A stretch of DNA of 64,000 nucleotides from Paraspadella gotoi (taxonomy: Eukaryota > Animalia > Chaetognatha): NCBI GenBank assembly GCA_051294375.1, contig CM119267.1, forward strand, positions 9,263,709 through 9,327,708. Reading direction: 5' to 3'. Within the stretch, counting starts at the first letter, position 1. Each line of letters opens with the position of its first letter. The notes beneath the pieces were generated by a model. The model did not search any database and was not told the DNA's origin. It saw only the letters and a list, made by a program, of their open reading frames with translations. The translations under genes were made by a program, and so were the position numbers. This document shows, piece after piece, positions 1-64,000 of this stretch.

Positions 1-615
1 GCCTCTTTCGTTCCGATCGCCGTTGAGTCGGGCTTTTCTTTTCACCACGCCCAACACGGCTACGTTTTTCTCAAGAGGTGGCTCTCCTCTGAGCCAGACT
101 CTTATCCCCCCTTCGCCAATCATTACCTCGGGGTCGCTGGTTTAGTGATCGACGAGTCGCTCGATCACCTGCTGGTCGTTCGCGAACGCTTCGCATACTC
201 CAATCTATGGAAACTCCCGGGTGGAGCCGCCGAAAATGGGGAAAACATCGAGGACGTGGCGGTTCGCGAGGTGTTGGAAGAGACTGGCGTCGAGACCGAG
301 TTCGTCGCCGTCCTCTGCTTTCGTCAGATACACCAGTTCCGTCACGGATGCTCCGACTTCTACTTCGTCTGCCACTTACGACCGAAGACGATCGAGATTA
401 AAAAGTGCGACGTGGAGATAGAAGAGTGTCGATGGATGAATTTGGACGAGTATTTGAAATTGGAGTCGACGACAGCTATGAACAGATTCTTTGTCGAGTG
501 TTATTTAGATTATTGCGAGCAAAAGAAGTTTAGAGGATACATTGGGAAAAAGAGTGTTTATCATCATATTAACAAAGTCTATTGCAACATTTTTAGCATT
601 CATGGAGAAAAGTGA
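1..615 (+). CDS. NUDT6: Nudix hydrolase 6-like (5' end outside window)
   Basis: Frame open from base 1 (GFSFHHAQHGYVFLKRWL...PPFANHYLGVAGLV); Nudix box GGAAENGENIEDVAVREVLEETGV; FGCSDxYF-like motif. Confidence 0.85.
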   Translation, partial: ASFVPIAVESGFSFHHAQHGYVFLKRWLSSEPDSYPPFANHYLGVAGLVIDESLDHLLVVRERFAYSNLWKLPGGAAENGENIEDVAVREVLEETGVETEFVAVLCFRQIHQFRHGCSDFYFVCHLRPKTIEIKKCDVEIEECRWMNLDEYLKLESTTAMNRFFVECYLDYCEQKKFRGYIGKKSVYHHINKVYCNIFSIHGEK

Positions 616-751
616 GGTTCGCTGATTTTTCGATTTCTCATTTTTATATTGAAAAGCAAACTGGTGGTTATAGTCGAATAGTATAATTTTTTCTTACCTT
701 TTCATTTTTCTCTTGACATGTCAATAGACTTTAAAAAGCCAGTAAATTAAA

Positions 752-1295
752 ATGTCAAGACTTATCAACTTTAGTCAAATTTGTCACCTCCGGCCTAATG
801 GGTTATATACATCTTACTTATCTACCTCCAACTTCATGAGTTCCACGACGCATCAACCTGTAGGTTCATCATCGGATCATCTAGCCAAAGGTAAATTCCT
901 TTTAGACTGTAGTCACTAGTCAGTGTAGTCACGACTGAAGGAGCAATGCTTAAAGGCGGGGTGAACTTATGCAATGCCCGACTATAAGACGTCTCCAAAG
1001 CAATCTATTATTTTCGACGGTAGAACGGATTTTTACGATTTTTTTTTCTTTTTTAGCCAAAAGATGGCTGCGCCTTCGTGTCGCCGGTGCTCTCTTGATT
1101 GGGGCTCTGGGAATATACGCCACGGCTCAATTCGCCAAATTCATGGATAAAGATAGCCAACCGCTCGAGTCTCAAATGGGCGATCACCAATCTCTCGACT
1201 CCGATGGAAATAAGCCAGAGAAAAATTTGGAAGCCGAAAAAGAGAAAAAATCTCGACATCGTCATTATCCTATTGTGTTGGGACCTAATCGTTGA
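752..1295 (+). CDS. Small single-TM protein of unknown function, 2 exons (752-890, 1057-1295)
   Basis: ATG at 752, GT donor at 891, TTTTAG acceptor at 1056 joins in phase; one hydrophobic helix RVAGALLIGALGIYATAQF. Confidence 0.55.
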
Positions 1296-1448
1296 TATTA
1301 TTCTATTATTTTACATATTTTTGTGATTTTAATGCGATTTAACTAAATGAAACTTTTATTTTATGTTCAATTTTATTTTTACTTTTTACTTTTTATTTTC
1401 GTTGTCCTAAAAAGGCGTCATAATTTTGTTCCGACTGCAACCAAGATA

Positions 1449-2390
1449 ATGGACTGTCAATCCCTTCTTCGTTTGGCCTCGGTCCTCGTTCCCCTCTCCC
1501 TTCTCCTCTTCCTCTTTCGACGAAGAAAGCGCGAGAGCCCCTTGAGTCTACAAGGACGCGTCGTTGCTGTGACCGGCGCCAGTTCGGGTCTGGGCGCCTC
1601 TTGCGCCAAACTCTTTCATTCTATAGGCTGTCGGGTGGTTCTTTGCGGTCGGGATGTGGCTGCGCTGGAACGCCTCGCCGTGGCTTTCGACCAGGAAGAT
1701 TCCAATTCCTTCGTGGCGCGACATCGTCCTAAGTGCGTCCACCTTGATCTCGCCGACTACGCCTCGGTCAAGAGTTCGGCCGAAGCCATCGCCTCCGCTT
1801 TTGGTGCAGTAGACATTCTGATTAACAACGCCGGAATCAGTTACCGCGGAGAAATCCGCGACACTGACGTCGCGGTGGACGTCAAGCTCATGACTGTAAA
1901 CTACTTGAGCCAAGTCGCTCTCACTAAGGCGTTGTTGCCGCGATTGCTCGACCAAGCGGAAGGCCAGCGTTCCCACATTGTCTCGATCAGCAGCGTTCAA
2001 GGAAAGATCTCCATTCCCTTTCGCTCCGCCTACTCTGCCTCCAAGCACGCGCTCCAGAGTTTTTTCGACTGCTTGCGTGCCGAAATGGCGGCGGAGTGTC
2101 TATCGATTCACGTGGTTAGTCCTGGTTACATGAAGACCAACCTCTCCATCAACGCGGTTACGGGTGACGGCGCTACATACGGTGTCCTCGACGAAACGAC
2201 GGCCTCCGGCGCCTCTCCGGACGACGTCGCTCGTGACGTTGTCGACTGTATTCTTCGGGAAAGACAAGACTTCGTTGTAGCGCCGGTCCATGTGAGGTTA
2301 GCGATTTACTTAAGAGCCCTGGTCCCTGCGCTTTATTTCCTTCTTATGAAAAAGAGGGCTTTAAAATATTACAAACAGAAAAACATGTAA
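1449..2390 (+). CDS. DHRS7B: Short-chain dehydrogenase/reductase, DHRS7B-like
   Basis: N-terminal TM anchor, TGASSGLG, NNAG, YSASK catalytic motif, SSVQGKISIPFRSAY. Confidence 0.85.
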   Translation: MDCQSLLRLASVLVPLSLLLFLFRRRKRESPLSLQGRVVAVTGASSGLGASCAKLFHSIGCRVVLCGRDVAALERLAVAFDQEDSNSFVARHRPKCVHLDLADYASVKSSAEAIASAFGAVDILINNAGISYRGEIRDTDVAVDVKLMTVNYLSQVALTKALLPRLLDQAEGQRSHIVSISSVQGKISIPFRSAYSASKHALQSFFDCLRAEMAAECLSIHVVSPGYMKTNLSINAVTGDGATYGVLDETTASGASPDDVARDVVDCILRERQDFVVAPVHVRLAIYLRALVPALYFLLMKKRALKYYKQKNM

Positions 2391-2469
2391 ATTATTCTTA
2401 CCAACTACAATGTTTTGGTTTTCCATTAACATTTCATTTGTTTAACTTAAGAATAATTATACTGAGAAA

Positions 2470-3552
2470 ATGGGGGAAAGTGATTTAAATATGACTGCAA
2501 TGGAGGCTGCCTACGAACGTATTAAAAAATCTGATTTTGTGATTCGTACTCCGATTTGGAAAGACTGCCTCAAACGATTCCATAAGGTTTTGCCCCATGT
2601 CGGCGGTAAAACAAGGTTACACCTGAAACTAGAAAACTGTCAAATCGGCGGGTCGTTTAAGACGAGGGGTGTCGTCAATCAAGTTGGTTCCATGAATCGG
2701 GTCCCTAGTGTCCCCACCCTCGTTACAATGTCGGCCGGTAACTATGGAAAAGCGTTTGCATGCGTCTTGAAGCAGAACGGTATCGATGGTCATGTTGTGA
2801 TGCCTAATTCCGTTCCTCCTGAACGAGTTAGTCTAATACGATACCTCGGATGTCAAGTCGAGCAGGTGAAATTATACACAGAATATTTAATTATACACAG
2901 AATATTTGGTTTTGGTTTAAAAGTGAACGAAATGTTTGAAAAATTTTAGGTCGACGTTAGTCTTTTGCAAGAAACTGTCAACAAACGAGTGGCAGAAGAC
3001 GGTATGAAATTTCTTCACAGTTACGACGATATCGATTTAATCGCGGGTCATGCTTCCTTGGGCCTTGAGATTTTAGAGGACTGCCAACCTGAAATAGTTG
3101 TAGTGTGCTGCGGTGGCGGGGGTTTGCTGGCCGGCGTCGCCGCCGCTCTAAAATCCAAGTACCCCAACTGCACGGTTTATGGGGTTGAGCCGGAAGGGGC
3201 TCCGACAATGCATAAAAGTTTTGAAAAGGGCGAACCGTTTTCTTTGCCCTCTGTAAAGAGCATCGCGTCCGGATTGTCTCCGCCCTATGCCGGCAAAAAA
3301 TGTTATCACATTTGTTCGAAGTTCGTGAAAAATATTTTGCTTGTAAGTGATGATGATTTGAAGGAAGGTGTGAGGATCTTGTACGAGGCCGGCATAGTCG
3401 CCGAACCCGCCGGCGCAGCTGCCTTCACCGCTTTGCTGAAAAATAAAATTCCGAACGTGGATGGAAAAGAAATTTGTGTGGTTATAACCGGATCTAACAT
3501 GTCTCCTCCACAGCTTTTGGAATTGACGGGTGAGTCTGGTGATTTTATTTAA
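2470..3552 (+). CDS. PLP-dependent serine racemase/threonine dehydratase-like enzyme, 2 exons (intron ~2866-2950)
   Basis: LKLENCQIGGSFKTRG PLP-lysine motif, SAGNYG, CGGGGLLAG, AEPAGAA. Confidence 0.85.
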
Positions 3553-3733
3553 AGTTAGCAGAAGTACCGCAGCGTATAACGTGTATTGTTTAATATGTAA
3601 ATCGAACCGAGTTTGAATTTTTTTTTTATTATATTTAAGTAAATAAATTGATGGTTAAAGATAGTGTTAATTATTACAGATTTCCGTTGTCCAGTTAGAA
3701 ATAAATTCTTAGTAACATTATTTGGATGAAAGC

Positions 3734-4372
3734 ATGGCATCTTTTCGAGTGGCTTCGTGGTTGATTAGGGCCTGTTCCACCAGCGCCAAGTCTGAGACGA
3801 CCAAATTGGTTAAAGCTCCAATCCAAGTTTATGGCCAAGAAGGGCGGTACGCTCATGCGTTGTACAGTGCCGCCCACAAAGAAAATGCTCTCGACAAGAT
3901 GGAAGGCGATTTGAAGACAGTTCAGACCTTGTTCAAGGACAACCCTGATCTCAAAGGCTTTCTTATGAATCCAAGCGTACAGAGAACAGACAAGACCGAA
4001 GTCGTTAAGGCCGTCCTAGAGAAAAGTTCGATTTCCCATCTCGTCAAAAACCTGTTCATCGTCATGGCAGAAAATGGTGCCTTGCCAAAGACTAATAACA
4101 TCATCGCAGCTTTCACAAAGATCATGTGCGCCAAGAGAGGCGAGGTGGTTGTTGTCGTCACCACGGCCAAAGAGTTGAGCTCTTCTCAGATGAGCAGCCT
4201 GCAGGACGCACTTAGGGGATTTGTTAAAGAAGGTGAAGTGATTAAACTCTCGACTTCCGTCAATCCTGCGCTCGTCGGAGGCATGACCGTCAGCATCGGA
4301 GATCGTTTTATCGATATGTCAATCGCATCCAAAATAACCACCTACAAGAACTTGATTAAGCAAGACTTGTAA
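3734..4372 (+). CDS. ATP5PO: ATP synthase subunit OSCP
   Basis: APIQVYGQEGRYAHALYSAA and VNPALVGGMTVSIGDRFIDMSIASKI match OSCP; intronless. Confidence 0.95.
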   Translation: MASFRVASWLIRACSTSAKSETTKLVKAPIQVYGQEGRYAHALYSAAHKENALDKMEGDLKTVQTLFKDNPDLKGFLMNPSVQRTDKTEVVKAVLEKSSISHLVKNLFIVMAENGALPKTNNIIAAFTKIMCAKRGEVVVVVTTAKELSSSQMSSLQDALRGFVKEGEVIKLSTSVNPALVGGMTVSIGDRFIDMSIASKITTYKNLIKQDL

Positions 4373-4574
4373 TCATATGTTCTTATATTAAGTGAAGACG
4401 ATGTGTGTGCTTCTTTTTCCGGGCGTGAAGTAGTCTATTAATCTATACGTACTTTTATGAGATTATCAGAATGAAATTTAATAATTTCGTTCATACATTT
4501 ATGGAGATAAGATTTATTGCATGACATGTTTTATTTCTCTACTTGTTCTTACAGGATGCGAACTTTTTTTAAAA

Positions 4575-6089
4575 ATGGATTCTGAAATTGTTTATCAAGC
4601 ATTATTGACGCTTTTTACGAAGAGGGCTTTCCTCGAGGAATGGCGAATTATTGTGGAGAGCGATTACAGAATCATTCTTGAGAAACGCCTTGCATTCCCT
4701 TTCCGAAAAAGCCATCGTGATTCGGATTCGCTGGCTGAATTCGCGGAAAGAGATGACCTTAATCTCTTTCATCTAGACGTCAAACCTCTGCCGGAATCGG
4801 AAACTCGACCCGATTCGCGACTGGATTCACTTTTAGAACCCATCGTAAAACGGGAGAAAGTTGATGCTAATGACAGCGGAGTTGAATGGAGCGGATCGAG
4901 TCCGGACGGCGACGTCATTGTTCCCAATCTCGAAATACTAGATCCGGACGAAGAAGCTCCTTCGACGGAAATCGCTGAGGAATCAGAGATCAATTCCCCT
5001 GAACCTTTATCTCCCACTGGCCAATCAATGCTAGAAAAACCAAAACTGATTAAGAAAACTTCCAGGACAAAAAAAGTCTTGAAACGAAGCATCAAGAGAA
5101 TCGTCAAAAAGGAATGCCCTCTATGCAAAACTTCCAATTACGGCAACAAATATCTCCGGACCCACATCAAAAGGTGTCATCCGGAATTTCTGACCGAGGA
5201 CGAAAAACGAGAAGAGGCCGACCGGGAACTCTCGGAGAGGACGTGCACCATATGCGCCAAGGTTTTCGTGACCAAAGGAGGACTCACTGTTCACATGAAG
5301 GAGATTCACCTCCGCGACAGCATCGACGATCGCACGTGTCCTCACTGCTTGAAGGTCTTGTCATCAAAACGGAGAAGGGAGGAACACATTGCGACCCTGC
5401 ACGACGAAGGTCGTGTCGGTGGGCCCTTTCCTTGCGACTATTGTGGAAAACCTTTCGGTACGAAAGATAAGCTTCGGATCCACAAACAGCGAATGTGTCC
5501 CGAAAATAGAACCGCTGCCATTTGTTCGGTCTGCGGAAGAACTTACGTCAATCCCAAGAGTCTTCGGTTGCATCTGCTACAGGAACACCCAGAAGACTAC
5601 AAACCGGAAAACGACAGCGATAGACGGCTACTTAACCTGAAGACGGCTTGCTATATTTGCGGAAAGGAGATGAGGAGGATGAGTTTGAAACACCACATTG
5701 CTCACGTGCATCAGCAGATTCAACGAACTTTCGGTTGCAAAATCTGCCAGGAAAAGTTCACCTCGTTCTCTTTATATAACGCACATTTAAAAGAGGTTCA
5801 TAGACACGTGCCAAAAAGGAAAGCGTGTGGAACATGCGGAAAAACTTTCAGCACTTGTCACAGTCTCAGAAATCATGAAAGGGGAGTTCATCTCGGTATT
5901 CGTTATCAGTGCGAATTGTGCCCCTCGAGTTTTTTCTCTAAAAAGGACAGGAAAGATCATGTTAACAGCGTGCATCTTGGCAATAAACACCAATGTCCAG
6001 AATGTCCTCGCGAATTCAATCGTCGATCGGAACTAAATCGACATAAGCGGAACGTTCATAACATTAACACTACGCCTACTGTTTCTTAA
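4575..6089 (+). CDS. Multi-C2H2 zinc-finger protein
   Basis: About 10 CxxC...HxxxH repeats in the C-terminal two thirds. Confidence 0.9.
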   Translation: MDSEIVYQALLTLFTKRAFLEEWRIIVESDYRIILEKRLAFPFRKSHRDSDSLAEFAERDDLNLFHLDVKPLPESETRPDSRLDSLLEPIVKREKVDANDSGVEWSGSSPDGDVIVPNLEILDPDEEAPSTEIAEESEINSPEPLSPTGQSMLEKPKLIKKTSRTKKVLKRSIKRIVKKECPLCKTSNYGNKYLRTHIKRCHPEFLTEDEKREEADRELSERTCTICAKVFVTKGGLTVHMKEIHLRDSIDDRTCPHCLKVLSSKRRREEHIATLHDEGRVGGPFPCDYCGKPFGTKDKLRIHKQRMCPENRTAAICSVCGRTYVNPKSLRLHLLQEHPEDYKPENDSDRRLLNLKTACYICGKEMRRMSLKHHIAHVHQQIQRTFGCKICQEKFTSFSLYNAHLKEVHRHVPKRKACGTCGKTFSTCHSLRNHERGVHLGIRYQCELCPSSFFSKKDRKDHVNSVHLGNKHQCPECPREFNRRSELNRHKRNVHNINTTPTVS

Positions 6090-6426
6090 AGTATTTCCAC
6101 GTCATGCATTCGATAATCGATAGTCTCTATGAGGTTAGGAATTTTGACGCACTAGGTACAGTTACAGAATTTGGAGTTAAACATATTACATAAAGCGTTT
6201 TATTTTCTTCGTTTTATTTGGACTATTGTTTTATTTTGGCTGTTGATTTTAGAATATATTGCTACGGCTAATCTTTTTTTATCCATTCTTGCGATTTATA
6301 TTTATCGTCGTAAAAATTCTTTACAGACGTTTTGCTTTCAAGTCGAATCAATGAACATGTGATTTTCTCGTATTACCGTTACTCTGTCGGAAAATGTGAT
6401 TGAAAACTGTAAAAGTAAAACTGAAG

Positions 6427-9375
6427 ATGGCTTCTTTCGTTCGGCCGTGCCGAAACATATCGTTCGTTTTACTTTTTGTTGCGGCAAAGGTTCTATTAGT
6501 CACCGATGCTTTGCTATGCAAATGCGACGTTTGCGAGAATCACACGTGTGAAGTTGACGGAGGAGTTTGTTTCACGACGGCTATGAAAAAGGTAAGATTT
6601 TTTTTTTATAATCTCTTTTTATATCGCCAGACGGGCTAAGGCCCATCTTGGGCCAGATATTGGTTCGCTTCTGCTTCCTTGTGACTATCGTCGTCATGTT
6701 TTTTTACGATTAAAAATTGTAAAAGTGTGTAACCATAAGAAATTATAAATTTAGATTTGGTTATCATCATGTTTTATTTAAAAAACAATTATTTATTTAT
6801 TTATTTATTTATTGAAAAGATAGTAATTATTGTTATGTGTTAGTGACAGAGCCGTTCAATATAAGCAGTCCCTGAGCTTCGGATCAGGCTGTAACACCAT
6901 GTTACAGGCGGGTTAAGCGCACCGTCCTTAACTGCAAGGCGACCACCAGGCTAGAACCCCGGACCTTTGGGTTGGGAGGCAAAATGACTTGCCTCCGGCA
7001 CCAAAGGCCGCTGATGAACGTTTGGTAGGTTTTTTAGTCCACTGTGGCAGCAAGACTTAAAGCTGCCTCACTGATGTCCGTCCTCAGCCTCGTCTCAATG
7101 GCTGAGCAGGCTAAATCATCTCATTCCATCCGTGCGTCCCGGGTTCAATCCCTGGGTATCCCGGTTCTGGCTTAAATGTGACGGTGCCGGTATAAACATG
7201 CCAGTGACAGGAGGCGGTCACTGAGGGTCCGCAGCCCCTACGCGAGTTGGTGAGATACCCCGCGCCCCGGGTATCACAGGCTATCCTCCCGTTGCCATAC
7301 CACCATATTATTTATATAAAAAAATAATAAAATTATAATTTATTCTTATAAAAGTGTGATAATAAAGTTTGTTTTATTTGTGAATAATAACTTATCGCGT
7401 CAATGAATGATTATCATCATATCAATACTGATTATCATAGCATCAATAATGATTATCATCGCATCAATAGTGACTATCATCAATTATTATTATATCAATT
7501 ATTATCACAAATCATTCTTTTTTTCCCTGATTTTTTCATTAACTTTCTTTGATAGTAACGTCTGGCGAGATCACTATACATTTAAGATTTTTTAAAATTG
7601 TTTACATAATTATATTTATTAAATTTAAGTCAAACGACGTCCTGGAATTCGGATACAGGTGCTTTGAAAAAAATCATATATTTCCGCCTCAAAACCCAAT
7701 ACTTTGTCAAAACTCTAAAACGACGGAGAGCACGTTCAGCATTCTGGTAGTTTGTTAAACATTAGTCACAATTCCATTTCACTCAGAAATTAAAACGATT
7801 TTCTAATGGATTTCAGTGCTGCAATTCTCACGATTATTGCAACGTGAATCTACACCCTCGTCTGACTAACCCGGAAGCGTCACCTGCGTCGGCCCTTACT
7901 GCGGATCAGTTTGCGCATGAACGCTGGTCCACGTCGGAGATGACGTTGATGGTCGCAGCCCCGATTTGTATAATTTGTGTTTTAGTTACGGCTCTGTTAT
8001 TGATGTTGCATTGGAGGCGAATGAAACAAAGCTACATGCACGTTCCTCCAGTTCCTTACGCAGGTGACGATGAGTGAATCTTCAAATAAATTGTACAATG
8101 TACATACTACAATTTTTCTCCTCTTAACTAATTTTTTTTCCCAGATTTTTGTCCCGGAGTCCAGGCGCGTCACGGAACCACGAGTCTTTCTGCGTTGGTC
8201 GACGACTGGGTTCACTCAGGATCGGGATCTGGTCTCCCTCTTTTGGTTCAGCGAACTATCGCCAGAACCATTCAGTTGCAGGTTTGTGTACACACAGAGA
8301 GGAAAAATTAACGCTTGTAATTTTCTAGCTTAAGTGGTGCGCGAACCAAAGACCGCTTGCAGTCAGGCAGATTGCGATATTGAATGTTGTCACACCATAG
8401 TTATTTTTTTAGGAATGCATCGGGAATGGGCGTTACGGACAAGTTTGGCGAGGATGTTGGCGTGGCGAGTTTGTGGCGGTAAAAATATTTTCGTCTCGCG
8501 AGGAGCAATCGTGGTTCCGAGAGGCGGAGCTTTATCAAACAGTTATGTTGAGGCACGAAAATATATTGGGTTTTATCGCCGCAGATAATAAAGGTAAAAC
8601 CATTCAATACTTGTTTTTGTTGCTACTTTTCTGCAATTATAGTTTTTCCTACTCTTCAGACATTGGCCTTTGGACGCAATTGTGGCTCGTCACAGAGTAC
8701 ATGGCTAACGGGTCTCTGTTCGATTATTTGAGTGGCCACACCGTTGACGTAACCGTCCTGTGCCGCATGAGCGCCTCGGTGGCGGCAGGGCTGGCGCACC
8801 TTCATATGGAGATCGTGGGTGCCCAGGGCAAGCCCGCTATAGCTCACCGCGACCTAAAGTCAAAAAATGTGCTGGTCAAACCCGACCTTTCTTGCTGCAT
8901 AGCGGATTTGGGCCTCGCTGTTAGGTACGATGCCGCCGAGGATTCCATAGATTTGGCCCCGAATCACCGCGTCGGCACGACTCGTTACATGGCGCCTGAG
9001 GTCCTCGACGCGTCTATTAATGCGGTCCAATTCGAGTCGTTTAAACGCGCCGACATATACGCTCTTGGCTTGGTATTATGGGAAATTGCTCGTCGTACAC
9101 GTTACGGCGATTTCTGGGAAGAGTTCCAATTGCCCTTTTTTGACTCGGTGCCGCCCGATCCAACCGTGGAAGAGATGCGAGCCGCGGTCTGCGCGCGGGG
9201 GGTACGTCCCTCGGTGCCCAACAGGTGGATCAGTCACCCCGTCCTCTCGCAAATGACCAACCTTATGAAGGAGTGCTGGAGGGGCAACCCAGCCGCCAGG
9301 CTCACTGCTCTGCGCGTCAAAAAGTCTTTGGCTGTGATCGCGGGATTTGACGACGCAAAAAAAATGGCTGTGTGA
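6427..9375 (+). CDS. TGFBR1: TGF-beta/activin type I receptor (ALK4/5/7, Baboon-like), ~6 exons
   Basis: Signal peptide, Cys-rich ectodomain, TM helix, GS box ([17 protein letters not shown]), kinase with L45 loop [23 protein letters not shown]. Confidence 0.9.
6813..7049 (-). mobile_element. Solo copy of the tRNA-headed LTR (family A)
   Basis: Reverse complement closely matches 11945-12177; TG...CA ends on the minus strand. Confidence 0.7.
7072..7305 (+). mobile_element. tRNA-headed structured repeat (family B; SINE- or solo-LTR-like)
   Basis: A-box TGGCTGAGCAGG (7099), B-box GGTTCAATCCC (7142); 3' module 7200-7305 homologous to minus strand of 21402-21507. Confidence 0.55.
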
Positions 9376-10154
9376 CGGAAACAACAAATATTTCTTCAAC
9401 CTTTTGCGTCGTTATATTTGATAGCATAATGAACCATCACAAGCTCGTTCAAAAAAAAAAATTGTATGCATGTTATTGTGACAAATATTTTATAAAAATA
9501 TAAATGAGGTCTGACGAGACATATCAATATGATTTTTAATACAAACTTTATTTTCTAACAACAAAATTAAAATGTTTAAAAATTATAACAACGATTTAAA
9601 CCGTTTATGGCTTGCCAACGGCAAGTTCAACTCTTAAATGTTTACAACTATATGTATCTACTATTTTAACGTAAACATTTTTACTTTTTTTGGGACTTCC
9701 CCCAATGATACTTATGCTTATGTTTACGTAGAATTTTCACAGCTTTAAGTTTGTAGATCATAGGGCAAACACGGATTCCTTTCTGGTATCTATACTAATT
9801 TTATTCCCTCACACTTTTATGGCGGTGTACTAAAGGGAGGGATACGTGATCTCTCGCATTTTCGAGTTAAGTTCAGTAAATTTGCCTGGGAAGGAGAATC
9901 CGATTCTCCTGCTCGTCTTTCAAACGATTTACATTTTGCTAAACAAACTCATTTTATCCATATTACACGTGGAAAAATGGAGTTGGGACTGTTTGCAATT
10001 TTTATAACGTTCTGTTATTTTTTTCCTCTTTTGTGTCCAAAGTGATACCTTAGTCTTAATTTTGCCGCTTTTTTATCGCTTTATACCTTAGAATCCATTA
10101 ACTTTAAAACTGATCTTCCGTGAAATGAAGCCAATAGGACTCTAGACGCAAGTC

Positions 10155-10460
10155 ATGGGATTGATAAGTAGAATTATAAAGATTCAGTTGGCCGAGAGGG
10201 AAAAAGAACCGAAACGACGAATCTTCAAAAAAGAAGTTTCTTTCGCCGGTTGGTATCGCTCACGATTTTACAACTGGCTGAAACTACAATCCGCGACGAA
10301 GCAGCTGTTAACCCTCAGCGGTATTTTTTTTGTGGTGTCCAGCAGTTTTGCGTATTATTTTAAGGCCGTAAGGCCGACCAAACGAAGACAAAAGGTAAAG
10401 GAGGAAGTACAATCGCTGATCGAATCTCGGGGTTGGGGAAAACCGGAGAAGACAGAATGA
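10155..10460 (+). CDS. Small single-TM protein (101 aa), upstream cistron overlapping CSKMT
   Basis: ATG in good context (GTCATGG), TM helix LLTLSGIFFVVSSSFAYYF followed by a basic segment. Confidence 0.6.
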   Translation: MGLISRIIKIQLAEREKEPKRRIFKKEVSFAGWYRSRFYNWLKLQSATKQLLTLSGIFFVVSSSFAYYFKAVRPTKRRQKVKEEVQSLIESRGWGKPEKTE

Positions 10461-11173
10461 ATTCCATCCGTCGAGCGATTCGCCCGGCAAAATCTATTCG
10501 TCGCTTCTCTTCTTTCGACGGTCTCGGCGACAAAAATTTGAGTTTAAAATCGACTTGGGACGATTTCTATCGTCGCAAGCCGAGCGAAGAGAAGTTCGAA
10601 TGGTTCTTGGAGACGGAAGATGTCGCTAACGAAATCCGAAAGCTCGTTGGCGACGATTACCTCACGTTCACTCAGCCACCCTTGCGTTTGGCGGATATAG
10701 GCTGCGGTACGTCCGATGTTTTTCCTACTCTTTACCGGAGTGAGTCACGACCTTTGATCCTTGACTGTGTGGACTTTTGCGAAGGGGCGGTGGCGAATTT
10801 GCAACGTCGTAGCTTTTCTGAGATTTCAACTCCGGCTAATCCCTTTTCCTCGATACGTTTTCACGTCGCCGATGCCAAACAGCTTCCTTTTGCCGACCAA
10901 TCCATCGATCTCGTTGTCGACAAAGGCCTAGGAGATGCAGTTTTGAGAAGCTCTTCTCTTGGCGAATTTTCAGCTGTAGTGGACGAATTTCTCCGGATCC
11001 TTAATCCGAAACGAGTCGGGAAGATTTTTCAAGTCAGCGACGAGGATCCCGAAGCGCGCTTGGCCCTTTGGGAAGAAGAATCGTTACGGTTGGGCATGGT
11101 TTTCTCCGCCACTTTTCGAAGTTTTACTGTTGGAAATGACCGAGAAATATTCTTTTACTACATCAAGCTTTAA
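10457..11173 (+). CDS. CSKMT: Mitochondrial protein-lysine methyltransferase, METTL12/CSKMT-like
   Basis: Arg-rich presequence MNSIRRAIRPAKSIRRFSS, WDDFY, FEWF, DIGCGTS, VVDKG, QVSDEDPEARL. Confidence 0.75.
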   Translation: MNSIRRAIRPAKSIRRFSSFDGLGDKNLSLKSTWDDFYRRKPSEEKFEWFLETEDVANEIRKLVGDDYLTFTQPPLRLADIGCGTSDVFPTLYRSESRPLILDCVDFCEGAVANLQRRSFSEISTPANPFSSIRFHVADAKQLPFADQSIDLVVDKGLGDAVLRSSSLGEFSAVVDEFLRILNPKRVGKIFQVSDEDPEARLALWEEESLRLGMVFSATFRSFTVGNDREIFFYYIKL

Positions 11174-11526
11174 ATGTTAAATGATTTGATTGGAATTAAT
11201 TAAATTGTTGGACTCCCAGAACTCATTCGTTGGTTTCAAGTTTTGGGTGGTTTCAATCAGCCATTGTAATTGTATTTTATAAAATTCAGCTGTCGGTCGA
11301 CAAATTTAAAATTTATTCCAGCTCACGGACTCAAACACGAACATTTAGAAACGAAGAAAAAAGGAAATAAACTTCAAAACAGTGGATATTGCGGAACTGA
11401 TGTTATTTATTCGTTGATTTTTTTTCATTTTTAGCAGTTAAAAATAAATAAAAGTTGAAAATATATTAGTGGTTAAATTTTTTTTATCAATCATAGATGA
11501 TTGTCGATATGATTAAAAAATTTACA

Positions 11527-12177
11527 ATTACGGTTGACTAAAATCCACCAACCGTTCATCAGCGGCCATTGGTGCCGGAGGCAAGTCATTCGCCTCCCAA
11601 CCCAAAGGTCCGAGGTTCTAGCCCGGTGGGCGCCTTGCAGTTAAAAGAGACGGGGCGCTTAACCCGCCTATAACATGGTGTTACAGCCTGATCCAAAGCT
11701 CAGGGACTGCTTATATTGAACGGTTCTGTCATTAACACACATTAATAATTACTGTCTCTTCATTGGTGAGCCCGACTTCCGAACACAACAGCAACAACAA
11801 CACTTTCAGGCAACATGCCTCAACCTGGCGATGCACTTTCCGCCAACAACACATCAGGCAACATGCCTCAACATGGTGACGAACTTTCCACCAACAACAA
11901 TTCACTGAAGAGACACAACAGATTTCTCCCTATGGGAGGGGGGATGTATGCTGGACTAAAATCCACCAACAGTTCAACAGCCATTGGTGCCGGAGGCAAG
12001 TCATTCGCCTCCCAACCCAAAGGTCCGGGGTTCTTGCCCGGTGGTCGCCTAGCAGTTAAGAGAGACAGGGCGCTTAACCCGCCTGTAACATGGTGTTACA
12101 GCCTGATCCGAAGCTCAGGGACTGCTTATATTGAACGGTTCTGTCATAAACACACATTAGTAATTACTGTCTCTTCA
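11527..12177 (+). mobile_element. TRIM-like miniature LTR retroelement with tRNA-derived sequence in its LTRs
   Basis: Direct repeats ~11527-11762 and 11945-12177 ending TCTCTTCA; PBS-like TGGTGAGCCCG at 11764; PPT GGGAGGGGGGA at 11934-11944 directly before TG of LTR2. Confidence 0.7.
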
Positions 12178-12584
12178 CTACCTAGGCAGTTAGAAACTCT
12201 TTTCACATTTGGTATGCCTAGTTAGTTTTAATAGTTCATAAATTACTGAAGATCATTAAAAACGCTAGATTAAAATGATTCTCCTTTAACCTTCTCATTC
12301 CGTTACAATGAATTTGATAGAAATCTTAAAGGTCAAGGATGTTCATTTTGACTTTACTAAAAGAGTTGCGCGAAGCTATCTTACTATGAAATTGGCTATC
12401 TAATTCTAAAATTTTAATTCTAATTCTAAAATTTTAAAAAATTATACATGATAGTTCCTAGTAAAAATAATAAGGAAAAAATAACAAAATTAAACCACTA
12501 TAAATAATAATAATAATATCAACAATATTATTTAAATAATTGATTAAAAACGTCTAATTTGGGTTTAAGTGCAGTATATTTTTT

Positions 12585-13328
12585 ATCGTCGCAATCGCTT
12601 TGCGTTTGCGACGATCTCGTAACGCTTTTGAGCATAAGTGGCGTAGTCATCGTTCCAACTTATCGATCGCCTTTTTGATGATTAAATTTGGGTGTTTGAA
12701 GCTGAAAATTTATATACAGCTTATCATCATCAAGGTCCTTGAAATTGGGAGAGGACAAACAAATAACAAAACAAACAAACAAATATCCTCTATTTTATTT
12801 TTTTGTCTCCATCTCTCTCTCTTTTCTCTTTTAATTATATGTAGCTTTCTCTCTCTTTTCCCCAGTCGCTGATTCCTTGGGCTCTGCAGGGGCTTTTTCT
12901 TTTTCTCTCTTTTCTTCTGCTGATTCGTCCGATTCGTCTGCTGATTCTCTCTCTCTCTGCATTTTTATTAAAAAAAAAAATGAATTAGGATTGAACTCAT
13001 AAAATTAGGCATCGCATTCGTGCATGTTATCATTTTGCTATCGCGACATCGCGTTTTTATTTCGTTCTTTCTTCTCGTCACTCTCTTTATTTTTATTTTT
13101 CTTTCTTTCCTTTCTATTCTTTCTTTCCTTTCTTTCCTTTTTATTCTTTCTTTCCTTTCTATTTTTTCTTTCCTTTCTATTCTTTCTTTTCATTCTATTC
13201 TTTCTTTATATTTATTTTTTTCTTCTTTTTCTTTCTGTTTATAAATTAATTTTCTTTTCTCAAATTTGATTTTTTTTAGTATCAAAATTTGTCGTCAATC
13301 CAGATTTTTCTTATGCGATTGCGACGAT
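12585..13328. mobile_element. Putative MITE with internal pyrimidine-rich simple repeat
   Basis: 14-bp perfect inverted repeat ATCGTCGCAATCGC/GCGATTGCGACGAT; TTCT/TTCC tract ~13080-13240. Confidence 0.35.
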
Positions 13329-13448
13329 CCTTATGCTTTTAAGATTTTTTAAAATAGAAAACCAATATTTCGATCTTACTTGACAGATCATCGTTCAGGG
13401 TAAAAGTGAAATGAGGGAAAAAAAGAGAGCTAAGAAAGAGAGAGAGAG

Positions 13449-15020
13449 ATGGATGATACATTTTCCACCATTCAAGACAACCGACATTCACGCAGAGACC
13501 TCCGAAGCGAGTCAACATACACTGACCCCTTTGAATATTTTAAGGAGGCTCTTAATTCTGTTCACCCAAGCATAAAATTTACAAAAGAGCTTGAAAGGAA
13601 TGGTCAACTGCCTTTCCTTGATGTCCTTATATCTAGAAAAGACGATGGAACAATTGAAAACTCAGTGTACAGGAAACCAACTAATACGAATGTAATCAAG
13701 CCGCATTCTTGCCATCGCCCAATAATCAATACATGAACCTTTAAAGGTGAAATGTGTAGAGCGGTCAGATTATGTTTAACTGATGAAGCAATTGCAAATG
13801 AAAAAAAGTTTGTGCACAAAATGTTTGACAATGGCCAAAACGAAAGTTGGAAAAAATCGCAAAATAAATAATCACAAACCATCAAAAAAGAATGATACTG
13901 GGCCGCGGAAATAGCGCTGCATGAAACAAAAAACCTTTTTGCAATTCTTCCATTTCATAATGATGACAACATACAGCTTCGTCCAAATGCCACATTGCCC
14001 TATGTTCCAGGGGTGACCCAGCAATTGCAGCGCGTTTTTGCCAAAGCGGGGGCAAACCTTTTTAGTAAAAGTGGACAGTGTGGTGACTTAATAACGAATA
14101 TTTGGAAAAACTTGAAGCGTGTTTTTTGTGTGATAAGTAAAACGTATATTAATGAAAAACAGAGTAAAAAGCAATAACGGAAAAAATAACAACAACAACT
14201 ACGTATTTACATTGGCTAAAAAAAGGTCAGCCATAACAATTAATTTCAGGTCCAATGGTCGAATGGTCATTCCTGCTGACCCTTACGGGTCGCAAAGTAG
14301 AAAGACTTCGTCGTCGTCTTCGTCGTTGTATTTGTCGTCTTTGTTATCGTCGTCGTTTTTGCCTGAACTATTTGAGCTTCCAAACATCCCCCCCCAAGCG
14401 CTGTCGTCGACTTGGTTGACGTCAGTGGTGACTGGTCGTGGCTCAAATTCTTCCACATCGTCGATTGGTTCCAGCATTGTCGGGAGTGGCAGGCGTTTGC
14501 AGCATCTCGTAGGCTGAAAACGGGTTGGTCTTGATAGTCTATTTTTGGGCGCGTTACGGACGGTGGATGGAACACTACGCCTGGGATGGTGTGTTCCCCC
14601 TCTGAGCCAATGGATTTGGCTGACGGATGGTGGACGTGAGGCGGTGTGAATATACCGCCACAACAGACCCTCTCTAATATCTTTTGTTCAAAGAACAATT
14701 CAAAGCCTGACACGCTGAAAGGCAAAGGCGTTTATCGGTTCACCTGCTCATGCAGTCCAAAAGCAGTTTGTCGGTGAAACTAGATGAAGCTTCGATACCC
14801 GTACTGCAGAGCATAAAAGAGCGGTTGACACTGGAAAGTGGGGCCATTTGGGCCTGGCCCAGCATCGTCAAGCACCGCTCAGTGCTCAGCCCCATTCGAC
14901 TGGACGCCGGACATTCTCTCACGTCCACGCATCAAAGACCCATCGATCCTTAGCCACCACCTAAAGGTGGAAGAGGCCTTGTAAATCCGACGCCTCGATT
15001 GTGTCCCGGGCAGAGACCTC
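13449..15020 (+). mobile_element. Decayed Penelope-like retroelement (RT C-terminus plus GIY-YIG endonuclease)
   Basis: LNSVHPSIKFTKELE...LPFLDVLI...VYRKPT, LPYVPG, GVYRFTCSCS...VGET...EHKR; stops and frameshifts; interrupted by an insertion. Confidence 0.85.
14079..14662 (-). mobile_element. Solo-LTR-like insertion (584 bp) within the Penelope element
   Basis: TGTGG...CCACA termini and ACAG target-site duplication (14075-78, 14663-66); removing it restores the frame KSGQTLSNIF; orientation is inferred. Confidence 0.75.
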
Positions 15021-16771
15021 ATTGTCGCCTATACCTGGATATTGAGGTTAAAGAGCCGAAATCCATGAAGGGTATAGGTTCCCAACTGATGACCTTCCCA
15101 TTGTATAAACTTAAAAGATAAAAAATATTCAAAAAAGAAATAATTAAAAAATAGGATAAAGAAAAAATGTGATTTTTCATTAAAGTATTTTAAAATTATA
15201 TTCATGACATAAAGACCTTTCCCCCAGTATGTATCCCTATCAGGACATACAATTTCTACATGGTAATCTTATCCCTATTGGTAAAGAAAATCATATATAA
15301 CTTTGGTCCCCCTCAAAAACTTATCCATTCCCACCCCTTTCTGTTCAGCCTCTTAGGTATTATGATTTTTCATTAATGACTTTCTTACAGAAATGATGTG
15401 TGATATCTATTAGAAAACTAGGACAGATTGTAATCTAACCTTGTGTTGAATAGATGTTCCCTGTATTGTCATAAGACAACACTGACTTCCCCTCCCCAAA
15501 TTGAGTTATTAGATATAATGATAAGTAAAATTTTTTTAAGAAAGAAAGCAATATAAATTTGATTAAATAATATAGATTAAATACTAAATCCTTCATAAAA
15601 TAGAAAAATAGAAAATAGTGAAACAAGTAATTTGCAAATTTTCATATATGAAAACCAGAACCGGCAAATTATTTACATATTTTTAAATGATCACGTGACT
15701 ATATAACTTATATTATAAGTAAAAAAAATACAATATTTATATTCTTTAAAATTTTGTTAAACCCCCCAAAAAATACTTAATACTCTTTGTACCTTATTAT
15801 TAAGGATTCACGAGGTAAAAACTAAGATTTCTGTAATATAAATAAGGTTAAGTATCAAAATTTTGTTTATAATTAATAACATAAAGGCTTCTAAAATATA
15901 TTAAATATATTAATGATTATTGATTGTTCTCTATCATTTATTTGATTAATCTTGTGAATTTTATTCCGGTCAACCTTTTTTGGTTTTTATGGTTCCAATG
16001 TATGGATCAGACAAAAAAAACAAATAGAAGAGGTCGTTAAGAGAGAGCTAGTGTGGTTATTGATTTTTGGTAGATCTAAAAATAAGTAAACTTTCGATTA
16101 AAGATATTCAGATCTTCAATAGTACAGATCCCCTCGATGTAAAATAATTGATAATAGCTTGAAAACTTACTCCTCTTGAACAATTTTCTAAATTGGGTGT
16201 CGAAATATATTTTTGGCAGTTAAATTATTCCCAAAATTTCGTCACAAATTTGTTTCGAGAAAAGATTAATGCATAAATCGAGTAAAATTGTAGTGCTTCC
16301 TAGACGTGTTCGCTGTATAAAAGTAAACGATATGTTTGAAACAAATTTAACATACCGTAAAAATCAAGGTTCATTTCGAAATCGTTATTATTGGCCGACT
16401 CTTCGAAAATGTAATTTAATTTTTTCCGCTTTTCAGAAACGTCTTTTGTCTGAAAGCGAAACGTGAGACTGAAGGTGACGCATAGGGTTCAAACAAACCA
16501 ACTCGCCTTGCCCTGGCGTTTTGCTTTCATAGTTGACCTTATCGTTCTCACATGATTTATAAATCCAAAAAGACTTTATTTTATCGCCAAATGTTTTATT
16601 AATGTTTCTTTTTAATGTTCCAATTAACAAAGCGACCATTTTCGCCATATCAAGCGGTTTCTTTGATTGGCCCACCTTGTGGCAAAATCTCCCGTTTTTG
16701 GATCTGAGGATGAATCCGCCGGCCACGTGAGATGTGACTCTGGCCGTATCCAATTCTTTGTCGACGCAAAA

Positions 16772-21031
<4,260 letters not shown>

Positions 21032-21131
21032 TTCACAACTTATTTTATTAAACTGCATTTATTTTGTTGTTCTTACGTTTTTTTGATTAATGTTTTTTTA
21101 TATTTTTAGCTGGCCCATTAAAAGAAAAAAA

Positions 21132-21761
21132 ATGTCCAAGGCAGTGGGATTGAATGTGGCGCCACCAGAGGGCCAACTTCCAAAGAGTAAGTTTATTTAT
21201 ATGATTATTTGTAATTTTGTAATATATTTTTTAAGGTGGGTATTTTTTTCATATATTTAGATTTTAGAATTCCTGCTCGGCTCGCGAAAACTCGAGAATT
21301 ACAAAAACTGTTTATAGAGGCTGATGGGAAGGTCCCTATACATCTCGTGCGGGGGGCAAGGGATGTAATTCCCTACAGGTAATCGTTGAACATCAAAATT
21401 TTGGTAATATGGCAACAGCCGGGTTGCCCGTGATGCCCATTGGGATGGGGCATCTCACTGTTGGCTTTGGGGGCTTCCGAACCTCAGTGAAGCCAACTGT
21501 CACTGGCGCAGTTACGCTAGGACTGTCTCGCTTTGACAACTCTGTGGATGGAACGCAACGCTTTGGATGGTGCGTTCCCCCTCTGTGCCAATGGGATTGG
21601 CTGAATGAAGCAGGACATGAGGCGGTGTGAATATACCGCCACAATAGCTTTATTATTGTATTTGTTTTTGCTTTTATCGCAGGGCGACGCTCGCTTTATC
21701 TGGTATTGGAATGGTATATTTCTCCTACGCCTTGTATAGAATGGCATACGGAATCAAATAG
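21132..21761 (+). CDS. COX7A: Cytochrome c oxidase subunit 7A, 3 exons (21132-21186, 21261-21378, 21683-21761); absent from the ORF track
   Basis: Spliced product ...RELQKLFIEADGKVPIHLVRGARDVIPYRATLALSGIGMVYFSYALYRMAY matches the COX7A pattern. Confidence 0.85.
21402..21643 (-). mobile_element. Chimeric structured repeat in COX7A intron 2 (family C)
   Basis: 21544-21643 is homologous to 14563-14662; 21402-21507 is homologous, inverted, to 7200-7305. Confidence 0.65.
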
Positions 21762-21960
21762 CTGGAGTTCCAAGACATAAATTCAAATGTATATGCTTCT
21801 AAAAGCGTCCGATCTATGTAGGGCAAACTTATGACAAGAAAACATTTCATTGGGATGATTGGCAGTCATAAAAATTTGTATCTATTTAACATTATCGAGT
21901 GAACGTCCTATGAATATTTTTCTTTGGCAGGATGTGACATTAAAATCAGCTCTCTTCACA

Positions 21961-23250
21961 ATGTGGTCGTTCGCATCGTTCTTACTTTTTTTACTCGTTT
22001 GTTCGTTCGCAGCGACTCTGTGCGAAGACAATTTAAGATTAGTGCAAGTTTTGTTTCGCCACGGAGATAGAACTCCCAATCGCCCGTGGGGTCCCAACGA
22101 CCCCAATGGGGAGGACGTCTGGCCTCAAGGATGGGGTCAGCTTACTCGCACGGGGAAGCTGCAGATGTTCAGGCTCGGAGAAGTAATTAAAAATCGATAT
22201 CGTGGTTTTTTGTCGAAAGATTACGTCAATCGAGAAATCTACGTCATGTCTACGGGACGCGATCGAGCTCTCATGTCCGCGCAGTCGCTGCTCGCCGGGA
22301 TGTATCCCCCCGCCGATGATGAAAGATTTCACTCTTCCGTCGCTTGGCAACCGATTCCGGTTCACTCTAATACCATAGACGAGGATTGGGTTATGCGGCC
22401 AACGAAGGTTTGCCCTGAAACAGCCGATGAGTATTTCGATGATTTTTTGAGAGATAGCCAAGAAATCCATGACCATATCGAGACTCATAGAACTTTTATC
22501 GAACGTTTGACTAAAAATGCGGGACTGTACAAAGAAGGATCTGACGTGAAAAACTTGAAAAAGATGTGGAAGTTAGGCGGAAACTTGCACATTGCTCGAA
22601 GGTACAACAAAACACTTCCTTCTTGGGCCGACTGTAAAACCATCGACAAACTCGTGCAGCTCAGAGTGAAAAAGTTCGAATCTCAAGCTCACGCTTCGCC
22701 ACGACTTACCGGCGGCACGCTGCTCGGCCGTCTCCTGAGAAATATGAAGGACTTCTCCACAGGCTCCCTTCGCCCGAAGGATCACGGACAAAAGGAGAGT
22801 GGAATTACCCCTATGAAGCCTCTCAAATTGATGTTGTTCTCTGGACACGACAGCAACATCGTTTTTCTGTTAGGGGCTATGGGCCTGTTTACAAAGCCTT
22901 TCTGGCCGAGTTACGGTTCCGCCGTATTTTTTGAACTGCGCGAATTGACTCACGACGGTCATTCCGTAACAATATTCTTGATGAACGGCTTGGAATCGGA
23001 ATTCGAAGAGTTATCCATTCCGGGATGCTCCAGCCCGTGCTCTTTACAGCGTCTTATCGATCGGTACGAATCAACGGCAGTTTGGTCTAAGGATGAGTTC
23101 CAATCGCTTTGTCATCGGGACAATCTTTATTCTTGGGGTTTTCTTGTTTTAGAGTTTTTGCGGAGATTTCCTTTAGAACTATCTTTTTCTATCCTCTTGT
23201 CTTTCGTTCTCTATGTGCTTATCGCTCGTCTTAAAAAATTCAAATCTTGA
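21961..23250 (+). CDS. Histidine acid phosphatase (lysosomal/prostatic type)
   Basis: Signal peptide, RHGDRTP, WPQGWGQLT, SGHDS, C-terminal TM. Confidence 0.92.
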   Translation: MWSFASFLLFLLVCSFAATLCEDNLRLVQVLFRHGDRTPNRPWGPNDPNGEDVWPQGWGQLTRTGKLQMFRLGEVIKNRYRGFLSKDYVNREIYVMSTGRDRALMSAQSLLAGMYPPADDERFHSSVAWQPIPVHSNTIDEDWVMRPTKVCPETADEYFDDFLRDSQEIHDHIETHRTFIERLTKNAGLYKEGSDVKNLKKMWKLGGNLHIARRYNKTLPSWADCKTIDKLVQLRVKKFESQAHASPRLTGGTLLGRLLRNMKDFSTGSLRPKDHGQKESGITPMKPLKLMLFSGHDSNIVFLLGAMGLFTKPFWPSYGSAVFFELRELTHDGHSVTIFLMNGLESEFEELSIPGCSSPCSLQRLIDRYESTAVWSKDEFQSLCHRDNLYSWGFLVLEFLRRFPLELSFSILLSFVLYVLIARLKKFKS

Positions 23251-23363
23251 ATTTTTATTTTTGGCTATTGATTGAACACTTTGTCAGTTTTAATTATTTA
23301 TCATGGTAAAAATAACGGTTACTTTTCTTTCCAGTAAAAGGTTTTCTTTAAAGTTAAGATAAA

Positions 23364-24275
23364 ATGGCTCCGAAGCATAACAACCAGATTCAGAATGCCC
23401 ACTTCAAGAAGGATTGGCAGAACCGCGTGCGCACTTGGTTCAATCAGCCTGCTCGCAAAATTCGCCGTGCTAAGGCCAGGAAGGCCAAGGCCGCGAGCAT
23501 TGCTCCTAGGCCAACCTCGGCACTGAGGCCAATCGTGCGGTATGTCCCAGTCGTCTCGAGCAACCTCGGATAATGGATATTTAAAAATTTTAAAAAAATG
23601 TTTTGTCAGGTGCCCCACTATAAAGTACAACAAGAAGCAGCGTCTCGGTCGCGGTTTCACGCTCGAAGAGATCAAGGCCGCCGGTCTCAACAAGAACTTT
23701 GCTCGGTAATAGAGATCATCTAGCGCTCCACCTTTTTTTTCGCCTTTAATTGAGAATTTTATGTTTGTTAGTTCTATTGGCATCGCGGTCGATTATCGAC
23801 GCCGTAACAAGAGCGTGGAGTCGCTGCAAAAGAACATTCAGCGGCTGAAGGAGTACCGCTCCAAGCTCATCCTCTTCCCGAAGAAGATGTCGAAGCCCCA
23901 GAAGGGCGACGCCACCAAGGAGGAAATGGATGTCGCCACTCAAGTCAAGGTGGTGCTTAAAAATTCAATTGAGTGCGAAAAATGAGCGTCATTGACGGAA
24001 TTTATCTTTTGCAGTCGAAGGAGATCATCCCGGTGGTGGAGGTGGATGCCGCCGAGGCTCCGCGGGAGATCACGGAGGAGGAGGCCAAGTTCTCCGCCTA
24101 TCAGACGTTGCGCAAGGCCAGGGCGAACAAGAGGCTGCACAAGGTTTTTCTTTATTTTCTAATTTTATGAAGAAAAAAAATTGATGGTTAAGATTCTGAT
24201 TTTGCTTCGCAGTTCCGCGTTATGAAGGCCAAGAAACGCGCCGAAGAAGAGAAGAGCGCGCCCAAGAAGAAGTAG
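23364..24275 (+). CDS. RPL13: 60S ribosomal protein L13 (eL13), 5 exons
   Basis: [47 protein letters not shown]. Confidence 0.97.
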
Positions 24276-24458
24276 AGGATTCAATTATATTCGGAGTCAT
24301 TGGGGGATTCTTTTATGTCAGCGATTATAAAATATTGAAATTTGTTTAACTGTTTGGGTTCAATTCATAATTTCTCCCGTTACATTTGAAAAAAAAGGCT
24401 TATTTCTTTCTCAGTTATAGGTTAATTTAAACAAGTTCGTACAACTGACATTAGCAAC

Positions 24459-26644
24459 ATGCCATCCTATAAAGTCAAAGTTAAGTGGGGAAAGGAGAAG
24501 TTTGATGATGTGGCTTTAAACACTGACGAGGTTCCTCTAGTTTTTAAGGCCCAACTCTTTGCGCTTTCTGGTGTTCAACCTGAAAGGCAGAAAGTAATGT
24601 TGAAAGGTCAAACGCTCAAGGACGATGATTGGTTAAACTTTAACAAAAATCTTAAGGTAATAAATCTTGAAATTTGTAGATGTAAATTTATATAAATGTA
24701 TGTGATTATGAAGTTTCTCTCCTCCCAGGACGGAGCTCAGTTGCTCATGATGGGTACTGCGGACGCCCTCCCTGAAGCTCCCGCACAAAAGACGGTTTTT
24801 ATGGAAGATATGTCGGAGGAACAGTTGGCCAGCGCTTTGGATCTTCCACCCGGTCTCAAAAATTTAGGCAACACCTGCTATATGAACGCTTGCATTCAGT
24901 GTTTGCGAACTGTTCCGGAGTTGAAAACGGCGCTGAAAAAGTATGCTGGAGGACTTCTCGTCACGAATCCTTCTCAAGCCGTTACGGCCGCCATGAAAGA
25001 CTTGTTTGGGACCATGGAAAAGACTGCCAACGCTGTTCCGCCAATTATTTTTCTTCAGGTGACAGATGCAAATATATAATAATGAAGCAAGCGTCAATTT
25101 TTTTCTGATTAACATTTCAAATAGTATATGTGTATTAGTATAATAAGGGTTTTAATTGTTTATCATAAATTATTATTTTAACCATGCAAATACCGTCTTC
25201 GGTATATATTTAGGTGCTTCATCAAGCCTTCCCTCGTTTTAGTGAAAAAAACGAGCACGGCGTGTTTCAACAGCAGGACGCCAACGAATGCTGGACTGAG
25301 TTAGTTCGGTGTTTGCAGCAGCAAAAGCTAGAAATTCCTCTTGGGGAAAATGATATTAATGTGGAAGACGCTACAGATGAAGCTAAAGCCATTGCTATGT
25401 CCAAGGGTCTTGTCGACAGGTTAAAAATACAAGTTGAAAAATTTTGCTACATTTTGTATATTGAGAAATTAAGCTTCTTTAAAAAAAATGATTCGATGCC
25501 TATTTATTTTGGTTTTCTCCGAAATTTAATACAGCTTTTTTGGAGGAGTTTTCGACACTTCACTGAAAAACGTAGAATCCGAAGATGAACCAGTAACTGA
25601 AGCAAAAGAGGAGTTTCTTCAATTGAGTTGTTTCATATCGCAAGAAGTCAAATATATGCACACCGGTCTTAGATCAAAGGTACGATGAGTTGGGGTTCGC
25701 TTTATTTGTTTTACATCTTCAATAAATTTCTTCTTCTTCTTCTTCAAATTTCAGTTAGAGGAATCAATATCAAAGTTTTCCCCTTCACTCAACCGTAACG
25801 CCGAGTATATTAAGAAGTCCCGCATCTCGCGTCTTCCCTCCTACCTCGTAGTTCAGTTCGTTCGCTTCTTCTACAAAGAGAAGGAAGGCGTCAACGCCAA
25901 GATCCTCAAGGACGTCAAGTTTACCATGAGCCTCGACGTCTTCGACATGTGCACTCCCGAATTGCAGGCAATTTGAAACACCTCTAATAAAAAATAATGT
26001 TCTAGACGCCCATATCTTTTGTTTTTTGTTTATTCAGGCGCGACTGACGCCCATGCGGGAGAGATTCAAAAATCAGGAAGAGCGGGAGTTGGAGAAGATG
26101 TCCAAGGCCAAGCTGGTGGGCAAGAAGACTCAAGATTCAGCTGCAGCCAATGGCGGAGGAGACGACGAAGGCGGCTCCGCCAAAAACACGGTTTTCCCTC
26201 ACGCTTTCCCCGACGACGTGGGCTCAAACAATAGCGGGTCTTTGCCTCAATCTTAACTTAAACATAAAATGCGTTGTCCTCTGCAAGGAATTTCAGTGAG
26301 GCTTACTTCGATTTAATCCCTTTTTTTTTAGCTACTACGAACTTCAAGCAGTCCTGACCCATAAAGGACGATCGTCCTCTTCCGGTCATTATGTCGGTTG
26401 GGTCCGTCAGAAAGGAGAAGAGTGGCTCATGTGCGACGACGACGAAATTCGCCCCATCCTCGCCGAAGACATCCTCAAACTCTCGGGCGGCGGCGACTGG
26501 CACACGGCCTACGTCCTTCTATACAAGTCCCGTGTTTTGACTCTTGACGAAAACGATCTTCAGGCGGAGAAAGAGGCTGAAGCTAAAAAGGAGGTCGATG
26601 TCAACAAAGAAGACGAGGACATGAAGGTCGACCAGAACGCTTGA
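24459..26644 (+). CDS. USP14: Ubiquitin-specific peptidase 14, multi-exon
   Basis: UBL domain VKVKWGKEKF, Cys box GLKNLGNTCYMN, QQDANECW, His box THKGRSSSSGHY, LSGGGDWH. Confidence 0.96.
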
Positions 26645-26901
26645 TGCCTTGATCAAATTAGGAAGCTCTTTTTAATCCCGCCTCATTAACGCAATCTTAA
26701 CCAACTGCGAGTGAATATGGTTGGGTAGGGGGAGGGCTCTTTGTGATGTTCTACGGCATATTTCCATTGAATGTGATAAATTTTAGTTTTAAAAACCCTT
26801 TATTCATAATTTACTATTTTGCTAATCTCTTTCTCTTAAAAAAATTTTAAAGTAACGACGAGTGGTTAAGTGTCTTAACGAAACCAGTACCCAGATCAAT
26901 C

Positions 26902-28905
26902 ATGGCTAAGGTTCACGCAATATCCGATTCGGACTCTGACGACGAAGCCCCAACTCAACGATCTGAGCCGCTGAAACCGACTAAACTGACTGAAACGACG
27001 AAAAAAGTATTTTCGATTTCGACGTTGATCGACGCCAGCTCTTCGGAAGACGAAGCGAGAACCGCGGGTCGCGAAGCTCTGTCGACATCCCGAAAACGTA
27101 AGAGCGATGCGCAGTCGAGAAATTCCAGCGATGAAGAGACGGATATTGACATCGAGATGGTTGAGAAACTAGAAAGGCGACACGAAAGGTCGAAGGCCAA
27201 ATGTGCGCGACTTGATAATTCGCAGGTCACATCTTCAGCTCACGCGGTCTCAGATATAGACGACCAGCCAGTCATTTCTAATGAGTTGGCTGACAAAGGT
27301 CAGCCAACTCGATCCGCATGCCGCTTTGGCCTTGATTGTTACCGACGCTTGCCTTCCCATTGGAACAAAGTAAGTCACCCGGACGAGGTCTCCTCGAATA
27401 GAAATGGTAAAACGGTTTGGACGCGTCCGAGTTTTTCCCAGCGATCTTTCGAAGATGATAGCGATCAAGAAGACGAAGCACCCAGCGCCGCATCTTTCGA
27501 CACCGAGAATATTCTTCAAGTAATCGAGGAGGCGCAGCCCTATGGTTACTATCTTACCAAAGTCGCCGGAATTGACGACCGCTTTAACCAGCGAGGCGCT
27601 CTCAGCTTGCGCGACATTTTATCTCCCTCGTTGGGAACCCTGGAAAGCAGCGTCCAATTCAGCTATCTCTTCGACCTCGAATGGATGATGAGCCAGTATC
27701 CGTCCGAAGCGCGATCAAAGCCTCTCTTAATTGTTCATGGCCTTCATCGTCAAGAAAAGGCCGAATTAGTCAATCAAGCAAGTCTTTTTTCTCCTTTTAT
27801 TAAGTTGTGTCAAGCCCGTTTGCCTGATCCGTTTGGGACGCATCACACAAAGATGATGATCCTCCAGTACAAGGAGGGACTCCGTGTCGCCATTACCACT
27901 GCCAATCTCGTGGCCAAAGACTGGTCCCAAAAGACGCAAGGGATATGGCTTTCACCTCTTTTTCCACTAGCCAACGATCTTGCACAGTCTAGTGACTCGG
28001 AGACTTGCTTTAAAAAAGACTTGATAGATTACCTTCGCGCTTATAAGGCTTCAGAATTAAAGCCGGTTGAAGACATGCTACAAAAGTATGATATGAGTTC
28101 AGCCAAAGTTTATCTTCTCGCTTCCATCCCTGGTCGACATCAAGGATCAGAAAAGTTTAAATGGGGTCACATGAGATTGCGTCGAATTTTGGAGGAAAAC
28201 GCTCCCCCAAAACCAGGAACGCCAACTTTAAACGTTAACATAGAGGAACCTCTGGGAAAGTCGTGGTATCTGACGGCGCAATTCTCCTCTGTCGGTTCAA
28301 TGGGCAGCAATGCGAATCAATGGCTCAACCGGGAATTCGCCCAAAGCCTTTCGGCCATGAACCCTCGAGGCAGAAGCGCGTTCGACTCTCTTGATGGCTC
28401 CGTTTCCAAACTAAAGCTCGTATTTCCTTGCGTTGAAGACGTCCGTAACTCTCTGGAAGGTTATGCGGCTGGCGCTTCCTTGCCTTACGCGCGAGCCACG
28501 GCCGCCAAGCAGGCCTGGCTGAAATCATTTATCCATAAATGGCGCGCCGATAAACGTGGTCGGACTTTGGCGGCACCGCATATCAAGTCTTTTGCTCAGA
28601 TCGATCCTTCGCATTCCAAGGCCGCCTGGTTTGTCTCGACCTCCGCCAATCTGTCTAAAGCAGCTTGGGGCGCCTTGGAAAAGAACCAGTCTCAACTTTT
28701 CATTCGTTCGTATGAGCTGGGAATCGTCTTTGTTCCCAAACGTTTGGATAAAAAATCTATCTTTTTCAACCTTGCCGAAGGATTTTTGGTTCCGATCGAT
28801 CTACCACTGACACCTTATGGACAATTTGATGAGCCATGGTTGTGGGATGTCAATTACACAAAGAAACTTGACTCGCATGGGGCGACCTGGGAACCTAATA
28901 AGTGA
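26902..28905 (+). CDS. TDP1: Tyrosyl-DNA phosphodiesterase 1 with a PBZ zinc finger
   Basis: GTHHTKMM and PHIKSF catalytic motifs, SANLSKAAWG, IRSYELG; PBZ-like CRFGLDCYRRLPSHWNKVSHP. Confidence 0.95.
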   Translation: MAKVHAISDSDSDDEAPTQRSEPLKPTKLTETTKKVFSISTLIDASSSEDEARTAGREALSTSRKRKSDAQSRNSSDEETDIDIEMVEKLERRHERSKAKCARLDNSQVTSSAHAVSDIDDQPVISNELADKGQPTRSACRFGLDCYRRLPSHWNKVSHPDEVSSNRNGKTVWTRPSFSQRSFEDDSDQEDEAPSAASFDTENILQVIEEAQPYGYYLTKVAGIDDRFNQRGALSLRDILSPSLGTLESSVQFSYLFDLEWMMSQYPSEARSKPLLIVHGLHRQEKAELVNQASLFSPFIKLCQARLPDPFGTHHTKMMILQYKEGLRVAITTANLVAKDWSQKTQGIWLSPLFPLANDLAQSSDSETCFKKDLIDYLRAYKASELKPVEDMLQKYDMSSAKVYLLASIPGRHQGSEKFKWGHMRLRRILEENAPPKPGTPTLNVNIEEPLGKSWYLTAQFSSVGSMGSNANQWLNREFAQSLSAMNPRGRSAFDSLDGSVSKLKLVFPCVEDVRNSLEGYAAGASLPYARATAAKQAWLKSFIHKWRADKRGRTLAAPHIKSFAQIDPSHSKAAWFVSTSANLSKAAWGALEKNQSQLFIRSYELGIVFVPKRLDKKSIFFNLAEGFLVPIDLPLTPYGQFDEPWLWDVNYTKKLDSHGATWEPNK

Positions 28906-29066
28906 TATTTTAAATTAATATTTTTTTTCCAATGCTTTACACTTTTGCTTAAGTTATTTCATGGTCATAATTGTCTTTTACTTTTTGCAGATTTTTCATT
29001 AGGCTTTTGAGCTTTCAAAAATTTAACTATTCCATTTTATTCCAATTGATTGTCAAATTTTATACG

Positions 29067-31282
29067 ATGGCCGCTCGTCCTGTGGTTTCTGTTTACAACG
29101 AGAAGAATGAGGTTGTGGCGGAGAAAGGTCTCCACCTTCCGGCGATTTTCAAGGCTCCTATCCGCCCTGATATCGTCAGCTTTGTTCACGACAAAATGAT
29201 GAAGAACACCCGGCAACCCTATGCGGTAGGATAATTTTCAATGAAAAATAAATAAAAGTTGGACAATGGTTATTAGGCCAGAACAGGTTGAAAACTAGAA
29301 GTTCTCTCAAATAAATAATGGTTCAGTGATTGTTAGAGAATATGAAAATAAAAATAATTTTTAAAATCTATCTTATTGATTAGAGCACGGAAGTATTTAA
29401 AGATTATTTTATTAATATATAAAGTTAAAATTTTTTTTTAATTTTCAATTTTTTTTTATAGATTCTGATAGAGCGTTAAAAGTTAGATAAAGGTTATTAA
29501 TACAACTTCTTAAATTTTTTTTAGTTTTATTGATACAAATTTAAAAAAAAATAAAATTCAGTCAATGATGATGATGATTTTTTAAGGTTTTTTTCTATTT
29601 TTAACCATTTTATTGTCAAAATTTAAAAAAAATTGTAGTACTAACTTTCATTTAACTTTTCAAGCTCTATAGGAATCCGTTCATAAAAAATAAAATTTAA
29701 ACAAAAAAATTTTTGTCATTTGTTATATATTAATAAATATTTAAAAGCTTCAGTGCAACAACTCAATGAACTAATTCAAAAAGTTGCATTGAAAATCGAT
29801 TTAGTAATAGAAGGAAAAATTAAATTTTTTTGAGAGAACAAGAAGTTATAAAATGTGTTCAATTTTGGCCCGCCTTAATGGTTATTGGTTAATAATTTCT
29901 GATTTATTTGTGACAGGTTAGCTCCAAGGCCGGTCACCAGACATCTGCCGCCTCATGGGGAACTGGTCGTGCTGTTGCCCGTATCCCGCGAGTTCGCGGA
30001 GGTGGCACTCACCGCTCTGGCCAAGGAGCATACGGCAACATGTGTCGCAGCGGTCGCATGTTCGCGCCGACCAAGACCTGGCGCCGCTGGCATCACCGCA
30101 TAAACACCAATCAGAAGCGCTACGCCATTTGCAGCGCTGTCGCTGCCACTGGCGTTCCTGCTCTTGTCATGTCGAAAGGCCACAAGATCGAGGAGATCCC
30201 CGAGGTCCCTCTCGTTGTCGACGATAAGGTGGAATCCATGCAAAAAACCAAAGAGGCTGTTGGTCTCTTGAGGAAGCTGAAGGCTTGGTCTGACGTGGAG
30301 AAGGTCTACAAGAGCAAAAGGTTCAGAGCTGGAAAGGGAAAGATGAGAAACAGGCGCCGAGTTATGAAGCAAGGCCCTTGCATAATCTACAACAGCGACA
30401 ACGGCATTAGGAGAGCTTTCAGAAATATCCCTGGTTAATATTTTATTTTTTACCATTTTTTTCTTACTATTTATTATTAATATTAAAATAATTTATTCGG
30501 CTCTTCCTCAGGTATTTCCTTGTTGAATGTGGAGAAGATGAACCTTCTTTCTCTGGCACCCGGTGGTCATGTTGGGCGCTTTTGCATTTGGACCGAAAGT
30601 GCGCTCAGCAAGCTGGATGCTCTTTACGGAACCTGGGTCAAACCATCGGCATTGAAGAGCAACTATAACTTGCCTCAGCCAACCATAGGCAACAGCGACT
30701 TGACCAAGCTGTTGCAAAGCAGCGAGATCCAGGTAGGTTTTTTAGATTTTATAATTCCTTTGACTTTTTGTGAGTTGAAACTTATGTGAGCATATTATGA
30801 AATTGATACAACCAATATAAAAATTCTCAATTCATTTAATAAATAAGCCCCTGTCTTTAGTGGTTTAAGGCCTCCATCACTCTTACAGGTCCCTGCAAGC
30901 TTTCAATCAAGACTCTCTCACTCATTATATAGGTTTCATATTATTATTGAATAATGACCTGATTTCGTGTTTAATTGTTCAGGCTGCCATTCGCGCGAAG
31001 AAAACTGGTTCCACCCGCACCAACTTCAAGCGTAATCCACTGAAGAATGCCAACGAAATGGCTCGTTTGAATCCTTTTGCCATCGCGCATAAGCGCGCGT
31101 CGCTGGCTATCGAGGCGCGAAATAAAATCGCCAAAGACGAGGCCAAGAAACCAGGAGCTGGCGAGAAGAGAAAGGCCCCCGCCTCAACCAAGTCAGCTAA
31201 GGCAGCCAAAACGCCCAAGGGCCCCAACGCAGCTAAGGGTGCAAAAGGAGCCGAAAAGAAAAAGCCAGCGCCCAAGAAATGA
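29067..31282 (+). CDS. RPL4: 60S ribosomal protein L4 (uL4), 4 exons
   Basis: [49 protein letters not shown]. Confidence 0.97.
29279..29520. repeat. AT-rich dispersed repeat, inverted copy at ~55497-55705
   Basis: GAACAGGTTGAAAACTAGAAGTTCTC... recurs reverse-complemented in a TRMT61-like intron. Confidence 0.75.
30812..30920. repeat. Intronic dispersed repeat, second copy at ~54700-54860
   Basis: Shared blocks TACAACCAATATAAAAATT, GTGGTTTAAGGCCTCCATCAC, CTGCAAGCTTTCAATCAAGACTCTCTCA. Confidence 0.8.
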
Positions 31283-31513
31283 TTCCCGACGCTGGACGTA
31301 ACAAGATTCGATGAAGCTATCCGACGGCGAAAATCTGTGCGATTTTGACAATTTAATTTGACATTCATTCCGACTGAAATATTTTAAGGTTCTTCAAAAT
31401 TGTCAATTGATTGTATAAGCTTTCTTTATAGTTGCTCAAAAGTTAAAATTTAAATAAAATTTGTTTTAAATTAAGATTTGTTTTTATTTGTTCTCTCAAG
31501 TTTTAACTTCATT

Positions 31514-33418
31514 ATGGCATTTTTTGACGAAGATTTAAACGTTGACTTCAATGCGGATGATGAGTTGGACGTAGATACAGAGGATAGGCATTACGGTGGT
31601 ACGGAAGCCCGTGTTTTTCTAATCGATGCTCATCAAAGGATGTTTGCTGAAGCCGCCCACGATGGCGACGAAGACGGCGAACGCCGCTCTTGTTTTATGA
31701 ACGCTCTTAATTCAGTCCTCGTTTCCATCCAACGGCGAGTCTTCAGCTCTAACGCTTCCCTCTATGCCGTCGTTCTCTACGGAACGAAGATTAACAAAAA
31801 CCCTAATTCCTTTGTTGGCGTCCATGTACTTCAGGACCTCGACTTAGTAGATCCGGACCGCATTCGAGAGTTGGAATCCCTGATCAGAGATTCGGACAAT
31901 TTTTCTTCGACGTTGGGTCATGCAGCATCAGAAGCCTCCTTAGGAGACGCCCTGTGGATGGCGAGTCACCTTTTTGCTGGAAGTAGGACGCGACTCGGCG
32001 AGAAAAGCGTCTTCCTCTTTACAAATGGGGAAGATCCCCACGCCGCTGACCCCGCGGCTCGTAGGAAGGCTTTAACCAAAGCCGCAGATCTCAAGGAGTT
32101 AGGTGTGGACTTGACTGTCTTACCGCTACGAAGCGCAGGAGAAGACTTTGATGTATCTGCCTTTTACGTCGACCTCTTGCAACTAAAGGAAAAGGATGAA
32201 GTGGAAGATCTGCGTCGTTGTGCATCGTCCACTTGGGGCGAGTTAGAAGCGCGCCTACGCGGTCTAGAGGATAAAAGACGCCGATTGGCGGCGCTACCTT
32301 TTCATCTGGGCAATGTATCCGGCGAAAGTCTGTCCTTCAGCGTCGGCCTTTACTCTATGGTGCGGGAAAGAGCGGAGCCTCGCGCCCTTGTGCGGTCGAC
32401 TCGCGACAACAAGACCGAAGTCAAGACAGTCACCAGAAAGTATTTAGGTGGGGAGGAGGGTGACGGCGAACTGTTGATTCCGAGCGATATAAAGAAGGGA
32501 ATCTCCTATGCTGGCAAGAACGTTCTCTTCGAGGAAGATGAGTTGAGACGAATCAAGGATTTTGGGAAACCGGGAATTCGGTTGTTAGGATTTAAGCCAA
32601 TCGATAGTTTGCAGTCCCATCATCACATTGGGCCGTCATCCTTTCTGTATCCTGATGAATCTTCGACGGAAGGCAGCTCTCGGCTTTTCGTCGCCCTTCA
32701 TCGTAAATGCCACTTGAAGAACAAAATGGCCATCGTCAAGATAATTCCCCGCCAGCACACTCCTCCCACGATGGCGGCTCTCATTCCTCAGAAAGAAGTT
32801 CTTGACGAGCATATGTTCCAGACGATACCTCCGGGGTTTTGGGTGAAGCCTTTGCCTTTCGCCGACGACTTTCGCGATCTTTCGTCTGTGATGCCCGAAG
32901 AGGATCCGGACGACGTCGAGGAATCGCGCGAAATAACCGACAGGATAATCAAAAAACTCACGTTTCGCTTTAATCCGCGAAATTTCGAGAATCCCGCCTT
33001 GCAGACCATGTACGGCGTCATAGAGACGATGGCGCTGGATAAAAACGATCCGCCGGAAGTAGAGGACGCCACCCTGCCACCCAGCGAAAAGATTGACAAA
33101 AAAATTTCCGCGCTTTGCGAGGATTGGAAACAAATTGTGTGGCCTTCTGGCTACAATCCGACCAAGCCACCGACGATAAAGAGACCTCCAGCCTCTTCGG
33201 GCGACAGCGGCACGTCGCCGAAGAAATCAAAAACAGAGAAAGAACCGATCAAGACGAAAACGGTGCAAGAGATGCAGGAAGCTTCGGAACAGAATAAAGT
33301 CAACAAGTTAACGATTCCCATTCTCAAACTATTTTGCAAGGAAAATTCCATCGTTAGCAAGGGAACGAAGAAGGATGATTTTGTACGAGCTATCAACGAA
33401 TATTTTGGAATAGAATGA
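31514..33418 (+). CDS. XRCC6: Ku70
   Basis: vWA VFLIDA and LFTNGEDPH, core LLGFKP, FLYPDE, PPGF, LPFADD, FENPALQ, C-terminal SAP domain; intronless. Confidence 0.95.
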   Translation: MAFFDEDLNVDFNADDELDVDTEDRHYGGTEARVFLIDAHQRMFAEAAHDGDEDGERRSCFMNALNSVLVSIQRRVFSSNASLYAVVLYGTKINKNPNSFVGVHVLQDLDLVDPDRIRELESLIRDSDNFSSTLGHAASEASLGDALWMASHLFAGSRTRLGEKSVFLFTNGEDPHAADPAARRKALTKAADLKELGVDLTVLPLRSAGEDFDVSAFYVDLLQLKEKDEVEDLRRCASSTWGELEARLRGLEDKRRRLAALPFHLGNVSGESLSFSVGLYSMVRERAEPRALVRSTRDNKTEVKTVTRKYLGGEEGDGELLIPSDIKKGISYAGKNVLFEEDELRRIKDFGKPGIRLLGFKPIDSLQSHHHIGPSSFLYPDESSTEGSSRLFVALHRKCHLKNKMAIVKIIPRQHTPPTMAALIPQKEVLDEHMFQTIPPGFWVKPLPFADDFRDLSSVMPEEDPDDVEESREITDRIIKKLTFRFNPRNFENPALQTMYGVIETMALDKNDPPEVEDATLPPSEKIDKKISALCEDWKQIVWPSGYNPTKPPTIKRPPASSGDSGTSPKKSKTEKEPIKTKTVQEMQEASEQNKVNKLTIPILKLFCKENSIVSKGTKKDDFVRAINEYFGIE

Positions 33419-33500
33419 AGATGATCTGCTCTGTGATATCATTTTGTTAATTCAGTCATTTATTTACACTTTTTTTTTTCCAAAGACTCAGTTTTTGACG

Positions 33501-35442
33501 ATGACAGCTGAACCTTCTAATCACCCTCGTGGATCCTTATTTTTTGATGATTCCGGTCCCGTCGGCGTCGAGTCCATCCCATCGACGTGGCAAGAAATGG
33601 GAAAGAAAAAGAAACGTGTCAAAGATCAAAATATCCAAACCCACCTGTCGAGCGCTCGGCACGGGCGCGGGGCGCAAACTTCTGAGCCCAAAAACGCGTC
33701 GTCGCAGACAAGCACGGAGTCGGATGACAAAGCTTTAAAAAAAGACGATTCGCCTGGTAAAAGACAGGCTCTGAATCATTTTAGATGCCGCCCTTCTTTC
33801 ACTTTATACAGAAATGTTTCTTTTCAGGACTGGCGGCCTTTCTTCGCAAGTGCGAGCCGGAAATTTCGCGGCTACTGACCTCAAACCTGTCCATCCGTGC
33901 TTTCGACCACTATATTCCCAACTGGCACGAGAACGAAGATTCCGCCGAGGCGCTCACTAAATCCTTCACCCTGACCTTCGACGGCGCCGTCGGTGTCGAG
34001 ACTGAAATCAGCGCCGTTGCCTGGAACTGCAACGGATCCGTCATCGCCGTCGCCTTCGGGTCTCAACGGCATTCTACCTGGTGTTCGGATCATAAAGGTT
34101 TGCAAAAATGGTACTCTTTCTCCAAAGCTTCAATGATAAATTGTCATTTCGATTAGGCGGAGTGGCTACTTGGAACGTGGACCGTGTTCGTATGAAGCAG
34201 AGTAATCCGGATCAGTGGCAAGAAACTACGAGTTGCTTAATGACCATTGAGTGGCACCCTGGTCTTCCCGCCGTGCTAGCTGGTGGGAATTTTCTCGGGG
34301 AGATACTCATTTGGAACTGGAGTAAAATGGACGAACCGTTATTGGGTAATAGTAACTATTCTGCACTCATTTTATTATACTAGTTAATAGTTATAGAAAA
34401 CTTCGGTTACTTCGTATTGTTTTTAGGCCAAACCGAAGCGGAGACCAGCGGACATCGGGAACCCATCAGTCAAATCCGTTGGTTACCGGACGAAAAGACT
34501 TCGGTGCATCGTCGTCAGCGTCTGGCGACGAGTGGAACGGACGGGCGAATCGTAATTTGGAATATTTCCCTATCTCACCCTTCGCGTCTCATTGAGCCCA
34601 TCAAGGCAATGGAGATACAGGCAGCGGATATTCCCAGAGATTTTCGCAACGATTTGGGGCGGTATTACGATCCAGGTAGTCATTTTTGAAATATTGTTTT
34701 TGTAAGTTGGATTAAAAAATGTTTAAAAATGTTTTATTTTGATGTTTCTTTTTTTATAGGAAAACGAGAGACTGGCATCAGTTCCATGGTATTATGCCTA
34801 GACTCAGCCCACGCCATCGTTGGTAATGAAACCGGCGCCATATTTCGCGCGAATCTTGGCGGTGCCGAGCCACAGCGCGACGCAGGAAATGACAAAACCA
34901 AGGCGAAGAACGACAGCCTCCGTAACTGGCAGGCAGCTCTGAAGGCCGCCCCAGAATCTCCCGTCGGCTTATCATACGATCCGGTTGATGGCCCCGTTTA
35001 CTCGGTCGATTTCAGCCCTTTTCACCGCAACCTTTTTCTCGCCTGCGGGTCTGACGGAACCGTCAAGATGTACAACCAGTTCCAAGCTTCGCCCTGTCTC
35101 GCCTTTACGCCGCCGGAGGGCCGAAACTTTCCTCTACTTTGCGTTAAATGGTCTCCAAAGCGCCCGCTTGTTTTCGCTATATGTTCTGCTAGTGGCGTAG
35201 TCTCCTTGTACGACCTGGGCAAGGGTACTACTCTTCCGTCCACGCAGTTTCGGCTCAATCCGAACCTTTCCTCGCCGGCTACCTCGCTCGCTTTCAACCC
35301 AAAGTTGCCGCTTATTGCCGTTGGCGTCAGTGACGGCTCCACGCAGATTTGGTCGCTTCCGGTGACACTGACGGAGCCATTGCCTCACGCTTTGCAGATT
35401 CTTAGTAGCATCGCCGGCGAAGATGCTGGGGAAACCAACTGA
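33501..35442 (+). CDS. DYNC2I2: WD40 dynein-2 intermediate chain (WDR34), multi-exon
   Basis: VAWNCNGSVIAVAFG, WCSDH, FSPFHRNLFL, WSPKRPLVFA. Confidence 0.88.
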
Positions 35443-35604
35443 ACCTTTTTTTTAGCGTCAACTTAATTCCTTTAATGGCACTAGTTCGCCTAGTTTTTAC
35501 ACTTTTTCTAGTCATTTTTATTGTATTGCGCGACACTAGATATCAATCCGTCCATTTTAAATTTACACTACAGAAAAATATTACCATAAACACAATAAAA
35601 CGGT

Positions 35605-38600
35605 ATGCCTTCGCTTTCGCCGACAATGGCGAAAGCGAACCCGATTCCGGAGCCTCCTGAAGGTTTCATTCGTCCCAGATGCTTTTTCGATGTTTCTCAA
35701 GAAGGGAAGAAAGGTAAGTTTCAAATCGTGGCCAAAGAAAATATCAGGAGGTTCAACTTCCCCGTCACAAGTTACGAATAAGTCGTCAATCAAATCAAAA
35801 ATGCTCAGGTTCATTGGGTCGCATAATATTCGAGTTGTTTAGCGACATTACCCCACGTACGTGTGAGAACTTTCGCGCCTTGTGTAACGGCGATCAGGGA
35901 ACTGGCAAAGCATCAGGAAAACCTCTCCATTACAAGGGTGCTCCCTTTCACAGGATCATCAAAAACTTTATGATTCAAGGTGTTTGACTCAGCCTGTAGT
36001 TTGTGTTATTTTTGTATTTTTTTATTGACGCCTACTTTCTCTTGCAAGGTGGCGACATCACCCATGGAAACGGAAAAGGGGGCGAGTCTATTTACGGAAG
36101 AACGTTTCCCGACGAAAACTTTGAGATGAAGCACGATCGACCCTACCTTTTGTCGATGGCTAACAGGTAACGTTACATTTTTCTAATGGACTTTTACAAT
36201 TTTTTTCAACGACGTTTTTAAAAATAGGGGCAAAGATACAAATGGATCTCAGTTCTTCATCACAACTCGTCCCACGCCCCACTTGGACGGAATACACGTG
36301 GTTTTCGGGCATTTAGTGTCTGGAAAAGAAGTTGTGTTCGAGTTGGAAAATCTCAGAGTGGACTCTAATCATAAACCTCCCCAGTTCACTTATATCGGAA
36401 ATTGTGGCGAGCTTGTGTTGAAGAAGAAGGCAAAAGTAAAAAGAGGAAGGGGCAAAAAGGCCAGCAGAAGGAGAACGGAGTCGGATAACAGCGACTCCGA
36501 TTCCGAATCAAGGTTGGCGAATACTGAATTCCGAATGAAAAATATTTAACCATATAGCTATTAGCCTATATGCTAATAATCCTCCTTAGTTCATCCTCAT
36601 CCTCGTCATCCTCGTCATCTTCGAGCGAATCGGTCTCTTCTTCCGATTCCGATTCAACAACTTCCTCGTCGTCCAGCGACGAAGAGAAGAGACGTAGAAC
36701 AAAAAAGAAGAAAAGGAAGATAAAGAAGTTAAAGAAGAAAAAGATGTTAAAAAAGGCGAACAAAAAGTTGAAAGAGGCCGTGAAAGAAGCGGACAAAAAG
36801 GCCGAAGCTATTCTCGACGGAAGACCTTTGAAAAAGAAGAAAAAAGGAGGAAAAGAGGTATGGATGTTGTATAATACGTATGATACGATAATTACAGCAT
36901 GATTTTTCTCGTTTGTAACATTTCGTGACAGTATATCTAAGAAACGGTAAAATTTAAAAAGATTAATGATAGTCGGTCTAGTTTTACATATTTGTAATGA
37001 GTCTTCTTTATTTGAAACTTCATCAACTTCATCAATCCAGTTTTCCATTTTTTTTTCCTGATGATTAAAAAGTACTTAAAATTAAAGCGAAAATAAATAT
37101 GAGGAAATGAACATGTAGCATTTTTTCTCTTCTTTAAAATAAAATAATATTTAAGTTAATTCAAATATCAAAATACCACTGAGAGCTAAAAAATGTAATT
37201 CAAGGGTATTAAAAAAGTTGCTAAGCATGAGTCATATTATTGTTCAATGCATGAAAACAAAACCTGTACCAAGTTTTAAAGAATAAAAATTAAAATATTT
37301 TATGTTACCCATTTAATAAAATTCTTTGAATTTTTTATTAACTATGAATTTTTTAAATTCGTGAAACATTAAAAGGTAAAAAAATCAAAAGTTAATCGAC
37401 AAATATGATGAGTTCATTTGGGCCTAAAAGTTAATACTAAAGACTTATTAGAATTATGTAAAAATTGATCGATCTAAAAATGCCAGACTATAAAATGAGC
37501 CATAATTTAAAAATCTTGGGTGAAGGGACTCTGAGATATCGCTACAGGAAATGTTACAATTAAGAAAAATCATACTGTATTTGGCTTTCATTACTTGGAT
37601 GCATTCTTCCATAAATTCTAGGAAATACTTCCGGTGGCGGTGACGCCTAGTGGCGGCCTTCATCCATTGCAACTTGCCGTTCCTGAGATTCGGCCCGAAG
37701 ATATTCCCGACGTTCCCGTCAACCGGTTCCTTTTACGGGGCGCGCCAACACCAGCACCAGCTGTCGCCTTGAGCTCCACCGACGCCGATGAGTCACAGAC
37801 TCTTCCAGAAACTTTTGGCGATGCCGCCACCGTCTGGAAATCGCAAACAGGAAAAACGTCCAAATCCGGAAGGAAGATGAAGGGACGAGGAGCCTTCAAG
37901 TTTCGCAGTCCCTCACCGGGTGGTGGTGATCGAAAGGAGAGAAATTATCGCGAGGGCAGAACCTGGGGTCGAGCAAAGAAAGACTTGCAGGAGAGAAATC
38001 GAGCCGAAGAGAGAGAACGGAAGGAGAGGAGAGAAAGAGAACGAAGGCGCTACGAGGAAAGGAGAGAAAGGAGGAATCAAAGAACTAGGGAGGATCGTCA
38101 CAGAGACAGGTGTCGGTTGTGTTGTCGGTAACGAAAACCGCGTAATTTTTAACAATAATTTTTACTAATTACTTATTCAGGACGAGAAGCCCCGTCAACC
38201 GTGGTCGACGCGAAGAACGACGCCGGCGGTCCGACGACGATAAGGCGAAAGAGAAATCACAGGAGAATCAGGGAAAGAAGAGGGAGGAAGAGGAAGGAGT
38301 CTCTGCTTTGGAGAAAAGGATGATTGAGGCCGACGAGGAAAGGAGGCAGAGAGAAGAGGAAGACATCTACGCCGGGAGAAGGTTAGTGGGAAAAAAGCTT
38401 TGAATTTGTGTTTTAAGTTTTTAAGCTAAGTAATAATCTTTGTTGGATTGTATTTCCCCCTCCTCTTCAGGTGGGAGCACGAATCTCCCTCTCCCGAGCA
38501 TTCACCGCCTCCCGTCCATTCCCCGTCGGTTTCACCCCCGGTTCAGCCCTCATCTCCCTTGCCGTCTGCTCGGCGATCGTCGGGTCAGAGTGGCGAAAAA

Positions 38601-38918
38601 TGGGACTGGAAGCGTGAGCGACCCCGTGAGACCGAGTCTCGCAATGAGGCCCGCCGGTTAAGCAGAGAAGGATCTCTCGAGAGGGACCGAGATCGTTTAA
38701 GCTCCCGAGAACGTCGGCGACAATCTGAAAGGACCCGATCCCGGAGCCGCGATACAAAGGGTGAAGGAGGTCGAAACAAGGGTGACCAATCTCCAGGCAA
38801 AAAAAAATTCAAGCGATACTATGATGAAGACGACTATGACCTAAGTGATCGCGACCGGTCTAAGTCGCCTTCGGAAAGACATCGAAGAAGGCATAGTGAA
38901 ACGTCACGACAGAAATGA
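35605..38918 (+). CDS. PPIG: Nuclear SR cyclophilin (PPIG/NKTR family), multi-exon
   Basis: [67 protein letters not shown]-rich tail. Confidence 0.85.
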
Positions 38919-39465
38919 TGTTTTGTAATTTTTTTTTAATGGCGCTTACTGATATTTCGAAGAGAAAATAATAATATAATTTACTTCCAAAACGTTAAAA
39001 AAATTGTTTTGTTAACTTGAAATTTTTCACATTATCGTCAACAATGAATGAAAGAATTTTACAAAAAGTGTATTATTCAAAGAAGTTTCCACAACGGTAA
39101 TTGAAAAAGAGCTTCTTCTGACGCAGTTACTAATTCATGAGTTGTGACAGTTAGATTTGAGCCAAAGAATCATACTATTTTATCGGTCTCTTGTCGGCTT
39201 TGTTTTTAGAGTTGAAGTAACGAGGTATAAAATAATTTTGTTCTATTAGATTTATATCAGTAGAGCAATGTTGACTTTTGAATAAGCTAAGATAAGATCG
39301 ATCGAGATCGAATTCTTGTTTGATCCATTTAAATATCAGTAACGAGTCGGTTACCGGTCCACATGGGATCCTCTTTAAATTCTCAAATTAAAAAAACTAC
39401 CACGTTTTTCAATGTTTCAATTTATTTTTTTCATTGACAAGCCTGTGAAATTTATTTGAACAAAA

Positions 39466-41064
39466 ATGACTGACTCAAATAAAAACAATGAATTTTTGGA
39501 GAAGTCTGGTATCTATAAAACCGACAGCGAGGGTTCGGATAAAACAGCCGTTGCCCGTGACAATTCTAAAAGCGTTGGAGACTCGACCGATAACGAGAAA
39601 GAGACCGGAGGTTCTTTTGGTGGCATCGCCGAAATACTACGCGCTCTGCCTTCCCACACCATTCACCCTCCTCCGGAACGAATTGGAATAATCGACGAAG
39701 TCTGCCAACGGGTTTACCGAGACTTGGCTCCCTCCGAGGATCAAATCAGCGAGCGGCGGCGGTTCCTCGGGTACCTTCAGCAGATAGTGTGCTTGAAATT
39801 CCCCGATGCCTTACTGTATCTTTATGGGTCTTCGCTTAATGGATTCGAGTTTTCTTCTTCGGACCTCGACGTCTGTTTGATGCTACTGAGACGAAACCTT
39901 TGTCCAAGGATGGTCATCCAAGAACTTTGGCTCTTATTCCGGTCCCTACACCCAGATTTTTTCGACGTCCACTGTGTCCTTAATTGCAGAGTTCCCATTT
40001 TAAAGTTAAAGTATGGTCGTCCCGGCCGAAGTTGCGACGTTGATCTCTCTATAAACAATGTTTTGGCCGGCCGAAATTCCGTGATGCTTTCCGTCTATTC
40101 CTCTTTCGATTCTCGCCTCAAGCATCTCGGCTACACGCTCAAGTTTTTTTCCAAGATGTGCGGCATCGGCGACGCCTCCTCCGGCGGCCTTTCATCCTAC
40201 GCCCTAATCATCCTTCTCATTTATTTTCTGCAGCAAAAATCTGTCTTGCCGGTGCTGCAGGAGGTATCACCCCTCGACAAAGAAAGGCTTAAGGACCCAT
40301 CGCTTTGTGAAGACAAAGTTGACGGCTGGAACGCTTGGTTCTATCGAGAATCGAGGGAAGACCTTCTGTCGCTCTTTCCTGAAGTTTCCAACAACCACGA
40401 ATCCGCGGGCTCGCTACTCCTGGGGTTTTTTGACTTTTACCTTCAAGAATTTCGTTACGAGGACAACGTCATTTGCATCCGGCGTCGTAAGGTTTTGTCG
40501 AGAAAAGAGAGGAAGTGGACTCGTTCTTTCCTCGCTATCGAGGATCCTTTCGAACTTAATCACAATCTCGGGGCCTCCGCCAAAAAGGAGACGCTTTTGT
40601 ACACTTTCAAAGCTTGGAACAAAGCGCGCGAGGTTTTGGTGACTTCGGAAAATCAAGTTCCTTTACGCTACTATTCGTTTGCGGATTTTTTCTTTGACCC
40701 CAACCACTACGTGCGTTGCTCGCATTGTAAAGAGTTGGGTCACGCTCATGGACTATGTAAGAAAACCCTGGGGCCGGGATGTGCGGTCAAGAATTCCCAC
40801 GAACGAGAAAGAAGCGTGGAAGATCAAGATTTCATCGCACCTGACCTCGGGGTAGATTCCGTGATTGGCGGTGATAACTTAGATGGGAGAGAACAGGACG
40901 TAGTCGACCAACTTTCTTCATCGTTTCATTCCAAATTTAATTTCGAATCGAATCCTAGTTCGACGAAAAATGACTCGGTTCCCCCGAAAATAAGAAACGG
41001 ATTTTCTTTAGGTTCTAGTAGTAAAGAATTTCCACCTTTGTTAAAAAAAAGCGAAGAAACTTAG
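39466..41064 (+). CDS. Terminal uridylyltransferase (TUT4/7 catalytic-module-like), single exon
   Basis: YGSSLNGF...SDLDVC, VDLSINN, GGLSSYA, IEDPFELNHNLG, zinc knuckle CSHCKELGHAHGLC. Confidence 0.85.
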   Translation: MTDSNKNNEFLEKSGIYKTDSEGSDKTAVARDNSKSVGDSTDNEKETGGSFGGIAEILRALPSHTIHPPPERIGIIDEVCQRVYRDLAPSEDQISERRRFLGYLQQIVCLKFPDALLYLYGSSLNGFEFSSSDLDVCLMLLRRNLCPRMVIQELWLLFRSLHPDFFDVHCVLNCRVPILKLKYGRPGRSCDVDLSINNVLAGRNSVMLSVYSSFDSRLKHLGYTLKFFSKMCGIGDASSGGLSSYALIILLIYFLQQKSVLPVLQEVSPLDKERLKDPSLCEDKVDGWNAWFYRESREDLLSLFPEVSNNHESAGSLLLGFFDFYLQEFRYEDNVICIRRRKVLSRKERKWTRSFLAIEDPFELNHNLGASAKKETLLYTFKAWNKAREVLVTSENQVPLRYYSFADFFFDPNHYVRCSHCKELGHAHGLCKKTLGPGCAVKNSHERERSVEDQDFIAPDLGVDSVIGGDNLDGREQDVVDQLSSSFHSKFNFESNPSSTKNDSVPPKIRNGFSLGSSSKEFPPLLKKSEET

Positions 41065-41915
41065 TTGAAGTTCCACTATTATTTAAATTAAGAACCCGAC
41101 GAAAAAAAATTTCGAACAACTTTTTAGGCTTTAATTTATTGCATATTTGCGTTATTTGCATATTTTTGGAAAAAGCGTTTTCGAATAAAAAAGGTCAAAT
41201 TTACTATTTTTTTTTCTTTCCGATTTTAAAGCCTTAAAAATTGTCCGGATGTTGCGGCTTCTTATTATTACATAAAACGCCATGCCTTTTTTGGAGAATG
41301 AACCCGTTTTTTTGTTTTTTTTCATCACAAGATGAAATTTGATCAGTGATTATTTGTTGCCAATACATACATTTTGTAAGAAGTTATAAATTATTCAGTC
41401 AGGTCGACTTCATCTCCTTCCTGGCCCTTATTAGATAAAAAGCTAATTTTTTATTATAGAAAAAGTTATTGACACGTAGAGAATAATTTTATTAAACAAT
41501 TATTTTGTTGCATTAGAAACTGTTTACAAATTACGTTTAGTTTCTGTTATTGTAGAGACATTGCATGCACTTTGCACAGCGAGTATATGATAATTTAAGT
41601 ATTTGACTGCATATTAAGTGATTATTTTTAATTTGGCCAAAATTTCAATCCGTGAAGAGAAATATTTTTAAAAGGCAGTTTTGACAGTAAATGACTTCAA
41701 ACAGAAGTATATGTCTGTCTCTCTCTCTCCCCCCCTCTCTCCCTCTCTCCCTCTCTCCCTTGAAGTCATTAATTAAATAAAAAAAAATATTCCTCCATTG
41801 AATTGAAATATACGCAAAATATGGATTTAAAAACATTGTGTTTAACATTGTTATTAGTTTCCATCGTTTTCTCCCTATTTTAAAATTACCCAACAACTTT
41901 TTTACAGAATTTATA

Positions 41916-42554
41916 ATGGGGGATGACTCTTCTCGCCACGGGTTTTGGGGATTAAGTGGCTTTGGGGCTCCATCCGACCTCAATGTTTCGCCCATGTCTC
42001 CAGGAGGAAGCCAGATTATTTCACCCTATCTTAACTTCGATCCCGCTGTGGTTGCACCCAGTCAGGACTCTTTCATCTTCCCCGAGGGTTTCGGAAGTCG
42101 ACAGCGTGGGCGTTTTGAACTCGCTTTCGCACAGATCGGCGGTTCCGTTCTGTGTGGCGGGGTCGTCGGTGGATCCGTCGGACTCGCCAAAGGCATTGCC
42201 GAAACTCGCCAGGGTGACTACCGCGTCGCCATGCGGCGATCGCAAATCCTTAACTACGTGACGAAGCGAAGCGCCGCCACGGCGCAGATGTTAGGCGTCG
42301 TGGCGCTGATGTACTCGGCTCTCGGCGTGCTCATTTCCAAATGCAGAGAGTCCGAGGATGATGGAATCAACACTGTCGCGGCCGCAACCATAACCGGCCT
42401 TCTCTACAAGTCAACGGCCGGGTGGAAGAAATGCCTGAGGGGCGGATTGGTTGGAGCCGCTCTTGGAGGAGTTTATGTGGGAATCACTTTCAGCAAAGAT
42501 TTCACCAACTACGTCGAAGATCATATGAACAATGTGAGGTTGAGGCGGTATTGA
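41916..42554 (+). CDS. TIMM23: Mitochondrial import translocase Tim23
   Basis: SPYLNFDP, RGRFELAFAQIG, LGVVALMYS, TITGLLYKST. Confidence 0.95.
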   Translation: MGDDSSRHGFWGLSGFGAPSDLNVSPMSPGGSQIISPYLNFDPAVVAPSQDSFIFPEGFGSRQRGRFELAFAQIGGSVLCGGVVGGSVGLAKGIAETRQGDYRVAMRRSQILNYVTKRSAATAQMLGVVALMYSALGVLISKCRESEDDGINTVAAATITGLLYKSTAGWKKCLRGGLVGAALGGVYVGITFSKDFTNYVEDHMNNVRLRRY

Positions 42555-42781
42555 GAAGGAAATCATCGGGTGTTGACTCTCAATATGTTTGGGACTTGTT
42601 TTCCTCCCTATTTTTTTTTTTTTTTTACATGGATAATTTGCAACAACGTAAATATTCATGTTTTTCTTAACTTAAATCTGTTTTTTAGGATTAAATCGCT
42701 GAAGACAAATCATCAAAAAAAAAGACAAATTTCGATTCATGTCAAAATAATCTTATTCATCGGAAAGAAATACTTAAAAAA

Positions 42782-44902
42782 ATGACAGGTGAAACATTAG
42801 GAGACAAAGAACCAGGCTCAAAATCTTGTACGAAAGACGCTATGAGCCAAATCCGGAAAAATCCCAAGATGAAAAACTCGATGCAACCACCTTCCAAAGC
42901 TGTCAAGCAGCGTAACAATCTTCATTTTCGCAACGAAAGAGGTCGCGGATCAGGGCGTCTCGTCGTCACTCGCCCCATTCGTCAAAACAGCGTGCACGCG
43001 ATCAGAAACGATTCGGGTTCTTGTAAACGTCGCCCGTCGGAGTCGGGTTCGATGCCCCTGCGGAAGCGTCATCGGGGCGTGGGTCAGCGAATAGCCATTG
43101 CCGGTGATCCAATGGTACTGCCGCACAAGTTCCACCTGGGCGGCAACATCAACGATCCTCTCAACCTCAACGAGCTTATCAACAGGCAGGGAAACATCAC
43201 CCCTCCTAGTGATAGCCCCATCCGGTCGCCGATCAAGGCCGACGCCCTTGTGCTCAGATTGCCCTCAAACCCTAAAGATCCTCTCAATCTGAACGTGCCT
43301 GACAAAGATATCACTGCCGACGAGATGCTGCTTCCTCTCGAAGAAGACATCAATGTTAAAGCCAAGGCCAAGAAGAAAGACAAATGGAAATCACGAAACC
43401 CAGTGGTGGCGGTATCCAACGGGGCAATTCCCAATTGCGAGGGAACAGTCGAAGTCACCGTTACTAAGAAACAGGACACCGAGGCCGAAACGGAAGTAAA
43501 AGTAGTCGAAGAGATCTGCGAAGTGGATCCTGGCAACTCGGAAACGCCTCTCATTCCGATCGTCCCTGCCAAGTTTAAAAAAGTCAAGCCGGCTCCTAAT
43601 CTAAACAAAATTGTTTCGCCGGCGATCCGACAGGGAAAATTGCCCCGCCTGGGAAGTCAGACTGGAAATCAGCACCATCCGCTAGGGAGAAAAAAAAGCG
43701 GAAAGATTTCTGCAAAATCGGAATCCCAAACTGGCGCCTCCGCTTCGGAGTCGGAGGTGGTTGATGCCGGTCAAGGCTACTCCAACCTTTCGACGAATAA
43801 GAAACGTCAGAAGCGGAAACGACGCCTCTCTTCAAAATCTAGCGCAACAAAATCCTCCGCGGACTCGGAAGAATTGCGACGATTGAATTTGGCGACCACG
43901 GATCCCACCGTCGCTTCTGCCCCTTCAATTTCTGTTAATAAAAATTTTAAAGAGGCTCGTAGCAAGACTGACAAAATGTGCGACCATGGGAACTACGACC
44001 GCTATTACGGGAAACGGAATCAAGAAGGAGTTTCCGATTCACGGCTGGACCTTTTAGAGTCGGAATGGTTTCGGGGAAAGGAGGTCCTGGACATAGGCTG
44101 CAACGTTGGGCATTTCACTTTGACGTTGGCGCGAGATTTCGGTCCCGAACGCATTACGGGTATCGACGTCGACGGCGAATTAATCGCTGCCTCTCGCAGA
44201 AACATCAGGCATTATTTGGTTGAACGGAGTAACAAACAGTCGGGCAAGTTTGGCAGCGCCTTCGCCAGACTTTATGGACCATTGGCGAGAGACTTCACCG
44301 AAACCAACGGAAATAACTCCAATATTGGTGAAATCATAAATCAACCGCGAGAAAATCCTGAGAACAAAGAGGTTTCGAAGGAGGTTTCGGAGAAAGTCAC
44401 AAACGAAGCAGCGAAACCGAAAAACTCATTAGAAATGCCTGCAGCTGAGATTCCGTCCTTCTCGAAGACATCTCCACCTCGGACTCTTTTCCCGAAAAAC
44501 GTTATTTTCAAGCAAACGGACTTTGTCCTCGAATCCGATGCCCTCCTCGAAACCGTGATGCCCGAGTATGACGTTGTCCTCGCCCTCTCAGTCTCCAAGT
44601 GGGTGCACCTCAACGGTGGAGACGATGCCATCAAACGTTTCTTCAAGCGCGTCTATCGCTCCTTGCGTCCGGGCGGAATGTTCATCCTCGAGGCGCAGCC
44701 CTGGCAATCGTACAAAAGACGAAAAAAACTGACGCCAAAAATATGGGATAACTTTCAAAAAATTCAATTCAAGCCGGACAGATTTCGCTCTTACCTGTTG
44801 TCGTCGGAAGTGGGGTTCGAATCCGTTCGCTATTTAGGAAATTGCAAGAACAAGAATAAAGGATTTCAAAGGAGCGTTGTTTTGTTCGTTAAAGGCTCTT
44901 GA
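42782..44902 (+). CDS. MEPCE: 7SK snRNA methylphosphate capping enzyme (Bin3)
   Basis: LGGNINDPLNL, GNYDRYYG, LDIGCNVGH, LSVSKWVHLNGGD, ILEAQPWQSY. Confidence 0.95.
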   Translation: MTGETLGDKEPGSKSCTKDAMSQIRKNPKMKNSMQPPSKAVKQRNNLHFRNERGRGSGRLVVTRPIRQNSVHAIRNDSGSCKRRPSESGSMPLRKRHRGVGQRIAIAGDPMVLPHKFHLGGNINDPLNLNELINRQGNITPPSDSPIRSPIKADALVLRLPSNPKDPLNLNVPDKDITADEMLLPLEEDINVKAKAKKKDKWKSRNPVVAVSNGAIPNCEGTVEVTVTKKQDTEAETEVKVVEEICEVDPGNSETPLIPIVPAKFKKVKPAPNLNKIVSPAIRQGKLPRLGSQTGNQHHPLGRKKSGKISAKSESQTGASASESEVVDAGQGYSNLSTNKKRQKRKRRLSSKSSATKSSADSEELRRLNLATTDPTVASAPSISVNKNFKEARSKTDKMCDHGNYDRYYGKRNQEGVSDSRLDLLESEWFRGKEVLDIGCNVGHFTLTLARDFGPERITGIDVDGELIAASRRNIRHYLVERSNKQSGKFGSAFARLYGPLARDFTETNGNNSNIGEIINQPRENPENKEVSKEVSEKVTNEAAKPKNSLEMPAAEIPSFSKTSPPRTLFPKNVIFKQTDFVLESDALLETVMPEYDVVLALSVSKWVHLNGGDDAIKRFFKRVYRSLRPGGMFILEAQPWQSYKRRKKLTPKIWDNFQKIQFKPDRFRSYLLSSEVGFESVRYLGNCKNKNKGFQRSVVLFVKGS

Positions 44903-45063
44903 TGTAGTAGCATCGCACGATCTTGCCTCTTGGCTTTTTATTAATATTATTATTTTAATTAATCTATTAGAGCTTTTAAAGCGACGCCATTAATTCCCTT
45001 GATTGTTACATTGCATTTCTTGTTGCTTTTTTTCCGAAAGGTACTGGACTTCTGGTAAAGAAG

Positions 45064-46942
45064 ATGTCGTGCTTGAAATATTCTCTGCGACCGATATCCA
45101 GATCCGTCGTCAAATATTCCGCGAGATTTATCTCCAATGAAATCGAAGAGAAACAAAAACTGCAGAAACGGCCTATGAGGTCTAATACAAATTCGACTTA
45201 TAAATTCATACTGGAGTTAAAGTATTGTAATTTTACCATGAAATAAAACCATTGCAGAAGAACCAATGTTACTCAACGGTTGTCAGCCATACTTTCAGCG
45301 GAATACCTTTCCGCAAACGTTCTGCCTGATCAAAGGCAGGCGATTGAGAAATTATTACCACCGTCATCAAATAAAGCACCGGGTCAAGAAAATGAAAACT
45401 TAATATCCAATGGTAAATCATTTTTTTAATTTTTTTTTTTTTTTTTTGTGAATGGCTTCCAGCTTACTTATTCAATTTGAAGGCCAGTCGGTCGACTTCA
45501 CTTTTTTGGCGGTTAATTACATAAAATATTATTTCATCAGTTTAGTTTAAAATTTATTGTTTTTAAGTGTTCTTACCTCAGTGTATATATTCCCCCTCCA
45601 TCTGTTTTTGCTTACATTAAGTCAAAATTAGTAGTTAGAATTAAATAAGCTAGACCATTAGCTGAATGATTATATGAAATTGTGACCATGTCAAACTTTT
45701 TTAATATCTGATTTTTTTTTTAGTTCTGGTTGATAACCGGTCGACATTTTCTCGTGGATCAATCATCTCCGTGACAGAAATCATAGCCGGTCGTCGCCAA
45801 GAAAATCATTTGAAATTAGAACCCGGAGCGAAGGAGGTATTCTCATCCGAAACCATTCCTCACGAACGTTTCATTGAGCTCAGAGATGGCGACGTCCTGA
45901 AGATAGGAGATACGTTACTTTTAGCTTCTCAAGTAAACCTCGATGATTTTTTGACGTGGCGAATGAAGCCCGCAATCCTTTATCTGCGCGACAAATTAGC
46001 GAGGAGAATCTCCGAGGGGGAGATCTCCATGTTGCATCCGCTCCTTACTGTCGAACTCGCTCTCATTCTCGAAATAACGGTGCTTTTTAAAGAGAAGTTT
46101 TTATATTGAAGGTTTTCCTAGTTGACGGAACCGATTTTCGTTTAGGCTGGAAGCCATGTCTTGGAAGTTGGAACGGGGATGGGCGGTTCGACAATTAAGC
46201 TGTCTGAAATCGTGGGACCTCAAGGCTTTATTCGATCGTTGGAACGCTGCTCCCAAACGGCGGATATCGCAAGAACCAACGTCGCTATGTGGCGGGAAAG
46301 AAGAGGTGAAGGAAAATGTGATCCGGACAACGCCAGCGTCATCACCGGTGACGCCGACGACCCCTTCTGTTTAAAGACGGCAACTGATTCGAGCGACGGT
46401 TGCTTCGACGCTGTCTTGATCGACATCATTGAACCGGAAAAAATCATTCCCCACGTCTTTCAGTTCTTGAAACAAGGTTGCAATTTCAAATTCATGCATC
46501 TGCGGAACTGATTTTTTTAAAAGCTTGTAGCTTTTTTATTTCATAACGAGGTGGTTGCCTTGGATTTACGACGAGTAATTTAAGCGTCGTCGAAATCGTT
46601 ACAAAACTAGTTCACGAGAAACGAATTCCCCTTTTCACGGAAATGGTCGTCACGAAAAGTGACAGTAGATGGAAAATATCTGGTAAGTATCTCCCATGAG
46701 AATGGCCAGGAATTTTGTAGTAGTGAAAACTGTTTCGATCTTCAGACGAAAACTGTCGCTTGCAAAATCGAAGAATTAACCGTTTCCCATTTCGGGCGGA
46801 TCCAACGTGGATTGTCAAAATGCGGAAAACAGAGTCTTTCCAATTTGTCGAAGAAGCTGTGATTGGCGCCAGTTACTTCGAATGGACAGGAAACTCAGCC
46901 GGAGAACATGTTCCTAAATGGAAGAAAAAAATTAATTTATGA
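45064..46942 (+). CDS. TRMT61/GCD14-like tRNA m1A methyltransferase paralog 1, ~5-6 exons
   Basis: HVLEVGTGMGG...IVGPQG, FDAVLIDIIEP, LKQGG; Arg/Ser-rich N-terminus. Confidence 0.75.
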
Positions 46943-47122
46943 CCTAAGATTCTATAGTATTTACTACGTATTTAGTTTGTAAATTAAATTCATATTATTA
47001 ATTAATTAATAATATGAATAATATTTATTAATAATCATCACGTTTTCCCTTTAAAATCTATTAAATTTTCTAAAATTGTTTTGTTTATTTTTATTTAAGA
47101 ACTTTCACTCGCTGCGACTAAA

Positions 47123-49627
47123 ATGCCGCCTACCATTCAAACCCTGTCTCGAAAAGAGGCCCCTCGAAAAGGAGCCTCTAACGAAAAGAGATCGGATCTC
47201 CTTTGTCGCATCAAATACTGTAACACTCTACCAGACATTCCGTTTGAACCAAAATTCATAACCTACCCGTTCGAGCAGACTCGCTTTATTCAATACAATG
47301 CCACGTCTTTGGAGCGCGCATACAAGCATGAACTTTTAACAGAGCACGATCTAGGCGTGACAATCGATCTCATAAATCCGGATACTTACCGCTTCGATCC
47401 CAATCTGCTCAACATTCATACCGAAGATGAAAAGATTTTGGAGGAGGAACTGCAAACGAATCCCAATGACTCTAAGCGATCGGCCAAGTAATTTTTTCGC
47501 TAGTTTTTATATCCTAATTTTGGTTTGTTTTTTTCTGTAAGGAAAAAGTAAGCAAACAAATAATTACGGGAAAAGTTTCAAAATTTTTTTATAAAGTAAA
47601 CTATTTTGGTTGAGGGAAGTTAAATCAATTAATTTTAATCGTTTTTATTAGGCACAATATGGGCGTGTCTTGGATGAGAAGATCAGAATATATCTCCGCC
47701 GAGTACAATCGTTTTATCCAATCGGCGGAAAAGGCCGAGTCACGCGTTGGTTACCAGCTCAAGAAGCTATATAAGGACGAAGAAACTTACAAGGATCGCG
47801 AATCGCAGATTTCCGCAATCGACAAAACCTTTGAGGATGCAAAGCGTCCTCTTGACAAGCACTTCAACAAGCCGGGCGTACACGCTGTCGAAGTCTTGCC
47901 TCTGTTCCCCGACTTTGACCTGTGGAAAAATCCCTGCGCGCAGGTCATCTTTGATTCGGACCCGTCGTCCAAACCAAAAACCCCGGGGCAACCTCAGTCA
48001 AGATCTTCGGCGCAGAACGAGGAGATGTCGCAGGCCATGATACGAGGTTTGATTTAGTCGATATGCCCGCTGACCCGGATACTTGTGGAATGTGGCCAGT
48101 TGGTCCCTTGTTATTTACTTCCCTCATTTTTCTAGGTATGGTGGATGAAGCCGGCGACCAATTTGTCGCCTATTTCCTTCCCACCGAGGAAACTATGGTA
48201 AAACGAGCAACCGATGCTGAGGCAATGATGGACTATACCGAAGAAGAAATCTACGATTACAAATTAGGTAAACGTAAACATAGTAAACATAATTATTTTT
48301 TTACTCATTTTATCGATATGTGGCTAATTTCGAAAGCCAATGCCTCAATTTTTCCGCTTTTTCATTTATACAACTCTCTTTCTAACACTTTTTCGGCCCC
48401 TCGCATTCGCTCAGCCCGCGAATACAATTGGAACGTGAAAAATAAGATGAGCAAAGGCTACGAAGAAAACTATTTTTTCGTTTTTCGCGACAACTCTGTC
48501 ACTTACAACGAGCTGGAGACAAGAGTTCAGCTCCGCAAACGCCGCGTCGCCGGCTACGGTCATCAGGTCTCGAATTCGCGCCTCCTAGTCAAGCACAGGC
48601 CCCTCAATGTGATGGAAGAGAAGACCCAGGCATTCCGGATGGGGCAACTTGACAACCTTCCCGAGGAGGACGAGGAAGAGGAGGAAGAAGCTCCCATGGC
48701 TCCCGAAGAAATGGACGGTTACGGCGAAGAGGATGATGAAAACGAAGAAAAGGTTTGAACTTTACGTATTTATGAATATTAAAAATGTTTATTTTATAAT
48801 TTCAAGATTTATTTATTTTTAGAATTATGATACGCGGTATTGGAATTGTTTTTCAGGAATGTGCAAAGAAGCAATCCGATGATGAAATTAAAGACGACGA
48901 CGACGACGATGATGATGATGATGATGAAGGCCCAAAGAGGAAAAAGCCCAAGATTGTGGATTCCGAATCCGAAGAGGAAAAAAAGATCGAGGTTGAGGCT
49001 GACAAAAGCAACGGTGGCCGTCGATCTCGTTCGCGCAGCCGTTCAGGTTCCCGTTCGGCTTCCGGCTCTCGGTCTCGTTCTGGATCTAGAAGCCGATCTG
49101 GTAGTGGAAGCCGAAGCGACAGCGAATCGCGGCCCGAATCAGTGGCTTCTAAAGGTTCAGGATCGCGTCCCGCCTCGCGCGTCTCCAAAAATTCAGGCTC
49201 GGATCGTTCGAGATCGGGCTCGCCCGCCTCGGCCAAATCGCGGTCGCCAAGCCCGGTTAGGAGTGGTAAAGCTGGCGAAGGTGATACTACGCCCTCGAGC
49301 CCCATTAAGAATGGAGCGACATCGTTGGGAAAGTCTCCAGTGTCATCTCCGGCTGCGTCTCCAACGGTATCTCCGAGAGGTTCGGCGATGGCGGTTTCTT
49401 CAGCATATTCAACGGCCCCTCCCAAAGGGTCTAGAGAAGGTTCACCAGCAAAATCACCTTCACCTCCCGGATCACCAACGAGAAGCCCTAGCGGATCTGA
49501 GGTCGGCGAAGGCGCCGGCTCGACTGCTGATAGTGGAGCCGAGAGTGAGAGCGACGCTGAGGCGAAAAAGGCAAAGAAAGCTGAAGAAGACATTTTTGGC
49601 ACTGACTCGGAAGACGAGAGTGACTGA
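47123..49627 (+). CDS. PAF1: RNA polymerase II-associated factor 1, multi-exon
   Basis: [46 protein letters not shown], acidic/Ser-rich tail. Confidence 0.96.
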
Positions 49628-49766
49628 TCATGCAAGCTATAAACAGCCTTGTGTGACGTTGTCAAAATTATATTTTTGAAAATGTTTGAAATAAATTGTT
49701 GTTTTGGTTCTTATTTTAGTAAAATGTAAAATATTCTTTCGCGCGAAATATAAAATTTGGAACGAA

Positions 49767-50412
49767 ATGACGGTCTTTAGTTCTCTGAGACATTTTATGA
49801 CCGGTGGCGGGCTTGGTGCGCGATCTTTGGCGCTTAAACTACGCCGAGCAACTGTGCGTCTTGGCGTGCGTCATGGTTCTGGCTCGGCTGCTCATCGTCA
49901 TATGGTCATCAGGGGAAGCGAATTCGATAAGAGGAGGCTTTTTGACGAGATTCACTACCAGGTTTGCCTCGTCGGCATTCCCTTCGTTCTCTTCATTGCT
50001 GCCGTCGACATTTTCATCGGTCCGGCCACGTTGACCGAAATCCCCGACTGTTACGAGCCTGAACACTGGGAGTATTACAAACATCCCATCGAAAGGCGAG
50101 AGGATAACTTGATTCATTATAAACGGGGCATGATTTTTAATGTTATTTTTATTTCGTTACAGATGGTATGCTAAATATATTCTTCACCCGGAGCCTGTAG
50201 CTTACGAGATTGAAATGTCCAGCCTTTATGAAGATGTGGTTTCTCGTGATTTGTCCGATTGGGAAAAGAAAGTCAGGCAACTGATGAGGGAGCGCCAAGA
50301 TTACAAGGGATATTACTTTATGTCTAACGATATGTTGGAGGATGAAATGTGTTTGGCGACGGCTTTGGATTTTGAGCGTCAAATTGGCAGGCATTTGATA
50401 AGTGACCCGTGA
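49767..50412 (+). CDS. NDUFB5: NADH dehydrogenase 1 beta subcomplex subunit 5, 2 exons
   Basis: [31 protein letters not shown]; GC-AG intron 50096-50162. Confidence 0.92.
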
Positions 50413-50650
50413 GCCAAATCCACTGACTGGACGTAAAAATTAATTGTACATCTGGTAATGTAGGTATATTGTAAGTTATTAACGACCGACTTTTTTCTAA
50501 CGATTTAAAAATTCTGCGATGTTTTTTGGTTTCTTAATTTGGAGTCAAAACTATTTTTTGGGTGATGTAACAACGACAATATTGCTATATTTTTGATCGG
50601 TAATTAATTCACACCCAATATGTTTGATGTCTTTAAAACAAAATTTTCTC

Positions 50651-51888
50651 ATGAAAGATAAAACGGTCATGTCATTTCTTGTGCGTCATTTGTGCCGACG
50701 GGAAAGGCAGATCAACCATTACTATAATTACATGCGACCCGTACATTCGATTGTTCGGACTTTGACGTTGGATTACGGCGTCGTCGGAGCTTTTCGTCGG
50801 CCTCCGCTCTCTCCTTCGTTTATTCAACTTCCAACTTGTGCAAGCAGCTTCTCTGCATCCGAATCCAGTTTGATTTTTGCTCCTCGTTCCTGCGCCAGTC
50901 TCGATACGGAAAATTTGAATTCGCTTTCGTCTCCTCACCGGTTCCTTATTCTGGAGTCTAAATTTTCCGAATTAAAAATTTGCAAACCCACCAAAGAGGT
51001 TTCGATCATAGCTCCGTCCTTGCCCCATTCCTCGTCACCTGTCGAAAGCCCGCTTGTCTCGATAGTCAAAATCACGGACGGTCCCGTGCAACGACCAAAC
51101 GTGCCGGTCGGCGATGAAAAGTCTCCGATAGTGATTAGAGAGGATCCGAAGGTCGATGTGGTTGAAAAGCTGGCTATCAGGATGATACAGATTCGAAGGG
51201 CGAAGATGAAAAAACACAAATTATTGAAATGGAGAAAAAAATTTAAGCATTCAATCCGTAAACGGATAGAGGCAGAAGAAAAGGCCGCCCAGAAAGCAAT
51301 GGACGACTCTCTATCGGGTGAGTGTTCGACAGATGTTTACGAATTCGGGTCACAACAAAACCCTTTTTTTAAAAGGGTAATTGAATTTTTAGATTAAAAG
51401 TCATCAATTTGTAATTTCAATGGGTTTTGTGACAATCCCATCATATTGATATTTACAATGTGAGTCATATAACTGCTAAAAATACGGTTATAGCGATATA
51501 TTTGAAAAAAAATGTACTTCAATTCTACCAGGCTGTAAAGATATTTTTTAGTCATACGTCATTAATCATTAATCAAATTGTAATATACATGTATTTTGTG
51601 TTAAATAAAAGAAAGCCAAATATTTTAATATTTTTTAAATTAATCATTAATGCCCTTTCTTCTATAACAGATATATATGGCGAGGCGCAGGCCTTCGATC
51701 CCGTCGTCAAAGTTCGTCGCAACATCGACGCGGCTAAACAAATGGGATACAACGTCAGCTTTTATCGGGAACTTCCTTTTGCTCAGTGGCTGGAATCGAA
51801 ACGTCAAGAGGACGAACAAAATAACATTGGTTTTGAAGTCAAAAGGAGATACGCGAAAGTGGCGCCTTGGTTTTATTCGAAGTTCTGA
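50651..51888 (+). CDS. AURKAIP1: Mitochondrial ribosomal protein mS38 (AURKAIP1/COX24 family), 2 exons
   Basis: IRMIQIRRAKMKKHKLLKWRKK basic motif; second exon EAQAFDP; start codon uncertain. Confidence 0.7.
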
Positions 51889-51980
51889 TGAGTCCTGACG
51901 TCTTTTCAAATGATGTTACCTTTGTTTTAGATATAACCTCTTTTTTGGGACAGTTGTTGGTGGTTGTCAAAACAAAAAAA

Positions 51981-53286
51981 ATGTCCAAAACTTTTTTCGT
52001 CTTTAAACGACTTTGTGAAAGTATAAATTCCTCAAAAATAGTTTTTGATTATTGCAAAAGATTCAAATGTTCTGAGGCAGAGCTCCTCCGCGCCGGGGAT
52101 CACGTGGTCGCTTTTCACACTCATCGTTTCACTCCAACGACGGATGACCGCGTGACATTGGCCGACGACGGTCGTCTCTACACCGATTTCGGCAAAATTT
52201 CTCATAACTCCATCATCGGACGCGCCCCAGGCAGTGTCTTCCACATTGGGGAAGAAAACGCCGAAACGCAACTCATGATCAGGTTCGAAAATCACGAGGA
52301 CTTCTTCTTCAAAGGAATGAAATTGAACGGGGGTAAGAGAACGTCGGGAACGCTCGAGTTTAGCTGGATGCATCCGCGAGACGCCGCCGTTTTGATGGAA
52401 CTTTTGAGAGTTGAGGTTTGTTTTAGTGGTCAGCCCAATTGCTAGGATAAAAAACGCTTTTCTCACGGTATTAGTTTTCTAATTTTACCCCCAGCGGACC
52501 GACCGCGTTCTCGAGGTTGGAACGGGCTTTGGATCTTTCACCATTAGTCTCTTCGAAACCGTTGGATGCGAAGGTGAGATCATAACCGTCGATGTGGATA
52601 AAGTTGTTTCTCAAACAGCGACCGTGAATTTAACGAATTGGCGCCAGCGCCGGCACCGTCGGAATGGAAGCGACGATCCTCGCGTCACATTTCTAGTTGG
52701 TGACGCCGAAAACGAAGACGATTTTAGAAAATCGTTGTCTTCCCTCGATTCTCTGAAAGAAAATGCCACGCTTTCCTTTGACAAAATCGTCATTGACGTC
52801 AAAGATCCCCGAAAATCTGTCATGAACGTTCATTCCAGACTTCGAACGGGTAAAGGAAAGAGACGGTAAGAACCCAGGAATTTCAGATCAAATAACTTTG
52901 TTCAAACTTGAGGCGGATTTTTGGGCGTTGTGACGAGAAACGTTGCCAGTCTGGTCGACCTTCTTCGATTCATTGATGAAAATCGTCTTCCGCTTATCGA
53001 TGACGTAGTTATTCAACCCAACGACCAAAGCTGGGCCATTTATCCAAAACCCCAAGGCGAACTTTACGATGGTACAGCATTAATTAATTTGCTCCTTTGC
53101 TCGGTCTAAAGGTCTAGATTGGTCTAAAGCTTTTTACTTTGCTCAGTTGCGATATGCCAACCTCAAAGAACGCAATGGGATTCTCGCAGCAGCCATCCAA
53201 ACTATTTTCCTGTGTGGATGTTAAAATTGATCAAGATGGAGAGCTACGAATTTGCGAATACATTGAAAGAAATTTACCCTTCCTAG
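51981..53286 (+). CDS. TRMT61/GCD14-like paralog 2, 4 exons
   Basis: TDFGKISHNSIIG, MHPRDAA, RVLEVGTGFGSFT, FDKIVIDVKDP, LRTGG. Confidence 0.78.
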
Positions 53287-53371
53287 TATGTTAGATATTT
53301 TTTTTCTTGAAAGAATAAGGACCAGACCACAACGCACTTGTCCTTAAGGACTAAGGACCAGACTTAACGGA

Positions 53372-56300
53372 ATGAAGTCTTTCCATCCTCATCGTTTCTT
53401 AGTCCCTCGATATTTCGCTTGTCCTAAAGCTGGAATGTCAAATTTGTTAGGTTGGGTTTAACATTTTTTTTTACACGCGTATTCCTAGAAATTTTGACAA
53501 AATACTCCATCGTTTTTAGATAATGCGCCTTTCCGCTATGGATCCCTCGTCACCATCTTGTATTCTAACAAACTTCCCCCGGCCTCGTGTCATCACATCA
53601 AACTCCGACGAGGTGCTTTTTTCTACTCTGATTTCGGAAAAATTTCTCACGAGGTAAGTGATATAATAATTGATTGTAATATTTACAGTCCAGTTTTTTT
53701 CTATGCACTAAAACTGTGGCACAGGCCATTATGCGTATGCAAGATGGTGATGTCGTCAGGGTGGGTGATGACGGCTTTTCTTGTCTCATCATGGTTCGAC
53801 GGACGAGACTGGAAGATTTTTTTCAAAAAAGGGTTGGCCCTTCCGCCGCAAATTCGAGGAGATCCGTACATCCCTACGACTTAGTCAACCTTTGCCACAC
53901 GATGCGCTTGAAGGTGTTCACTGCACACTGCTGCTTTAGTAATTTAGCGAGTAAAAAAAAATTATTAACAAGAATGGTAATTCCAATGAGTTGCGCCGCA
54001 GTGACTTTATTTTCACGTGTATTTTCCTATGCATTAGAATTTTGTCTTTTTTTTATAGTCTTAGGATTTCCTGAAGTCACTTAAATTTGACGACCGACAG
54101 ACCGACCGAAAATTGACTTATAGAGTTGCTCCGCGAATATTCGCGTCGCGACTATAAATTCTAAAGTCCTGACAAAAAGAAATAAGATGAGCTTAAATTC
54201 TACTAGGCTGGTGACCGGGTGTTGGAGGTGGGAACGGAGCATGCATTGTTTTCGCTGCTCCTTTCAGACATCGTCGGAGACAGTGGGCACGTCATTTCGA
54301 CCTCATTAGTAAACGTCAAAGAAGATGTCTTAAAGCTGATTTTAGATTGGTTGTCGAGGGACGGCATTGAGGACTCTAACGAAAGGTTGGGAATGGATAA
54401 ATGTAGTATGATAAGTTTCTTTTTTATATTTATCAATTTGTTTCCAGGTTTTCCAATTTAACTTTGCACTCGTTCGATGTCAACGACTCTATTAGGGCAA
54501 GACGAGAAATTCGGACGGCGTTAAACTCTAAACGAAGACTAAGCGATTTAGTTTTCCGTTCCGGTGATTCTGTTGAAAACGACGATGAAAACGACGATGC
54601 GGAATTCCCGCTTTTGGACGCCGTCACCGTCGTCAAAATGCCGCCTTTGTCGCTTCGTCACATGTTTATCAGCATACAAAAATATTTAAAAACAGGTTTG
54701 TATGAAATTGGTACAACCAATATAAAAATTATCCATCCATTTAATAAATAAGCTATCTTGTCCCTGACTTTGGACAGGATTTGGTGGTTTAAGGCCTCCA
54801 TCACACTTACAAGATAATAACATAGCAGGTTTCTGCAAGCTTTCAATCAAGACTCTCTCAGTCTTATTTTTTCACTCCCAGTGAACCTGGCTTCCCTATC
54901 AATGAAGTGGTATAATATTTCAAAGAATGTTTCAATTGTATGAAAAGACCACGTCCTATTATTATTTAATGTTATTTATTTAATAATTATTAATATTAAA
55001 CGACATTTTTTTGATTTTCACTTTCCCAAATCAGGCGGTTCGATCGGTTTCATCCCTCTGGACGTTTCTGATATTCGATTCGTTAATGATTTCATCCACG
55101 AACTCCGTCTTCCGTTATTTGCGGAATGTTTTCAAGAACCCGCCCGATTTCGTCTCCACAACAGTCTCGAATCCGCTGAGTCAGCAGCTAAAGCTGCTTC
55201 CTGTTTTACGACCGCATCAGCTCCAGTCCTAAAGACTGATCGTGATCAATGCGATGAAGATTCTTTCGACTTACAAAGCTCCAATTGGTGGGACAATGAA
55301 TTTTGGCGAAAAAGACGACGGGGATTTCCGAAAACATTCAGGCATAGTAAGTACAATGTATATTTGGATATTGTTTGAAGCCAATTCGTTAATTCCTTAC
55401 TTTCTAATTAATTTTTCATAAAATTCCTTCGTTTTTGATTTGACTTGGCAATGAGTGGAGAAACGTTGCCTTCAAAATCATCTAAAAAATTTTAAAAAGT
55501 TGTATTAATAACCTTTATCTAACTTTTTAAGCTCTACCAGAATCTTTTAAAAAAAATTGAAAAATTGATAAAAAAATTCTAAACTTATTGTAATAAAATA
55601 ATCTTTAAATGCTTCCGTGCGCTAATCAATAAGATAAATTTTAAAAATTATTTTTATTTTCATATTCTCTAACAATCTCTTAACCATTATTTATTCAAGA
55701 GAACTTCTAGTTTTCAACCTGTTCCGGTCTATTGGTTAGATTATTAGATCGTTATAATTAAAATAGGTTAGATAGTTAAAAAAATATATTTTAAGATTTT
55801 ATTGATTCAATTTTGATTATCTTGATTAAATTAAAGCTAGTTAGGCTTATTTTTATGTCATTTTTTTAAAATTCCAAGAGCTTTCAGAACACGGTTCCTT
55901 TTTACATCGATTTAATCGGCATGGAGTGCACAAGAATGAGATGTCCCGGGATACGTTTCCGGACCTTTGGGCTACACAAAAAAAGGGTAAACAAATTTTT
56001 CCTAATGACAGTTTTTTTATAAATTAATATTAAAATTAGCTATATAAAATCAATAAAGTAGAATAAAAAAAATTAAACCATTTTTTAATTTTTTTTATTC
56101 TACTTTATTGATTTTATATAGCTAATTTTAATATTAATTTATAAAAAAACTGTCATTAGGAAAAATTTGATTACCCTTTTTTTGTGTAGCCCAAAGGTCC
56201 GGAAACGTATCCCGGGACATCTCATTCTTGTGCACTCCATGCCGATTAAATCGATGTAAAAAGGAACCGTGAGAAGATATTAACATTGATATTTTTTTGT

Positions 56301-56851
56301 AAAAGTTTTTAAAATAATGTTCAGAAAGTTAAACAAAAACAAAAAAAGATTTGAGTTTCAAAATGAAAAACGATTTTTAAGGCAACTTTTCTCCGTTCAT
56401 TGCCAAGTCAAATTATAACCAATTAATATAAAATCATTTATATTAATTATATTAATATATATATGTAATATATATTAATATATTTTGGTTTTTACTACAA
56501 AAAAATCTTTGAGATTAAAATCTTCGCAGGTTTGCAAATGACGATTCTTTTCTAGCGGCGGGTTTCAGTGTGTCACCTTGTAGAGCTTACACAATACACA
56601 TATATACTACTCTCACAGAGAAACTTTTTTTTTTCAAGAAAACTTTATTATTATTTACAACAGCCAGTTCTTTGCCAATGATGCCTTTAAAGTGGGCGGA
56701 ACGCGAACGAAGTCCCTCATGGATTGTCAACTTTGTTAAAGTCACAGAATACGAATTCGTATTCGAGGCTGAGAAAGATACAGAAAAATTTTGGAGAGAC
56801 AAAGTCATGGAAGAAAGGAAGAAGATCGAGAAAGATTTGGCCGCGGATTGA
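53372..56851 (+). CDS. TRMT61/GCD14-like paralog 3 (degenerate active site), ~7 exons
   Basis: Exon 1 (53372-53450) joins 53520 in phase; SDFGKISHE, VHPYD, RVLEVGTEHA, LKTGG; last exon PSWIVNFVKVTEYEF resembles paralogs 1 and 2. Confidence 0.65.
55438..56413. mobile_element. Non-autonomous DNA transposon (outer element)
   Basis: ~40-bp imperfect TIRs ATTTGACTTGGCAATGA.../...TCATTGCCAAGTCAAAT. Confidence 0.65.
55890..56271. mobile_element. Foldback MITE, Chapaev/CMC-like
   Basis: Near-perfect palindrome with ~188-bp arms, CACGG...CCGTG termini, AGAA 4-bp target-site duplication. Confidence 0.88.
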
Positions 56852-56923
56852 ATTTTTAAAAATCCCCTTTATTATTTTTTATCTTATTCTTTTTCTTCAA
56901 GTTTTATTAAATTCTGTCCGAAT

Positions 56924-58838
56924 ATGTCTTCTGACGAGGACGTTGACTACAGTTTCGATGACGATCACGCCAATATTGACGACAGTGAAGAAGCTCGGCG
57001 CCGATTGGATTTTAACGAAAGCGCCCCAGACGACGCGAGTTTGAGTCGCCCCGGCAACGACATTAGCGAATTGGATCCGGAGAAGGTTGGGGGCGAGAGA
57101 CGCTATCGAACGGATGAACTTCCGATTCTGTTTCAAAAACTCAAAGTTTTCTGCGACGAAAACCGAAACACTAAAATTGGGGAGGAGAAGCGTAAGCTAG
57201 AATTAGAGGCATTTCTCCAACTTCGTCAGGAAAATACGAATTCATCTCACAATGCCGACGCCCATATCATCCCTAAGTTTTACGACACGCTGCCCAAGGA
57301 GGAGGATGTTTTGAAAGCTAAATTGCGTGACGACGCGGGGACTTTGTTGCTGCAGAAGAAAAGCGGCGAGATTGTGTCTTCGGAGGCTTTGGAGGCGCTG
57401 TTGCCCATTCTGGATCGTCATCAATCCCCGCCCATTGTTGGTGACGAGAAGATGATGAACTTTAACGATTTTATCGCCGCGGGTGAGTCGAAACAAAAGT
57501 TCATGCGCGTCGTGGTTCATGTACGTAATTCGTTAGTCTTCCTTCAGGCAAGGAGGCCGACCAATGCTGCGCCCACTACTTCAAGGCAAGGATTTTCGCC
57601 AAACTTTTGGAGAAAGATCCTTTTGGGAGGGTTTCTATCAACACGTTCTTTAAGTACATCATGAGACGCGAGTGGCTAAAACAGGCGCACATTGGCCTTT
57701 CTCTTTATGACACTTCGGGCCAAGGATATCTACTGGAGAGCGACCTGGAGACGTACATTTACGAACTCATTCCCACAATGCCGCAGTTAAAACATCTACA
57801 AGACATGTTTCTGCCTTTTTACGTCTGCACTGCTACTCGGTATGAAAATATTAGACCCCATTTCTGCGTTCGATTTATTCAATTTTCTATTGTGGCTGTT
57901 GCCATGCAATATGCTTTTTTGCTTCGACAGAAAATTTATCTTCTTCCTCGATCCCAAACGGAGCGGAAAAGTACGCATCAGTGAAATCCTCATCAGTGGT
58001 TTCCTCGACGACCTTCTCGAGCTCCGCGAAGAAGAGGTTCCCAATGAAAAACTTCAAACCAACTGGTTTTCTGCCGCGTCAGCCTTCCGAGTCTACAGTC
58101 AATTTCTTTCTATGGATCAGGATAGGAACGGAATGCTGTCTCGAGACGAGTGAGATAAACTTTGCGAGTTGCTTTGTTATTTCAATTGTTGTACATTAAA
58201 TCAAAACGTTTTCTAGATTAGCGTCTTACGGAAATGGAACGCTTACCAACGTGTTTTTGGATCGTCTATTTCAAGAGTGTCTCACTTTTGGAGGAGAGAT
58301 GGACTATAAGATGTATATGGATTTCGTGCTGGCAATGGAAAATAAGGAACAGCCCAGATCTCTGGCGTTTTTTTTCAGGTGATATCACGGTCGCTGGTCT
58401 GCTCTATCAAATTTTATCCTTTAAATTCACGTTTTCGCGAATTTTTGTAGAATTTTCGACATTCGTCATAAAGGATATCTGGATGCCTTTGACTTGAACT
58501 TTTTCTTTCGCGATATTCGGGAACAATTGGCTCAGCGTGGGGAGGAACTTGTGACTTTTGAAGATGTCAAGGACGAAATCTTCGACATGGTCAGATGATT
58601 ATTTATATTTTTTCACACGTCAGCATTGCAGCCAACGTTTCTGTTTTGATTCATGTGTTGGTAACACTTTCAGGTCAAACCAAAGCGTGGTGACAAGTCC
58701 CTCATTTTCTTGGACGATTTGATTGATTCGGGTCAGGGAAAAACTATTGTCTCCATCCTGACTGACATCCATGGCTTTTGCGCTTATGAAAATCGTGAGC
58801 GGATCGCCGCTGACCAATGCGTCGACGACAACGAATAA
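56924..58838 (+). CDS. PPP2R3C: PP2A regulatory subunit B'' gamma, multi-exon
   Basis: IPKFY, IGLSLYDTSGQGYLLESDLE, FYVCTATRKFIFFLDP, NWFSAASAFRVY, EF-hand MDQDRNGMLS. Confidence 0.93.
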
Positions 58839-58965
58839 AAACCCGAGTCCTCATCTACCATCTGTGATTTTTACCTAAAGTTTGTTTTCATCCGCATTAT
58901 GATTCCAAAGAAATAAACATTTTAACCTTTGCTACCTCTTTTTTTTATTTTTGAGTCAAGAAAGC

Positions 58966-60168
58966 ATGTCCGTCCCTGTCTTTCAACGATTGTACCAAAA
59001 ATTAGCGTTAGGATGGAGGTTTTATTCCTTCTCCTCCGAGAAGTCTTTTCGGCCGACAAGGGAGCATTTGATCAACCAAATTAGAAAATTAGAAGCTAAC
59101 AATGAAAATCTTCGAAAGTTTATCGAAAAGCGATCGTCCAGTGTCGCTCAAAAGGTGACGACTGGTTTGGCTCCGAAAGTTAACCGACGCTACATCGCTC
59201 TGCTCGTCTCCTATATCGGTTGGGACGAGAGTAGGGAAGAAGAATTTAACATTTCAGACTCGTTACGATCCGCACTGATAAAAACCAATCTCGTCGACGA
59301 AGATGAAAAGGTCGATATTCGTTCTGGAGACGTGGCTCTCGGCGTCAGCGCCGTGGATCAAATCCTCGCCCTCCGACTAAAGACCAACTTGGGCAAAGGA
59401 GTAGGAGTCGAAGTGACGGGAGACGCCGCTTTTGGAAAAACCGGGGACGACGAGGAAATTCGTTACCCGCTCGTTCTCAACAAGGCCCTTCCAGGAAGCG
59501 TGCGAGTTCTGGCCTGGGCGCCTATTACGGCCGACTATGACCCGCGCATTGGTGATCGAACGCGGGTGACTCATTCCTGCTTCTTTCCTAAGGGCGATTT
59601 AGACCTCGAGTCGATGCGTCGATTGGCCGCCGATGCGGAGCTGGAGAGCGACGTCGATGTCGTCGTTGACGATTTCCGTGCCGAATTCCCGTGCAAATCC
59701 AACTTCGAATCCGATTTAGACTTGTGCGAAGCGAAGGTCTCTGGTCGCGGGCTGACGTCCGAATGCGCTACATCCATCGTTGGCCGGTTACTTCGTCGAT
59801 GCTCATCGGACGAGGGCACCGAGGACGCCTGTGTCAAGGTATCTCTAACTAGTTTGACAAGGATCGACGCTGATACGGAACTCCATTGGTATTACGATCA
59901 AGTGGCTCTCGTCGACTGCGCCCTACATTTTCAAAGCGCCCAAATGGAATATGCGATCAAAGCCGCCATCGTCGATCAAACTCTGACGAAGGTCAAGCAA
60001 GAACTTGAATCTAAGGGAGACGTTGGAGAAGGCGTTTTTTGCAAACCTTATCGTTCCCTTTTTAAGGATTCGGTGACTCCTTTGCCGAGAGGATATTTGA
60101 CAAAGGGCTATGACAATTACTTAGATTACATTTACAAACGGAGAGCGCAAGAGAGTTGGAAAAAATAA
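58966..60168 (+). CDS. TruA/PUS3-like pseudouridine synthase paralog, catalytic motif degenerate
   Basis: RYIALLVSYIGW, GVSAVDQI, EIRYPLVLNKALPGSVRVLAWAP, FFPKGDLDLESM follow PUS3; RTD is replaced by DVA. Confidence 0.8.
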   Translation: MSVPVFQRLYQKLALGWRFYSFSSEKSFRPTREHLINQIRKLEANNENLRKFIEKRSSSVAQKVTTGLAPKVNRRYIALLVSYIGWDESREEEFNISDSLRSALIKTNLVDEDEKVDIRSGDVALGVSAVDQILALRLKTNLGKGVGVEVTGDAAFGKTGDDEEIRYPLVLNKALPGSVRVLAWAPITADYDPRIGDRTRVTHSCFFPKGDLDLESMRRLAADAELESDVDVVVDDFRAEFPCKSNFESDLDLCEAKVSGRGLTSECATSIVGRLLRRCSSDEGTEDACVKVSLTSLTRIDADTELHWYYDQVALVDCALHFQSAQMEYAIKAAIVDQTLTKVKQELESKGDVGEGVFCKPYRSLFKDSVTPLPRGYLTKGYDNYLDYIYKRRAQESWKK

Positions 60169-60212
60169 ATTTATTTTTGTTTTCATTTTTGTTAGAGAAA
60201 GCAATTAAAACA

Positions 60213-61769
60213 ATGAATTCATTATCGGGACCGAATCTCGTGAACCTTGTAGATCATCTTCGCGAACTCGAATCGGGTTTCACTTCGATTCTTTTTGAGA
60301 CAGTCTTGAAACTCTCCACGCTCACGGACACAAGGTTAGTCGAGCGGGTTATACAGTATTGATTTCGTTCATTTGCGAATATTTAGAAGAACTTTTATTC
60401 ACAAAAATTACATGATAAATTTTAATTACTGTACGATTACTTCAACGATTTTTCCAGTGTTTTTCTACTGGTGGAGACGCCAGAGGGAAGAAAGTTTGGC
60501 GGGAAGCGACATCTCTGCGATTATTACGCGGGCCAAGGTCTCAAATCTATCGGCAATGACGTCGAGTGCAACATTGACGCCAGCGTTTCCGGTCTTAATG
60601 AGCGTTACTTAAACAGTCGATTAGCACGCCAGGTATCGTCAGTATTGGTTTTTTTTATTTGTAGTAATTTGTTAAGTTGCTTTTTAATACGTAAAGCTAA
60701 GATTTCTAATCCGATCCTCGCTCTCTCACTCGAGGACGCCGTTCAAGTTATTTCTCATGCCAATTCACTGGTGCCTCTGCCTTCATCTCTTCCATTGCAA
60801 CCGCCTCATTTATCCAACGGTACGCCCCGCTCGGTTTTGGGGGTGGCTCAGACGAACAAGAGAAAACAATCACGGCCTAAGTCGTTGTCTCGTCAAACAT
60901 TTGGATCGCCGACGAAAAGATCGCGTATCGAATCGGTCGGAGGAGGCGGGTGCGGCGCGGACGTTAACGGGACGGCGACGATTCGAGAGGCTCCTCTGGG
61001 TGCTGGTCACTCATCCCTCGACGTTGAGATAAAGACGGAAACGGAGATGCCGTGCGTCTTCGTTGGGGAGAACGATATTCGTGAAATCAGTCTCGACGAC
61101 GACGACGACGACTTCGCCAAATCTCTTGACGAGTCGTCCGACGCGCTCAACTCCAGTCTCGTTAAGATTCCTCCCAACGGACTCAACACCGACTCTATGG
61201 TTTTCGAGATCACTTCTGAATTGGACATGGTTTGTAGATCTAAGAATTTTACTAAGACTCGCTTATAATATAAGTTATATTTTTACTAATTTTCAAAGCT
61301 TCTTTTAAAGGCTTCAAACCCTTGGAGTATCAAAGACTATTTGGATCGGACCGTCAAAGCTTCGGCCATGTTGAATATGGAGGCTCCGATTGATAACCCT
61401 ATGGATCCAAGTTGCATGGAAATAGAAAGACATTCGACCTTCATGAAGCTCTTATCCTCTATACTTTACGATTCTTCGAAGGGTTCGTGACTGATGATTT
61501 TTTTCCGTTTAAACTCTCAATCGAAAATAAACTTCTATTTTCACATAGAAACGGCGATGGCGTGTCCAATTAAAATGAAGTCTCATCCTTATTCAAAAAA
61601 ATTTTTCTCCGCCGTCTACGAAGAATGGTTCACATATTTCACTAACTTAGCCGAACTTCACTCCAAGGGTTATCGTTGCCTTGAGGGTTCGCGGTCATAC
61701 AGCGTGAAAACGTTCTGTCGCAACGTAATGCAACGAAGCTTTGGATATTTTCTTGACAGAATGAAGTGA
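60213..61769 (+). CDS. Uncharacterised, probably nuclear, multi-exon protein
   Basis: Coding-like GC-rich blocks bounded by GT/AG; LLVETPEGRKFGGKRHLCDYY, NLS-like KRKQSRPK, IKTE motif; exon model approximate. Confidence 0.55.
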
Positions 61770-62709
61770 TCTACGGCCACAGTCTCTTTTTGTTTTTAGC
61801 TGATCTCATATCGCTTGCATTCCGATGTTATCTTTCTAAAAATAAACCGTCTAAGGTGAGTGGTACGCATTACGGGCCAATTTTGACAATTTTTATACCT
61901 CGCATCTCCAGTTTTATTAATAAATTATGATTTTTTTTCCGTGGCATTGAGAAGAACTGTTTCAAGAACACGAAATGCATACATGGTAGAATTCTACATA
62001 CAACGAAAAATGGGGAGGGGAGAGGTTTATTTGTACAAAATGATAAATGGTTTAAAGGTTAAGCAAAGTTTTCAACTGCTTCAACTTTTTATTTATTATG
62101 TAGTTACTATTAGATAATAAAGTGTTTCCTTTCGAAAAATACTTAATCGAATTTTTTTATTTTATGTTTTCATGATTCAAATTTCATAATTGATATGAAC
62201 AGCGCGATTATTACGATTATTTTGACATTATCATCTCGTTGCTCCATACTGCGATTGCTCAGAATTTTGAAGTCTTATTTTAGTCGATATGGTCTCTGTA
62301 CCTCAATGCAACCACCCACCCTAAAATTTTGGAGCTGTGGACGTTTTTTCTAATTATTATTTTAGTCCAGTTTATTGGTTAGTGGAAATCGAGGTAGATT
62401 TCGTAGTTAACTTCGTAATTTTGCTACTTGTGGATGAATTTGATTTTAATCTTTCTCATTTCTTTATACTCTTATCAAACAGAAACCTGTGATAATCCCG
62501 CACGTTCGTTGTGGATCTTCGAGATTTTGCTGTTTGATTGAATCTAAATTTTCAATCGTATTTTTAAACAATGTCAATGCGCATCGTTCGTACCAAAACT
62601 ATACAAACTATTGTTCAATGATCTTTTCTACGCCAAAGATTGTCGCTTCTATCGAACAAAAAAAAAAAAAAAACAGCGACGAACAACATCTCATTTTTAA
62701 AGCTAAACC

Positions 62710-64000
62710 ATGGCAGCAACTCCTCTCTGTGTCCTTCCCCCCACGTCACCCACCAAGAGCTTGCCTTCTCCTGTTCCCAAAATGAACCTCGACACCAACG
62801 TCTCCTCCGCTGCCTCCTTGACCCAAAACTCCGGATCGCTCTCCTGTCTGGACGCGCCATCTTCGCCGGGTCGCGATTTCGCCTCGCCCCACCCAATGAA
62901 TCTGGACACTCCCCACCTCTTTCTTACTTGCGGCATTTGCCGCGAATATTTTAAGGACGACCCAAAGCTTCTTTCGTGCCTCCACTCGTTCTGCGAGTCT
63001 TGCCTCCAATCTACGATGCTCGAGGGATCCCTGTCGCTGTCGTGCGCAACCTGTAAGGTTCAGTCCATTATACCGCCATCGGGCATTTCCGGTTTGCAGA
63101 CAAATTTTTACGCCGTTGATCTTCGGCGCATCCTCGACGAGGCCCGTCATTGCGCCGGGTGCGTCGTGGGCAGCGCTACTCCCGCATCTTACCGTTGCAC
63201 GGAATGCGGCCAGTCGCTTTGCAGCACCTGCTCTAAAACACATGCCTTGAAAGTTTCTGAGAATCAAGAGACTGGAGAATCGAAATCTCACAACGCCGTT
63301 GCTATTTGCAAATTGGCTATCGAGGAAGTCGTATCCAAGTTGGATGAAGAAACCGCGGTTTTTGCGACAAACTCAGATGCTCCGAGCGACATAGAAGACC
63401 CTCGGACGAATCGTCTCAAATGCCCGAGTCATAACTACGAAGAACTTTCCCTTTATTGCTCGACTTGCGAAACAGGAATATGTAGCGTGTGCGCTGACCG
63501 AGTGCACTTTGAACATGCGACAGAGACGATGAGTGACGCAATTGAGAAAGAGCGGGCAATGATGCGCGAAATGGCGAAGGCGGTGGACGCTCAGGTACCC
63601 CTCATCCGTGACACTATTGATCAAGTGAACCAGATGAAGAGTTCCCTCGCCGCCAATCTCTCCGAAGCCGAGAATAAGATTGAAGAAGCCTTCGACTCTG
63701 TTGTAAAATCCCTCAAAGAGAGACGCGACAAACTGCTGCGCGAAGCCACCGAAGCCCACGAGGCAAAGGAAAAAGTGCTTAAAGCTCAACGCGACGCTTT
63801 AGAAGCTAAATTGGCTCGCATGCTGAGTTGCTGCGAACTGACGATGTTCACACTTGAGAACGGATCCGACGCGGAAATTCTGTTGCTCCACAAACAGCTT
63901 GCCGATACCATGGACGAGTTGGCCTCTTTGGACGTCAATTTCACGCCAGAAGAGAATTACTTTCTCGGTTTTTCCCCAGGAGATTTGCCAAAGATGCGCC
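62710..64000 (+). CDS. TRIM protein (RING, B-boxes, coiled coil); 3' end outside window
   Basis: Open frame from ATG 62710: CGICREYFKDDPKLLSCLHSFCESC, CAGC...CTECGQSLCSTCSKTH, CPSH...CSTCETGICSVC, coiled coil. Confidence 0.9.
   Translation, partial: MAATPLCVLPPTSPTKSLPSPVPKMNLDTNVSSAASLTQNSGSLSCLDAPSSPGRDFASPHPMNLDTPHLFLTCGICREYFKDDPKLLSCLHSFCESCLQSTMLEGSLSLSCATCKVQSIIPPSGISGLQTNFYAVDLRRILDEARHCAGCVVGSATPASYRCTECGQSLCSTCSKTHALKVSENQETGESKSHNAVAICKLAIEEVVSKLDEETAVFATNSDAPSDIEDPRTNRLKCPSHNYEELSLYCSTCETGICSVCADRVHFEHATETMSDAIEKERAMMREMAKAVDAQVPLIRDTIDQVNQMKSSLAANLSEAENKIEEAFDSVVKSLKERRDKLLREATEAHEAKEKVLKAQRDALEAKLARMLSCCELTMFTLENGSDAEILLLHKQLADTMDELASLDVNFTPEENYFLGFSPGDLPKMR

Follow-up and report, generated by a model that had tools for sequence, protein, structure and literature searches.

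Operons resolved by spliced-leader (SL) trans-splicing have been published for two chaetognaths, Paraspadella gotoi (PMC12460157) and Spadella cephaloptera (PMC2481426). In P. gotoi, about half of all genes receive a leader by trans-splicing and 18% belong to operons, with SL addition also on non-operonic genes; the candidate operons average about 2.4 genes (5,061 genes in 2,151 operons), and the longest contains nine (PMC12460157). The operons of the tunicates Oikopleura dioica and Ciona are also SL-resolved and reach 11 genes (PMC4122922), and those of Macrostomum lignano have a maximum of nine (PMC8629364). The tunicate operons differ from the locus described here in being mostly two-gene units, with an unrelated leader and an independent origin. 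Nematodes use an operon-specific leader, SL2, whereas chaetognaths are reported to be without one. Kinetoplastid genes are arranged genome-wide in unidirectional clusters bounded by strand-switch regions; these units are long same-strand runs of unrelated genes with trans-splice acceptors, and cis introns are nearly absent from them.

The window (the whole 64-kb stretch of DNA that was analysed) carries 33 gene models on a single strand. It is probably a set of several long operons resolved by SL trans-splicing, comprising about three to six units of which the main ones have 7–9, 10 and 12 genes. A promoter ahead of each block would give rise to one precursor, each upstream cistron would be cleaved and polyadenylated inside the spacer, and the SL snRNP would join a leader of 33–36 nt, with TTTAAA as its last letters, at a U-rich tract followed by AG. 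Whole blocks of 10–12 genes would then be single units. The first-pass annotation had proposed either operons of 10–11 genes or one kinetoplastid-like unidirectional cluster. Its operon and trans-splicing reading is supported by spacer acceptors, contig starts and bridges, and the leaders of relatives, but it is less new than was first thought because SL-resolved operons were already published for chaetognaths. The mechanism is thus known in arrow worms; the size and clustering of the units could be new.

The window resembles the published chaetognath operons in having genes less than 250 bp apart, a housekeeping content, and leaders on relatives of its ATP5O and RPL4 genes. Its main gene classes are ribosomal, mitochondrial, RNA-processing and ubiquitin, as in those operons, which counts for the operon reading. 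It differs in that 45 kb of it take in one block of 10 and one of 12 genes, that these belong to a run of 33 genes on one strand, and that its first block includes a TGF-beta receptor, signalling genes being reported as depleted in chaetognath operons. The two larger blocks have more genes than the nine that are the published maximum for chaetognaths and, as probable shared transcripts, would be at or above the longest reported. Short spacers holding a U-rich tract followed by AG are shared with the operons of Macrostomum lignano and the nematode SL2 operons, unlike which AATAAA is scarce (6 of 26 short spacers). As in kinetoplastid units, unrelated genes with trans-splice acceptors follow one another on the same strand over a long distance. 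The gene structure is not kinetoplastid-like, however, because the models contain at least 58 cis introns (in 32 models).

Block 1 (1..9375, plus strand), open at its left end and drawn from Pfam, models and contigs of sequencing run X1, has seven genes with spacers of 79–337 bp. They encode a NUDIX hydrolase, a small transmembrane (TM) protein, a short-chain dehydrogenase, a PALP enzyme, ATP5O/OSCP, a C2H2 zinc finger protein and a TGF-beta type I receptor. A gap of 779 bp (9376..10154, plus) follows the receptor and may be mostly its 3' UTR. Next comes a pair (10155..11173, plus) consisting of a 101-aa TM ORF and a methyltransferase gene, the stop of the first overlapping the ATG of the second (10457) by 4 nt; the TM ORF has no match in Pfam, nor in the Atlas at 0.9. 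The 5.6-kb gap beyond (11174..16771) contains repeat copies and a decayed retroelement-like fragment. Its last 350 bp have a GC content of 0.41 and 5.4 CpG per 100, the values in the short spacers being 0.29 and 2.6, and this base composition makes the end of the gap the best candidate for a promoter.

Block 2 (16772..38918, plus; Pfam, models, acceptors) has ten genes with spacers of 82–257 bp, namely ECD/SGT1, a COX7A-like gene, histidine acid phosphatase, RPL13, USP14, TDP1, RPL4, Ku70, a WD40 protein and a PPIG-like cyclophilin. A terminal uridylyltransferase-like gene (39466..41064, plus; Pfam, models) is separated by 547 bp and 851 bp from the genes on either side. Block 3 (41916..61769, plus; Pfam, models, acceptors) has twelve models with spacers of 44–238 bp: TIM23, MEPCE/Bin3, three TRMT61B-like paralogues, PAF1, NDUFB5, an mS38/COX24-like gene, an EF-hand protein that we take to be PPP2R3C-like, a presumed PUS3-like gene, these last two having no Pfam match, and two unknowns. 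A RING/B-box TRIM gene (62710..64000, plus) begins 940 bp past block 3 and runs off the window. The spacer ranges given by the first-pass annotation for the three blocks agree with these, as does the co-orientation of the genes; its counts of 32 genes overall and 11 in block 3 were each one short.

That every gene lies on the plus strand is borne out. All 33 hand-curated models across the 64 kb do so and translate cleanly, 25 being supported by Pfam, one more by a paralogue, one more by a spliced contig and six by an ORF and splice signals alone. Pfam matches with E<=1e-3 were found in 41 of 148 plus-strand ORFs (at least 69 aa) and in none of 140 minus-strand ORFs (at least 66 aa). Measured stop-to-stop, there are 11 ORFs of at least 300 aa on the plus strand and none on the minus, and 24 and two, respectively, of at least 200 aa. 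A home-made HMM gene finder, serving as a draft only, fused neighbours across spacers and scored 5443 on the plus and 1382 on the minus strand, having been trained on plus-strand genes. Rfam and ARAGORN found no non-coding gene on the minus strand of the 64-kb window; short or non-coding genes may still be present there. The chance of 33 genes falling on one strand is 2e-10 if genes are independent and 0.03 if independence is granted only to the six blocks. Stop-to-start gaps do not exceed 250 bp at 25 of the 32 adjacencies, gene pairs less than 250 bp apart being those called operonic in P. gotoi (PMC12460157); there are five longer gaps (779, 5598, 547, 851 and 940 bp), and the genes of one pair have a 4-nt overlap. 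With operons scattered at random at the published genome-wide rate, 25 tight adjacencies of 32 have a probability of 4e-16 under independence; the rate may be that of another species, and the window was selected for being striking. Either operons have been under-called or they cluster in one-strand islands.

The short spacers are enriched in splice acceptors. A strong acceptor, defined as one scoring at or above the 25th percentile of cis acceptors, is present in 20 of 26 short spacers on the forward strand and in 8 of 26 on the reverse strand; the shuffle mean is 12.5, and none of 500 shuffles reaches 20. It is a moderate enrichment, the threshold also being passed by 16 of 40 windows inside introns. 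An upstream donor able to form a cis intron occurs in only 5 of the 26. The short spacers show the general signature of eukaryotic operons, in which downstream genes are preceded by a 3' acceptor that lacks a cis donor. The median distance from acceptor AG to ATG is 30 nt and from stop to acceptor about 102 nt. A k-mer search for a spacer motif returned U-rich words only. The three acceptors quoted in the first-pass annotation (AG ending at 21109, 24414 and 41907) are each the top-scoring AG of their spacer. Other acceptor AGs in blocks 2 and 3 include those at 21930, 23334, 28990, 47099, 49719 and 60195. Genes after the long gaps lack the enrichment (2 of 5; shuffle mean 1.8), and the TIM23 gene, after the 851-bp gap, has a fair acceptor (score 5.2).

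Contigs of X1, a run guessed to be RNA (0.68 of words), were compared with positions 1–6800, which covers six of the 32 adjacencies, all in block 1 and in one run. The contigs are spliced, lacking both introns tested, and they bridge three of the six spacers covered, a contig over two genes not being equivalent to a single transcript. Record 2 is continuous across three genes with the spacers retained, record 1 spans one further spacer, and one contig extends 1840 nt past the left edge of the window. Records 2, 3 and 4 start at 1415, 4554 and 6327, in each case no more than one base from the AG that sequence alone had marked as best, a coincidence with a rough chance of 6e-6; no joint to an upstream exon is listed for any of these starts. 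The first acceptor (1395..1415, plus; AG ending at 1414) is 34 nt before the dehydrogenase ATG and, although the best in its spacer, is weak (score 2.0). The second (4535..4555, plus; AG ending at 4554) is 20 nt before the zinc-finger ATG (score 9.0), and the third (6307..6327, plus; AG ending at 6326) is 100 nt before the receptor ATG (score 5.1). As a contig begins exactly at its upstream acceptor, the TGF-beta receptor looks like a downstream cistron, in keeping with the earlier claim that an operon includes it. Record 3, from the zinc-finger gene, covers the entire 3' spacer of that gene and ends at 6327, where record 4 begins. In the RPS14-PCNA operon of S. cephaloptera the upstream RNA end lies 3 nt from the next acceptor; the contig ends in the window lie 0–1 nt apart, at 6326–6327.

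Cover by X1 is absent at 4479–4553, which proves nothing. A loose end at 3613 has nine first letters resembling the end of a chaetognath leader; its contig is AT-rich and matches poorly, and it was not counted. From each of runs X2–X4 came a single low-depth contig, uninformative about leaders.

Each packed gene might instead have its own promoter, in the spacer or in the upstream 3' end, and be SL trans-spliced from a short outron, the bridging contigs then being read-through or overlapping UTRs. Non-operonic trans-splicing is common in chaetognaths, outrons account equally well for the acceptors and contig starts, and bridging contigs are no proof of single transcripts. Such promoters would, however, have to share with the upstream 3' UTR the roughly 102 nt between stop and acceptor, in spacers of intron-like composition (GC 0.29), one of which is filled up to the next acceptor by the zinc-finger contig. 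They would also leave the 32 head-to-tail adjacencies out of 32 unexplained, and we consider this arrangement improbable.

The units could also be far larger than the several operons that we prefer. One or two giant units, at 1–11173 (9+ genes) and from 16772 to beyond 64000 (24+ genes, 47 kb), would result if the gaps of 547–940 bp were long 3' UTRs rather than promoters. In favour, there are no strand switches in the 32 adjacencies, and if adjacencies are independent and follow the rates published for P. gotoi, a genome should contain 3e-4 runs of 33 genes. A clear GC- and CpG-rich end is also seen only in the 5.6-kb gap, and TIM23 has its fair acceptor. Record 4 is 2404 nt long; subtracting 100 nt of UTR and 1563 nt of receptor CDS leaves 741 nt, which by arithmetic only would fill 741 of the 779 bp past the receptor. 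If the contig is fully spliced and colinear it would end near 10116, and the gap would possibly be mostly 3' UTR, but the surplus length could be retained introns. Also against giant units, six independent units would share a strand with a probability of 0.03, in a window picked as striking, and the acceptor enrichment is missing after the long gaps. We regard giant units as doubtful, including the version in which 24+ intron-bearing genes spanning 47 kb or more (16772 to >64000) form one polycistronic unit beside another of 9+ genes. If the gaps below 1 kb turn out to be 3' UTRs, these would be transcription units on the scale of trypanosomes, with introns, in an animal. Housekeeping genes would lie in extended domains of one orientation, over twice as large as any animal operon that we found in print, and signalling genes would be included and regulated after transcription.

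A reading without any trans-splicing, with ordinary capped starts or introns cis-spliced from the 5' UTRs of closely packed genes, or with gene models that are an artefact of calling, is very improbable. It could draw on the usable donor in five spacers and on the six models without homology or RNA support. It could also draw on X1, which gave no direct sight of the leader, and this counts against the preferred reading too: the three contigs with acceptor starts bear no leader letters, among 7 of 44 loose ends, assembly being able to clip short branches. Those same contigs nevertheless start at an AG with no upstream-exon joint, the Pfam strand asymmetry is independent of the hand-curated models and so counts against an artefact, and leader translations are present on relatives.

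In a quick tree of 75 of its 120 matches the window ATP5O falls in a 17-row clade of marine proteins (SH-aLRT 100), and the window RPL4, in a tree of 67 of 120 matches, belongs to a clade of 49 rows (local support 100). Neither tree includes a named sequence from a chaetognath, rotifer, tunicate, nematode or flatworm. The N-terminus of the ATP5O relative P0023, MG-EANFYYFTCL, is an exact translation of SL3.2 (Table 3 of PMC2481426), and the RPL4 relatives P0149, P0150, P0156 and P0157 begin with LSSFNLFK, which the 3' portion of SL2.0 yields on translation. Leader translations are thus carried by 1 of 16 ATP5O relatives and 4 of 48 RPL4 relatives. When seven leader-derived peptides were compared with 259 proteins, there were five N-terminal matches, all inside these two clades; the sole internal match, in P0012, was rejected as chance. 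A search of the window for the SL2 motif with up to two mismatches gave no match, which counts for the trans-splicing reading. Relatives of Ku70 yielded no leader translation, and among 70 metagenome loci with ATP5O relatives there was no close full-length match (best full-length 50%). The window groups with proteins bearing published chaetognath leader translations and, judged by these sequences, is very likely of chaetognath origin; a sponge, tunicate, nematode or flatworm source was rejected on the match of the leader to chaetognath forms. P0144 and P0156 have a common UTR translation behind different leaders.

The window is eukaryotic (GC ~43%), and its long ORFs lie on one strand. ORFs of at least 300 aa number 11 on the + strand and 0 on the - strand, and Pfam matches (E<=1e-3) fall in 41 of 148 plus-strand ORFs as against 0 of 140 minus-strand ORFs. 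The first-pass annotation had proposed 32 co-oriented genes with tiny spacers, candidate giant polycistronic operons. Its strand and spacer figures agree with the ORF and Pfam asymmetry and with the curated models, all on the + strand and free of internal stops in translation, but these number 33. Most of them form three + strand blocks: 7 genes at 1-9375 with stop-to-start gaps of 79-337 bp, 10 genes at 16772-38918 with gaps of 82-257 bp and 12 models at 41916-61769 with gaps of 44-238 bp. Five further gaps are longer (779, 5598, 547, 851 and 940 bp), and one pair of genes overlaps by 4 nt. Names finer than the Pfam family (such as DHRS7B, COX7A, PPP2R3C, PUS3 and ALK4/5-type receptor) are presumed from resemblance. 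A likeness to kinetoplastid units breaks down on introns: unlike those units, the genes here carry cis introns, 58 in the 32 models counted (median 79 bp; 56 GT-AG and 2 GC-AG). The GC-AG introns are at 25968-26037 (USP14) and 50096-50162 (NDUFB5). CpG is undepleted across the window, with observed/expected ratios of 0.92-1.51 per 2-kb bin, in keeping with a reported loss of gene-body methylation in Paraspadella gotoi.

The feature is real, and is probably an unusually large case of the known chaetognath operons resolved by spliced leaders (SL). PMC12460157 reports trans-splicing for almost half of the genes of P. gotoi; operons, defined by gaps <250 bp, contain 18% of genes; the longest comprises nine, some of them coding for ribosomal, ubiquitin and proteasome proteins; and signalling genes are under-represented in operons. 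The words ‘strand’, ‘orientation’ and ‘unidirectional’ do not occur in its main text. Excerpts of a review give up to 11 genes for tunicate operons (PMC4122922), and of a second paper a maximum of nine for Macrostomum (PMC8629364). The word ‘operon’ is absent from the main text of the Flaccisagitta enflata and Spadella cephaloptera genome preprints, and passages of PMC7986045 and PMC10282587 state no limit on operon size; searches within an open-access library found no animal operon described as larger. Under the published rates and with independent adjacencies, tight gaps at 25 of 32 adjacencies have a probability of 4e-16, and the expected number of 33-gene runs per genome is 3e-4. Six whole units share one strand with a probability of 0.03, so the excess concerns how large and how clustered the operons are, and need not concern the strand run.

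We give a probability of about 65% to a mechanism in which a promoter before each block would yield a polycistronic precursor, the 3' end of each cistron would be made within the spacer and the next cistron would receive a leader at a U-rich tract and AG. A weight matrix built from the window's own cis acceptors was applied to the 110 nt upstream of each ATG. Of the 26 short spacers, 20 score at or above the 25th percentile of true acceptors; the reverse strand gives 8 of 26 and dinucleotide shuffles give 12.5, none of 500 shuffles attaining 20. Raising the threshold to the median gives 14, 4 and 7.4 (3/500). The enrichment is real but moderate, since 16 of 40 intron-interior windows also pass; it was not found for genes after long gaps (2/5 pass). 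A donor able to form a cis intron is present in only 5 of the 26 short spacers, and AATAAA in 6. Median distances there are 30 nt from acceptor to ATG and ~102 nt from stop to acceptor.

Contigs of sequencing run X1, which is guessed to be RNA and contains 0.68 of the words of 21400-31390, were compared with 1-6800; this covers 6 of 32 adjacencies in a single run, and contigs are not molecules. Long contigs match the window without differing letters and lack the two introns that lie wholly inside this interval. Record 1 spans the first spacer and reaches 1840 nt beyond the window's left edge, and record 2 (1415-4478) traverses the dehydrogenase, PALP and ATP5O genes and keeps both of the spacers between them. 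The starts of records 2, 3 and 4, at 1415, 4554 and 6327, each lie within one base of the AG to which the matrix gave first rank in that spacer (rough chance 6e-6), and none of the three has a listed junction with an upstream exon. Record 3 ends at 6327, coinciding with the receptor acceptor; the zinc-finger RNA thus appears to extend to that acceptor, resembling the 3-nt spacing described for the S. cephaloptera RPS14-PCNA operon in the section seen of PMC2481426. No leader letters were seen on records 2-4 (7 of 44 loose ends viewed), and we infer that the assembly breaks and clips where several leader forms join the genomic path. Runs X2-X4, labelled as other organisms, each hold one low-depth contig identical to the window (1055-1293, 3931-4099), possibly from prey or carry-over.

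The upstream sequence richest in GC and CpG is the end of the 5.6-kb repeat-filled gap, and this gap is the strongest candidate for a promoter. By length alone, most of the 779-bp gap may be UTR, since record 4 (2404 nt) less 1663 nt of 5' UTR and CDS leaves 741 nt, nearly enough to fill it. Were the 547-, 851- and 940-bp gaps also UTR-like, 16772 onward would be a single unit of at least 24 genes, a reading which this near-filling favours and which we consider unlikely. Separate promoters, with each gene trans-spliced individually, are more doubtful still.

Three of the window's sequences are each clearly closer to a group of marine predicted proteins than to any named one: 55-65% versus 38% for Ku70, up to 67% versus at most 50% for ATP5O and 88-92% versus at most 85% for an RPL4 exon. 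ATP5O falls within a 17-row clade (SH-aLRT 100; quick tree of 75 of 120 matches) and RPL4 within a 49-row clade (FastTree local support 100; 67 of 120 matches), in trees without any named protein of chaetognaths, rotifers, tunicates, nematodes or flatworms. Predicted proteins of some marine relatives include translated 5' UTR. The N-terminus of P0023, MG-EANFYYFTCL, is the translation of SL3.2 of F. enflata, and LSSFNLFK in P0149, P0150, P0156 and P0157 is the translated 3' part of SL2.0. These five, the only N-terminal matches among 259 proteins scanned, all lie inside the window's ATP5O and RPL4 clades. According to PMC2481426, whose Table 3 gives SL3.2, chaetognath leaders resemble those of no other phylum. 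The window is very likely from a chaetognath. The presence of leader translations at these predicted N-termini shows that relatives of ATP5O (fifth in block 1) and RPL4 (seventh in block 2) undergo SL trans-splicing. A region without any trans-splicing is highly improbable. The SL2 motif itself was not found within the 64-kb window. Judged from protein only, the N-terminal extension of P0144 (MGEAYIYKTCLFK) resembles a translated chaetognath leader variant absent from that Table 3 and precedes the same UTR that follows SL2 in P0156.

At 10155-11173 the stop of a 101-aa predicted membrane ORF overlaps the next start as ATGA, with no room for an intervening acceptor; the pair may form a mature mRNA with two ORFs, the second translated by reinitiation. 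Pfam gave no match for this ORF; its Atlas leads, all scoring <0.9, include small mitochondrial membrane proteins. Three diverged TRMT61B-like paralogues in block 3 (45064-46942, 51981-53286, 53372-56851; 26-29% identical) agree with a reported burst of tandem duplications in chaetognaths.

Decayed retroelement-like fragments on the + strand at 13434-14950, without a Pfam match, look similar to a Penelope-like element in its reverse-transcriptase end and GIY-YIG motif, and 104 bp of this sequence are found again within an intron (21544-21647). A ~230-bp interspersed repeat has three copies 87-93% alike (6810-7045, 11530-11762, 11952-12180). A near-perfect (98%) intronic palindrome of 382 bp at 55890-56271 has flanks 89% like part of the first RPL4 intron (29274-29756), which has its own, weaker palindrome; both are likely foldback or MITE elements. 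Introns also hold arrays of short ~20-bp tandem units at 19778-20370 and 7392-7567.
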